Below are positions 1 through 50,158 of a stretch of 50,158 bases of DNA, piece after piece; position 1 is the first letter of the stretch; every line of letters begins with the position of its first letter. The position numbers were made by a program, and so were the translations under genes. This DNA comes from Patescibacteria group bacterium. Lineage in GTDB: Bacteria > Patescibacteriota > Kazan-3B-28. The stretch covers positions 1 to 50,158 of the forward strand of contig JAWKSK010000004.1 in the NCBI GenBank assembly GCA_041389145.1, given 5' to 3'. The notes under the pieces are model-generated. The model was not told where the DNA came from and ran no database searches. It saw nothing but the letters and a program-made list of their open reading frames with translations.

Positions 1-441
1 CCGATCGATATAGTTTCTTCCCACACTCCCTACCCGTTTGGCATAGCTTACAAAAATCGTCTTATCCAAAATAAAATCATAGCTAACAGCCAGACCAGTC
101 ATTCCATTTTCTTCACCAGGTTCCCATCCCAGATTCAAACTATAAATTGGTTCTGGATCTATCTCATAGTACCCAGCATTGTTGAGGTTATTAATTGCCC
201 ACACCTTACCATCCAAACTGGTAGCAAACATGGACCACTCATCTGCTGTAAGATCTACTGCAGTAACTAATGGGATATCATCAATCCCCTTCACCACCGC
301 TCTTCCCCAGGTAGTAGCCTGATACTCTGCAGGTGGTAGATTGTTTAGTCCAAACCTAAGTTCAAATCCAAACTTGGCCAGTAGCCCTACTAGCACCAAC
401 AGTCCAATCACTAACCCAAATCCAGCTACCGAGTTCTTCAT
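1..441 (-). CDS. membrane-anchored hypothetical protein, N-terminal 147 codons (gene runs off left edge); weak sugar-dehydrogenase-like beta-propeller resemblance
   Basis: Own translation: ATG at 441..439 (MKNSVAGFGLVIGLLVLVGLL...) stays open to position 1. Absent from the ORF track because no stop lies in the window. N-terminal TM helix. Confidence 0.4.
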   Translation of the reverse strand, partial: MKNSVAGFGLVIGLLVLVGLLAKFGFELRFGLNNLPPAEYQATTWGRAVVKGIDDIPLVTAVDLTADEWSMFATSLDGKVWAINNLNNAGYYEIDPEPIYSLNLGWEPGEENGMTGLAVSYDFILDKTIFVSYAKRVGSVGRNYIDR

Positions 442-444
442 ATA

Positions 445-921
445 TTACTGAACCAGGATCGATCCCCCTTGTGATGGGTTTAAATGATTATGAAATCCAA
501 AACTACCAGCACTCTTGAATTCAAATTCAAAACTTTCACCCTTAGCTAATGCTCTACCAGAATCCAGTCCCGGTACACTCGTGTGAATTGGATGTGGGTT
601 TGCAGCTGGCCATACTGACTTATCTGACTCATTCACAAACCGAATCTTATCCCCCACCTTTAACGTTACATCCACCGGACTAAACCCAGACCCATCATAG
701 GAAACTACAACGGTTTTGTTTAAAACTACTTCCATATCATCCGCGGTACTGCCAAGTACTTTCTGATCCATCTCCACTGCTTCAGAAGAATTATCCGCTG
801 GTTGGTTATCATCTGTTTCTACTGCCACCTTACCGCAACTTTGGGCAGTTAATCCAATCAGGATTAAACTAAATATCAAAAACTGTTTCATCGCTACTGG
901 TTTACTCACTATTGCTCCCAT
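445..921 (-). CDS. secreted/lipoprotein cupredoxin-like domain protein
   Basis: Signal peptide with possible lipobox MKQFLIFSLILIGLTAQSC (likely start 891). C-terminal VTLKVGDKIRFVN...FHNH beta-sandwich pattern. Confidence 0.5.
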   Translation of the reverse strand: MGAIVSKPVAMKQFLIFSLILIGLTAQSCGKVAVETDDNQPADNSSEAVEMDQKVLGSTADDMEVVLNKTVVVSYDGSGFSPVDVTLKVGDKIRFVNESDKSVWPAANPHPIHTSVPGLDSGRALAKGESFEFEFKSAGSFGFHNHLNPSQGGSILVQ

Positions 922-929
922 TATACCTT

Positions 930-960
930 AAAAATAAGAAAGGGAGCGGTTGCCCGCTCC
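930..960 (-). terminator. intrinsic terminator
   Basis: Stem ggagcgg/ccgctcc (943..960) with loop ttgc, followed on the minus strand by a T-rich run (+ strand aaaaataagaaa). Confidence 0.5.
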
Positions 961-1148
961 ACCTCCAACTTATCTAAAACGAACTACTTTTTCTTACCTT
1001 TTTTAGCGGCCATTTTGGCTCCATAAAAATAAATAATATACACATTAAATATGCGCTTAATGTGCTACAAATCAATATCATTTTTTCCTAATAAAATACC
1101 CCCGATTTCTCGAGGGTATCTATGTTGTTGTGGCAACTTAAATTTTAA

Positions 1149-1769
1149 TTAGTCTTCATCACTATCATCTAGATCGCTTGGACTGTCGAATCCAGAATCA
1201 TCAAGTTCATCTTCGTCGTCATCATGACCACCTCTTTGTTTGTGCTCACCATCCTCTAGATGATCACGTCCCCGATCTCTATGCTTAAAGATGTTCATTC
1301 CGCCCCGATGGAACTCTGCTCCAAACCGAGCTAAGAACTTAACATCTATCTCATTGGCTTCTGCCCAGGCCTTAAGCTCAGCCTCACGCTCTGCCAAGAA
1401 TGCCTTACGTTCGTCTGAAGTCATATCTTTGAATGCTTCCTTATCTGCCTCAAACTGAGCTCTCAGCTCATCTCTTTTGGCAATTAGTGCATTCTTCTGA
1501 TCCTCTGTCAGATTCCCCTTTTCCACCTGGGTTTCTAATCTGGCATCTACTTCAGCCTGGTGTTCGGCTTGGTGTTCTTCGGCAAGACCCTCAAACACCG
1601 CAACTACATCATCACGATTTAGGTTAAATCTATCTACCAGTCTCTGGACAATCTCATCGAACCGAGTTGTACCAGAATCATCTACTTGCGCCATTGCGCT
1701 CATACCGCCGGTAGCCACTAGCCCTGCTACTGCTACCCCAATTACGGGTAAGAATATCTTTGGAACCAT
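1149..1769 (-). CDS. secreted acidic coiled-coil protein (hypothetical)
   Basis: 206-aa ORF with N-terminal signal/TM, charged heptad-like middle and D/E-rich tail. Hairpin ataccc/gggtat (1096..1119) plus T-run just downstream. Confidence 0.5.
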   Translation of the reverse strand: MVPKIFLPVIGVAVAGLVATGGMSAMAQVDDSGTTRFDEIVQRLVDRFNLNRDDVVAVFEGLAEEHQAEHQAEVDARLETQVEKGNLTEDQKNALIAKRDELRAQFEADKEAFKDMTSDERKAFLAEREAELKAWAEANEIDVKFLARFGAEFHRGGMNIFKHRDRGRDHLEDGEHKQRGGHDDDEDELDDSGFDSPSDLDDSDED

Positions 1770-1827
1770 AAATCTTCACTTAAAATTATAGAGTGCAGCT
1801 TGCAAGCTACACCCTATAATCCGTTCC

Positions 1828-2229
1828 TTAGGTTGGTGCCATTACACCATTCATATTTACCCGCGCTAGATACTCATTTATTCGTTTAGTAGTGTTCTCC
1901 AACTCCTGATAGATAGCAATTCCTGATACTACCCAGAACAAGGCAATGATGGCCATTAACGCATCCGGAATTCTAGCAACCGGGATTGATACCGGAGTAC
2001 TATTCTCTGTCTTAGCCTGAGCCACCTCGATTAAAGCATTAGTGGCAGGTAGGGCTGGGATGTGCACCTTCAAGTCAGCTACATCTAAACCATCAACAAT
2101 CGGGGTCTGAGTGGCAACCGGATCAATGATAGGTTCAGGAACAAAGTTAGGTTTAACCGCAATGTTGGCATTCTGAGTTACCGGAATTAATAGCTGCTGA
2201 GTTACCCCAAAGTGCTGAACCACAAACAC
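1828..2229 (-). CDS. hypothetical membrane protein
   Basis: 133-aa ORF. GTG start overlaps the upstream stop by 1 nt. One C-terminal TM segment. Confidence 0.35.
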   Translation of the reverse strand: MFVVQHFGVTQQLLIPVTQNANIAVKPNFVPEPIIDPVATQTPIVDGLDVADLKVHIPALPATNALIEVAQAKTENSTPVSIPVARIPDALMAIIALFWVVSGIAIYQELENTTKRINEYLARVNMNGVMAPT

Positions 2230-2999
2230 TACCGGTCTATTTTCATAAATTCCTTGTGCGACACCAACTCCAATTTCCCTATGATAGTCACTACGTCTGG
2301 ATCTGGAACAATCTCATGGTTACCAAAGTTGTTTGCATAAGAGTTATCGTCATCAATTTCAACATTGATAAAACCAGTGCCTGGTTCTGTTTGATCCCAA
2401 CCAGCTGCACTTTCTTCACGAACTACATATGGTCCATTTACAAGCCCATCAAAAGCATAAGAACCATCACCGACTGTAGTCATGTTTGGTTCACCATCAT
2501 CTAACGAACCATTTTCGTTCAAATCTAAATAAATAGTCCAACCTGGTATCCCAGTTTCGCCTTCACCTTCATCCCAAGCACCGTTTCCGTTAAGGTCGTT
2601 GTATTTGAAACCTGCGATGGTGTAGGTAGGATCATTATTTGGAATATTACATTCCAGGTTATAAATTGCTTGTCCTTCTTCAGTCCAGTTCTTACCTGGG
2701 TAAGATCCTCCATCGTAATCAAACGGTGGGATAATATCTCCCCAATCTTCTTGAATACCATCAAACCAGATAGGTCCTTCATGGCCATCATGACCCCCTA
2801 CATCTGCAGTAGCGTTTGGCTGCTGAACGTTATATGGATTTACATTGCTACTGGTTGCATGACAAATAGTTACTTTTGCCGGTGGAGCACCAAATGTAAC
2901 ACCCCCTGGAACTACTACGGATAAGATTAGGGCTGCTGTAGAGACCCAAGCAGTTGCCTGACGCAGAGTTTTACTCTGGAACTGATGTAAGAACTTCAT
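2229..2999 (-). CDS. secreted protein with SdrD-B/Cna-B-like beta-sandwich repeat
   Basis: Signal peptide. DLNGNGAWDEGE...GWTIYLDLNENGSLDDGE...GSYAFDGL pattern. Confidence 0.5.
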   Translation of the reverse strand: MKFLHQFQSKTLRQATAWVSTAALILSVVVPGGVTFGAPPAKVTICHATSSNVNPYNVQQPNATADVGGHDGHEGPIWFDGIQEDWGDIIPPFDYDGGSYPGKNWTEEGQAIYNLECNIPNNDPTYTIAGFKYNDLNGNGAWDEGEGETGIPGWTIYLDLNENGSLDDGEPNMTTVGDGSYAFDGLVNGPYVVREESAAGWDQTEPGTGFINVEIDDDNSYANNFGNHEIVPDPDVVTIIGKLELVSHKEFMKIDR

Positions 3000-3107
3000 A
3001 AGGACCTTTCTAATAAAACTTATTCCGTTAAAACGGAACTTTTATAAATATTTAATATTTCTGGGAACATTCTGCCGATTTCCCCCTTATCAACAGGCTT
3101 CAGCATC

Positions 3108-3135
3108 ATTATAGAAGAACCCTAGAGCTCGTCAA
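3108..3135 (-). promoter_or_regulatory. sigma70-type promoter for the 2999..1828 operon
   Basis: Minus strand TTGACG (3135..3130), 16-nt spacer, TATAAT (3113..3108). The roughly 100-nt leader contains the palindrome ttccgttaaaacggaa (3023..3038). Confidence 0.5.
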
Positions 3136-3182
3136 TCAAAAAGGGGTACCAGACTAAGTTTAGTACCGATTTTATGTATTTC

Positions 3183-3755
3183 TTAGGAGATAACCAAGGA
3201 GTTGGTCATGGCCTCTACAATCTCCTTGAAGCCAATATCTGTTGGATCTTCTACAAAGATAGATACCTCCAATACCTCAGTATCAGATTTTTCTACCAGA
3301 TAAACCTGGAACTTACCCTGGGTCCGGCTCACGTAATAGATAGCATCCTTACCACCAATCTGAGACGGAACTGGTTCTACCTCGACTGCTCCTACCTCTA
3401 CAATATCTTTAAGCTGAGCATTTGCTACATCTACCAAGGTCTGTTCTGCAGTCTTTTCTACAGTTCTAAACCCAAGGCTGAGTCCATCGTAGAATTCTGT
3501 ACCAGTTGACTGGGTAGGACCTACTAGCTGTAAGCTAACTTGGTTTTCTGCATGAGTGATCACCTCTACTTGTTCTGGGTGCTTTACCTCAAACCCAATC
3601 TTTTCATTGTTATAGGTTTCCCAGCTATCTGTTACTGTTTCTTCCTGATTTTCTTCCTCAGTCACTGGACTTGGGGTGTAATTGTTGACCAACCACCAGA
3701 CTCCTCCAATTGCCAACACGAACAATATCCAAAAAATAACCTTTCCAATCTTCAT
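3183..3755 (-). CDS. membrane-anchored hypothetical protein
   Basis: 190-aa ORF with N-terminal TM helix. Terminator-like hairpin ggtac.../...gtacc plus T-run downstream. Confidence 0.5.
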   Translation of the reverse strand: MKIGKVIFWILFVLAIGGVWWLVNNYTPSPVTEEENQEETVTDSWETYNNEKIGFEVKHPEQVEVITHAENQVSLQLVGPTQSTGTEFYDGLSLGFRTVEKTAEQTLVDVANAQLKDIVEVGAVEVEPVPSQIGGKDAIYYVSRTQGKFQVYLVEKSDTEVLEVSIFVEDPTDIGFKEIVEAMTNSLVIS

Positions 3756-3827
3756 TACCGTAATTATTAAATACCTATTCGGCTATATATACCCAATCTA
3801 TATTATCGCCCTGATTGTTGCCAATCC

Positions 3828-4307
3828 TTATCTGTCTTGATTCTTCTTCAAGACCTCAATCTCTACCATCAGCTTACCCAATGAAGATTGAATACTTTCC
3901 AGAGTTTCAGTTCTCAGTTTTCCAGCTTCAGATTCCTCACCCACATCTTCTAACACATCATCCACATCTTTGTGGATTTCATCGAATTCACCCTGCATTT
4001 CGTCCACATCTACCTGGATTTCATCAATATCTCGTTCAATTTCATCGATATCTTCCTCCACAGCTTCCAAACTTTCTGTGTTTCTATTCACTGTCATCTG
4101 AATGAAAATTGCCAAGTAAATTGCCTCAAGAGAAACGGCAGTGGTTAGCAAGAGAAGGATAGCTTCAAAACTAACTCCCACAAAATACAACGCAAAGATT
4201 GCCACAAACGCAATGCTGTGTACTACTAAAGACTGCACCGAACCCACTGATTCAGTGAGTCTAATAGCAATCTCCTCCAACTTAGATTGTGGCTTCTTAT
4301 CTTTCAT
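3828..4307 (-). CDS. DUF1003-like membrane protein
   Basis: Two TM helices followed by an acidic coiled coil (EEDIDEIERDIDEIQVDVDEM). Layout typical of DUF1003. Confidence 0.5.
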   Translation of the reverse strand: MKDKKPQSKLEEIAIRLTESVGSVQSLVVHSIAFVAIFALYFVGVSFEAILLLLTTAVSLEAIYLAIFIQMTVNRNTESLEAVEEDIDEIERDIDEIQVDVDEMQGEFDEIHKDVDDVLEDVGEESEAGKLRTETLESIQSSLGKLMVEIEVLKKNQDR

Positions 4308-4360
4308 AGTATGCCTAAAATACCAGTCCTGGAGCCAAAAATCAACCCCTAGACCAAAAG

Positions 4361-5092
4361 TTACTTACTAACTACAATTCCCACCTTCTTTGTCGATACT
4401 ACTGGTTCATGGTAGCCAGTTCCATAATCTAACAAGGAATTCATCAGTACCTGATAGGAATAAACATAATCTGCTCCCTGTCTGGTCCCTACATCATGAG
4501 TGATAAACTGCTGCTTTTCTCTATCATATCCTTTAATCACCAACATGTGTCGCTCTGGACCACCTCCACTAAAGTATGGATTACCTAATAATCTTCCATC
4601 CGTTGGAACAATTATCAGTTTTCCTTGATATAGAGCTTGTTCAATCCGTTCTACAGTTAACTCCATGACTTCTGCTTCTACCCCTGGTACCCAAACAGTT
4701 AACAACTTAGCTGTATCTGTAGCAGAGGTATCGTGGAATGTTCCCAGGGTTTTTTCAGATAGCGCAGATAGGGCCAGAATTTCTGCTTTAGCCTGATCTT
4801 TGGATACTTGGAGCTTTCCTTCGTACCACCACTTAACAATCGCAATACTAGCCTCCTCACATGCGTCCTGTTGTCTTGGATCCTCCCATTCCCCAAAAGG
4901 AGCCTGAGCGGTAAAGGCTAGTGGAATATTTACATAATCTGCCACCTGAAAACTTCCCAGGTCTGTCAGATCTGGTGTAGTTGGCAAATCTGCTGTAGGA
5001 GACACAACTGGTGTTTGTGAATACCACAAATACCCAGCTACTAATCCAGCCAAAATCAGCCCCCAACCAATGTATATATTCTGCTTTTTCAT
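4361..5092 (-). CDS. peptidase C39-like domain protein
   Basis: N-terminal TM, then FTAQAPFGEWEDPRQQDACEEASI... pattern typical of C39-like (PF13529-type) proteins. Confidence 0.55.
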   Translation of the reverse strand: MKKQNIYIGWGLILAGLVAGYLWYSQTPVVSPTADLPTTPDLTDLGSFQVADYVNIPLAFTAQAPFGEWEDPRQQDACEEASIAIVKWWYEGKLQVSKDQAKAEILALSALSEKTLGTFHDTSATDTAKLLTVWVPGVEAEVMELTVERIEQALYQGKLIIVPTDGRLLGNPYFSGGGPERHMLVIKGYDREKQQFITHDVGTRQGADYVYSYQVLMNSLLDYGTGYHEPVVSTKKVGIVVSK

Positions 5093-5158
5093 TACCTATA
5101 ATATACCCCTAATCCTCCTTTATTACAATCCCAGAGCGAACTTTTTTTCGAAAAAGTA

Positions 5159-5187
5159 TTGACTAGCAGTCGATATTGCCATATATT
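5159..5187 (+). promoter_or_regulatory. sigma70-type promoter of GC-rich cassette A
   Basis: TTGACT (5159..5164), 17-nt spacer, TATATT (5182..5187). About 120-nt structured leader and SD AAGGAG at 5303..5308. Confidence 0.6.
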
Positions 5188-5313
5188 GTCAGCAGTTTCG
5201 TCTGGCCATCCTTGCCAGCCTAACTACGAGTCGGGAAATTTGTTTTCCGACCTTATGTAGCACCTTTTCAGCAAAGATCTGAAGGTCCAAAAGGATACAG
5301 TGAAGGAGATTGC

Positions 5314-5727
5314 ATGAAGTTCAACTTTTTTGCAAACATTCGCGGTCCGAGTCTCGGCGTGCTGCTGACGCTCACCGTATTCGCAATGATCGCCTTCTCC
5401 GCCGCCGGCACCGCCGCCGACTGCGTGGACCTGGACAACTCCAGCTTCATCACCTCGATGGCCAACGACATCGGCCCTCCGGCCCTGTCCGGCATCGACA
5501 CATTGAAGCTCGACAGCAACCAGGGCAACAGCAACTTGACCAGCGTCGACACCGGCCGCTTCAACTTCGCCGCCGACATCGGCCCGCCGGACAAGTTCAC
5601 CAGCATGATCCCCTCCGCCGCCACAAAGCACTCGCTCATCAATGCGGCAACGAGGGCCGGATATCAGATCCAGAACAACATCGCGACCTGCGGCCAGGCC
5701 GGCAACTCCGACCGATCGGCCCGATAG
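5314..5727 (+). CDS. small secreted protein of unknown function (GC-rich cassette A)
   Basis: ATG 6 nt after AAGGAG. Sec signal peptide (…TVFAMIAFSAAGTAA/D). Internal repeat A-[ND]-DIGPP occurs twice. Two Cys. GC3-rich codons. Confidence 0.6.
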   Translation: MKFNFFANIRGPSLGVLLTLTVFAMIAFSAAGTAADCVDLDNSSFITSMANDIGPPALSGIDTLKLDSNQGNSNLTSVDTGRFNFAADIGPPDKFTSMIPSAATKHSLINAATRAGYQIQNNIATCGQAGNSDRSAR

Positions 5728-5809
5728 CTGACAACAGGAGACCCTGCTCCTGACAGACAATAATCAGGGAAGTAATAACCCAGGTCTCCAAACCCTACAG
5801 GTTGTTGCA

Positions 5810-5838
5810 CCCCCGGCGTCCGCGCCGGGGGTTTTTTA
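5810..5838 (+). terminator. intrinsic terminator of cassette A
   Basis: 9-bp G/C stem cccccggcg/cgccggggg (5810..5818 with 5823..5831), loop tccg, then TTTTTT. Confidence 0.8.
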
Positions 5839-5848
5839 TTCAAATTTC

Positions 5849-5872
5849 AACGGCTCATTTTAGTGAGCCGTT
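5849..5872. repeat. conserved hairpin, copy 1 (aacggctca-ttttag-tgagccgtt)
   Basis: 9-bp stem and 6-nt loop. 26/27 nt identical to 35843..35871. Overlaps the stop codon of the 5871..6239 gene. Confidence 0.7.
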
Positions 5873-6239
5873 AGTTACACCACTCCCCAATCACCGACTG
5901 AGGGAATTCATTATCCAATAACTCCTTACAGTCCACCTCTCCATTACCATCCCAAACTATTTCCATAGTTCCTTCATTAGATACCGCAAAGAACAATGCC
6001 CCTTCTTTATTGAGTTCTACTTCTCCCTGAACAAATACCCCGTCATGGTTTCCCACTTTAACCCTGATCTGTTTTTGATCTATTCCATATTTCTGACTAA
6101 AAGCCTGCTTTAATCCGTCTTGGTATTCATAGCCAGCTGGTTCATACGAACTGTATGCCAAAAACCCAACTACCAATACCAAGATGAAGAAAACTAACTT
6201 GGAGCTCAGACTCATTCTATTTATTTTTCTCATACACAA
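5871..6239 (-). CDS. membrane-anchored hypothetical protein
   Basis: 122-aa ORF. The likely start is the ATG at 6215, 1 nt after the upstream TAG. N-terminal TM. Confidence 0.5.
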   Translation of the reverse strand: MCMRKINRMSLSSKLVFFILVLVVGFLAYSSYEPAGYEYQDGLKQAFSQKYGIDQKQIRVKVGNHDGVFVQGEVELNKEGALFFAVSNEGTMEIVWDGNGEVDCKELLDNEFPQSVIGEWCN

Positions 6240-6666
6240 AATCTATCATAGTTTGTACACGAGGAGATAAATATTGAGGTAGCTCATTCAGATTAAACCA
6301 ACTCACTTCTGCAATTTCTGCATCATCTTTAGTAACTACCACGTCTTTAACCACTGCCTTAAAAACTGAAACTGTATCTCTTTTATATTCAAAGTTAGAC
6401 TGATAGACACCAAGAAGCTCAACTTTGATGAGTTTCATTCCTAGTTCTTCATCGATCTCTCTAATCGCAGCAGTGGCTTCATCTTCCCCCTTACGAACCC
6501 CACCCCCGGGGAAAGTCCAATATCCACGTCCATAATTATGGCGGACCATCAACACCCTTCCTTTTAAATCAAAAATTAGAATCTTAACTCCACGTGTACG
6601 TGGACGAAAAATAAACCAACCCAACTTCAAAATTGGATAAGCTATTCGATAGAGCAAATTCTTCAT
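6217..6666 (-). CDS. NUDIX hydrolase
   Basis: Nudix box GGGVRKGEDEATAAIREIDEELG. Confidence 0.8.
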   Translation of the reverse strand: MKNLLYRIAYPILKLGWFIFRPRTRGVKILIFDLKGRVLMVRHNYGRGYWTFPGGGVRKGEDEATAAIREIDEELGMKLIKVELLGVYQSNFEYKRDTVSVFKAVVKDVVVTKDDAEIAEVSWFNLNELPQYLSPRVQTMIDFVYEKNK

Positions 6667-7023
6667 TTATGAAGTTCTTAATATCTTTTCCATTGCTCTC
6701 CCTTTTGCCAGTTCATCTATCAACTTATCCAAATATCTAATCTCTCTCATTGTTGTTTCCTTTATCTCCTCAATTCTGACACCACAAACAACACCAGTGA
6801 TTAATGATCTATTTGGATTAAGCTTAGGAGCTTTGGCAAAGAAAGTTTCAAAATCTGTTTTGTTTTCTAGAATCTTATCCAAAGCCTTCTGACTATAACC
6901 AGTCAGCCAACTAATAATCTGGTCTACCTCTTTTTTGGTTCTCCCCTTTTTCTCGGCTTTAGTTACATAGTGTGGATATACACTAGCAACACTAGTGGTA
7001 TAGATGCGATGCTTACTTTCCAT
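6667..7023 (-). CDS. DUF2200-like protein
   Basis: 118 aa. [30 protein letters not shown]...[17 protein letters not shown] matches my recollection of DUF2200. Confidence 0.6.
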
Positions 7024-7771
7024 CCTTGTTAAAAATCTTAATGTATCCTTCGATACTTTCTGCCGTTAACTCTGGAATGTCATCAATGTCCACATAGTAG
7101 AGATTGGGATTGGAAGTACTTAGATATACATCAACTGGGACTGGTTTAGATTCAAAACCTGACGCCATTAATCCCCCAACATTAACAACCTTATCACTTG
7201 CATATTCTCGGACCACGCCATCTAGACCGGCTGCGGTAACTATAATCTTATAATTGTCCCTATTGTTCTCAGAACCAGTCTTTCTTACGGCTGACACCAC
7301 ACCAGTTACCTTATGACCAGTCTTCATCAGCTCATCAATTACCTTCATCCTCCTCTTTGAATTAATAAACAGAATTGGTCCTAGGATAAATAAGACAATA
7401 CCAATCAGACCCCCTAAGACTACTACCCATAGACTAGCAAGATTACCTACCACCTTATTCTGTGAAGGGTTTTCCGGGTTAAAGGCAACTTGTCTCTCAC
7501 CCCCTAACGAAGGTTTTGAAGATGTGTAAAGATTTGAACGTGATACATATTCTTGACCATTGCTTTCAAAGCTAATGATTGGTGAATATGTTGTCCCATC
7601 ACTACTCGAAGACTGCCTTATATCAGTCACGGTTCCGACAGTTGTTGACCAGCCTGAAGGCACGCTAATATCTGAACTAATCCAAGTAAATGCGCCACCA
7701 GCAAAAAACCCGCCGATTAGCATCATCCCTAACATCGAATTAACTCCAAATCCTTTTCTCTTTGCTTTCAT
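7013..7771 (-). CDS. hypothetical membrane protein
   Basis: 252-aa ORF. A TM helix precedes each of two beta-rich segments. Confidence 0.45.
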
Positions 7772-7780
7772 ACCTAAAGC

Positions 7781-8500
7781 TTAACTAGTAGGTGCCTTAC
7801 ACATCAAGAATCCTCCAATATCTACATACTCACTACAGCCAAAATCGTTATAGTCTACGTCCGGATCAGGATCATCTCTCACAATTGTATGGCCTGTATG
7901 CTTATCAAATGCCTCAATACCCGTAGTGCCAACATCATTAATCATTTGAATATAGGCATTCTTGGAAAAGATAGAAATCTTTGTATTTCCCTTCCAAGGG
8001 GCAAATATCTTAGTAAATCGTTGGTTTGTGAAATCTATATCAGCCTGGGTCGCACCTTTTTGCAAAGCTTGCTGTACCACTTCATCACTGAGTTCACCAG
8101 TATATGAGATTACCCTTTGAGTGAAAGTAATGTCCTGATTAGAACTATACTTCCCTTCCAAATAGGTATTAGAACATAGGTTTATTCCAAACAGTTCAAA
8201 ACAAATGTTCATTGTCATATTCCCATTCTTACTCTGCTGAGCAGCAGCTGCCAAACAACCAAAATCTGTAGACGTACAGCTAACTGTTTCTCTAGTTTGA
8301 ACTGTTTCCTGTTTGTTAGTTACTGGTGTTGTTGCCACCTCCTCTTTTACTTCTTCCTCTGTAGTGTCAGTAGATTCAACCGGAGTATCTGTATCGGTAG
8401 CCATGGAATCTGAATTGTACCCTACATAACCCAAGTATCCTGCCCCAGCTAGTAATATGAGAACAATTAAACCTACTAAGTACTTGTTTTTGAAATTCAT
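7781..8500 (-). CDS. secreted hypothetical protein, Cys-containing
   Basis: 239-aa ORF with N-terminal TM/signal and a T/E-rich linker. Confidence 0.45.
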   Translation of the reverse strand: MNFKNKYLVGLIVLILLAGAGYLGYVGYNSDSMATDTDTPVESTDTTEEEVKEEVATTPVTNKQETVQTRETVSCTSTDFGCLAAAAQQSKNGNMTMNICFELFGINLCSNTYLEGKYSSNQDITFTQRVISYTGELSDEVVQQALQKGATQADIDFTNQRFTKIFAPWKGNTKISIFSKNAYIQMINDVGTTGIEAFDKHTGHTIVRDDPDPDVDYNDFGCSEYVDIGGFLMCKAPTS

Positions 8501-8528
8501 GCCTTAAATATACCAAACAAGGATTGGA

Positions 8529-8936
8529 TTACCCATTTAACAACTTTAAAACGTTTTTAGTAAAATCAGTCACCATTGGATTCTCCAATGCTTGTTCAGA
8601 AGTTAATTCAACAATGTCATTCCCTTCATTAAGGCTTAAGTTTTTCTTTTCAACACCTCTTAATAAAAACATGTGCAGAAAAAGACCAGGACTCCTCTTG
8701 CTTTCTATCAACCCTATTGTTTCTAACTGATTTTGATCAATATCCAAATCTAATTCTTCTTTCAGCTCTCTCACCGCACACTCTTCTACTGTTTCATTAT
8801 TTTCAATACCGCCACCAAATGGAGCAATTCTCCCAGGTGAGACATGGGTATTGTGATCTCTTTCTTGTAACAAATATGTGAAATTCGGAGTTTGTAGCAT
8901 TACTCCTATTCCAATAGTTTTATTCATAAAAACCAT
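8529..8936 (-). CDS. NUDIX hydrolase
   Basis: Nudix box GGGIENNETVEECAVRELKEELD. Confidence 0.75.
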   Translation of the reverse strand: MVFMNKTIGIGVMLQTPNFTYLLQERDHNTHVSPGRIAPFGGGIENNETVEECAVRELKEELDLDIDQNQLETIGLIESKRSPGLFLHMFLLRGVEKKNLSLNEGNDIVELTSEQALENPMVTDFTKNVLKLLNG

Positions 8937-9496
8937 TAATCACCTTCTAATGCAGACTTTAACAAAGCTTTATTAAAAGAATTATTCTTTTTAATCTCAT
9001 CTATTTCAGAATAGCTAAAGACTGCCTTAGCTACAGCTAAGTCAAAGTCTTTATTGTAAGCATCAATTAAATTAATCGTATTCTGAATCTCTGTAGTACC
9101 CGCCGAATCCCCATCTAATATCTTGTAGGCCTTGCCTAGGGCAATCTCATCATTACCCATTTTAGTGATCTGGTTCTTACCTATATAGCAAGTCAAACTA
9201 GGCGACTCCCAATCATATTGGTACTGAGAACAATTTATATCATGTGCAATTCTTAAGACATCATTACCTTCGTCTATATAATCATCTCCTAGTTCCGTAT
9301 AAGATACTAAATCATCATCTTTTACTGAACTAACGTATTGTTCAGCCTGCTCCTGACTTAAGCCCGTATCAGCTGCAAAGTGCTTAACCACATCTGCCTG
9401 ATTGATAGTATATGCTGTTCCACCTATAACCAATGTTAGAACCGCACCTGCAATAAATCTATTCATAATTTGATTAGTTGAACTATATTGCTTCAC
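8936..9496 (-). CDS. membrane-anchored hypothetical protein
   Basis: 186-aa ORF with N-terminal TM. Its stop overlaps the downstream start. Confidence 0.45.
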   Translation of the reverse strand: MKQYSSTNQIMNRFIAGAVLTLVIGGTAYTINQADVVKHFAADTGLSQEQAEQYVSSVKDDDLVSYTELGDDYIDEGNDVLRIAHDINCSQYQYDWESPSLTCYIGKNQITKMGNDEIALGKAYKILDGDSAGTTEIQNTINLIDAYNKDFDLAVAKAVFSYSEIDEIKKNNSFNKALLKSALEGD

Positions 9497-9624
9497 ATCA
9501 GCAACTCTAGGATAACAAAGAACTAGCTACCTCGCTGTTATTAGAATCAGAATATGAACTTGATCTAGCCTAGAAAAAACTACCATTATCCATAACTAAT
9601 CATATTTATTGCCCCAAGCAAACC

Positions 9625-9648
9625 AAAGCGGACCCTAGGGTCCGCTTT
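9625..9648. terminator. bidirectional hairpin terminator
   Basis: Perfect 11-bp palindrome aaagcggaccc-ta-gggtccgcttt flanked by A/T runs, downstream of the 9705..10028 gene. Confidence 0.6.
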
Positions 9649-9704
9649 CTCTATCAAATATCCTGCCCCACCAAGAAATAATTGGTCACGATTACATATT
9701 GTAT

Positions 9705-10028
9705 CTAATCTCCTTGCTGACGACGTAAATTGTAAATCTTCGTGTCAATTTCATAAGCCTCATCAAGCAATTTCTCTCCCTCTCTTTCATTCCCAGCTAA
9801 TTTCTTGTGATGGGCCTCATGCAACAGATTCTGTTTTATTCGTTTTAATTCATTGATCTCCATTCCCTCATCCTTCATCCCCTGCTCATCGTTAAAGAGA
9901 TCTTCTTCATCCTCATTTGCCTCACGAGTAGACCGTTCTTGTTCAAATGATTGTTTGAATTCCTCAATATTCAAATTCTCCCACGAAGGGTCTTCTGGTT
10001 GCGGATTATGTTCAAATGGTCTTTCCAT
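9705..10028 (-). CDS. acidic hypothetical protein
   Basis: 107-aa ORF, E/D-rich, no TM. Confidence 0.4.
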   Translation of the reverse strand: MERPFEHNPQPEDPSWENLNIEEFKQSFEQERSTREANEDEEDLFNDEQGMKDEGMEINELKRIKQNLLHEAHHKKLAGNEREGEKLLDEAYEIDTKIYNLRRQQGD

Positions 10029-10145
10029 ATCAACCTTATTCTTGTTAATTTATTGAGACAATCTAGTACTATCGCTTCCAGCAAGCCAAGCCCATAAAGT
10101 TTCTTTTGACCTGCTTAGCTACCCTTAGTGTATGAAATTCGAACC

Positions 10146-10943
10146 CTATTTGCCAGACAAGAACTCAACCCTATCTAGCCAAAAAGGGTGAGTAGCCAGG
10201 TATTTAACAACAAATGTCTTTTTTCTAGAAAAATTATATCCCTGAGAAATCGCATCTTCAATCATCTTCCTCAATCCAATTGCCAAATCTTTAGGATTGT
10301 CCAAATGCTTTGCAGCATACTTATCTGCTCTTACCTCCTTTGCCCTAGAGTAGATTAAATACAACAATACCCCTGGCACACAAAGTCCAAGCGCGATCAA
10401 CAAGGCCACAGATAATGAGTTACCAATCCAAACTGAAAAGCTAGCGATCGAATTAGCGATTAATAATGCCAGCATCGTTCCCCAGGTTGCATCGTTGTAA
10501 TGATGATGAGCCAGTTCATGCATCATTACTGCCTTGACCTCCTCCTCATTCAAAATCTCTAATGTTTTAGAGTTAAACACCGTAACCTTCTGATTACCCA
10601 ACCCATTAGCAAATGCATTGCACTTATTATCCTTTCTTACATAAACCGGAATTGAAGAATTGAAAAGAAAATGGTCAGTCGCAACCGGCGACAACTTACC
10701 AAACAACAATGCGAACCTTCTCACGAAAAACAGAACTACGATACCAACCAACACGGAACCCAAACCAACCCATAAGTCGTAAAGGTAGAAATCCAACACT
10801 GTAATAGTTATCGTAACGACTGCACACAAAATGAACCCCATTACAAAGGTATATTCTGTCGGATATCTCTTTCTAAAATTATTCATCTCGAGATTAGACC
10901 ACCAATTCTTCATTAAACAATTTACCCAATAAGTTATCATCAT
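10146..10943 (-). CDS. M48-family (HtpX-like) zinc metallopeptidase
   Basis: HELAHHH (HExxH) between TM helices. The likely true start is the ATG at 10886, which removes the overlap with the upstream NUDIX gene. Confidence 0.7.
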   Translation of the reverse strand: MMITYWVNCLMKNWWSNLEMNNFRKRYPTEYTFVMGFILCAVVTITITVLDFYLYDLWVGLGSVLVGIVVLFFVRRFALLFGKLSPVATDHFLFNSSIPVYVRKDNKCNAFANGLGNQKVTVFNSKTLEILNEEEVKAVMMHELAHHHYNDATWGTMLALLIANSIASFSVWIGNSLSVALLIALGLCVPGVLLYLIYSRAKEVRADKYAAKHLDNPKDLAIGLRKMIEDAISQGYNFSRKKTFVVKYLATHPFWLDRVEFLSGK

Positions 10944-11286
10944 TCACAAAATGTGTGAATTTAGGCAACTCCTCCTTGTTAAAAAATCTATATCCAGTTA
11001 CCTCTTGATCAGGCTTAATTTCGCCTTCAAAGTCTACTAGATAGTAGTAGCTAGTCTGATCCTTATCGCTATGAGGATTATGGTAATCCATCTTTGTAAA
11101 GTATCTTGGATTACTAACCTCTATACCCAACTCCTCTTTAATCTCTCTTTTCAGAGCAGTCTCATGGTCTTCACCTTGATCTATCTTGCCACCAGGAGTC
11201 CAATAATAATCTGCATTATAACCAGTTACTAGCAGTAACTTGCCGTCTTTTATAATTAAACCCGCAACTCTATCTCTGTCCTTCAT
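10894..11286 (-). CDS. NUDIX hydrolase
   Basis: Nudix box GGKIDQGEDHETALKREIKEELG. Confidence 0.8.
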   Translation of the reverse strand: MKDRDRVAGLIIKDGKLLLVTGYNADYYWTPGGKIDQGEDHETALKREIKEELGIEVSNPRYFTKMDYHNPHSDKDQTSYYYLVDFEGEIKPDQEVTGYRFFNKEELPKFTHFVNDDNLLGKLFNEELVV

Positions 11287-11340
11287 ATAAAAATCATACC
11301 ATTATAAAAATAATCCGCCACAATAGCGGAATATTTTCAT

Positions 11341-11415
11341 TGGCTGGGCCGGCAGGATTCGAACCTACGCATGACCGGACCAAAACCGGTTGCCTTACCA
11401 CTTGGCTACGGCCCA
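11341..11415 (-). tRNA. tRNA-Gln (anticodon UUG)
   Basis: Hand-folded cloverleaf on the minus strand: acceptor TGGGCCG/CGGCCCA, anticodon stem ACCGG/CCGGT with loop TTTTGGT, T-arm GTAGG-TTCGAAT-CCTGC, encoded CCA. Confidence 0.85.
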
Positions 11416-11470
11416 TTGAATTAAATTATACCAATATATGAGATTACCTTACTAATCACTATTCATCAAT

Positions 11471-11497
11471 AAAAATTGGGGTGCCGCAGCACCCCAA
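11471..11497 (-). terminator. intrinsic terminator of cassette B
   Basis: Stem ttggggtgc/gcaccccaa (11476..11484 with 11489..11497), then TTTTT on the minus strand. Confidence 0.75.
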
Positions 11498-11508
11498 CAG
11501 GTTCATCT

Positions 11509-12402
11509 TTACCTCTTAGGTATTCTCCCCCTCAAATATTCAGGATTCATCGGGTTGATGGACACCCTATCATCTGTACACCCGAATGGATCGAGTTCAT
11601 GCAGATTGATAACGGCCACCAGCGAACTGATCAGACCGAGGTTCATAGTCACCAGAAGCTGATTACTATCCGAAATGAGGCCCATCAGATCCACATTAAA
11701 GAGCCTACGGCTCTCATCAGAGCTCCTCGGATCCAGGTACACCTCTTCACCATAGTGATGGTCTCCTGTAAATCGGTCAAACACCAGAATGGCATCATAA
11801 CCCATCTGAACCATGTAATGACCGTTTACAAGTAGGCACATACCCCAATCAAGACTAGTACAGACACCTGGCATTACACCCACCGTGATATCAAATGGCA
11901 GGACCCTTACGTCCTCTTCATATGCCACCACGAGATGGAAGTAGGACCGTCCAGTTGGAGCATGACAGACGAACGCACCAAGAATGGTCCAGTCTCGTCG
12001 GCATTTCTCCCTGTATTCCTCGCAATCATCCTGGATGTTCAGGCTTTTCAGCCAGAGATCGGGATCGATTGATACCGACCGTTCCCCTGATGCAGGCAGA
12101 TAGGGCTCAAGCACACCAATCCCAGAGTTTTCACCCTTGCGGATGTCATCCCTCAGACGGTGGTGGTCTTCATAGTCCCAATCAAACTCCTGGCTCAGAA
12201 GCGTGATGGATCCATTCAGGTGAAAGCCGTAAGCTTTCCGACGTGCACCCGTAGATGAACACTCCAGCTCCACTTCGAGCGGATTGTATCCAAATACCGG
12301 TTTTCCGATGATCATTGCTTTTTTCACATTGACCATTCTCATAGCAGTAACTTCTCGCTTCAAACCCACAGATAGCTCCACACCATCCTCCTTGTATTTC
12401 AA
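11509..12402 (-). CDS. hypothetical protein, no recognisable family (GC-richer cassette B)
   Basis: 297-aa ORF from a TTG. The in-frame GTG at 12381 lies 5 nt after AAGGAGG (12393..12387) and is the more likely start. Antisense shadow ORFs are typical of GC-rich DNA. Confidence 0.55.
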   Translation of the reverse strand: MKYKEDGVELSVGLKREVTAMRMVNVKKAMIIGKPVFGYNPLEVELECSSTGARRKAYGFHLNGSITLLSQEFDWDYEDHHRLRDDIRKGENSGIGVLEPYLPASGERSVSIDPDLWLKSLNIQDDCEEYREKCRRDWTILGAFVCHAPTGRSYFHLVVAYEEDVRVLPFDITVGVMPGVCTSLDWGMCLLVNGHYMVQMGYDAILVFDRFTGDHHYGEEVYLDPRSSDESRRLFNVDLMGLISDSNQLLVTMNLGLISSLVAVINLHELDPFGCTDDRVSINPMNPEYLRGRIPKR

Positions 12403-12415
12403 GATGCTGCCACCA

Positions 12416-12444
12416 ATCTAATGTCAAAGTAGGGGACTAGTCAA
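12416..12444 (-). promoter_or_regulatory. sigma70-type promoter of cassette B
   Basis: Minus strand TTGACT (12444..12439), 17-nt spacer, TTAGAT (12421..12416). Confidence 0.45.
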
Positions 12445-12464
12445 CAAATATAAATATTATTTTA

Positions 12465-12493
12465 TTGACACAGAGTACAATATTTAATAATAT
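12465..12493 (+). promoter_or_regulatory. promoter of the arsR/sdpR-sdpI operon
   Basis: TTGACA (12465..12470), 17-nt spacer, TAATAT (12488..12493). Confidence 0.6.
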
Positions 12494-12521
12494 TTAGACA
12501 GTTGGCTAAATATCTAAATAT
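12479..12521. promoter_or_regulatory. four-half-site operator (probable ArsR/SdpR autoregulation site)
   Basis: ATATTTAA, ATATTTAG, 8-nt spacer, CTAAATAT, CTAAATAT. Overlaps the -10 box, the predicted TSS and the ATG at 12520. Confidence 0.5.
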
Positions 12522-12789
12522 GTCTATATCCGATGTCAGTCTCGCATTTAAGGCTTTAAGTGATCCTACTCGTAGGGAAATCTTAAAAAAACTTAAATCA
12601 AAAGACCTTACCCCTTCTGAGTTAGGTACCCACTTCCATATCTCTGGTCCATCCCTTTCTCATCATCTAAGCCTCTTAAAGCAAGCCAATCTGATAGACA
12701 GCCGTAAGGAAGGCCAAAAGATTATCTATTCCTTAAACGCCACCGTTTTCTACGATATTATCAATCAATTTTTAGAAGGGTTTAAATAA
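12502..12789 (+). CDS. ArsR/SmtB-family (SdpR-like) transcriptional repressor
   Basis: wHTH pattern LSDPTRREILKKL...ELGTHFHISGPSLSHHLSLLKQANLI. The ATG at 12520 is a likely alternative start. Confidence 0.8.
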   Translation: MAKYLNMSISDVSLAFKALSDPTRREILKKLKSKDLTPSELGTHFHISGPSLSHHLSLLKQANLIDSRKEGQKIIYSLNATVFYDIINQFLEGFK

Positions 12790-12790
12790 T

Positions 12791-13444
12791 ATGAAATACT
12801 TCACTCCTAAAACAGAATGGTTTAGCTGGCTAGTCTTAGCCATTGCCGTAGGTTCTGCCTACTACTTCAAAGACCTCCTACCAGAACAAGTTCCAGCTCA
12901 CTGGAACGCAATTGGTGAAATCGATAGATATGCTAGCCCTACCGAACACACCTGGACCTTCTTGGGTATTATCTTTGGCATGTATCTGCTATTTATTGCA
13001 ATTCCATATTTAGAACCTCGCAAGGAACACTTACAAAAATCCATTGGTTTTCTACATATGTTAAAAAACTACATGCTACTATTCTTCACGAGCATGTTTG
13101 TCTACATCTCTTACATCGCTACCACTACCAATCAATTCGATATCACTGCCTACATTACCATTGGAGTTGGAATTCTCTTCATTCTTATTGGTAACTACCT
13201 AACCCAAGTTAAATCCAACTTCTTAATGGGGATTAGAACCCCTTGGACTCTTTCCTCAGACGATAACTGGACTAAAACTCACCGCCTTGGAGGTATCACA
13301 TTTATCCTAGCTGGAATCTTATTCATGACTACCAATTGGCTTCCAACTTCTATTGCTTTCTTTGTCCCAATTCTGGGTGTAGTTCTTGCAGCCTTAATCC
13401 CAATTGGATACTCATACTGGCTCTACACTAAATCAAGATCATAA
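12791..13444 (+). CDS. SdpI-family membrane protein (DUF1648 + SdpI-like)
   Basis: Multi-TM. VPAHWNAIGEIDRY near the N-terminus and IRTPWTLSSDDNWTKTHRLGG, as in SdpI-type immunity proteins. Coupled to the upstream ArsR gene. Confidence 0.65.
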   Translation: MKYFTPKTEWFSWLVLAIAVGSAYYFKDLLPEQVPAHWNAIGEIDRYASPTEHTWTFLGIIFGMYLLFIAIPYLEPRKEHLQKSIGFLHMLKNYMLLFFTSMFVYISYIATTTNQFDITAYITIGVGILFILIGNYLTQVKSNFLMGIRTPWTLSSDDNWTKTHRLGGITFILAGILFMTTNWLPTSIAFFVPILGVVLAALIPIGYSYWLYTKSRS

Positions 13445-13450
13445 TTAAAA

Positions 13451-13487
13451 TTAGAGCGATGAAACCAAGGGTTTGCATTCGCTCTAA
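13451..13487. terminator. bidirectional hairpin terminator
   Basis: Outer stem ttagagcga/tcgctctaa with inner stem aaacc/ggttt, between convergent genes. Confidence 0.55.
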
Positions 13488-13504
13488 TGTATTTGACAAT
13501 CGAC

Positions 13505-14023
13505 CTAGCCTACACATATCTCTATGTCGGTCATAAATCGATCAGATAATGTGATCACGGGATGAGTTCCTGTGCTCTTCAACACAGTACCCTTGCATTC
13601 GATTCTTGATCCAAAGCTTGTAAGGCAAGATCCCTTGGATATATGAATATCCAATAGATAAAGCATCACCTCCATTAAAGTCATATTATCAACCTGACCA
13701 ACACACCCTTCCCCCAAGAAACTTCCTACTGCTAGACAATACGATCCCCCGCGAAATGGATTGCGAAAGTCCTGATCCAGATCAATCTCATCTACCAAAT
13801 TCACGACGTGCGAATAGGTATGAAGCACTGAACTTAAAGCATGAAGCACAGAAGTATAAGTCAGATGCTGAGTGAGTATAATTACTCTCTCCTTCTCCTC
13901 ATCTCCACCCAACCACAGATTGAATGCATCGAACTCAGGTAGAAGGTGTGAAAAGAATCGACAGTACAAACCTCGCATTCTCTCTTTCTGCATTTGCGCA
14001 TGCAAATAATCAAATGGATCCAT
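13505..14023 (-). CDS. hypothetical protein, no recognisable family
   Basis: 172-aa ORF with SD AGGAGGG 6 nt before the ATG. Monocistronic between two terminator/promoter regions. Confidence 0.45.
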   Translation of the reverse strand: MDPFDYLHAQMQKERMRGLYCRFFSHLLPEFDAFNLWLGGDEEKERVIILTQHLTYTSVLHALSSVLHTYSHVVNLVDEIDLDQDFRNPFRGGSYCLAVGSFLGEGCVGQVDNMTLMEVMLYLLDIHISKGSCLTSFGSRIECKGTVLKSTGTHPVITLSDRFMTDIEICVG

Positions 14024-14087
14024 GTGATCCCTCCTATGAAGTTACAACGATAGAAGAAGCTTATATCAGGAGTTCTCTTAAATCAAC

Positions 14088-14507
14088 CTATTTAACCCTA
14101 AGTCGCCACATTGCAACAGCAACCACCAAGAAAGCAAATGCAGATAATAGTGGCAACGTAATAAACCCAAGCCACATGTGATCAAGAATTGCACACGATA
14201 CTGCCTCAACTCCACAAGTTCCGCTTGGCACTACCACTCCCAATTGCAGTAGATAGTGATAAATTCCTATCGACATTCCAATTAAAGACATTGGTAGTAC
14301 GTATTGTGCTACAGCTTTATCCTGCTTAACCCCTGCAATAAATAAAATCAATACCAACGGATACATTAATATTCTTTGATACCAGCACAGCTCACACGGC
14401 ACCCAACCCCAGACATTACTCGCCTGCAAACTTCCAGCCATAGCCAGCAAAGCAGCAATAAAAGCTACCCAGATCCAGTTCTCTTGTCTTAAGATTTCTT
14501 TCTTCAT
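14088..14507 (-). CDS. disulfide bond formation protein B (DsbB/BdbC family)
   Basis: Four TM helices and the CELCWYQRILMYP motif. Its ATG overlaps the cysS TGA (ATGA). Confidence 0.7.
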   Translation of the reverse strand: MKKEILRQENWIWVAFIAALLAMAGSLQASNVWGWVPCELCWYQRILMYPLVLILFIAGVKQDKAVAQYVLPMSLIGMSIGIYHYLLQLGVVVPSGTCGVEAVSCAILDHMWLGFITLPLLSAFAFLVVAVAMWRLRVK

Positions 14508-15877
14508 TGCCGTTTAAATAATTGGTATCCATTAGGTGTATCACTTATGTCATACCCCTTTTTATTAATTTCGTCACGTATTCTGTCAGACTCTGCCCAT
14601 TCCTTATTTGCTCTAGCCTGTTCTCTTTTTTCTGCCAACTCTAAAACTGTCTTATCTACTTTGGCTGGCTTCCACTTATCCAAACCCAGCCCTAAGACCT
14701 GATCCATGTCTAATAAGGTAGCTTGGACATCTGCCACATCTGCTTTAGACTTCACCATTTCCCAAACTACAGCTAGTCCTTCAGCCGTGTTTAAATCATC
14801 ACTAACAGCAGTTTTAAACTTCTTCTGATACTTCTCAATTACCTTTCCACCCTTCAATCTTGGCGCCATCACTGCCCGAAGCTTGTTCAAAGCAGTTTGT
14901 GCAGCTTCTAATCCATCTTCTGTAAAATTCAATCGATTCCGATACTGACTAGTAAGCACTAAATACCTAAAAGCCAACGGCTCAAAGCCTTGAGCCGTTA
15001 AATCGGCAAGCAAGGCTACATTCCCAAGACTCTTAGACATCTTGGTATCTTTCATCAACAAATGTTCACCATGAATCCAATAGTTAGCCAGCGGCTTACC
15101 ATATGCTGCCTCACTCTGAGCAATCTCATTATTGTGATGAGTAGTCACATGATCTATTCCCCCAGCATGAATATCGAATGGCTGTCCCAGCTCTTCTGTA
15201 GAAATTGCAGAACATTCTAAATGCCATCCTGGAAAACCCATCTTCTTATGATCTACTGGTGATTTCCATTCCTGTAATCTAGGACCAATGGAAAACTTCC
15301 ATAAGGCAAAATCAAAAGGATGTTTCTTGTCTGGATCTACCCCAGTTCTACTCTGCATCTCTTCTGGATCTCTTTTATTCAAACCTCCTAGTTTTCCATA
15401 CTTACCAAACTTTTGTGTATCAAAATAGATTCCATCTTCAGTTTCGTAGGCATATTTCTTACTAAAAATTCTCTCAACTAATTTCTTTTGTTCCGGAATG
15501 TATTTAGTAGCCCACGCAAACTTAGAAGGCATTAAAATATTTAAAGCCTTCATGTCTGTTTTAAACTCATCAAAATACTTCTTGGTAACATCAGAAGCTT
15601 TAACCCCCTTACTCTTAGCAGATTCTTCTACCTTATCTGCTCCAATATCTCCATCCCCTGTTAAATGACCTACATCGGTAACGTTAATAATATGCTTTAC
15701 CGTATATCCGTTGTATTCCAACACTCTTCGTAAGATATCTTCAAACAGATAACTTCTCATATTTCCAATATGAGGTGATTGATACACCGTTGGACCACAG
15801 GCATATAACGAAACTTTGCCACTTCGAAGTGGCTTAAATACCTGTTTCTTACTAGTTAGCGTATTAAATAGCTTCAT
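14504..15877 (-). CDS. cysS: cysteine--tRNA ligase
   Basis: HIGN and KMSKS class-I signatures. Typical length of 457 aa. Confidence 0.92.
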   Translation of the reverse strand: MKLFNTLTSKKQVFKPLRSGKVSLYACGPTVYQSPHIGNMRSYLFEDILRRVLEYNGYTVKHIINVTDVGHLTGDGDIGADKVEESAKSKGVKASDVTKKYFDEFKTDMKALNILMPSKFAWATKYIPEQKKLVERIFSKKYAYETEDGIYFDTQKFGKYGKLGGLNKRDPEEMQSRTGVDPDKKHPFDFALWKFSIGPRLQEWKSPVDHKKMGFPGWHLECSAISTEELGQPFDIHAGGIDHVTTHHNNEIAQSEAAYGKPLANYWIHGEHLLMKDTKMSKSLGNVALLADLTAQGFEPLAFRYLVLTSQYRNRLNFTEDGLEAAQTALNKLRAVMAPRLKGGKVIEKYQKKFKTAVSDDLNTAEGLAVVWEMVKSKADVADVQATLLDMDQVLGLGLDKWKPAKVDKTVLELAEKREQARANKEWAESDRIRDEINKKGYDISDTPNGYQLFKRQ

Positions 15878-16812
15878 GATGAATCTGCAACTGCCACCAC
15901 CGGTTCTTCCGATTCTGAAAATATCCCACCATCTACTAACAGTGCTCCAATTAAGACAATGATTCCTCCGATAATATTGGCACTGGATAATCTTTCACCT
16001 AAGAAGATTACCGACAGAATTGCCACCTGTACAATCATCGTATTGGCCAGTACCGATACCTCAATTACTCGCAACTTATCCAACACCTGATTCCACAATA
16101 CACTAGCCCAGGCATAGATGATTCCAATTACCGCTAACATTCCCCAGACCCATAACGGCAAGCCTGCTAATGATCCCAACTGTCCAGTTAGCGCTGCTAC
16201 TGGAATCAATACAGATGCCCCCACTACATTACCCACCAAACTCATAGTAGTGGATACATCTTCTGGCTGACTCACGGAGATAAGTCGGGCCATCACATTA
16301 CCAAACGCAAATGCCATTTCTGCCACTAACAAAAGTCCAATTCCCAACCAATGTCCGGATAAGAAATCTTGAGCCAAGAAGATGTAGGCACCCATTAATA
16401 CAATCATCACACCTACCCCTTGTAACCATTTCACTCTTTCACCCAAGAACAGCAGGGCCAATAAGAAACCAAAGATAGAGGTGGTAGTAGCTACCAAACC
16501 AGCCATTGAACCTGTCACATACTGCAACCCTACTGCGATGAATAAGTTAGCTCCAGCAAAGGTCACCACCCCTGAGATGATCATAATCATCAGCTCCTGA
16601 TATGAAGGCTTAAACTGAGTTTTTTTAGTACTAGCCCATTTCCTTCTGGCAATTAGCACTAAGGCAGAAAATGTCTGCACTATTGCAGCTAAGGCAAATG
16701 GTGATACTTCAGCCAACCCAAACTTAATCGCAATCTTTGCAGCTGACCAAAAGAAGACCACTAATAGGCCCTGTCCCAATATCCCCAATTTCCAAGTTAA
16801 AGTTTGGTTCAT
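15874..16812 (-). CDS. EamA/DMT-family transporter
   Basis: Ten predicted TM helices in two EamA-like halves. Confidence 0.75.
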   Translation of the reverse strand: MNQTLTWKLGILGQGLLVVFFWSAAKIAIKFGLAEVSPFALAAIVQTFSALVLIARRKWASTKKTQFKPSYQELMIMIISGVVTFAGANLFIAVGLQYVTGSMAGLVATTTSIFGFLLALLFLGERVKWLQGVGVMIVLMGAYIFLAQDFLSGHWLGIGLLLVAEMAFAFGNVMARLISVSQPEDVSTTMSLVGNVVGASVLIPVAALTGQLGSLAGLPLWVWGMLAVIGIIYAWASVLWNQVLDKLRVIEVSVLANTMIVQVAILSVIFLGERLSSANIIGGIIVLIGALLVDGGIFSESEEPVVAVADSS

Positions 16813-17415
16813 TTATACCATCTGATTACGCCCCTCTAACGCTCTGGTTAGAGTCAGCTCATCTGCATATTCCAGATCTCCGCCCATCGGCAACCCTCTG
16901 GCTAATCTAGATATCTTTCTATTAAGTGGTGACAATCTTTTTACCAAGTAGCTAGCCGTAGCTTCACCTTCTACATCCGGATTGGTTGCCACTATTATCT
17001 CCATAATACCCTCATTCCCGGCTACTCGGCTAATTAAGCTATCAATTTCCAAATCATCTGGACCCACTCCATCCAATGGAGATATCTGTCCTCCTAATAC
17101 ATGATACTTTCCTCTAAACCCAGCTCGTTCTAATGCTAGTACATCCAAAGGCTCTTCTACCACACAAATAGCACCTTCATCACGTGCTCGATCGCTACAC
17201 ACCACACATGGATTAACATCTGTTAGATTGTGGCATATCTCACACTTACTCAAACTGGCTCGTAGGTTTACCAACGATGAAGCCAGCCCATCTATATCGA
17301 TGTGCCGACTATTCACCAAGTAAAACGCCAGCCTTGATGCAGTTTTCGGGCCTACTCCCGGAAGCTGTCCCAGCCTGGTTGCCAAATCATTAATTGATTT
17401 AGGCAATTGATACAT
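16813..17415 (-). CDS. recR: recombination protein RecR
   Basis: HhH N-terminus (LPGVGPKTASRLAF), C4 zinc finger (CEICHNL...CVVC) and Toprim domain. Confidence 0.92.
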   Translation of the reverse strand: MYQLPKSINDLATRLGQLPGVGPKTASRLAFYLVNSRHIDIDGLASSLVNLRASLSKCEICHNLTDVNPCVVCSDRARDEGAICVVEEPLDVLALERAGFRGKYHVLGGQISPLDGVGPDDLEIDSLISRVAGNEGIMEIIVATNPDVEGEATASYLVKRLSPLNRKISRLARGLPMGGDLEYADELTLTRALEGRNQMV

Positions 17416-17418
17416 AAC

Positions 17419-17715
17419 CTACATTCCTAGACCCAAATCCCCAGCGATTGATTTCATCTTCTGAGCTGCAGCCTGCTGGGATTTAGTAATGGCAGATGCA
17501 GTTGCTTGCTTTAAGAAACGAATTAAACTTTCTTTTTCAGATGGATCCATCAATGAATCATCAATTACCATATCGGTAATCTTCTGTTCACCATTGACCA
17601 TTACCTTTACCTTGCCACCCAATTCCACTCCTTCAAACTCCATTGCTTTGAGTTCGTTTTGGATTCGCTTAGCTTCGGCTTGCAACTTAAATAATTGTTT
17701 TGCTTTATCAAACAT
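17419..17715 (-). CDS. ybaB: YbaB/EbfC nucleoid-associated protein
   Basis: 98 aa, characteristic sequence, directly upstream of recR. Confidence 0.85.
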   Translation of the reverse strand: MFDKAKQLFKLQAEAKRIQNELKAMEFEGVELGGKVKVMVNGEQKITDMVIDDSLMDPSEKESLIRFLKQATASAITKSQQAAAQKMKSIAGDLGLGM

Positions 17716-17719
17716 AGTT

Positions 17720-18469
17720 TTATTGCTTAGATACAGTGACTGAATTAATCACCAACTCTTCAGTTGGACGACTAACCTCACCTTGACCATTATCTTCTAC
17801 CTTAGTAGCTGCGATTGCATCTACTACATCCATTCCTTCTACTACTCGACCAAATACCGAGTAAGCAGCTGGAAGCTGAACATCTTCACCCTGAACGATA
17901 AAGAACTGGCTACCATTAGTATTTGGACCAGAGTTTGCCATTGCAATTACCCCTCTAGAATATGGCGCGTTCACATTCTCGTTTTCGAATGCATAACCAG
18001 GACCACCGGTACCATCATTAGCTGGATCTAAATCTCTAGAGTTTGGATCTCCACCCTGAATCATGAATCCATCAATTACGCGGTGGAACTTAGTACCATT
18101 ATAGAAATCCTTCTTAGCTAAAATCTCAAAGTTAGCAGATGTCTTTGGTGCATTTTCTACATCCAATTCAATCTTAATATCACCCTTATTAGTAGCTAAG
18201 GTCACAAACTTATTCTCACTTAACTCTGCGTATTTAATGGATCCAAATGGACCACTCACTACCTTGAACTGAGGAATAGATCTAAAGCCCATGATTGCCA
18301 AATACACAACCAATGCCAATACTCCGGCAGATGACAGTACGATACCTGTCCACTTAAAAATCTTTCTAATTCCTGCGGTAGCAATTAGCTGACGTTCCCG
18401 AATCTCATTAATAACTGCTTGGCGTTCAATTTCTTTGCGCTGTTTGCGCATCCGTGATCTTGTAGACAT
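17720..18469 (-). CDS. membrane-anchored cyclophilin-type peptidyl-prolyl isomerase
   Basis: FHRVIDGFMIQGGDP...GVIAMANSGPNTNGSQFFI motifs after an N-terminal TM. Confidence 0.88.
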   Translation of the reverse strand: MSTRSRMRKQRKEIERQAVINEIRERQLIATAGIRKIFKWTGIVLSSAGVLALVVYLAIMGFRSIPQFKVVSGPFGSIKYAELSENKFVTLATNKGDIKIELDVENAPKTSANFEILAKKDFYNGTKFHRVIDGFMIQGGDPNSRDLDPANDGTGGPGYAFENENVNAPYSRGVIAMANSGPNTNGSQFFIVQGEDVQLPAAYSVFGRVVEGMDVVDAIAATKVEDNGQGEVSRPTEELVINSVTVSKQ

Positions 18470-18551
18470 CTTCTATCTATTTATTATCTATTGTCGATTA
18501 AGAGAGACTGATTCATCTCAGTCACCCCCATTTACCCCATTACTTCCATTA

Positions 18552-18737
18552 TTAAAATGGATTCCAGTTTGCAGAAATGTTGGTCTGCCAGAAGAGAATC
18601 TTTGGTGCCAATACGTTGATAATTACAATCGCCACCAAAATAACTGCCAGTTGTCTAGCAAACGAATTTGTAAAGGCTTCTTGGCGTTTTGCCTCGGCCT
18701 TAAATGAATCTACAAATTCTTCACTAAATATTTGCAT
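18552..18737 (-). CDS. small membrane protein (hypothetical)
   Basis: 61-aa ORF whose ATG abuts the upstream TAA (TAAATG). One TM helix. Confidence 0.3.
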   Translation of the reverse strand: MQIFSEEFVDSFKAEAKRQEAFTNSFARQLAVILVAIVIINVLAPKILFWQTNISANWNPF

Positions 18738-20054
18738 TTATCCTCCTAGAGGTGATGCTATACCATCCAAGATCCTTCTGAAGAAGCTCTTGGGACCATC
18801 ATCTTCTTGGCCTCGCGGCGCATTAGATACTGTCTGACCAATTATACCGGTCCGGGTTAAAAACTGCAATGAACGTTCAAAGCCTGTTTTAGGGGCTGGT
18901 AAGTCTGGAACTACCGGGAATCCTGTGAACTCATTGGTGATATCTTTGAGCTCAACTACATTGTTCTGATTCACTATCCGATCTGCTTCTGCAGCCACGT
19001 AATCATCAATTAAATCAAACTGTTCGGCCCGTTCCCGATCGGTCTGTTCTCCCACTGGTGGAGTGACCACTGGCTCTTGCACATCTGGCTGATTAGGTTC
19101 AGATACATCTGGAGTGTTTCCAGCCGTTACCGTGAGTTTTACCACCACTGACTTACTCACATTTCCAGCATCACCACCCTTGGCAGACAGTAAAAATTCA
19201 TAGGGGAGAGCTGTGCTATTACTTTGGGTCACCAATCTCAGTGGCACCGTGGCTGGCAAACTAGTAACTGTGCTTTGTGGAAGCTCTGCTGTAATTCCAG
19301 CTACTAATCCGCTTACACTCAAGGTGATGTTACTGCCATACCCAGCAATAGGAGTGATTCCAATGCTGTATTCTGCAATCCCTCCAGCCGAAACTGTTTG
19401 AGTAGTAGGAGAGAGCGATACATCAAAACTTGGGTCCGGCGTTGGAGCCGTACTCTTAAAGATCCTAATTCCATTAATTACCCAACCCGCATCACCAGCT
19501 GCTGCTGCAAAGTTTATATCTATCACATCAGTAGCTCCACCCACATTGAATGCAATGTCTGCAGAAGAATAACTAGCCGTGTTAATAATGCTAGTCGTCT
19601 TACCCTTCACTGTTACTTTGGTAGCTACCTTGTCAGTGTTATCTCCCACAGCAAAGTTGAAGATGTAATCACCAGCATCTAAACCAGACACCTTAAAGGT
19701 CTGAGTTGTTCCTGGGCTAAAGTTGTAATCTCTAAGCATCCGATCATTCACCGCTGCCCCTCTGGTCACGGCTTGGATTAAGGTTCCACTTGCCCATCCA
19801 TATTTGAGACTTCCTGAAGTCTGTGGATACACACTGCCTCCACCTGCTACTGAAATAGCCCCTGAAGCCACATCACCAGATACTCCAGTCCCAAAGTCTA
19901 AGGTGTAATCTGGAGTTCCACTTGGTAATGCAAAAGCCCAGGTTGCAACCAAACCCAGTAATACTAATAGCCCTAAAACCAATCTCAGGTCCCATTTCAC
20001 CCAGTTCAGCAAACTGTGATTGTTGGTTTTTGCCATAGGCCCATTATAAGGCAA
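18738..20054 (-). CDS. surface protein with beta-sandwich/Ig-like domains (hypothetical)
   Basis: 438-aa ORF with N-terminal TM and S/T/G/V-rich beta-strand repeats. Confidence 0.5.
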   Translation of the reverse strand: MPYNGPMAKTNNHSLLNWVKWDLRLVLGLLVLLGLVATWAFALPSGTPDYTLDFGTGVSGDVASGAISVAGGGSVYPQTSGSLKYGWASGTLIQAVTRGAAVNDRMLRDYNFSPGTTQTFKVSGLDAGDYIFNFAVGDNTDKVATKVTVKGKTTSIINTASYSSADIAFNVGGATDVIDINFAAAAGDAGWVINGIRIFKSTAPTPDPSFDVSLSPTTQTVSAGGIAEYSIGITPIAGYGSNITLSVSGLVAGITAELPQSTVTSLPATVPLRLVTQSNSTALPYEFLLSAKGGDAGNVSKSVVVKLTVTAGNTPDVSEPNQPDVQEPVVTPPVGEQTDRERAEQFDLIDDYVAAEADRIVNQNNVVELKDITNEFTGFPVVPDLPAPKTGFERSLQFLTRTGIIGQTVSNAPRGQEDDGPKSFFRRILDGIASPLGG

Positions 20055-20228
20055 ACCTGAAATTAAACCGAGTTCTCCGACCTCTTAAAAATCAAAAATA
20101 ATTCAATTACCAAAAAATTGGACAAATATTCCAACCACCTATTTATTTCCTAATTTCATCACAAATTAGCCCGACTCCTCTACTCATCAGACCATTTTGC
20201 AAATAATTAGCTCCTAGAGCACATTTAT

Positions 20229-20257
20229 TTGACTTTATACCTGATAACAGGTATAAT
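20229..20257 (+). promoter_or_regulatory. consensus sigma70-type promoter of cassette C
   Basis: TTGACT (20229..20234), exactly 17 nt, TATAAT (20252..20257). SD GGAGG at 20304..20308. Confidence 0.7.
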
Positions 20258-20315
20258 CTACCCATCTTGTAGGGAATAATATCCCGGTATTAACAATTCA
20301 AATGGAGGTGAAGCC

Positions 20316-23075
20316 ATGCGCTTCATTCTTGCGTTTTTCATCTCTGTTCTCGTCGCAAGCTGCGGTGCGAATAACTCATCCACCATGGATGAGCAGACAC
20401 AGCTTCAAGACCAACTGGTCAAGGAGCTCAACAAGCAGCTGTCTATGACCTGGGAACCCGATATCGAACCCATCAAGAAGTTCGATGAGGAAACCAGGAC
20501 ATTGTACTGGTGCCTACGGGGAGATTACGATCTCACTGGTGAGGTTGGCATCTCAGATGTCACTCCCATCAGTCAGTACTTCCAGCAGTCAGTGGATGGA
20601 GAGGTTTCTCCCCCACTGATTCACGATGCTCCCTGGTGGGTAGATGGAGACGATAACGGGCAAATTACAACTGCCGATATTACTCCAATCGCCCGCAACT
20701 TCCAGGCTCGTGCGTTCTGGTGGAAAACATCAGTAGGCTGGGGCCAGACCTATGGTCCCTACGCTGGACTGTTCTTCATTCAACTTCCCGAGGATGTAAA
20801 TCCAGAGGAAGTGGTCCTGAAGATAAGTTCAGAACCAGAACCTGAAGTAGAACCTGAAAACATCGCACCAATTGCAATCCTGCAAGCGAATGCGGTGACA
20901 GGACTGGTACCATTCGAAGTAACATTCGACTTCTCATCCTCTATTGATATAGATGGTGAGATCGCTACCTACGACTTGGATCTGGATGGCGACGGCTACT
21001 ACGATGATCATTCAGTACCCACACCGGGTTCTGTGACCAAGCTCTACGATTCACCAGGAAGTTTCCTTGTGAAACTGCGGGTTACCGATAATGACGGAGC
21101 GGTTGGCTTTGACAGCTATCCGCTAGTGATTTCTACACCCGACAATCAGCCACCGGTAGCCAAGCTCACGGTTACACCAAGTTTCGGCCAAGTTCCCTTG
21201 GACGTCATCCTTGATGCATCTGAGAGCTTCGACCCTGACGGACACATCTACGTTGTTCAGTGGGATTTTGAAGGTGATGGCATCTGGGACATGCAAAGCG
21301 TGGGTCCAGACTCAATTCAACCTCACACTCACACCTATACCGAACCCGGGAAGTATATTCCTCGGATTCGAGTGAAGGACAACGACAACGTAACCAGCGT
21401 TGCTGAGGGCGCCTGGATGATGCTAACTGCGCCAAGCAAGCACGTTCCCACAGCGAATCTGACTGCTAATCCGACATTCGGAATTGCTCCATTGTCTGTA
21501 GTATTCAATTCTGCTGGCTCCAATGATCCTGATGGCTACATCGTCCAAGCAGACTATGATTTCAACAATGATGGAATTTGGGATGCTTATGATGCTGATC
21601 TTCAGGTGAACTGGGAATACACAGAACCTGGACTACATGTCGCCAAGGTGAGAGTTACCGACAACGATGATTACGAGGACTATGCGTCTCTCGTCATCAA
21701 TGTTGGCGTGGAAGGTAACCTTCCTCCTCTCGCATTCCTGAGTGCAGATTTAGTTGCTGGAAATGCACCATTCGAGGTGAACTTCAATGCAACTGGGTCC
21801 TCTGATCCTGACGGCACAATCGTCAGATACGATTACGACTTCAATGGTGACCAGATCTGGGATGCCTACGATTCACCTGCACAGGTGGCATGGACATTTC
21901 AGGAACCTGGAAACTATGCATCAGTCGTGAGAGTGACAGATGATGACGGAGAACAGTCATGGACCTACATCAACATTGAAGTAGGCCTTGGCTCATCAGG
22001 TGGCGATGCATCTGGTCCAGGTGACTGGGCAATGTTTGGGAGAGATCCACAACATACCAGCCAGAGTCCATTCACTGGACCACAGAATGCAACACTTGCC
22101 TGGGAATATCAATTGGGAGGCAACCTATTCCGCTCGAGTCCAGTAATGGATCAAAACGGTGTCATATACATAGGTTGTAGTGATTACTACTTATACGCTA
22201 TTAATCCTGACGGGTCCCTTAAATGGCGATTTCTGACAGGATATGTAGTGTATTCAACCCCTGCAATTGGACCAGATGGAACTGTGTATATCACGGACAA
22301 TGATGCGCAGATGTATGCACTTAATCCAAATGACGGGGCCTTAATATGGCAATGTTATTTAGGTGGAAGTGACATCATTTCTAGTCCAGTGATTGATACC
22401 TCGGGCAGAATCTACATTGGCACACCATCGGGACTTAAAGCGGTTAGTTCGTCAGGAACAATCGAATGGAGTTTCCAAACCAACGGAAACGTCCAATCAA
22501 GCCCTGCTATTACCCCAAGTGGTAATTTGGTGTTTGGAACTTCAAACTCAAGGGTATATTCAGTACATCCAATCGGTTTTCAAAACTGGGTATATGTCTC
22601 AGAAACACCTGGTACAAGTTTCGAATCCAGCCCCGCTATAAACCCAAATGGAGATATCTATATCGGTGCAACCAACGGATATCTCTACGCGGTTAAGAAT
22701 GATGGGAATCTGGATTGGAAATTTGCAACCGGTGGAGGTCTCTACTCCAGTCCTGCAATCGCTAACGATGGCACTGTTTATATCGGTGGAAGTTATGACC
22801 ATTACTTCTATGCAATCAACTCCGACGGCACCATGAGATGGAGGTATCAAACCAACGATCGAATAAATTCCAGTCCGTGTATCGGATTGGATGGGACTGT
22901 GTATTTTGGCGATCTAACACCAAGCGGAACTGATCTCATTTATGCAGTCAGCCAAGACGGCCAGTTAAAATGGGTATTCCCCGCAGGCGGAGAGATTCAA
23001 ACAAGCCCGTGTATAGGCCCAGATGGTTCTCTATACATTGGAGGAGGAAGAAATCTATTTGCCTTCCGCGACTAG
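20316..23075 (+). CDS. lipoprotein with dockerin-like loops, four PKD domains and a C-terminal PQQ/BamB-like beta-propeller
   Basis: Lipobox MRFILAFFISVLVASC. DGDDNGQITTADITPI dockerin-like loop. Four repeats of the ...F.A..S.DPDG.I..Y.WDF..DG...VRVTDNDG type. Repeated G.VY.GS.D..LYA.N..G...W motifs. Confidence 0.8.
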   Translation: MRFILAFFISVLVASCGANNSSTMDEQTQLQDQLVKELNKQLSMTWEPDIEPIKKFDEETRTLYWCLRGDYDLTGEVGISDVTPISQYFQQSVDGEVSPPLIHDAPWWVDGDDNGQITTADITPIARNFQARAFWWKTSVGWGQTYGPYAGLFFIQLPEDVNPEEVVLKISSEPEPEVEPENIAPIAILQANAVTGLVPFEVTFDFSSSIDIDGEIATYDLDLDGDGYYDDHSVPTPGSVTKLYDSPGSFLVKLRVTDNDGAVGFDSYPLVISTPDNQPPVAKLTVTPSFGQVPLDVILDASESFDPDGHIYVVQWDFEGDGIWDMQSVGPDSIQPHTHTYTEPGKYIPRIRVKDNDNVTSVAEGAWMMLTAPSKHVPTANLTANPTFGIAPLSVVFNSAGSNDPDGYIVQADYDFNNDGIWDAYDADLQVNWEYTEPGLHVAKVRVTDNDDYEDYASLVINVGVEGNLPPLAFLSADLVAGNAPFEVNFNATGSSDPDGTIVRYDYDFNGDQIWDAYDSPAQVAWTFQEPGNYASVVRVTDDDGEQSWTYINIEVGLGSSGGDASGPGDWAMFGRDPQHTSQSPFTGPQNATLAWEYQLGGNLFRSSPVMDQNGVIYIGCSDYYLYAINPDGSLKWRFLTGYVVYSTPAIGPDGTVYITDNDAQMYALNPNDGALIWQCYLGGSDIISSPVIDTSGRIYIGTPSGLKAVSSSGTIEWSFQTNGNVQSSPAITPSGNLVFGTSNSRVYSVHPIGFQNWVYVSETPGTSFESSPAINPNGDIYIGATNGYLYAVKNDGNLDWKFATGGGLYSSPAIANDGTVYIGGSYDHYFYAINSDGTMRWRYQTNDRINSSPCIGLDGTVYFGDLTPSGTDLIYAVSQDGQLKWVFPAGGEIQTSPCIGPDGSLYIGGGRNLFAFRD
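20868..21995 (+). repeat. tandem array of four PKD-domain coding repeats (about 280-290 nt each, diverged)
   Basis: Seen at protein level (about aa 185-560 of the 919-aa ORF). Confidence 0.65.
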
Positions 23076-23103
23076 AGCTTAACCGACTGAACCGGTTCCT
23101 TGA

Positions 23104-23129
23104 AGGGGCGCTTCGGCGCTCCTTTTTTT
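23104..23129 (+). terminator. intrinsic terminator of cassette C
   Basis: Stem aggggcgc/gcgctcct (one G-U pair), loop ttcg, then TTTTTTT. Confidence 0.8.
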
Positions 23130-23148
23130 ATATTCAAATTTACTTACC

Positions 23149-24522
23149 CTAAGACTCCACAGGGGTTGGCTCTGGTTCTGGAGCATGATGCATCTGAGCC
23201 ATCTCTTCTCTGATCAGGCTCTTGAATTGCATTGTCTTACCATCAAAGTAGATTTTCACGTTCCCTACTGGACCATTTCGATGCTTAGCAATGATAATAT
23301 CGGTTTCATTCTTCCTATCAGTTTCTGGATTGTAGTATTCATCACGATAGATAAACATCACTACATCCGCATCCTGTTCAATAGAACCAGATTCACGAAG
23401 GTCTGCTAGCTGTGGAATCTTTCCTGGACGTTGCTCCACTGCACGAGACAACTGGGACAGAGCTACTACCGGAATATCCAAATCCTTAGCCAAAGCCTTT
23501 AGGGATCTTGAGATCTCTGACATTTCCTGGACTCTACTTTCCTTGCTTCCAGTTCCTTCCATCAACTGCAAGTGATCTAGAATCAACAAATCCAATCCTT
23601 TCTCGGCTTTTAATCGTCTGGCTTTAGTACGCACCTCCATTACATTCACAAAGGCTGAATCATCAATGTAAATTGGAGTATCTGCCAGCACACTCATTGC
23701 ATCTGATAGCTTATTAAAATCATCTGGTGTTAAGTTACCAGTTCTTAACTTCCATGAATCAATTCCAGATTCCATTGATAACAAACGATCGATCAACTGT
23801 TCTTTGGACATTTCCAAACTAAACACCCCGACTCGATAATGTCCTTTTTTGGATGCATTTAATGCCATGTTTAAAACCAATGAGGTTTTACCCATCGAAG
23901 GACGAGCAGCCACAATTACTAAGTCAGAGGCCTGCAAACCATATAGCATCTTATCCAAATCCACGAACCCAGTTGGGATTCCTCTAATCTCTCCCCTGTT
24001 TTCATGTAGGTAATCAATTCTCTCAAAGGCATCAGACAATACATCCTTTACCTCTACGAATGGGTTCTTTAAATGTTTTCTCGAAACATTAAACAGTGTC
24101 TGCTCTGCTCGATCCAATGCTTCGTCTAGTTTTACCTCAGTGGAAAAACCTAATTCAGTAATAGTATTAGCAGCAGAAATAAGCCTTCTTAATGTAGCCT
24201 TATTAGCAACAATCTCGGCATACTGGGCCGCATGAGCTGAACTTAATGTTCCAGTAGTTAAAGCTGCCACCTTGGATGGACCACCTGCTTTATCTAAGTT
24301 ACCTTCGCTATCTAAAACATCTGTCACCGTCACCACATCAATTGGCTTGTGCGAATTATACAAACCCACCATCGCTCCATACACTAATCCATGACGGTCA
24401 TCATAAAAATCTTCAGGTCGAACAATATCCACCACCTTCCCAATCGCATCCTTATCTAAAAGCAGTGCTGCAAGCAGCGACTTTTCTGCATCAATATTCT
24501 GGGGTGGAGCTATTTCCTTCAT
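23149..24522 (-). CDS. dnaB: replicative DNA helicase DnaB
   Basis: Walker A ARPSMGKTS, typical DnaB N-terminus (PPQNIDAEKSLLAALL) and length. Confidence 0.92.
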   Translation of the reverse strand: MKEIAPPQNIDAEKSLLAALLLDKDAIGKVVDIVRPEDFYDDRHGLVYGAMVGLYNSHKPIDVVTVTDVLDSEGNLDKAGGPSKVAALTTGTLSSAHAAQYAEIVANKATLRRLISAANTITELGFSTEVKLDEALDRAEQTLFNVSRKHLKNPFVEVKDVLSDAFERIDYLHENRGEIRGIPTGFVDLDKMLYGLQASDLVIVAARPSMGKTSLVLNMALNASKKGHYRVGVFSLEMSKEQLIDRLLSMESGIDSWKLRTGNLTPDDFNKLSDAMSVLADTPIYIDDSAFVNVMEVRTKARRLKAEKGLDLLILDHLQLMEGTGSKESRVQEMSEISRSLKALAKDLDIPVVALSQLSRAVEQRPGKIPQLADLRESGSIEQDADVVMFIYRDEYYNPETDRKNETDIIIAKHRNGPVGNVKIYFDGKTMQFKSLIREEMAQMHHAPEPEPTPVES

Positions 24523-25997
24523 CCAAATACCTCACTAATTAATCCGGTATCAATTTCCTTGTTATCCGTATTCTTGTTTTCGATCAACTTATATTCGACT
24601 CTCAAGTTTACGCCACACTGACCCAATACATCCATAACCATTTGCATGGTAGTTGGCTGTTCCAGCTTATCCTTATGAAAATTACTGGTAATTCCAATCA
24701 CTATCTTGTCATCTCCCAGTCTCCAATCCGCATTCCTTAACACTGCCCCTAAAGTCGGACTATTTTTTTGAATCAATTCAATTGCCTCGGATTTATCAAA
24801 CTCAGCTAAATTTACCTCAGGAGTAGGAGCTGGCTTTGGTTCTGGAGCCACCTCCACTTCTGCCTTTGGTTCTTCCTGTACTGGCGGTGCTGGAGGCTGT
24901 TCATTCTTGCCACCCAACCTACTAACCACCTTCACTATCATCACTTCAAACGGCAACTGAGCTACCGAAGCATTCTTTACTTGGTATGCCAAATCCACCA
25001 TCTGTTCTAACCACCAGATTAAATCACTCTGAGTAATACCACTGGATAGGTTGGATAGGCTGGTTCTTTGCTCATCTGTCATCTGCAGCTCTGCACCTGC
25101 TCCCATCTTAATCACCAGCATCTGTCTAACCATATCGGTCCACATTCTAGCCATGGTGGTAAGATCAAATCCTTTACGATACATGCCATCCACTAGTCCA
25201 ATGGCTTTACCTGCCTCACCATTTACTACATGACTGGTCAGCTCACTCACTGAATTCCAGTCCAACCAGCCAAACCATTCACTCAGCTGATTAGCAGACA
25301 CCTTCTGACTGCCATCTACTAGCCCCATAGTCCGATCCAAAAGTACTAGAGCATCTCGCATCCCTCCCCCACTCTGGTTGGCAATTAAGGCTAATGCATC
25401 GTCTTCAATCTCAATCTGTTCTTTACCTGCAATCTCTTTTAAGTACTGTTGCATCTTCACCACCGGAATAGGCCTAAAATCAAACCTAATACACCGAGAT
25501 ACAATCGTAGCTGGAAACTTCTCTACCTCGGTACTAGCCAGAATAAAGATGGCATGGGCAGGTGGTTCTTCTAAGGTCTTAAGTAGTGCGTTAAAGGATT
25601 CCCTGGTTAGCATGTGGGCTTCGTCTATTACAAACACCTTATATTTGGCCATCGCAGGAGCTGTGTTGATTCCTGCGATTAGCTCCTTAACGTTATCAAT
25701 ACCTCTGTGAGAAGCAGCATCTAGCTCAATCAGATCCAGCAGACTTCCATTATCTGCTGCCTGACACATTGCACATTCTCCACAAGGATCCCCTTCTTTT
25801 ACATCCAAACAGTTCACCGCCTTGGCTAAGATTCTAGCCATGGTAGTCTTACCAGTTCCCTTAGGACCGGAGAAAATATAGGCATGACCAATCTTGTCCA
25901 GTTTTACTTGGTTTGCCAATGTTAATTTAATTGGCTCCTGGCCAACTAATTCACTAAATTTACCTGGACGATATTTACGATATAGTGCAATTTGCAT
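24519..25997 (-). CDS. dnaX: DNA polymerase III subunit gamma/tau
   Basis: GPKGTGKTT Walker A, zinc module CGECAMC, VFVIDEAHML box. Confidence 0.9.
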   Translation of the reverse strand: MQIALYRKYRPGKFSELVGQEPIKLTLANQVKLDKIGHAYIFSGPKGTGKTTMARILAKAVNCLDVKEGDPCGECAMCQAADNGSLLDLIELDAASHRGIDNVKELIAGINTAPAMAKYKVFVIDEAHMLTRESFNALLKTLEEPPAHAIFILASTEVEKFPATIVSRCIRFDFRPIPVVKMQQYLKEIAGKEQIEIEDDALALIANQSGGGMRDALVLLDRTMGLVDGSQKVSANQLSEWFGWLDWNSVSELTSHVVNGEAGKAIGLVDGMYRKGFDLTTMARMWTDMVRQMLVIKMGAGAELQMTDEQRTSLSNLSSGITQSDLIWWLEQMVDLAYQVKNASVAQLPFEVMIVKVVSRLGGKNEQPPAPPVQEEPKAEVEVAPEPKPAPTPEVNLAEFDKSEAIELIQKNSPTLGAVLRNADWRLGDDKIVIGITSNFHKDKLEQPTTMQMVMDVLGQCGVNLRVEYKLIENKNTDNKEIDTGLISEVFG

Positions 25998-26035
25998 TTC
26001 AAAAACCTCCGCTTCCCCTCAGCTATTTCACTATA

Positions 26036-27058
26036 TCACACGGCAATTGTGTTTCTCTCAGACATCAGATCCTCTAAATACAATCTCGTTTTGTAACTAT
26101 CAGCATGGGATAAATAACCAAGATATGACTGGTATCTGCTTTCAAGATTATCGTCTTCTCTGTCAATGGATTTAGAGAGGTTTTTGAATATCCTTCTGAT
26201 TGTTTTATTTCGGGGCAAATTATAGTGTGGCAAAGTCACATACCCAACATAATCTATCCCCCAGTTGAGCTTTCGGATGGAGATCTTGTTTGGATGAAGA
26301 TTCAACTTGAGACGGCCTTTGAGAAATTGATTAATCTCAACCAAATAACCCAATAGCTCGTCTTGGTTGTTAGACAGAAGAACAAAGTCATCGGCATATC
26401 TAAGATAGTGTTTGGCTTTGAGTTTATGCTTAACGAATTTATCTAATGGATCCATATAGACATTAGCAAATAGTTGAGATGTAAGATTGCCCAATGGCAT
26501 ACCTTTACCTGGACTGTGTTCAAAGCTCTGGATAATATTCTTTAGCAGATCCAATAGTTTTTCATCAGCTATTCGCTCCTCTAACAACCCGATGAGAATA
26601 TTATGATCGATGCTGTCGAAGAACTTACGGATGTCACATTTCAGAGCAAAACAGGGTTGGATGTAGTTCTTGGATATTTTGCGAGTAATTTGATTCAATT
26701 TTTCAAAGGCTTTGTGAGTTCCCTTCTCATTACGACAAGAGTAACTACCATGGATGAAGGTTTTATCAAAAACTGGGTAAAGGGTTCTGTAAATGGCTTT
26801 ATGTAGCAATCTGTCACGAACATTGGCTTTATGAATGCTTCTTGGTTTGGGGTCAGATATCTTGAAAGGATGGTATTTAGAGTGCTGATAGGTTCCGTCA
26901 ATCAAATCCTGATGTAGTTTTAAAATATTAGCCATCAAGTCTCGCTCAAATAGCTGGACATCTTTTCGACTGCGTTTGCCTACCGCAAACTCTCTCCAGG
27001 CATCCAGGAGATTATCTACTGAAATGATATGATGATACTTATTACTAATGACTTTCAA
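26036..27058 (-). CDS. DGR-type reverse transcriptase
   Basis: RT motifs including PLGNLTSQLFANVYM (DGR-typical [IL]GxxxSQ) and YADDFVLL. TTG start. Adjacent to the TR and the Avd-like gene. Confidence 0.85.
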   Translation of the reverse strand: MKVISNKYHHIISVDNLLDAWREFAVGKRSRKDVQLFERDLMANILKLHQDLIDGTYQHSKYHPFKISDPKPRSIHKANVRDRLLHKAIYRTLYPVFDKTFIHGSYSCRNEKGTHKAFEKLNQITRKISKNYIQPCFALKCDIRKFFDSIDHNILIGLLEERIADEKLLDLLKNIIQSFEHSPGKGMPLGNLTSQLFANVYMDPLDKFVKHKLKAKHYLRYADDFVLLSNNQDELLGYLVEINQFLKGRLKLNLHPNKISIRKLNWGIDYVGYVTLPHYNLPRNKTIRRIFKNLSKSIDREDDNLESRYQSYLGYLSHADSYKTRLYLEDLMSERNTIAV

Positions 27059-27083
27059 GGGAATTAAAATGACTAAGAGTATT

Positions 27084-27110
27084 CACACACACACACACAC
27101 ACACACACAC
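27084..27110. repeat. (CA)13C dinucleotide microsatellite
   Basis: Direct read: 27 nt of uninterrupted CA repeats in the 57-bp gap between the divergent RT and Avd starts. Confidence 0.95.
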
Positions 27111-27115
27111 TTCTG

Positions 27116-27490
27116 TTGCCACTGTTGCAGAAGTTAAAGACCTTATATGTCCTGTGGCATGATTATCATAGCATTCTGCCGAAAACCCACCGGTATTCAT
27201 TGGGGCAGAAAATAGATAACCTCTTTACAGATACGATTGAAGTGGTAGCTCAAGCTAGTTTCTTGGCAAAAGCCGAGAAGATTCCCTACGTCAAATTAGC
27301 CATTAGAAAGGTAGATGCACTCAAAGTGTTTCTGCTAGTTTTATGGGAAACTAAATCCTTAGATAACAAAAAGTATGTGGCTTTATCTAAACTACTAGAT
27401 GAGATTGGCAAGATGTTAGGTGGCTGGATGGGACAGCTCAATAAGCAAAACTCTCTCGACTTAAAGCCAAGAGAGAAACGAAGAAAGTAG
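27116..27490 (+). CDS. avd: Avd-like four-helix-bundle protein (DGR accessory variability determinant)
   Basis: 124 aa, basic. Pattern typical of the four-helix-bundle/23S-IVS protein family (...LDEIGKMLGGWMGQL). Only a TTG start with no SD in the current frame. Confidence 0.7.
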   Translation: MPLLQKLKTLYVLWHDYHSILPKTHRYSLGQKIDNLFTDTIEVVAQASFLAKAEKIPYVKLAIRKVDALKVFLLVLWETKSLDNKKYVALSKLLDEIGKMLGGWMGQLNKQNSLDLKPREKRRK

Positions 27491-27491
27491 C

Positions 27492-27625
27492 GACGGGCAA
27501 ACACCCAGCGGTTGTTGCCATTCCAGTGGTTGTCGGGATTGTCCCAGTACGTGTTGAGCCAACGGTCGTTGTCATCGTGGTTAACGTTGAACACGTTCGG
27601 GTTGCCATCGGAATCCGTGATTTGT
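27492..27625 (-). repeat. DGR template repeat (TR)
   Basis: 134 bp, 112/134 identical to VR. All 22 differences are at TR sense-strand adenines. AAC/AAT-rich. Confidence 0.9.
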
Positions 27626-27862
27626 ACGAGACATTGTCCGTAGGTCACCACCCTTTGATAAACTCTTGAGGTTGTATTTTATTTGACATCTTAAATGTCT
27701 TAACATCTCGCACCAAGTATCTTCATTTTTTGAAGTTTCATACTTCACACTGTTTGCAACCTTAATCACAAACACTCTGGAGAGTATGGATACTGGGTTC
27801 GGCAGTCAGCAATCTTAATCACTGACATATTCGCCTAGTTCCAAGATTAGTTTATCAAATAT

Positions 27863-27891
27863 AAAAAGAGCCCGCACGTTGCCGTGCGGGC
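27863..27891 (-). terminator. terminator or DGR-associated GC hairpin downstream of VR
   Basis: 9-bp stem gcccgcacg/cgtgcgggc with a 4-nt loop (GCAA on the minus strand), followed by TCTTTTT. Confidence 0.7.
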
Positions 27892-27948
27892 AAGGGCCAA
27901 AAGCAAAGTACTAATGGTCCAAAGGGATCAAGTTCTGAGTGCTGAGGA

Positions 27949-28620
27949 CTACTTGAGACGGGCAAACACCCAGCGGTGGCTGCCATACCAGAGGCGGCCG
28001 GGACTGCCCCAGTACGCGTCGAGCCAACGGCCGTGGTCATCGTGGAAAACGTGGAACACGAGCGGGCTGCCATCGGAATCCGCGATGGGTTCCATGGCGA
28101 TAATCAGCACCTCACCCTTAGGCTGATCGGGATACTGCTTACGCATTTCAGGGCCAGCCCAGGCCGGGAGCAGATCGCCACCTGCCTTGCAGATGGCGTC
28201 GAAGATTTCCGTCGTAGTCGGCTCAGACTTGCCGGTCAGCTCCGTACCGGTAGCCGAGACCAGATCGACACTGTTGATGTCGAAGCCCTTCTTGAAGCCG
28301 GGTTTCTTCATGATGTCGGCCGACCAGTCGCTGATGCGGAAGCCACCCGCCTTGAGGTCGGCGGTGTAGGCCTTGGCATCATCGCAAGTCCGCTGGAGAG
28401 ATTTCCAGATGGGACGCTGTTCGATGGGCAGTTGCAGGACCCGTTCGTTTGCCAGGACATCCAGCAGACCCCAGACCCGATTCTTGAAATCGGAGTGGCC
28501 CTTGGCCAGTTCCAGCTTGTCCTTGCCACCAGGATAGTTCTTGGTAACCTGGATCAGCAGATCAGACTGACCGTCAGTGACGGGTTCAATAGTTCCAGAA
28601 GTACGCTGATCTTTACACAT
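27949..28620 (-). CDS. DGR target protein with C-terminal variable region
   Basis: 223-aa ORF. SD AGGAG 7 nt before the ATG. The C-terminal 44 codons form the VR. About 60% GC. Confidence 0.85.
   Translation of the reverse strand: MCKDQRTSGTIEPVTDGQSDLLIQVTKNYPGGKDKLELAKGHSDFKNRVWGLLDVLANERVLQLPIEQRPIWKSLQRTCDDAKAYTADLKAGGFRISDWSADIMKKPGFKKGFDINSVDLVSATGTELTGKSEPTTTEIFDAICKAGGDLLPAWAGPEMRKQYPDQPKGEVLIIAMEPIADSDGSPLVFHVFHDDHGRWLDAYWGSPGRLWYGSHRWVFARLK
27957..28090 (-). repeat. DGR variable repeat (VR)
   Basis: Counterpart of the TR at a +465 offset. Ends 8 nt before the stop codon. Confidence 0.9.
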
Positions 28621-28715
28621 CAGGTGGCTCCTCTCGATACACCTTGTATAGGTGCTGGTGGTTAATTTGTGGTACTAGAAAACTCAAGATTACGACCACT
28701 CCACCTAACACCCTA

Positions 28716-28744
28716 ACGATACCAGAAACACATGTAAATGTCAA
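28716..28744 (-). promoter_or_regulatory. promoter of the DGR target gene
   Basis: Minus strand TTGACA (28744..28739), 17-nt spacer, TATCGT (28721..28716). Confidence 0.5.
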
Positions 28745-28748
28745 GAGT

Positions 28749-28771
28749 AAATCCGCTCTGAAAGCGGATTT
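28749..28771. terminator. hairpin directly after the murB stop
   Basis: Stem aaatccgc/gcggattt with a 7-nt loop. The T-run is stronger on the + strand than on the minus strand. Confidence 0.45.
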
Positions 28772-29665
28772 TTACCTAACCACCGTTATCTCCATTTCCA
28801 ATTCATAGCCCAATTCTTCTTTCACAGCATCTTGGGCTAGTTTAGCCAAAGCCAATACATCCGAGGCCTTCGCACCACCCAGATTCACAATGTAATTAGC
28901 ATGCTTAGAACTAATCTGTGCACCCCCAATTGTTTTCCCTTTTAGTCCTACTTGATCTATTAATCTTCCAGCCCCAACTCCCTCAATCTTTTTAAACACA
29001 GAACCACATGATGGATATTCATCCAACTGTGGTTGTCTTGCAGTTCTCCACTCCCAGTTTGCATCCACAATCTTTTGCATCTCTTCAGGAGAAGACGGAG
29101 CTAACTGAAACCGTGCAGATAATACATAAATCTTGCGACTATGTAACACGCTAGTATCATATCCAAATTCAAAGAAGTCTTTATCTACGGTTTCCACTTC
29201 TCCGTTTTCCATCAAAACCTTGGCATCGATTAGAATATCACCAAGATACAAAGTAGATTCCCGATCTGGGCTTAAGAAATGCAGGTTCTGCCAAATCGCA
29301 CCACCGATCGTACTAGGTATCCCAATAAAATGTTCAAAACCAGATAACCCAACGGGAACTGTAGCCTTAATAATATCAGCTACCACTGCCCCGCTACCTG
29401 CTTCTAATACCTCCCCATCAATTACAAATTTTTTTGCTCTGTTTGCAATCACCAATCCCCGATATCCTTCATCTAAAAACAACAGGTTAGCACCAGTACC
29501 AACTACAAAATATTTAATCCCCTCTTGCTTGGCCCAACCAATTACAGACTGCAACTCTTCTACAGTTTCTACCTCCACTAAGAAATCTGCCTTCCCACCG
29601 ATTTGATAGGTAGAATATGGAGCTAGTAAAACACCCTCTCGTAACCCCCGAGGCTTATCATTCAT
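28772..29665 (-). CDS. murB: UDP-N-acetylenolpyruvoylglucosamine reductase
   Basis: FAD-binding N-terminus (GGKADFLV...VVGTGANLL), the GSVFKKIEGVGAGRLID segment and the MurB C-terminal domain. Confidence 0.9.
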   Translation of the reverse strand: MNDKPRGLREGVLLAPYSTYQIGGKADFLVEVETVEELQSVIGWAKQEGIKYFVVGTGANLLFLDEGYRGLVIANRAKKFVIDGEVLEAGSGAVVADIIKATVPVGLSGFEHFIGIPSTIGGAIWQNLHFLSPDRESTLYLGDILIDAKVLMENGEVETVDKDFFEFGYDTSVLHSRKIYVLSARFQLAPSSPEEMQKIVDANWEWRTARQPQLDEYPSCGSVFKKIEGVGAGRLIDQVGLKGKTIGGAQISSKHANYIVNLGGAKASDVLALAKLAQDAVKEELGYELEMEITVVR

Positions 29666-29683
29666 ATCCTAATTATACACCCC

Positions 29684-30574
29684 TTATCTAAAGAATACTT
29701 TCTTCCCAATTCTTAAGTCCACGTATTCATTAATCTCTTCTTCTGAATTAATTCCCCGGAGTACTCGGACTAAATTATTCAGCTGTTCTTCATACGAACC
29801 AGTGGTATCTAAGATGATTCTCCATCCTTCATCGGTTTCCATTTCTACCTCAAAGGTAGTTTCTGGAATCACAATTCTTCTAATCGAAATATTGGTTCTT
29901 CTTGGTAAGTTAGCTACAAAGCTACTCACAAATTCAATAAAGGCTGGAGTTACTATCTGCTGATTCAAACTAACTGGAATATTCTTCAAATCCTCTACCG
30001 GCAACAATGGACTATTTGGAGGAGCTTCTTCATATGCTACTCCGTTTCTATTCACCAGATAACGCAATCCTCCTGTTACCCAAATAATGGAAGTTTCATG
30101 CTCCACAATTCTCACCGTCATTACCTTGGTGAATACATTTTTATCAAACTCCACCTCAGCAATCTGAGGAATCTCATCTAATAATTTTTTCTTATACCTT
30201 CCATCCAAATAGGTCAGCGCATTTACCTTATTAAACCCACTTGGGAATAACACTGCTTCAATCTCCTCCCGATTCACTAAATGCTGTCCGGTAATTTTTA
30301 AACTATCTAATACAAATATTGGTGTGCCAAAGATTACATACAACAATGCCACCAACCCCGCTACCACTAAAATCTTAGAATAAACCGGACGTACCTTGGG
30401 TCTCGGTAAATGCAACTTCACTCCAGACAACTGGGAGACTGTGGCTCTTCGTAAATCCCCTACTCGTACGGTAGTTCCTGAGGTATATGATTCAACACCA
30501 CGTGCCAAGCGAGCCCGACGTAACTTCTGCCGTGCCAGCCACTTCTGTAGCGTTTTCTTACCCCAGCTCAACAT
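29684..30574 (-). CDS. ftsQ: FtsQ/DivIB-type cell division protein (POTRA)
   Basis: TM helix followed by a POTRA-like segment. Position between murC and murB. Confidence 0.65.
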   Translation of the reverse strand: MLSWGKKTLQKWLARQKLRRARLARGVESYTSGTTVRVGDLRRATVSQLSGVKLHLPRPKVRPVYSKILVVAGLVALLYVIFGTPIFVLDSLKITGQHLVNREEIEAVLFPSGFNKVNALTYLDGRYKKKLLDEIPQIAEVEFDKNVFTKVMTVRIVEHETSIIWVTGGLRYLVNRNGVAYEEAPPNSPLLPVEDLKNIPVSLNQQIVTPAFIEFVSSFVANLPRRTNISIRRIVIPETTFEVEMETDEGWRIILDTTGSYEEQLNNLVRVLRGINSEEEINEYVDLRIGKKVFFR

Positions 30575-30576
30575 CC

Positions 30577-31941
30577 CTACTTGTTCCGCAGTTTAGCTAG
30601 TAATTCTTGTCCGAATACATCTGCTTCACCAGCTCCCATTGTAATCACCACATCTCCGGCTACCAGCTCATTAATCAGTCGTTCTTCAATGGCATCAAAA
30701 TCACCAATAAACTCTGCATTGTTAGAATGTTTGTTAATCTCTTCAACTAAGATCTTGCTGTTTACGGATTGCTTATCCTCCTCCGTATCACGAACTGCAT
30801 AAATTGGGGCCACAATCACCCGATCCGCATCATTAAAACTTTCTGCAAAACCATCTAACAATATTCTAGTTCTACTAAACTGGTGGGGATGGAAAACCAC
30901 CACCAACTTACGACTTGGGAAATACTGTCTGGCACCTTCTAACATTGCTTGGATCTCTGTTGGGTGATGAGCATAGTCATCTACAAATGTAACTCCCATA
31001 CTAGATCCAATAATTTCAAACCGACGGGCAAGTCCATTAAACTCATCCTCCAATACATGCTGCAAAGTAGCACTATCAATTCCATTCTCCCTTGCCACTG
31101 CCCATGCCAACACTGCATTAGAAACATTGTGCTTACCAGGAAGCTGCAAATAACTTTCTGTTCCGTTCACAGTAAAGTGCATTCTTCCTTCTGAGAATTT
31201 TAAGTTTTCTGCTCGGTAATCATTGCCTTCGTTAAGCCCAGCCCACACCACTCTCTTATTGGTTCTACCCACTACTTCACGCACCACTTCATCATCTCCA
31301 TTAGCTACCACCAACCCATCTTCAGGTAGTAGGTTGATGAACTTCTCAAAGGTATCTTTAATATCATCAAAGTCAGTAAAGAAATCTAAGTGATCTGGCT
31401 CAATGTTAGTCAGCACCACTATCCTTGGCTTTAAGTCCAAGAAAGATTTTCCATATTCACAAGCTTCAACGATAAAGTCATTTCCTCTGCCTAATAACAC
31501 ATTGGATTTTAACGATCTCACCTCAGCTCCAATTAATGCAGTAGGGTGATTGCCTGCTGCTTCAAACATCATTGCAAGCATGGTAGTAGTTGTAGTTTTT
31601 CCATGAGTACCAGCAATTGCAATTCCATTCTTATTTTCCATCAGTTCCCCTACCAACTCTAATCTTCTTCTAATTGGCAAACCCAGCTCCTGAGCCTTCA
31701 TAATCTCTGGGTTAGATTTTGGTACCGCAATTGAATACACCACTTCAGTCACATCATCTGTCACATACTTTTCATCATGACCAATGTGGACTTCAATTCC
31801 CTCGGCCTCTAAGTCGGGTCTACTATCAAAATCTTTCATGTCAGAACCAGACACCTTTGCTCCTGCATCACGCAACAACCGAGCTACTGCCTGCATTCCA
31901 ATTCCACCGATTCCAATTAGATAAAAATGTCGTTTTTCCAT
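30577..31941 (-). CDS. murC: UDP-N-acetylmuramate--L-alanine ligase
   Basis: IGIGGIGM N-terminus, GTHGKTTTT P-loop, Mur ligase layout. Confidence 0.92.
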   Translation of the reverse strand: MEKRHFYLIGIGGIGMQAVARLLRDAGAKVSGSDMKDFDSRPDLEAEGIEVHIGHDEKYVTDDVTEVVYSIAVPKSNPEIMKAQELGLPIRRRLELVGELMENKNGIAIAGTHGKTTTTTMLAMMFEAAGNHPTALIGAEVRSLKSNVLLGRGNDFIVEACEYGKSFLDLKPRIVVLTNIEPDHLDFFTDFDDIKDTFEKFINLLPEDGLVVANGDDEVVREVVGRTNKRVVWAGLNEGNDYRAENLKFSEGRMHFTVNGTESYLQLPGKHNVSNAVLAWAVARENGIDSATLQHVLEDEFNGLARRFEIIGSSMGVTFVDDYAHHPTEIQAMLEGARQYFPSRKLVVVFHPHQFSRTRILLDGFAESFNDADRVIVAPIYAVRDTEEDKQSVNSKILVEEINKHSNNAEFIGDFDAIEERLINELVAGDVVITMGAGEADVFGQELLAKLRNK

Positions 31942-31984
31942 TGCTGTTAATTAATCAATCAGATAATCATTATAGCCTACTTAG

Positions 31985-32572
31985 CTACTTCACCAGTTCC
32001 GCCCTGACCAAGAACCTCTGCAATGCAGTTCCTACTGGATAGGAAGTTTGTAGCGTTAATAGTGACTTACCCTCTGTTTCTTGATTTAACCACTGTGTGT
32101 CAGTTGGCTTTACTACATGGGTATCAAACACCTGATAACGATACACCTTCCCATCCTTATCCGTTAATACCACCTCGTCTCCCATTTCAATATGTGGCAA
32201 TAAGGCAAACACTGTTTTGTAGTTACCTGGTTTAGTTGGAAAATCTGAAGAATGTCCGAAGAAAAAAGCATTGCCTCGATGTCCAATTGCCGCCGTACCT
32301 GGATAGTGAACCACTCCTTGAGCTAGTGCATCTTGGAAAATTGGCTCTCCTATTTCATCGATATATACCAATGGGGCTTCAATCCCAAGCGATTGAATAT
32401 ATATCCGATTGCTAGCCCGGGTCTCCATCACCTCTAGATCTGACCCACCACGATTAATGTAATACATTACCTGGGCCCCAAAGTATTGATAGTTCACACC
32501 CACAAACGCCACTCCAATAATTAGCAAGGTTAATCCCAATACCTTAACTTCGTTCAAAATCTTATTACCCAT
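31985..32572 (-). CDS. sortase-family protein lacking the catalytic cysteine
   Basis: N-terminal TM, IGHRG His motif, LTLQTSYP in place of TLxTC, conserved Arg (LQRFLVRA). No Cys anywhere in the 195 aa. Confidence 0.65.
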   Translation of the reverse strand: MGNKILNEVKVLGLTLLIIGVAFVGVNYQYFGAQVMYYINRGGSDLEVMETRASNRIYIQSLGIEAPLVYIDEIGEPIFQDALAQGVVHYPGTAAIGHRGNAFFFGHSSDFPTKPGNYKTVFALLPHIEMGDEVVLTDKDGKVYRYQVFDTHVVKPTDTQWLNQETEGKSLLTLQTSYPVGTALQRFLVRAELVK

Positions 32573-33692
32573 TCTTAACCTCCGCTAATACTAAATCGGC
32601 AATCATATCGGCTGCTTTTATATGTACCTGTCCCATCTCTTTCATTCTACCAGCCATCTGTTTCATCTGGGCTGGATTAGCTACTAACTTCTTAATAATT
32701 TTCACTAACGACTCTGAATTGAATTTATCCTGTTCAATCATCACCGCTCCCCCTTGCTTATCCAAATACTTAGCGTTTAGTAGCTGATGATTTCCAGCCG
32801 AACCTGGTAATGGAACCAATATCACTGGCTTGGCCAATACTTCTAGTTCAAAAACAGTAGAGCCAGCCCGAGACAGTACTAAATCTGAACCTTTAAGCAG
32901 CCCATGAAAATCTTGGGTATCAAAATCCTTAACCATCCACTTTCCATTAAATTCATCTCCTAAAGCCTGATACACACTGTTAATTACTTCAAAATCTCTA
33001 GTACCGGTGTAATGCACGATATTTACCACCGGTAATAAATCCCGTAACACCTCAGCTACTACCTGATTTATATACGAGGCTCCTTGAGATCCACCGGTAA
33101 TCATTAAGGTTGGTCGTCCATTAGCAAATGGTTTCTTGGCAACCACCGATAACAACTGCTGTTGTATAGGCAAACCGGTTTCTACCAACTTATTAGATTC
33201 AGCAATTACCTTAGTTGAATTCTTCTTCACCTCAGCTACCGGGAATGAGGTAGCTAACTTTTTCATATATTTAAAACCTAACCTATTAGATAGGCCTACT
33301 CGCATATCTGATTCATGGGCAACTACTGGAATCCCCATCGAACCAGCTGCAACCACCATTGGATATGAAGCATACCCACCCTTAGCAAATACCACATCAG
33401 GAGCAAATTCCCGTACTATTCTTCGTGCCTGAGCTACCCCTCTAAAGACCCGAAAGATATCGATTACATTTTGCAAATCAAAATACCGGCGAATCTTTCC
33501 GCTACTGATTGCCTTAAACTGCAATCCAGCTGATTCAACCAGTTCTTTTTCCGCCGGCTTAGTTGACCCTACAAACAGCAACTTAGCCTTTGGCATCTTA
33601 TCTTTGATGCTTCGAGCGACCGCGAGCGCTGGCATAATATGACCGCCAGTCCCACCACCCGATAAGAGGATTTTCATCTTTTGGTGAAGCAA
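32565..33692 (-). CDS. murG: undecaprenyldiphospho-muramoylpentapeptide beta-N-acetylglucosaminyltransferase
   Basis: GGGTGGHIMPALAVA N-terminus. The likely start is the ATG at 33677 (MKILLSGGG). Confidence 0.9.
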   Translation of the reverse strand: MLHQKMKILLSGGGTGGHIMPALAVARSIKDKMPKAKLLFVGSTKPAEKELVESAGLQFKAISSGKIRRYFDLQNVIDIFRVFRGVAQARRIVREFAPDVVFAKGGYASYPMVVAAGSMGIPVVAHESDMRVGLSNRLGFKYMKKLATSFPVAEVKKNSTKVIAESNKLVETGLPIQQQLLSVVAKKPFANGRPTLMITGGSQGASYINQVVAEVLRDLLPVVNIVHYTGTRDFEVINSVYQALGDEFNGKWMVKDFDTQDFHGLLKGSDLVLSRAGSTVFELEVLAKPVILVPLPGSAGNHQLLNAKYLDKQGGAVMIEQDKFNSESLVKIIKKLVANPAQMKQMAGRMKEMGQVHIKAADMIADLVLAEVKNG

Positions 33693-34785
33693 TAGTTTGC
33701 TTAGAAATATTTAACAATATACCGGATGCTACCAACATAAATACTAATGAGGTACCACCCAGACTAATAAATGGTAACGGCACCCCGGTAAGTGGCACCA
33801 CTCCCACAATCGCACCCATATTTAAGGCTGCTTGGAATCCAATCCAGGCCGTAATCCCCAATGCCAAGAGCCTGCCAAAGGTATCAGGGGCAGTTCTAGC
33901 AATAATTAGGCCACGCCATACAATAACAGTTATTGGCAAAATAACCAAGAAAAAAGCCCCTATCAGACCCAATTCTTCACCAATAATGGCAAAGATAGAG
34001 TCAGAGGCAGCTTCAGGTAGATAGGCAAACTTTTGCCGACTATGCCCGTACCCCAGACCAAATAACCCACCAGATCCAATTGCTAACAAGGCCTGGTTAA
34101 TATGATACCCAGCCCCTAATGGATCAGCTCCTGGATTTAAGAAGGTCAAAAGTCTTCTTAAACGATAAGGAGCGGCATAAATCAAAGCTGTAGCTGCCAA
34201 TACCCCTGTTCCTACAATCGCCCCAATCTGTCCCATGGTCGCACCAGCCACAAAATACATACTTCCCGCAATTGCAGCTACCACCATCGTAGTTCCCAAG
34301 TCAGGCTGTTGCATAATCAGCAAGAACACCATCCCTACGAGTCCCACAAATGGCAAAAAGGTCTTATACATATCCACGATTGCAGAACCCTTCTTTTCAA
34401 ACCACCAGGCTAGATAAATAACTGTAGCCAGCTTTACATACTCAGACACCTGGAAGGTAATTGGTCCCAGATGAATCCAGCGTTTTGCACCACCAGCTTC
34501 CAAACTCAAACCTGGTACCAAGACGGCAACCAAAAACACTAACCCGGCACCAAATATTACCGTGGCATACCGTTTGAAAATCCGGTAATCCAACTTTGAA
34601 AAAAACCACCACAACAGTAGTCCAATACCTGCATATGCTCCCTGTCTAATCACGTAGTAGTATGGGCTACCTGCGTTATCCAAACTCTGAACCAATGATG
34701 CCGATGACACCATGATTAATCCAATAATCACCAATCCAAAGATGGTAATCGCTAAAATGAAATCTTGTCTGTGGTAACCCCGCAT
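33598..34785 (-). CDS. ftsW: FtsW/RodA (SEDS) peptidoglycan glycosyltransferase
   Basis: Ten-TM SEDS pattern, PDLGT and GLGYGHSRQK motifs. The tail overlaps the murG start. Confidence 0.88.
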   Translation of the reverse strand: MRGYHRQDFILAITIFGLVIIGLIMVSSASLVQSLDNAGSPYYYVIRQGAYAGIGLLLWWFFSKLDYRIFKRYATVIFGAGLVFLVAVLVPGLSLEAGGAKRWIHLGPITFQVSEYVKLATVIYLAWWFEKKGSAIVDMYKTFLPFVGLVGMVFLLIMQQPDLGTTMVVAAIAGSMYFVAGATMGQIGAIVGTGVLAATALIYAAPYRLRRLLTFLNPGADPLGAGYHINQALLAIGSGGLFGLGYGHSRQKFAYLPEAASDSIFAIIGEELGLIGAFFLVILPITVIVWRGLIIARTAPDTFGRLLALGITAWIGFQAALNMGAIVGVVPLTGVPLPFISLGGTSLVFMLVASGILLNISKQTIASPKDENPLIGWWDWRSYYASARGRSKHQR

Positions 34786-34820
34786 AACCCTACTATCATA
34801 TCAGAAAACAAGGTATCCGT

Positions 34821-34849
34821 TTGACATCCTCTACAGTTTTTTACACAAT
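34821..34849 (+). promoter_or_regulatory. sigma70-type promoter of cassette E
   Basis: TTGACA (34821..34826), 17-nt spacer, CACAAT (34844..34849). SD AAGGAG at 34891..34896. Confidence 0.5.
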
Positions 34850-34902
34850 GCCTGCATCTGAACCTTACAACCTGTACTGTCAATCCAAATAAGGAGAAAT
34901 CC

Positions 34903-35790
34903 GTGGCTAAAAAAGTACTTAGGGTAGATCGAGAGGCAAGAAAGGAAGAAAGAACCTTCCTGCCTTGGGAACCGGGTGCGAGTGCTTTCGGATCAGTTAA
35001 GGTCAAACCTTCTTCACAGCAAGAAGATAGAAACAACCTTATGAATTGCGAACAGCCGAACTATCTCACGACCCGAAGCAAGAAACTACAGTCTCAGCTT
35101 CGCGAGATGGTCATTCAGTTCCCCCAGTTGCCGGACCTCTACAACATGGCCAATGCCGGGTTCGTGATAGATCGAGATTCCAAGCCAGATCACCAGAGAG
35201 TAGAAGATTCTTATGGTAATCACGACGCATGGACTCAACCGACAGAGATTTCCAGTCCGAGCCTGGGCCTAATCCCTGATCTCAAGCAACAGCTTGAGGA
35301 ACTCGACCCCAAGTCACTGGAGCACCTATGGCTATCAAAGCTCCTCAGCTTCTGCACCAATCTAGTCATATGTCATGGATGCGGCTACCTTCGCACCACC
35401 AAGACAACTGGCAGATTCGATAACACTTCTGGAGATCTCTGCTTCATAGTCATGGAGGCATACCTGCCTGACAGATGGAGCACGAAGCCAAAGTACCTGC
35501 CTCACTGGGACGACGGTCGCCAATCAGTATGGTGCTGCTATCACAAGGCTAAGAGCCAGCACACAAGCGACCAGTGGATAAACAGCCTCCCCGAAGGTGG
35601 CAGCGAATACTATCTCTACTACAACAGAACAGGAGAGTGCATTCACGCCATCCACAAGAAAACCAACCTCAGCTATCGTCGTCCCCAGAACGAAATCAGA
35701 GGTTCACTCTTCACTGAAAGTGAGGAAATGAACATTCTCCGAATCAGTCCCCGCCCCTCCTCTTCAGGATGGAATGACATCATTAGGTAG
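34903..35790 (+). CDS. hypothetical Cys/His/Trp-rich protein, no recognisable family (GC-richer cassette E)
   Basis: 295-aa ORF with a GTG start 6 nt after AAGGAG. Opposite strand to the dcw genes it separates. Confidence 0.55.
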   Translation: MAKKVLRVDREARKEERTFLPWEPGASAFGSVKVKPSSQQEDRNNLMNCEQPNYLTTRSKKLQSQLREMVIQFPQLPDLYNMANAGFVIDRDSKPDHQRVEDSYGNHDAWTQPTEISSPSLGLIPDLKQQLEELDPKSLEHLWLSKLLSFCTNLVICHGCGYLRTTKTTGRFDNTSGDLCFIVMEAYLPDRWSTKPKYLPHWDDGRQSVWCCYHKAKSQHTSDQWINSLPEGGSEYYLYYNRTGECIHAIHKKTNLSYRRPQNEIRGSLFTESEEMNILRISPRPSSSGWNDIIR

Positions 35791-35811
35791 ATCGTACCAG
35801 TACTCAACTTC

Positions 35812-35842
35812 GACCCCGTCAGCAATGGCGGGGTCTTCTTTT
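35812..35842 (+). terminator. intrinsic terminator of cassette E
   Basis: Stem gaccccg/cggggtc (35812..35818 with 35829..35835), then TTCTTTT. Confidence 0.7.
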
Positions 35843-35845
35843 ATC

Positions 35846-35869
35846 AACGGCTCATTTTTGTGAGCCGTT
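35846..35869. repeat. conserved hairpin, copy 2 (aacggctca-tttttg-tgagccgtt)
   Basis: Same 9-bp stem as 5849..5872. Lies 4 nt from the murD stop codon. Confidence 0.7.
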
Positions 35870-35873
35870 AAAT

Positions 35874-37244
35874 CTACATCTTCTTTACAATCTCTCCAAA
35901 CATCGTGCCTCTACTGTAGGCATCTTTAAACATATCAAAGCTGGAACAGCCTGGAGATAACAACACTACTCCTCCATTCTTTACCGCCTTATAGGCAAAT
36001 TTAATCGCACCTTTAAATGTTGGATGAATTTCTGTTTCCACTCTTGGTGCATATTTCTTCAACAAAGTTTTAATCTTCTTAGAACTCTGTCCAATGATTG
36101 CAACGTACTCTACATTTTCTGCCCCAATAGTTTTTGCAGTGCTGACCCAATCTCCACCTTTATCTATCCCTCCAACTATCAAAGAAGTTGGAGTCCCAGC
36201 AAATGCCTCTACTGCCGCTAAGGTAGCTTCTGGTGTAGTTGCTAGTGAATCATCCACAAACCTAACTCCATCCTTCTTATGCACTATCTCTAACCTGTGA
36301 GATAAGGTTTTAAACTTACCTAATCGATTTACCATTTTCTTAGTAGAGACTCCGGCAAGAATTGAAGCCGCCATTGCTGGCAATACGTTCTGTAGATTAT
36401 GCCTACCGGGAAGCTTGATCCCGTCTATATCGATAATCACTTCTCTCTTTCCAGTTCTCAGATCTCTATAGATCACCTCTCCTTTATCTACATACAAACC
36501 TCTACGCAAAACATGCTTATTGGAATAGCCAAACACCTTACCCTTAGCATTCCTGGTTGCTTTTCTACCAGCATCAAAATCAATTGATGTAATTAACCAA
36601 TCAGACTTTTTCTGATGAGAATAAATATTCTGTTTAGCTGCTAAATATTTAGCAAAAGTCTTATGCCGATCCAAATGCTCCGGCACTACATCTAAAAATA
36701 CTGCCACGTGTGGACTATCATCCATATCCTCCAACTGAAAACTAGATAGCTCCATTACCACCCAATCTTTTGGCTTGATCTTATCAATCACCGGTAACAA
36801 AGAAACTCCAATGTTTCCTCCCAACCATACCTTTCTACCTCGTTCATTTATCAAATGATGAATCAGGGAAGTAGTTGTGGACTTTCCCTTGCTTCCTGTA
36901 ATCCCAATAATTCTTGCCGGACAGTCTTCAAAGAAAATTTTAGTAGTACTAGTAATTTCCACTCCTTTTCTTTTGGCCTTCTTCAGCTCAACCATATCCA
37001 GTGATACACCCGGACTTCTTACAATCATGTCGAACTGATCCCAGCCTTTTACATAGTCTGGACCCAACTGGAAACTAGCCCCTAATTTCTTAGCTTCTTT
37101 ATAGTTAACCAGCTTCTTGGCAGGATTGGCATCTAGTACTACTACCACTGCCCCTAGGTTAACTAAATACCTAGTCGCTTCTATTCCCTCACGACCTAGA
37201 CCTAGGACTCCAACATGTTTTCCAGTGAATCTACTTTTGCTCAT
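35874..37244 (-). CDS. murD: UDP-N-acetylmuramoylalanine--D-glutamate ligase
   Basis: GLGREG N-terminus, GITGSKGKSTT P-loop, Mur ligase layout. Confidence 0.9.
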   Translation of the reverse strand: MSKSRFTGKHVGVLGLGREGIEATRYLVNLGAVVVVLDANPAKKLVNYKEAKKLGASFQLGPDYVKGWDQFDMIVRSPGVSLDMVELKKAKRKGVEITSTTKIFFEDCPARIIGITGSKGKSTTTSLIHHLINERGRKVWLGGNIGVSLLPVIDKIKPKDWVVMELSSFQLEDMDDSPHVAVFLDVVPEHLDRHKTFAKYLAAKQNIYSHQKKSDWLITSIDFDAGRKATRNAKGKVFGYSNKHVLRRGLYVDKGEVIYRDLRTGKREVIIDIDGIKLPGRHNLQNVLPAMAASILAGVSTKKMVNRLGKFKTLSHRLEIVHKKDGVRFVDDSLATTPEATLAAVEAFAGTPTSLIVGGIDKGGDWVSTAKTIGAENVEYVAIIGQSSKKIKTLLKKYAPRVETEIHPTFKGAIKFAYKAVKNGGVVLLSPGCSSFDMFKDAYSRGTMFGEIVKKM

Positions 37245-37300
37245 GAATTGATTATATCGCTATCATCTGCAACAGTATAATTAGATATCAGCCTAACAGA

Positions 37301-37885
37301 TTGGAGCACAATATGACATACACCGCTCAAGACTTTACCCACCTACTCGGACTCGATGGTTTTTCCGATAATGCCCTAACTACTCACTTCAAACTGTATG
37401 AAGGCTACGTTACCAATACCAACAAAGTAGCAGAAGCCCTAACCAACCATGCCCCCAACAGCCCAGAGTACAACGAGCTTAAACGTCATTTTGGCTGGGA
37501 GTTTAATGGCATGCGCTTACACGAACTACACTTCTCAGCTCTGTCTAAAGACCCATCCATCTTTGATGCAGACTCCAACCTAGGCAAACTAATCGAGACC
37601 AACTTTGGCTCATACGAGAAATGGGAAGCAGATTTTATAGCAACTGCCAAAACCAGAGGAATTGGCTGGGCCATCCTCTACCAGGATCCTGTTTCTAACC
37701 GCCTCTTTAATGTCTGGGTTAACGAACACGACCTAGGACACTTAGCTAACTGTAATATCATTCTGAATCTGGATGTATTCGAACACGCCTTCATGCCAGA
37801 CTATGGCACCAACCGTGATCCATACATCCAAGCCTTCCTGAAAGCTACAGATTGGAACACCGTTGCTACCAGATTAAAAAACTAG
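37301..37885 (+). CDS. Fe/Mn superoxide dismutase-family protein (divergent N-terminal metal site)
   Basis: C-terminal DVFEHAFMPDY (D-x-[WF]-E-H-A-[FY]) and GWAILY motifs. The N-terminal region reads THFKLYEGYV instead of the usual HHxKHHxxYV. Confidence 0.7.
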   Translation: MEHNMTYTAQDFTHLLGLDGFSDNALTTHFKLYEGYVTNTNKVAEALTNHAPNSPEYNELKRHFGWEFNGMRLHELHFSALSKDPSIFDADSNLGKLIETNFGSYEKWEADFIATAKTRGIGWAILYQDPVSNRLFNVWVNEHDLGHLANCNIILNLDVFEHAFMPDYGTNRDPYIQAFLKATDWNTVATRLKN

Positions 37886-37893
37886 CTCTGGTA

Positions 37894-37924
37894 TTGACTT
37901 TTTACCCAGATGTGGTAATATAAT
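37894..37924 (+). promoter_or_regulatory. sigma70-type promoter of cassette F
   Basis: TTGACT (37894..37899), 16-nt spacer, TAATAT (37916..37921) preceded by TGg (extended -10). SD GAGGTG before the ATG at 37950. Confidence 0.55.
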
Positions 37925-37949
37925 AGCAACATTGAACCAGAGGTGAGAC

Positions 37950-38234
37950 ATGTCTGCAATTCAGACAACGCTTAATTCCACGGATGTTCTCGTGGACCTC
38001 AAGAAAAGAACACAGGACTTCCTTCGCGAATTGACAAGCTGGTGGCTCAAACCTGCCAGCCCTGAACTTCGTTCCAAGAAGGACGACCTGTACGACAGCA
38101 TCGTAAAGTTGACCCGGAACAGTGAATTCGGTCACGTCACCTTCAAGGTGAGCCAGGCAGCCTTCGATGGGGAAGATGAAATCAGAGCAATTGCCGACGA
38201 TCTCGTAACACTTGCCGAGATCTCAAAGCAGTAG
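37950..38234 (+). CDS. small cytoplasmic hypothetical protein (GC-rich cassette F)
   Basis: 94-aa ORF, helical and charged, no signal peptide. GC3-rich codons. Confidence 0.5.
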   Translation: MSAIQTTLNSTDVLVDLKKRTQDFLRELTSWWLKPASPELRSKKDDLYDSIVKLTRNSEFGHVTFKVSQAAFDGEDEIRAIADDLVTLAEISKQ

Positions 38235-38256
38235 CCCTTGCACCCAGTCTTCCACA

Positions 38257-38287
38257 AAAGGATGACCCCACCCAGGTCATCCTTTTT
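38257..38287 (+). terminator. intrinsic terminator of cassette F (bidirectional)
   Basis: 11-bp stem aaaggatgacc/ggtcatccttt, 7-nt loop, T-run. Confidence 0.8.
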
Positions 38288-38294
38288 AAATATC

Positions 38295-38786
38295 TTATGG
38301 CTCTAACAATATTGGCCTGCCCCCGACTTGAAGCTCTACATCCAATATTCCTGGTAGATGATCAAATGTCATCTCTAACTGTTTGCGAATTAGTCCCACG
38401 GTTGCAGATCCAGCTACTTGTTCTATTCTGTCGTTAAAATTCAAAACTGCAGTTTTCCCTTCCATCCGGCTATCCACCAACTTCACACCTTCAGGTATTG
38501 CCGTAGACAATCCCCCGTCTCTCTCTTTCAAGGTTGGGCCTTTAAACAGCTCTTCAGCTACTAATGGAATTGCCACTTCCAGACTCTGATTCTTCTTAAT
38601 ATCTCTACGAACTGGCAAAACATCAGTAGCATTGCTAGTATCATCAACAAAATAGATATACACCTCGCCGCGAGCTAATGCATCGTCGGCAGGATTGGGA
38701 TAAGTTAGGGCAACATAATACCCTGTCGCTAAAATCACAGCGACCATTACCCACCCCACTAAACTATGGTGTAATTTACCGAACAT
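38295..38786 (-). CDS. GerMN-domain protein
   Basis: N-terminal TM. LFKGPT..E...GL.TAIP.GVKL pattern typical of GerMN. Confidence 0.55.
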   Translation of the reverse strand: MFGKLHHSLVGWVMVAVILATGYYVALTYPNPADDALARGEVYIYFVDDTSNATDVLPVRRDIKKNQSLEVAIPLVAEELFKGPTLKERDGGLSTAIPEGVKLVDSRMEGKTAVLNFNDRIEQVAGSATVGLIRKQLEMTFDHLPGILDVELQVGGRPILLEP

Positions 38787-39645
38787 TTAATAACCAGGTA
38801 AGTGGATTCTTAGACAGCGATCCTTCGCCCTCTACTAACAATCCTACTGTAATTGGATAACTGCCTGGTGCCAACTCAGCACCCTTCCAATCAGTTGCTT
38901 TTACCTGGACCCTAAAGGTTGCTACCTCACCTGGTGCCACCTGGGATTCCATCATCTCAATTCGGTTCTTATTCAATGCCGGCTTAGTACTACCGTCGGC
39001 TAGTACGCTACTAGCAACAAATGGAATTTGAACATCAGCAGGATCAAGAGTTCCTAATCTAAATGCAAATTTTGCATCTCGATACCATGTAGCAGTACCT
39101 GAGTTTCTCACCTTTAATTCGAAGGTTCCTTCACCACCCGGTGCAGTATTTACATCCCCACCAATGTCCAAGGTAATCCACGCATAGTCCTGTGGGAAAC
39201 TAAAATCATTAACGGTTGGTTGCTGAGTAACAGGCTTTTGATCCTCTACCACTGGGGTTTGATCCACAGGAGTTGGAGTAGCATATTTATGTTCACCTAC
39301 CAGCTGATAGCTGAGGTAGGCTGCGAAAATTACAAACAATGCAAAAATACCAGCATGCCAATGTTCGGTCTGCTTGATATTTGTCTTCACCTTTTCTTTT
39401 ACCTTCTGCACCATTGCATGGTCTGCAATCTCCAAAACTGTTTTCTTTGCAATTGGTTGTGGTGCTTTTTCTTTACCAACTTCTGCCAAGTCTACCTTCT
39501 TGGTAGTCTTTCTTTTAGCCGCATACTTCTTGGCCACTGGCTTATCATCAGTAGCTTTCTTGGCTACCGACTTTCTAGTCGTTGTCTTTTTGGCAGTTGT
39601 TTTAGCAGCTGCCTTCTTTGTTTCCCCCATTTCTTTTTTTGCCAT
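38776..39645 (-). CDS. membrane protein with histone-H1-like K/A/T-rich cytoplasmic tail and extracytoplasmic beta-sandwich domain
   Basis: About residues 1-75 are AKK/TKK-rich, then one TM, then a beta-rich C-terminal domain. Confidence 0.5.
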   Translation of the reverse strand: MAKKEMGETKKAAAKTTAKKTTTRKSVAKKATDDKPVAKKYAAKRKTTKKVDLAEVGKEKAPQPIAKKTVLEIADHAMVQKVKEKVKTNIKQTEHWHAGIFALFVIFAAYLSYQLVGEHKYATPTPVDQTPVVEDQKPVTQQPTVNDFSFPQDYAWITLDIGGDVNTAPGGEGTFELKVRNSGTATWYRDAKFAFRLGTLDPADVQIPFVASSVLADGSTKPALNKNRIEMMESQVAPGEVATFRVQVKATDWKGAELAPGSYPITVGLLVEGEGSLSKNPLTWLLNVR

Positions 39646-39697
39646 TAATTTTCGCTAATACTAATGTCATTATACCGCTCTGGAAAAACCGCACAAC

Positions 39698-40162
39698 CTA
39701 CTTCATACTCGCTAAATCTGCCAACACTTGGTCAGCATGGATTGGTGGCTTTACCGTTTTGTAATGCTTTGCGATTTTTCCATCTGGATTAATCAAAAAA
39801 GATTCTCGCTTCACTCCCATATAAGTTCTTCCCATCATCTTTTTCTCACCCCACACTCCATATGCATTTGCTAACTTTAAATCTTCATCCACCAAAAGTG
39901 GAAACTTGAGATTATATTTATTGGCAAACTTTAGATGTGACTCCTGCCCATCTTTACTCACTCCCAATACCACGGCATTGAGTTTCTTAAATCCATCCCA
40001 ATTTTCCTGCAATGCACAGGCTTCTTTAGTACAACCCGGTGTGTCATCTTTTGGATAGAAATACAGCAACACCCACTTCCCAGCATAGTCTGCTAGGTTG
40101 TGGGTTTTACCTTGCTGATCCACTGCCGTAAAGGCAGGTGCTTTCTTTCCAACTTCAATCAT
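39698..40162 (-). CDS. bcp: thioredoxin-dependent peroxiredoxin (Bcp type)
   Basis: FYPKDDTPGCTKEAC active-site motif, 154 aa. Confidence 0.88.
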   Translation of the reverse strand: MIEVGKKAPAFTAVDQQGKTHNLADYAGKWVLLYFYPKDDTPGCTKEACALQENWDGFKKLNAVVLGVSKDGQESHLKFANKYNLKFPLLVDEDLKLANAYGVWGEKKMMGRTYMGVKRESFLINPDGKIAKHYKTVKPPIHADQVLADLASMK

Positions 40163-41323
40163 CTACTTCTGATATTCACTCAGTAGTTTTTTCTTTGCAG
40201 ATAATACTGCTCCAACTCCATACAACACCACAACTGCCTGCAATAACCAACCAATGATTGGAACATAGGCCAAGATAATGCCAATCAGAACTCCAAGACC
40301 CAGATTCCAGAACTGATCCCATTGGTTCTTATGGCTATGTTGTCTTAAGTAACTTCCAATGCCATAAGCACCAGCGATTGCACCAAATACAATCAACAAG
40401 CCATATGCCAAGAAGATGACACTAGCTACTGGAATTCCAACCACAGTGATAGCAAACAACATGGCCAGTACTGGAGCCACAATCATTACCAACAGTCCGT
40501 TCCAGATATACATTGCAGTATTCTTCTGTGCTTTCATCGTATCGATAATCTGTGGGAAATACTTTGGTAGTAACCAGATAATAATTGAACCCAACAATAA
40601 GAAGCTCAACCACTTCCAAAGCACCGCAGTCAGTCCTGCAATTGTTAACAATGCAATCAAACCTCTAGTAGATGCATTTGGATCTACAGCTTGGTTAAAC
40701 TCAACGTTCTTTGCATAGTTAACCAAAGTTGGATCTTCTCTTGGGGCCCAGTATCTTAAGCTCTCACCAATTTTTCCATTGTTTCCAAAGCTTAGACCTT
40801 CTGAAATATGAATCTCTGCATCTCCACCCACCAATCCATCAATCCGACCCTTACCTAGCCAACTAGTAAGCTCTTCATTAATCTGTCCATACAAGGACAT
40901 CTCTCCAGCTACGCTCCAAACGCTACCGCGAATTGTAGCTCCATCAGCAATTGTGAACTCACCACCAACCGCCATGACATCATCTGCTACATTGCCGTTG
41001 ACGTTTAAAGTTCCACCCATCATTCGGATGTCATCACCAACTGCTCCATTAACCACTGCGCTACCCCCTACCAACCACAAGTCACCGGTAACTGCAGCGT
41101 TAACAATCACATTTCCTCCAATCACAATCAAATCTCCTTGGACCCGATTGTTTACCGTCACTGTATCACCCACCACATACATATCATCCCGTACTACTTC
41201 TTCTTGTAATACATTCTGACCAGTAATAATTGTTGGCACTGCCAAAGCTGGTGCTGCCATCCCAAACATCACTACTCCGATTCCTAAACTGACACCGATT
41301 TTAGATAGTAATTTCATATCCAT
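40163..41323 (-). CDS. bactofilin-like beta-helix repeat protein with C-terminal multi-TM domain
   Basis: Repeated GD.x.V.GG.V.VNG.V motifs followed by about five TM helices. Confidence 0.5.
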   Translation of the reverse strand: MDMKLLSKIGVSLGIGVVMFGMAAPALAVPTIITGQNVLQEEVVRDDMYVVGDTVTVNNRVQGDLIVIGGNVIVNAAVTGDLWLVGGSAVVNGAVGDDIRMMGGTLNVNGNVADDVMAVGGEFTIADGATIRGSVWSVAGEMSLYGQINEELTSWLGKGRIDGLVGGDAEIHISEGLSFGNNGKIGESLRYWAPREDPTLVNYAKNVEFNQAVDPNASTRGLIALLTIAGLTAVLWKWLSFLLLGSIIIWLLPKYFPQIIDTMKAQKNTAMYIWNGLLVMIVAPVLAMLFAITVVGIPVASVIFLAYGLLIVFGAIAGAYGIGSYLRQHSHKNQWDQFWNLGLGVLIGIILAYVPIIGWLLQAVVVLYGVGAVLSAKKKLLSEYQK

Positions 41324-41742
41324 TAAAAGTTAACTGGAATTGCCACCTCATCATCAAACTGTGGTTCACCAGATGGATTATCTTTTATAAACACTAATAA
41401 CCCACTGGTTTCATTCTGTGGGTCAAATTCAACATTAGCTTCAAAGGTTACAAAGTCCTCAGTCATCCAATCACCCTGAGCTGTAGCCAGCCCAGCACCT
41501 AGAACATTGTTATTATTATCCCTTACTTCAACTGGGAACGATGCTTCAAAATACCAAGTCCCCTTAGCCTGACCCACTACCGTCAGTGGACTATCGACAG
41601 CGTCATATGCACTAATCGATTCCAAAATAATTTTAGTAGGGTCACCAACCTGATTATTTTGAAATCCCCCGATTTGCCAATATCCGATTACAAAACCCAG
41701 TGCAAAAAAGATTCCCGCAATAATTAGATTTGTTTTACTCAT
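41323..41742 (-). CDS. Gmad2-like Ig-fold domain protein
   Basis: N-terminal TM. SPLTVVGQAKGTWYFEASFPVEVRD pattern. Confidence 0.5.
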   Translation of the reverse strand: MSKTNLIIAGIFFALGFVIGYWQIGGFQNNQVGDPTKIILESISAYDAVDSPLTVVGQAKGTWYFEASFPVEVRDNNNNVLGAGLATAQGDWMTEDFVTFEANVEFDPQNETSGLLVFIKDNPSGEPQFDDEVAIPVNF

Positions 41743-41790
41743 ATTTCTCCTTAAGTTTATCTACTATCATCCTACCACGACAACTTCAAA

Positions 41791-43182
41791 ATGTTCGTCC
41801 CAACTCTAAAATCTTGCTATATTGAAGCCATGCCTACAACTATTCAATTTTTAGGTGCTGCTGGGGATGTAACTGGATCAAGCTACCTCCTAACCACCGA
41901 TTCAGCTAAATTCCTAGTCGACTGCGGACTCTTTCAAGGCAGTCGCGACAACGAGAAACATAACTACGACGACTTCGTCTTCAACCCTAAACAGGTTGAT
42001 TTTATGATTCTCACCCATGCCCACCTAGATCATTGTGGCTTAATCCCCAAACTCTATCGCCATGGCTTTCGTGGTCCCATCTATGCCACCCCTGCAACCA
42101 AAGAGCTAGCTCAACTCATTCTCACCGACGCTGCCCAAATCCAAGAGAATGGAGTAAATGAACATCAATTAGATATTCTCTTCAGCAAAAAGGATGCTAT
42201 GGGAGCCCTGGAACTATTCCAGACTGTAGAATACAACAAGTCCTTTTCTCCAGCCTCAGGGATTAAGTTTAAATTCCAAGATGCTGGCCATATCTTAGGC
42301 TCTGCCATGATTGAACTTTGGATTGGTAAAAAGAAAATTGTTTTCTCAGGAGACATTGGCAACTGCCCAGTCCCAATCATGAATGATCCCAGCCTAATCC
42401 AAGAAGCCGACTATGTTCTCTGCGAATCTACTTACGGAGACAGATTACACAGCTCTTCTAACAAACGTGACTCCGAACTCTTAAAAATCATCCGTCATGG
42501 TAAAAAACATCACGGTAAGATTATTATCCCTTCCTTTGCCCTCGAACGTAGCCAGGACCTACTCTATGCCCTCAACAACATGAGCAATGCCAGACAACTC
42601 CCTCATATTGATATCTATCTAGATAGCCCACTGGCAATTAAGATTACTGAGATCTACAAAAAATACACCAAACTATTCGATAAAGAATTCCAACGGCTCC
42701 TCAAATCTGATTCAGATCTTTTCAACTTCCCTCGTTTCCAATACACCCTCACCTCCAAAGAATCGATGGTCCTAAACGATCTTGAAGGTCCTGCTGTCTA
42801 CATCGCCGGTTCCGGAATGGCAGATGCTGGAAGAGTCCAACATCACCTACTTCATCACATCGCCAATCCTTCCACCCAGCTAATCTTTGTAGGGTTTCAA
42901 GCCCCTGGCACAACCGGCCGTAAGATTATCGATGGCGCAAAACGAATTCAAGTAAATGGCCGCTGGATTCCAGTACGTGGCCAAATCTGGAGTATCGACT
43001 CCTTCTCTGCCCACGCCGATCAAAAAGGACTGATGCGGTGGCTGGCTGGCTTTAACACCAAACCTACAGTCTTTTTTACTCATGGTGAAGAACAATCTCG
43101 GGCAGTCCTAGCCGAGAAGGTAAACAAACAACTTAAATACCCAGTCCACAAACCCCGAATGTTTGAGGTCTTTGAACTATAA
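41791..43182 (+). CDS. MBL-fold beta-CASP ribonuclease (RNase J/CPSF-like)
   Basis: THAHLDHCG motif, beta-CASP segment, C-terminal SAHAD. The likely start is the ATG at 41830 (MPTTIQFLGA). Confidence 0.8.
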   Translation: MFVPTLKSCYIEAMPTTIQFLGAAGDVTGSSYLLTTDSAKFLVDCGLFQGSRDNEKHNYDDFVFNPKQVDFMILTHAHLDHCGLIPKLYRHGFRGPIYATPATKELAQLILTDAAQIQENGVNEHQLDILFSKKDAMGALELFQTVEYNKSFSPASGIKFKFQDAGHILGSAMIELWIGKKKIVFSGDIGNCPVPIMNDPSLIQEADYVLCESTYGDRLHSSSNKRDSELLKIIRHGKKHHGKIIIPSFALERSQDLLYALNNMSNARQLPHIDIYLDSPLAIKITEIYKKYTKLFDKEFQRLLKSDSDLFNFPRFQYTLTSKESMVLNDLEGPAVYIAGSGMADAGRVQHHLLHHIANPSTQLIFVGFQAPGTTGRKIIDGAKRIQVNGRWIPVRGQIWSIDSFSAHADQKGLMRWLAGFNTKPTVFFTHGEEQSRAVLAEKVNKQLKYPVHKPRMFEVFEL

Positions 43183-43207
43183 AAACAGGGTGCACTTTCA
43201 TGCACCC
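43181..43207 (-). terminator. intrinsic terminator of cassette G
   Basis: Stem gggtgca/tgcaccc (43188..43194 with 43201..43207), then TTTTT on the minus strand. Confidence 0.7.
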
Positions 43208-43225
43208 CTAAACGCTGGTTCAAAT

Positions 43226-43876
43226 TCAGATCCCCATATCATTCTTGAGTTTGGAGGAAATTTTGGGATCGGTAGTAAAGTAATACTCTACCAACCTTCC
43301 CTTACTGCGGAAGAACGCGAAGGTTCCGTCTGCATCCTCAGCCCAGACCATCACCTGGCCCCAAGGAACCAATTGCTGGGATTTTTTGAGGACATCCACC
43401 CGACCAATGAAACGTGCTACCATCTCATCGCTCAGCCGATCCACAAAGATCGCACGATCCCGTTCAGTCATATTGCGATCCACAAATCCCGTAGAGTATT
43501 CCAGGACCACCCGGTCCTCGACGTCCAGTCCCAGAATCATTGCCAACGGAAGATTGGTCCAGTCCGGTAGCGGCTGTGGAGCAAAGGTTGCGGTTCGGTA
43601 TTCTGAAGCGACATTAAATGCGCTTGCCAACACCGAGCTACCTCCGTGACCATGGAAGTCCTTGGTGCCATAGTCCGACTCCAACAGGGTCTTACCCAGC
43701 TTGATGTGATAGTCGAGGCCATGTTCGATCTGAAACAGATTCACCTCATGTGCAACTGTCACTGAGTCGGCAATCACCGTTTCAGCGTAGAACCGTTCGA
43801 GCGTGTCCGGATACGCCCGACTGGTTAGCAATACCATTGCCAACCCACACAGAAAAGCCATCAGCAATCTGCGCAT
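43226..43876 (-). CDS. secreted hypothetical protein (GC-richer cassette G)
   Basis: 216-aa ORF. SD AAAGGAG before the ATG. Signal peptide MRRLLMAFLCGLAMVLLTSRAYP. Confidence 0.55.
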   Translation of the reverse strand: MRRLLMAFLCGLAMVLLTSRAYPDTLERFYAETVIADSVTVAHEVNLFQIEHGLDYHIKLGKTLLESDYGTKDFHGHGGSSVLASAFNVASEYRTATFAPQPLPDWTNLPLAMILGLDVEDRVVLEYSTGFVDRNMTERDRAIFVDRLSDEMVARFIGRVDVLKKSQQLVPWGQVMVWAEDADGTFAFFRSKGRLVEYYFTTDPKISSKLKNDMGI

Positions 43877-43949
43877 GTCGTGCTCCTTTAAATACTAATA
43901 CTATTGGTACAAGACTGCCCAATATATCAGAGCCATAGCCGGTAATCAA

Positions 43950-45128
43950 CTAACCTACTAAATAGTTAAAAGGATTCTGTGCTGCACCATTTAACCACAC
44001 CTCAAAGTGAAGGTGAGGTCCAGTGGTTAAACGTCCTGCTCCCACTGATCCTGGTGTCGCACCAGATCCACCAATTACTGCCCCTGCCGGCACAAACTGT
44101 CCCACCGATACATTCACACTGCTGACATGACCATATACCGTTACCAGACCACCACCATGGTTCACCATGATATATGAATAAGCAGTGGAACCATCAAATT
44201 TAACCTTCAACACATATCCATCGGCAGGTGCCTTAATTGGCGTACCATGTGGAGTAGCAATATCGATAGCATTATGATTTATTCCAAATCTTGCACGGTA
44301 TCCTGGTTCTCTAAATCCAGCCGTTACTAATCTAGATGGGATTGGCCACAACAACTTACCTGGAGGTGGCAAATCCACCTTTGGACTATTCTTAGCCAAC
44401 TGAGCAATTTCATTTTCTAACTTCTGCTGCTCTAATACCGATTCCTGGATTCTCTTTTGGTATTCCGATTCGGTTAGAGTTGCATCATTTAACAAATTCT
44501 CACGACTAGACTGCTGCACGTTTAAGCTATTCTGTTCTAACTGTTCGCTGGCCTGTAACTGTTTTAGCTCCCGATCGGCAGTTTCCAACTCCCCTTTCTT
44601 ATCCTTTAAGCTTGCGTTCAAATCCTGTAGTACTGAGATTGAGTTGGTAATTCTTCCCTCAATCGTACTGATGTATTCAATTTGGCTCATAAACTCAGAT
44701 AGGTTAGTAGAACCTACCAATACCTCCAACACCCCTACCTGCTTACGCTTATACACTTCTTTAATTGCCTCACGTAATACTTTCTTATTCTCATAAATCT
44801 CCACCTCAGCATCGACTAAATCACCGTTAATCCGGTTCATATCTAGTCTGGTTTTATCGATCTGGGTATTTATGGCCTGCAATTGCAACTGAGACAGTTC
44901 AATTTGTTGCTCTAATAAATCAATCTCACTCTTTAACGAAGCTTTGCGTTTTCTAGTCGCATCCAATACTTTTTGCTGTTGTTCAATCTTCTTATTTAAC
45001 TCCTGAAGTTCTTTGCTCTTTTCAGTAAGCAGATTGGATTGAGCATATACTGCTGGCGCTACAGTAGTAAGTAATACTACTGCCATCAACACAAACAGAA
45101 ACCGACGCTTTAAATCTTTAAACTTCAT
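43950..45128 (-). CDS. M23 peptidase with N-terminal coiled coil (EnvC-like)
   Basis: Long Q/E/L-rich coiled coil, then an M23 domain (HNAIDI...GPHLHFEV). Confidence 0.85.
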   Translation of the reverse strand: MKFKDLKRRFLFVLMAVVLLTTVAPAVYAQSNLLTEKSKELQELNKKIEQQQKVLDATRKRKASLKSEIDLLEQQIELSQLQLQAINTQIDKTRLDMNRINGDLVDAEVEIYENKKVLREAIKEVYKRKQVGVLEVLVGSTNLSEFMSQIEYISTIEGRITNSISVLQDLNASLKDKKGELETADRELKQLQASEQLEQNSLNVQQSSRENLLNDATLTESEYQKRIQESVLEQQKLENEIAQLAKNSPKVDLPPPGKLLWPIPSRLVTAGFREPGYRARFGINHNAIDIATPHGTPIKAPADGYVLKVKFDGSTAYSYIMVNHGGGLVTVYGHVSSVNVSVGQFVPAGAVIGGSGATPGSVGAGRLTTGPHLHFEVWLNGAAQNPFNYLVG

Positions 45129-46039
45129 TATCTCGACAAATGCTTCTTAGTTGCCCAGTAACTTGAACTCATACCCACCACCAATGCCACTACCAACTGC
45201 AATGCAGCCAACAGTGCAAAGAAGACTGGGGTAAAGATGGTCTTCCCATCTGAGTTCACCAATTGAGCCTCTGCTAATGGAGCTACAAAACTAAAGTATA
45301 GAGCCATCACTACCGCCATAGTTAAGATGGTGGCAACAATTGCATAGATAGATCCTTCAATAATAAATGGCCACCTAATATACCAATCGGTTGCCCCTAC
45401 TAGTTTCATGATTTCAATCTCACGTCTTCTGGTAAAGATAGTGATACGAATGGTATTAAAGATGATCAACAAGGCCAATACAATCAAAATTCCAGCTAAC
45501 ACTAAGCTCGCATTCTGGATAAACGAACCCAAACTTCTCAACCTATCAATTAGGTTTTGGTTGTCTTCTAAGCTGGTTTCAGATACCAAACTAGCATTTG
45601 GACCATTGAGCATCTTTTCCACTACTCCACTAATGACCGAAGGGTCTTCTGCTTTAATCTCCAAACTAGCTGGTAAGAAGTTATCATCAGTTGGCACCAC
45701 ATCCCGAATCACGGTTCTATTTCTATTCTCTTCCAAGAACTTCTCTAAAGCTTCTTGCGGAGAAACATACACTACTTGTTTTACTCCAGCATAGCTTTCC
45801 ACCTCAGACTTTAATCCTAGAGCCTGCTCTTGAGTAGCTGTATCTTTCAAGAAGACTGCCACATCGATTCTTTCATTTACTGATTGAATCGAAGCACTAA
45901 TAACCATATTCAAAGACACTAGAATACTAACAATCAACAAAGCCTGAGCCATGATAAACACGGCAGCTAATGATAACCACCCGTTTCTTCTAAATCCGTT
46001 CCAAGCCGAACGCCAAATTCTTTGCCAAAATACTAACAT
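45128..46039 (-). CDS. ftsX: cell division permease-like protein FtsX
   Basis: Four-TM FtsX layout with a periplasmic loop domain. TAATG overlap with the ftsE end. Confidence 0.82.
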   Translation of the reverse strand: MLVFWQRIWRSAWNGFRRNGWLSLAAVFIMAQALLIVSILVSLNMVISASIQSVNERIDVAVFLKDTATQEQALGLKSEVESYAGVKQVVYVSPQEALEKFLEENRNRTVIRDVVPTDDNFLPASLEIKAEDPSVISGVVEKMLNGPNASLVSETSLEDNQNLIDRLRSLGSFIQNASLVLAGILIVLALLIIFNTIRITIFTRRREIEIMKLVGATDWYIRWPFIIEGSIYAIVATILTMAVVMALYFSFVAPLAEAQLVNSDGKTIFTPVFFALLAALQLVVALVVGMSSSYWATKKHLSR

Positions 46040-46182
46040 TATTCTGCAATATTTAAATCTGCGTCATACCTACCTCGTTTCATGTCCTTCTGAATCTTTC
46101 CATCTACCAAGGTAATCACGCGCTTATGTACCATGTTCACAACTTCAGGGTTATGAGCCACCAATAATACAGTGGTTCCCAT
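46039..46182 (-). CDS. ftsE: FtsE C-terminal fragment (H-loop part), separate ORF after an in-frame TAA
   Basis: Own translation: MGTTVLLVAHNPEVVNMVHKRVITLVDGKIQKDMKRGRYDADLNIAE. The ATG directly follows the TAA at 46185..46183. Confidence 0.6.
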   Translation of the reverse strand: MGTTVLLVAHNPEVVNMVHKRVITLVDGKIQKDMKRGRYDADLNIAE

Positions 46183-46734
46183 TTAATTAATCTTTAGTAG
46201 CAGCTTGGTAATTTCCCATGCTGTTTTTGGATCTAGGTTTCCAGTCGGCTCATCCGCAATTAAAAACTTAGGTTGGAACACTAAAGCACGAGCAATTCCT
46301 ACTCGCTGTGCCTCACCACCGGACAGTTCCTGTGGGAACCTATCCCCTTTATCCTTTAAACCTACCAAATCCAAGATCTTATTAACTTCTCTTCTGATCT
46401 CCTTATCTGGCTTTCCTGAAACCTCCATTGCAAAAGCCACGTTTTCAAACACGGTCTTATCAGATAATAACTTGTAATCCTGGAATACTACCCCAATCTG
46501 TCTGCGGTAATATGGAATGTATTCATCCCGTAATAAATGAATGTCTTTTCCATCAATTGTCACCTGTCCAAAGGTTGGCTTTTCTTCACATAACAATAGC
46601 TTTACCATCGTCGACTTACCTGCCCCAGACGGACCCACAATGGTCACAAATTCCTGTGGCTGTATGGTAAAACTCAAGTCATCTAACACCTTTTTCGAAC
46701 CGTAATGTTTGGTAACCCGATCAAAGATAATCAT
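46183..46734 (-). CDS. ftsE: FtsE ABC ATPase, N-terminal 183 codons (Walker A, signature, Walker B)
   Basis: GPSGAGKST, LSGGEAQRV, LIADEPTGNLD. Ends at ...LLLKIN-TAA where homologues continue. Confidence 0.8.
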   Translation of the reverse strand: MIIFDRVTKHYGSKKVLDDLSFTIQPQEFVTIVGPSGAGKSTMVKLLLCEEKPTFGQVTIDGKDIHLLRDEYIPYYRRQIGVVFQDYKLLSDKTVFENVAFAMEVSGKPDKEIRREVNKILDLVGLKDKGDRFPQELSGGEAQRVGIARALVFQPKFLIADEPTGNLDPKTAWEITKLLLKIN

Positions 46735-46742
46735 TCAATACC

Positions 46743-47826
46743 TTAGTTACTGATATCCCCCTCCTGCATTCGCATGGTGGTTAGTACGCTCATTATTATC
46801 TCACTTAATTGGCCATTTTTTAAAACTTCTTGCACCTGACTGGTATCATATCCGCTCCTATGGTCCTTAACTTGCTGATATGGGTGCAAAGTATAAGTTC
46901 TAATTTGCTGACCAAAGTCTCCAGAACTAGTAGCTGCCTTCATTGACCGAGCTTCATTGGCTCTGCGTTCTTCCTCTAAGACCGCCAACTTACTCTTCAA
47001 TATCCGCATTGCCATCTCCTTGTTCTGGCCTTGAGATCTCTCATTCTGGATAGCAACTACTGTATTGGTTGGAATATGAGTAATACGCACTGCTGAATCT
47101 GTGGTATTCACACTCTGCCCCCCATGCCCAGAAGCTCTATAGGTTTCAATCTTCAAATCTTCATCCTTTATCTCCACATCTGCATCCGGCAAATCAGGCA
47201 ATACTTCAACTAATGCAAACGAGGTCTGACGTAACCCTTGAGCATTGAAGGGGCTGATTCTAATCAACCGATGTACTCCAGCTTCGGCCTTCAAGTATCC
47301 ATACGCACGATACCCCTCAACTCTTACAGTGGCACTTTTAAGACCACCCTCATCCGTACTACTACTATCTACAATCTCAGTCTTCCAGCCTTGGTTTTTA
47401 GCATATTGCAGATACATGGATAACAGCATGTTGCAAAAATCTGCAGCATCCACTCCCCCAGTTCCTACATGAAACATCATCACCGCCGATGCATCGTCAT
47501 GGGCACCATTAAACAAAGTCTGGGATTCTAACCAATCTCCAAGTTCGGTTGCTCTTTCTAATAGCTCATCTGCATCCTTTTTCTCTTCCAACTCACCCAT
47601 TACCAGTTCCATTTCGGTAATGGCTTCGATCATTTTCCGGTTCATATCAAACTTGGCACTAGTCTCACCCGCTGCCTTTGGATCTTTCCAAAAGTCAGAT
47701 GCACTCATCTGTGCCTCTATTCCTTTGTTCTCTGCCTCCAATTTAGATAGGTCAAAGATAGTCCTGCAGGGCTGCCCACTGCAGGCGTAAAGCTTCGTAT
47801 TCTTTCTTCGAACCGGAATTAGGCAT
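46743..47826 (-). CDS. prfB: peptide chain release factor 2, with programmed +1 frameshift
   Basis: Frame 0: ATG 47826, MPNSGSKKEYEALRLQWAALQDYL, then TGA. Shift at TAT CTT TGA C into the long ORF (DLSKLEAEN...). SPF and GGQ (SGHGGQSVN) motifs. Confidence 0.9.
47751..47760 (-). other. RF2 +1 frameshift site TAT CTT TGA C
   Basis: Direct read on the minus strand. Identical to the canonical prfB shift heptamer context. Confidence 0.85.
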
Positions 47827-47843
47827 ATACGCATTATAGCAAG

Positions 47844-47874
47844 AAAAAAACGGTTCTACTCAGTAGTAGAACCG
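47844..47874 (-). terminator. intrinsic terminator overlapping the end of the 47856 gene
   Basis: 10-bp stem cggttctact/agtagaaccg with loop cagt, then TTTTTTT on the minus strand. Confidence 0.75.
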
Positions 47875-48194
47875 TCTGACTCGTCGGAGAACTCGAATAG
47901 TGTTCCAAGCATCTTCTTAATAAAAATCCCGGCAACGACCACCATCCCGTACAAAACATGTCCATTGGAATCAAGAAGGGCAAGAACGAGGGCGATTGGT
48001 CCAAGGACAGCAACGGTTACCTTGTTAACAAAGGATTCCGATGCATCACATGGCGTAAGAGTCATTGTCTCCCAATGCTCATCGTAGTTATGAAGCGACC
48101 ATATTGTTGCATAGTCTACCCAAAGACCGATTCCAATCCATCCAAGCACAATGAGAATCCCTATGATCATTACTTTTCTCCTTTGTTGGTACAA
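47856..48194 (-). CDS. small two- to three-TM membrane protein (hypothetical)
   Basis: The ORF starts at a TTG. The ATG at 48170 lies 7 nt after AAGGAG and is the probable start (MIIGILIVLGW...). Confidence 0.45.
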   Translation of the reverse strand: MYQQRRKVMIIGILIVLGWIGIGLWVDYATIWSLHNYDEHWETMTLTPCDASESFVNKVTVAVLGPIALVLALLDSNGHVLYGMVVVAGIFIKKMLGTLFEFSDESDGSTTE

Positions 48195-48203
48195 GATGGC
48201 CTC

Positions 48204-48232
48204 AATCTAAACTCTTTTCCTTGCTCAGTCAA
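48204..48232 (-). promoter_or_regulatory. sigma70-type promoter of the 47856 gene
   Basis: Minus strand TTGACT (48232..48227), 17-nt spacer, TAGATT (48209..48204). Confidence 0.5.
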
Positions 48233-48261
48233 CAAAAAGCCCCGCTTTTACACGGGGCTTT
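48231..48261 (-). terminator. intrinsic terminator of the LPSTG-protein gene
   Basis: Stem aaagccccg/cggggcttt (48236..48244 with 48253..48261), then a T-run on the minus strand. Confidence 0.75.
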
Positions 48262-48283
48262 CTGCATCTACCTTCTAAAGGTT

Positions 48284-50155
48284 TTAGACGTACATGTTAC
48301 GTCTGCGCATCATCATGTAGGTCATCCCGGCAAGACCGAGAGCACCAGAGATGAGAGCAAGCAACATCTGCCATTCCACACCAGTACTTGGTAATGGACC
48401 CTTACCGGTAACACAGATCAAGTTGATTGGGTTAGCGGTAATAGTTCTTGAAGCAATTTCAGAACCATTAACAGTAGCAGTTGCAGTTACGGTACGGTTG
48501 GAAGTCAAAGTTTCAAGTGCAGAAACTCTCACAGTCATTACCTTGGTTTCACCAAGAGCTAATGAGCCAACGTTCCAGTAAATGTTGTTACCGTTCAAGG
48601 TTGGACTGTTACCAGCTGAGGTGGCAGACACGAAACGAGTGTTTGCCGGAATTGGCATGGTCACGTTTACATTGTGTAATACACTGTTCTGCATGTTAGC
48701 AACAGACAAGACGTAAGTGATTACATCGTCAGTACATACAGCAGTACCACGGCTATCCAAGCTTCCGTTGAAAGAAGTAGTAATGTCATAGTTAGGAACA
48801 GTAGCAGTTACCACCATGGAAGCATTGTCGTAATCAGACAAACCATTGTAGGTACCAGTTACAGACAACACGTTGTTGTAAGTACCAGCAATGTTACCAG
48901 CATGGATAATAGCATCAGTTCCTACTCCATCCTTCAGGTAACCACCAGCATTACCAGTGATTACCCAGTTGAAGTTAGAAGCGTTAGTAACATCAGTACC
49001 GTTGTAGTAAGCACGGACGTTGTAGTAGATATCAGAATCAACTACACCGTAACCAACCTTAGGAGTAATCTCCACACGGTAGTCATTACCAACAGCAATC
49101 ACAGTAACAGTACCAGTGGTAGACTTACTTTCACCTAAACAGCTAGCAGTTACTTGCAAGTGAGCTAAACCAGTAAGACTGTTAGAACCGTAAGTAATTA
49201 CCTGTTGGTTAGCAGCAGAAGTAATACTTCCTGGACCACTAATCTCTACCCAGTTGTAATCACAGTTAGCAATTGGGTTGTTGAAGTTGTCATAAGCTTG
49301 AGCCCGAACTGGAGTGGAGTCGAAAGTGTAAATCGGGTCACGATCCACAGTCATCTTTACGTAGCTCAAGTTGTTTTGAGTTACTACCTGATACAAGGAA
49401 GCTCCTTCAGTATCAGCAGCTGCAAGACCCTTATAGGTAGCAGTTACCTTTACGAAGTTGTAATAGTTACCCTGTAAACCTGGGTTAGACTTAAACACTA
49501 CGTTTTCACCAGTGGTAGAAAGTAACTGACCAAGACTTGGACCAGTACCAATCAACATCCAGTTGAAACTTACTGGTTCAGTAGCAGGATCAATAATTGC
49601 ACCGTTGGTGTCATAAGCAGTTGCATGGTAGGTAACGTTGGTACCAGACAATACAGATGGCATATCTGGGGTAATTGCAACGTTTAACAACACACGGTCT
49701 GGCTGACCAACTACAGTTACATCAGCTGTATCAGTCAAAGCTGCACCATTACAGTTAGCAGTTGCACTAACAGCAATATTACCTGGCTGATTAGTGGTTA
49801 ATCTTGCAGTACGAGCACCGGTAACAACCATCTTGTCAGCAGGTGACCACTTTAAGTTGGTTAAGTTAACATCGGTATCACCGTTGGTGTCTTCGACATA
49901 TAACTGGAAATCTTGAGTAGCAACACCAGTAGTCTTGTTGATGTAGATGGTTGAGTTTTGTGGCTCAATTCTAAACACCTTACAGGTAACCTTTGGTTGT
50001 TCAACATCACCATAAACTACAACTCTTGCGTATGCAGATAAAGCACCAGAGTTAAGCTTAATTGCGTTCTCGTAAGTACCCTTGGTATTACCAGCGGTAA
50101 ACACTCCGTTAGCATCAACGCTACCAGCAGTAGTCTTGTTAATGCTCCAAGTCAT
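48284..50155 (-). CDS. LPXTG-anchored surface protein with repeated Ig-like domains and a DUF11-like domain (N-terminus probably beyond the right edge)
   Basis: C-terminal LPSTG, a hydrophobic stretch and an RRRN tail. Repeated T/V/N/G-rich beta domains. Confidence 0.8.
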   Translation of the reverse strand: MTWSINKTTAGSVDANGVFTAGNTKGTYENAIKLNSGALSAYARVVVYGDVEQPKVTCKVFRIEPQNSTIYINKTTGVATQDFQLYVEDTNGDTDVNLTNLKWSPADKMVVTGARTARLTTNQPGNIAVSATANCNGAALTDTADVTVVGQPDRVLLNVAITPDMPSVLSGTNVTYHATAYDTNGAIIDPATEPVSFNWMLIGTGPSLGQLLSTTGENVVFKSNPGLQGNYYNFVKVTATYKGLAAADTEGASLYQVVTQNNLSYVKMTVDRDPIYTFDSTPVRAQAYDNFNNPIANCDYNWVEISGPGSITSAANQQVITYGSNSLTGLAHLQVTASCLGESKSTTGTVTVIAVGNDYRVEITPKVGYGVVDSDIYYNVRAYYNGTDVTNASNFNWVITGNAGGYLKDGVGTDAIIHAGNIAGTYNNVLSVTGTYNGLSDYDNASMVVTATVPNYDITTSFNGSLDSRGTAVCTDDVITYVLSVANMQNSVLHNVNVTMPIPANTRFVSATSAGNSPTLNGNNIYWNVGSLALGETKVMTVRVSALETLTSNRTVTATATVNGSEIASRTITANPINLICVTGKGPLPSTGVEWQMLLALISGALGLAGMTYMMMRRRNMYV

Positions 50156-50158
50156 TGG

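Follow-up and report, generated by a model that had tools for sequence, protein, structure and literature searches.

Stand-alone, mostly orphan genes in the operon gaps of a patescibacterial genome: a possible fast-evolving, often GC-rich gene class

The window analysed here is a whole 50-kb contig from a metagenome-assembled genome of the Patescibacteria (13 contigs, 0.54 Mb, 42.8% GC). Seven single-gene units, U1 to U7, were confirmed in it among housekeeping genes, with neighbours that include dnaB, dnaX, murB/C/D/G, ftsW/Q, the RNase J gene, recR and cysS. Members of the family have their core genes in a conserved order, and the units occupy gaps between operons. The units, the DGR components beside U4 and one further variable gap are located as follows.

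5159..5838, plus strand: U1 unit; promoter 5159-5187, leader of 126 nt, ORF 5314-5727, terminator 5809-5832
11471..12444, minus strand: U2 unit; promoter 12444->12415, ORF end 11509, terminator 11498->11475
13434..14103, minus strand: DsbB|SdpI slot; holds p13505, of native GC, and in a sister strain an unrelated 356-aa ORF
20229..23129, plus strand: U3 unit; promoter 20229-20257, ORF 20316-23075, terminator 23102-23125
26036..27621, minus strand: rest of the DGR; RT gene 27058->26036, TR 27621->27492, native composition
27116-27490, plus strand: Avd gene, part of the DGR, native composition
27863..28744, minus strand: U4 unit, the DGR target; promoter 28744->28716, ORF 28620->27949, terminator 27891->27870
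34821..35842, plus strand: U5 unit; promoter 34821-34849, ORF 34903-35790, terminator 35812-35835
37894..38287, plus strand: U6 unit; promoter 37894-37921, ORF 37950-38234, then a terminator hairpin
43181..43949, minus strand: U7 unit; candidate promoter 43949->43921, ORF 43876->43226, terminator 43208->43187

U1 encodes a 137-aa protein with a signal peptide, and its C-terminal ~70 codons are hypervariable from strain to strain. The product of U2 is a 290-aa orphan, probably starting at the GTG at 12381, which is preceded by AAGGAGG; this unit sits 5′ of tRNA-Gln, not at the tRNA 3′ end. U3 encodes a 919-aa lipoprotein with four PKD domains and a PQQ-type beta-propeller. U5 splits murD from ftsW and encodes a 295-aa orphan, U6 lies between the convergent SOD and Germane-domain genes and encodes a 94-aa orphan, and the U7 product is a 216-aa orphan with a signal peptide. 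Export signals were found on three of the seven units. The U4 product has 223 aa, and the gene was confirmed as a DGR target. Its VR (28086->27957) is at the 3′ end of the gene, every mismatch between the TR (27492-27621) and the VR (27957-28086) is at an adenine of the minus-strand TR, and RVT_1 and bAvd domains were detected in the DGR. The RT, Avd and TR have a GC content of 0.38-0.40.

The sequence-only reading had described one architecture for the units, with a weak promoter candidate for U7, and all seven were borne out: each has a consensus promoter, a strong SD, a single ORF and a terminator with a strong hairpin. The promoters are TTGACT-17-TATATT (U1), TTGACT-18-TAGATT (U2), TTGACT-17-TATAAT (U3), TTGACA-17-TATCGT (U4), TTGACA-17-CACAAT (U5) and TTGACT-16-TAATAT (U6), with TTGATT-17-TATATT at 43949->43921 as a candidate for U7. 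The strong SDs are correctly spaced from the starts. When the stretches scanned for terminator-like hairpins were ranked by strength, the top six were the terminators of six units, and that of U6 was identified by eye. Antisense shadow ORFs could be confirmed for U1, U2, U4 and U7. Native genes use the same promoter style, for example arsR with TTGACA-17-TAATAT. Thus, the arrangement of promoter, SD and terminator is what any stand-alone gene would need, and the uniform architecture did not hold up as a special mark.

Genes in this genome average a GC of 0.427 (sd 0.032) and a GC3 of 0.395 (sd 0.066). The claim that all seven units are rich in GC3 held, with a significant difference in composition, for five clear outliers (GC3 0.57-0.88 vs 0.39): U1 (GC 0.618, GC3 0.877, z 7.5), U4 (0.585, 0.714, z 5.0), U6 (0.502, 0.611, z 3.4), U7 (0.518, 0.594, z 3.1) and U5 (0.500, 0.571, z 2.8). 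U2 was marginal (0.489, 0.523, z 2.0), with 4% of genes equally high, and U3 showed a mild rise in GC without being GC3-rich (0.480, 0.455, z 1.0; 13% of genes equally high). The rise is located in the ORFs; the promoters have 28-38% GC and the UTRs mostly 41-50%. Codon periodicity is strong, and native-codon scoring rejected U1, U2 and U5. Third-position usage was heterogeneous across the units (C3 0.22-0.64, G3 0.17-0.34, T3 0.06-0.31), a pattern that speaks against a single donor.

No homologue outside the species was found for U1, U2, U5, U6 or U7. Among 5.8 billion protein clusters or 1.8 billion representatives, U1, U2, U5 and U7 had homologues in sister strains alone, U6 had none among 300 Patescibacteria genomes, and U3 gave domain-level matches only, at 24-27% identity. 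Closest homologues in a distant donor lineage, as a recent foreign transfer would leave, were not found for U1-U3 or U5-U7. PADLOC matched none of the seven units to a known defence protein family, the phage families gave only generic beta-propeller PHROG matches for U3, and no Rfam family matched. As had been noted earlier, integrase, transposase and recombinase domains (Pfam) were absent from all window ORFs, the DGR RT being the only such enzyme. The dN/dS ratio, measurable for three units only, was 0.62 for U1, 0.37 for U2 and 0.37 for U5, compared with 0.01-0.15 for 13 core genes; a non-core native ORF, p1149, had 0.38. Non-synonymous evolution in these three units was 5-30 times faster than in their neighbours. 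As a guess at function, the products may be surface, secreted or interaction proteins on which selection is diversifying or relaxed.

One explanation of the high GC3 is that the units are native, very strongly expressed genes shaped by selection on expression, through codon bias or mRNA stability, and belong to the regulon of a palindrome-binding factor. The consensus promoters, strong SDs and strong terminators agree with this, as does a shared upstream palindrome that is conserved family-wide (see below). However, orphans under weak constraint (dN/dS 0.37-0.62) are unlike highly expressed genes, the favoured third bases vary by unit, the native-codon scoring excludes U1, U2 and U5, and the palindrome is missing at four of the seven units. 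We consider this explanation very unlikely.

At least six other samples yielded sister strains, 95-99% identical, in which U1-U3 and U5-U7 were present at the same sites, whereas the U4 locus was spanned by no sister contig. Chimeric assembly is thereby excluded for six of the seven units. An artefact, either a chimera or spurious ORFs in GC-rich non-coding DNA, could be invoked for a MAG in 13 contigs, and GC-rich DNA does yield long ORFs in several frames. Against it, the junctions of these six units recur between samples, the ORFs stay open across 24-41 substitutions, codon periodicity is strong, the SDs are properly spaced, signal peptides are encoded and Rfam gave no family match; an artefact is hardly credible.

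Within the species the units keep their loci, but this does not extend to the family. In seven relatives, which represent five other genera, the DnaB|p18738, MurD|FtsW and SOD|Germane junctions measure 0-325 bp and contain no unit, and here they hold the whole of U3, U5 and U6, from promoter to terminator. The absence of homologues in other genera likewise supported the description of the units as discrete extra genes. The strains showed neither gains nor losses of the seven, and their turnover is inferred from the genus-level comparison only; lacking a rooted tree, three gains are no more parsimonious than three losses in a sister clade. The sole strain-level swap of a unit in the window was found in the DsbB|SdpI slot, where the break points of the replacement are the stop codons on either side. 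Recombination has made the population a mosaic, and ComEC is present in the genome.

GC-richer orphan ORFs fill the variable slots of relatives whose genomes have 42-53% GC, with the same offset as here. Over 14 loci, the GC of locus-specific ORFs followed that of the host core genes (r = 0.90, slope 0.81, mean offset +2.3 points), as estimated with a crude definition of orphans and few loci. The DGR targets of three genera have a GC3 of 0.66-0.71 (0.66-0.67 in the two other genera), and the RT and Avd genes beside them are native in composition. We infer that third-position G+C enrichment is kept by this gene class family-wide, as opposed to being a fading trace left by a single recent donor of high GC, an argument built on DGR targets without demonstrable homology to U4, the crude orphan definition and few loci.

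These data bear on recent HGT in which the donor was one high-GC organism or a few of them, such as the host or partner of a presumed episymbiont, with the GC excess as an unameliorated donor signature. U1 (GC3 0.88) and U4 (0.71) do show the codon periodicity typical of genomes with 58-65% GC, other genera lack the units, and ComEC is present in a group into which frequent HGT has been reported (PMC12455944). But the database search returned no outside homologue, third positions differ strongly between units, the promoters are of host type and some carry a family-specific module, relatives of 42-53% GC show the same offset, and GC3-rich DGR targets occur with native RT and Avd genes in three genera. 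Recent import from unsampled donors would also yield orphans. We regard this type of transfer as unlikely, and the single route from one high-GC partner that had been suggested earlier was not supported.

Upstream of U3, U4 and many other such units we found a family-conserved module in which CGCTCYYAGAGC lies 8-11 nt ahead of TTGACW. In full it reads AAAAAT-CGCTCYYAGAGC-ATTTT-TTGACW, that is, an A-tract, a palindrome and a T-tract. The module and a second palindrome are found in the window at the following positions.

5128..5140, plus strand: half-module motif ATCCCAGAGCGAA in the divergent C39/U1 promoter region, at non-canonical spacing to the U1 -35 box
5848..5872, no strand: genome-wide palindrome AACGGCTCA-N6-TGAGCCGTT, between the U1 terminator and the convergent native gene's stop codon
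20210..20220, plus strand: palindrome GCTCCTAGAGC of the U3 module, 8 nt upstream of the -35 box
28749..28771, minus strand: hairpin AAATCCGCTTTCAGAGCGGATTT, murB terminator plus module palindrome just upstream of the U4 -35 box
35845..35869, no strand: second AACGGCTCA-N6-TGAGCCGTT copy, between the U5 terminator and the murD stop codon

Of the 12 promoters with the motif in this genome, 9 have the module at a fixed spacing, and it was found in at least eight relatives, in every case ahead of a non-conserved ORF. The motif is linked to GC-rich downstream genes (8/12 vs 6/66, Fisher p = 5e-5). The homology between G006 and L049 spans the module and ends exactly past the -10 box, the transcribed parts being unrelated; a DGR segment in G001 is bracketed by a 48-nt copy of the module; and arrays of the module and CTCCACCA are present on contigs C1 and C8. 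A scan of viral contigs for the module gave chance level.

All of these observations except the viral scan would suit a gene-capture system without its own integrase (integron-like, Xer/dif-like or using an RNA intermediate), in which fixed platforms, either the promoter module or tRNA/tmRNA-end copies elsewhere, would take interchangeable transcript-size cassettes. The genome also has a DGR RT and a single Xer-like recombinase gene of the Phage_integrase family, on another contig (C2:25522-26034). Several results speak against such a system. The canonical module is present at U3 and U4 only, with odd spacing at U1 and none at U2, U5, U6 and U7. As had been noted earlier, no flanking direct repeats were present above the level of shuffled controls. 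The 27-nt palindrome AACGGCTCA-N6-TGAGCCGTT, found at the 3′ junctions of two of the seven units, is a generic element that elsewhere lies mostly between native genes. At the U3, U5 and U6 sites the insertion comprises the whole unit with its promoter, and strains showed no presence/absence variants. The fixed spacing to the -35 box suits an operator or an insulating terminator at least equally, and replacement may be mimicked by hyper-divergence of an orthologous gene. We find gene capture of this kind decidedly unlikely; for a dedicated cassette-insertion mechanism as such, the evidence points both ways: shared flanking sites are lacking, but there is a family-conserved module and one exact stop of homology after a -10 box.

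Genome-wide, ~25-30 such units occur, as stand-alone GC3-rich ORFs with the same build and no paralogy. The seven units belong to this genome-wide and family-wide gene class, and as expression-autonomous single genes they can be described as chromosomal 'morons'. The account that we put forward, with about an even chance of being right, is that the class consists of autonomous, fast-evolving, mostly orphan single genes in operon gaps, a subset of which carries the A-tract/CGCTCYYAGAGC/T-tract element. Units may be gained, lost and swapped by DNA uptake followed by recombination in the conserved flanks, a route for which ComEC and the mosaic population would speak, or they may enter by illegitimate insertion into terminator-promoter gaps. 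It is rather doubtful, though conceivable, that they form a separate gene compartment in which conserved insulated platforms receive interchangeable hyper-evolving orphans, DGR targets included, without a dedicated recombinase while a GC-biased process keeps GC3 high. Each platform would then consist of the A-tract, the CGCTCYYAGAGC palindrome, the T-tract and the TTGACW promoter, the cassettes would be transcript-sized, and the bias would arise from gene conversion, or be RT- or repair-linked, independently of host composition.

Orphan and new bacterial genes are usually as GC-poor as the genome or poorer, and here an entire class of self-expressed, fast-evolving genes is richer in GC and wedged even into operons that are among the best conserved in a minimal genome (murD|ftsW). 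If the composition is maintained and not inherited from a donor, it would point to a bias in mutation or conversion that is linked to hypervariable genes, and 'foreign composition' would be an unsafe marker of HGT in CPR bacteria. The promoter module offers a concrete handle, as the site of a binding factor or of recombination, on the regulation or exchange of probable host-interaction genes in ultra-small symbionts.

Known systems resemble the units in part. Integron cassettes are promoterless, attC-bounded and adjoin an IntI gene, and Xer-dependent dif modules have inverted XerC/XerD sites at their borders. The units resemble integrons, CALINs and dif modules as small single-gene cassettes in a genome without a cassette-borne recombinase, but neither the bounding sites nor IntI surround them. 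An integron cassette array was rejected: there is no IntI-type tyrosine recombinase and no recombinase domain in the window, no attC-type palindromes bound the units (the 27-nt palindrome is at only two), and the units have their own promoter-like site and terminator, are scattered over both strands and lack a common Pc. A tRNA/tmRNA island was rejected because the sole tRNA of the window (Gln, 11341-11415, minus strand) has U2 on its 5′ side, with no end repeat and no integrase. IS elements, transposons and MITEs were rejected in the absence of transposase domains and flanking repeats, and a prophage location because the neighbours are cellular genes (dnaB, murB/C/D/G, ftsW/Q and others) and no phage protein family matched beyond the generic beta-propeller hits of U3.

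DGR variable-protein genes share with U4 the TR/VR pair, adenine-only mismatches, a VR at the 3′ end and adjoining RT and Avd genes; U4 differs in the Avd gene being on the opposite strand, in having its own promoter and terminator, and in a GC3 (0.71) far above that of the RT gene (0.40). Phage 'morons' are independent promoter-gene-terminator units spread among phage genomes (PMC3594210), and the units here, too, are autonomous, with a composition unlike that of their neighbours. Both have their own promoter and terminator, are inserted in a conserved backbone, have accessory or unknown functions and lack mobility genes. In contrast to phage morons, the backbone here is the chromosome of a cell, with the dcw cluster and replication genes among others, and not a prophage, the units are GC-richer and not AT-richer than it, and a subset has a family-conserved upstream palindrome. 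Horizontally acquired genes and islets in the Lawrence-Ochman amelioration model share atypical composition, a patchy, lineage-restricted distribution and a position between conserved genes, whereas here no donor is traceable and each insertion is a single gene with a host-type promoter; nor does that model predict a GC offset that recurs in relatives of differing GC and in DGR targets of three genera. Finally, species-specific prokaryotic orphans share the lack of outside homologues, short length, atypical codons and weak purifying selection. In the survey of such genes (Genome Res 2024, PMC11293555), the GC and GC3 of orphans closely match those of the host and phage-like orphans have lower GC, whereas five of the seven units lie 2.8-7.5 sd above the genome GC3.

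The sequence-only reading had described seven GC-rich single-gene units scattered among the core genes of the window, listed here with bounds, features and GC3 from the analysis:

U1, 5159 to 5838, plus strand, single-gene unit with a hypervariable C-terminus, GC3 0.877
U2, 11471 to 12444, minus strand, single-gene unit, GC3 0.523
U3, 20229 to 23129, plus strand, single-gene unit encoding a lipoprotein, GC3 0.455
U4, 27863 to 28744, minus strand, single-gene unit and target gene of the DGR, GC3 0.714
U5, 34821 to 35842, plus strand, single-gene unit, GC3 0.571
U6, 37894 to 38287, plus strand, single-gene unit, GC3 0.611
U7, 43181 to 43949, minus strand, single-gene unit, GC3 0.594

When composition was computed, a rise in GC was present at all seven places, but its strength was unequal. 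Compared to the genome mean GC3 of 0.395 (sd 0.066), U1, U4, U5, U6 and U7 were 2.8 to 7.5 sd higher, U2 was marginal, and U3 was not enriched, with only its overall GC (0.48) somewhat raised. The GC excess was confined to the ORFs, and the unit promoters had 28-38% GC. Third-position usage differed strongly between the units: U1 was C-rich, U4 was nearly without A3, and U7 and U2 were G-rich with T3 near the native level.

The window spans the full length of contig C4 of the genome (542 kb, 13 contigs, 42.8% GC, 86% complete) and has a gene content typical of Patescibacteria/CPR, including dnaB-dnaX, recR-ybaB, cysS, several Nudix genes, the DGR and a compact dcw cluster that encloses a sortase gene. 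The closest reference genomes are those of other genera within the family (MurD identity 52-56%), and GTDB r232 contains none of the same genus. Core gene order was conserved across seven relatives, drawn from five genera, as RNase J gene - p40163 - Gmad2 - Germane - (SOD) - murD - ftsW - murG - sortase - murC - ftsQ - variable slot - dnaX - dnaB - p18738 - PPIase - ybaB - recR - eamA - cysS. The dnaB/p18738, murD/ftsW and SOD/Germane junctions measured 0-325 bp in these relatives and contained the complete U3, U5 and U6 units here, and the stretch of U7, from the RNase J gene to the M23 peptidase gene, was 0.77 kb here compared to 10-19 kb in four relatives. The murB gene (28772-29665) lies between ftsQ and the DGR here; none of the seven examined relatives has it in that slot.

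U1, U2, U3, U5, U6 and U7 were found at identical sites, with 95-99% nucleotide identity to the window, in contigs of six or more further samples (three WANG18-1 ENA assemblies, three more ENA assemblies, JGI 3300009095 and Logan runs). Samples containing the species are ENA ERZ28655359, ERZ28655706, ERZ28655753, ERZ27309058, ERZ27309060 and ERZ27256727, JGI 3300009095, and SRR6747763, SRR6747764 and SRR7638729. Since the same junctions recurred in these samples, chimeric assembly, a concern of the sequence-only reading, was excluded for these six units, whose loci the fetched sister contigs cover; the U4 locus lies outside that coverage. The unit ORFs showed coding periodicity, had SDs at the proper distance and remained open across 24-41 between-strain substitutions, and export signals were predicted from the sequence in U1, U3 and U7. 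The dN/dS was 0.62 for U1 and 0.37 for both U2 and U5, against 0.01-0.15 in 13 neighbouring core genes and 0.38 in one non-core native ORF (p1149). Thus, the measured units look like coding genes that may be under weak or diversifying selection. With six units at shared sites and open, periodic ORFs behind proper SDs, it is extremely improbable that the units are an artefact.

The sister contigs also differed from the window in other places. The ftsE gene (46039-46734) is interrupted by an in-frame stop in our assembly, leaving a 183-aa ORF, and is intact at 231 aa in sister contig L067; in the same contig (7090-7496) a deletion cuts p40163 (window 40163-41323), a conserved 386-aa gene, to a 99-aa ORF. 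Every sister-strain contig diverged left of position 2282, where window 1-2282 encodes an SdrD_B-type surface protein of 256 aa here compared to 568-1004 aa elsewhere, and L066, another fetched contig, had 3.5 kb of additional DNA in the matching region.

The population was a recombination mosaic in which segments of 0% divergence lay beside segments of 5-11%. None of the seven units was seen to be gained or lost among the compared strains. An exchange at strain level was found in the neighbouring DsbB/SdpI slot (13434-14103), which carried p13505 (172 aa) here and, in a sister strain (L069 13613-14865), a 356-aa ORF not related to it, with homology ending at both flanking stop codons. In U1, the first 200 nt were identical between strains and the C-terminal ~70 codons (5480-5727) differed at 39 positions, spread in about 200 nt evenly over the three codon positions. 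Three strain alleles were compared; in the third the differences fell in an adjacent block, and both flanks of the hypervariable stretch were nearly identical. Contigs from two samples terminated within this stretch. A second DGR VR was considered for U1 and rejected, as the genome contained no DGR-type template repeat for the region, only 22-nt internal repeats, and the varied bases showed no base specificity.

U3 encodes a lipoprotein of 919 aa that combines four PKD domains with a PQQ-type beta-propeller, and no close relative was found in 185,579 species genomes; a dockerin-like N-terminus was a by-eye impression that Pfam and PDB sequence searches did not support. For U1, U2, U5 and U7, searches of 5.8 billion protein clusters or of 1.84 billion representatives gave homologues in sister strains only, and for U6 a search of 300 Patescibacteria genomes gave no credible match. 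The five orphans had zero matches in Pfam, NCBIfam, PHROGs and PADLOC. A weak match of U2 to a 1542-aa repeat protein was uninformative, and single-sequence AF2 models of U5 and U7 (pLDDT 36-38) were unusable. A defence function was rejected on the empty PADLOC result, and a viral origin on the empty PHROGs result together with a search for the promoter module (described below) in 2.9 million viral contigs, which gave 24 matches, none with the T-rich spacer, a number that we roughly estimate to be at or below chance. Scanning the window with Rfam and for tRNAs gave tRNA-Gln only, so the units are not known RNAs, and the candidate of non-coding RNA was rejected.

The promoters, SDs and terminators called earlier for the units all held, and the hairpins of six units were the strongest terminator-like sites of the scanned stretches. 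The uniform architecture claimed for the units stood in this respect, but its promoter part is generic, because native stand-alone genes (arsR) use the same style. No window ORF carried an integrase, transposase or resolvase domain, and direct repeats in the unit flanks did not exceed shuffled controls, in line with the sequence-only reading, which saw neither mobility genes nor flanking direct repeats. The genome encodes ComEC and one single Xer-like tyrosine recombinase. A near-identical 27-nt palindrome, AACGGCTCA-N6-TGAGCCGTT, follows both U1 and U5 and has 13 intergenic copies in the genome, most of them directly after native stop codons or within native operons; none was found in the loci of the relatives. 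It was therefore rejected as a cassette joint and is a generic, species-specific 3'-end element. One copy lies inside the cysS coding sequence (14977-14998), the remaining copies all being intergenic.

A second element was located upstream of the promoters. Of 78 strong promoters, 12 had the motif YAGAGC in the 40 nt before the -35 box, nine of them at fixed spacing, and GC-rich units lay downstream of eight of these 12 promoters compared to six of the 66 without the motif (Fisher p = 5e-5). Small orphans or a gene fragment follow the other four YAGAGC promoters that were examined. Expression-linked codon selection within a regulon is an explanation of the units that we hold to be improbable; the units differ strongly in their third positions. 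Alignment with relatives revealed a family-wide module, AAAAAT-n-CGCTCYYAGAGC-nn-ATTTT-n-C-TTGACW-N17-TAnnAT, with the palindrome CGCTCCCAGAGC, in G001, G004, G005, G006, G008, L048, L049 and L056 (related genomes and fetched contigs), always before a non-conserved and usually GC-richer ORF. YAGAGC matched no tRNA end and was rejected as a tRNA-end att core; it is an arm of this palindrome at fixed spacing before -35 boxes. In the window, the canonical module was found at U3 and at U4, where the copy is also the murB terminator; in U1 the motif lies in a divergent promoter region and its spacing is odd, and U2, U5, U6 and U7 had no module. AGAGCG/CGCTCT half-sites, the same as in the module, form the 10-bp stem of the hairpin after p13505.

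The module may serve as operator, as insulating mini-terminator or as recombination site. G006 and the metagenome contig L049 share 73% homology across a conserved divergent gene and the module; it ends immediately downstream of the -10 box, beyond which the transcribed sequences are unrelated (ORFs of 114 aa and 124 aa, both followed by a hairpin terminator of their own). A CTCCACCA end with the module occurred on two other contigs of the genome, C8 and C1, where copies of GCTCCACCA, a tRNA/tmRNA-like 3' end, had AAAACTCTGTCCCAGAGC and a TTGACA promoter immediately after them (C1:55.8-57.7 kb, in tandem; C8:4.9-5.9 kb). A reliable match to a tmRNA gene was not obtained in the genome with RF00023 or ARAGORN. 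These arrangements would fit a dedicated capture system using the module or tRNA/tmRNA-end sites, which we regard as quite unlikely, given the four units that carry no module.

U4 is the target of the DGR, as all mismatches between TR (27492-27621) and VR (27957-28086) fell at TR adenines. In this DGR (26036-27621) the Avd gene lies on the strand opposite RT, TR and the target. The DGR occupies the ftsQ/dnaX slot here and in G001 and lies upstream of murD in G006. RT and Avd of G001 and G006 were 83% and 89% identical, with MurC just 66%, and together with the different slots this suggests that the DGR appears mobile within the family. The target genes of G001 and G006 had no detectable homology to U4 and a GC3 of 0.66-0.67, with adjoining RT/Avd of native composition, as here. 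In G001, two copies of a 48-nt direct repeat (L039 15019-15066 and 17354-17401; 94% identical) flank a segment made up of the DGR target, TR, Avd and an RT gene cut short at codon 189; the repeat contains the promoter module and starts within RT-coding sequence.

A whole-genome scan gave about 30 stand-alone GC3-rich ORFs, most of which have a TTGACW promoter and a GC hairpin with a T-run behind it; apart from a weak U3 match, there is no paralogy among them. ORFs in the variable slots of relatives were 5-10 points GC-richer than their own genomes (for example 0.50/0.42 in G010, 0.51/0.45 in G008 and 0.59/0.53 in G007). Across 14 related loci, surveyed in a crude way, the GC of locus-specific ORFs tracked host core GC with a slope of 0.81 (r = 0.90) and was offset from it by +2.3 points on average (Wilcoxon p = 0.007). 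Plain recent horizontal transfer from high-GC donors would account for the raised GC and is unlikely; against the single high-GC donor suggested by the sequence-only reading speak the unlike third positions of the units and the recurrence of the GC offset in relatives and of high GC3 in their DGR targets. We favour the view that the GC of the units would be a class property, or would reflect genes being exchanged again and again within a pool that co-varies in composition. There is about an even chance that the units are chromosomal moron-like accessory genes, a fast-evolving class including the DGR target whose members are acquired and swapped as entire expression units with no recognisable mobile element involved, with GC3 enrichment marking the class and not a donor. 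Such a pattern of GC-rich orphans is unusual, because in a published survey the GC of species-specific orphans normally agreed with that of the host genome (PMC11293555).
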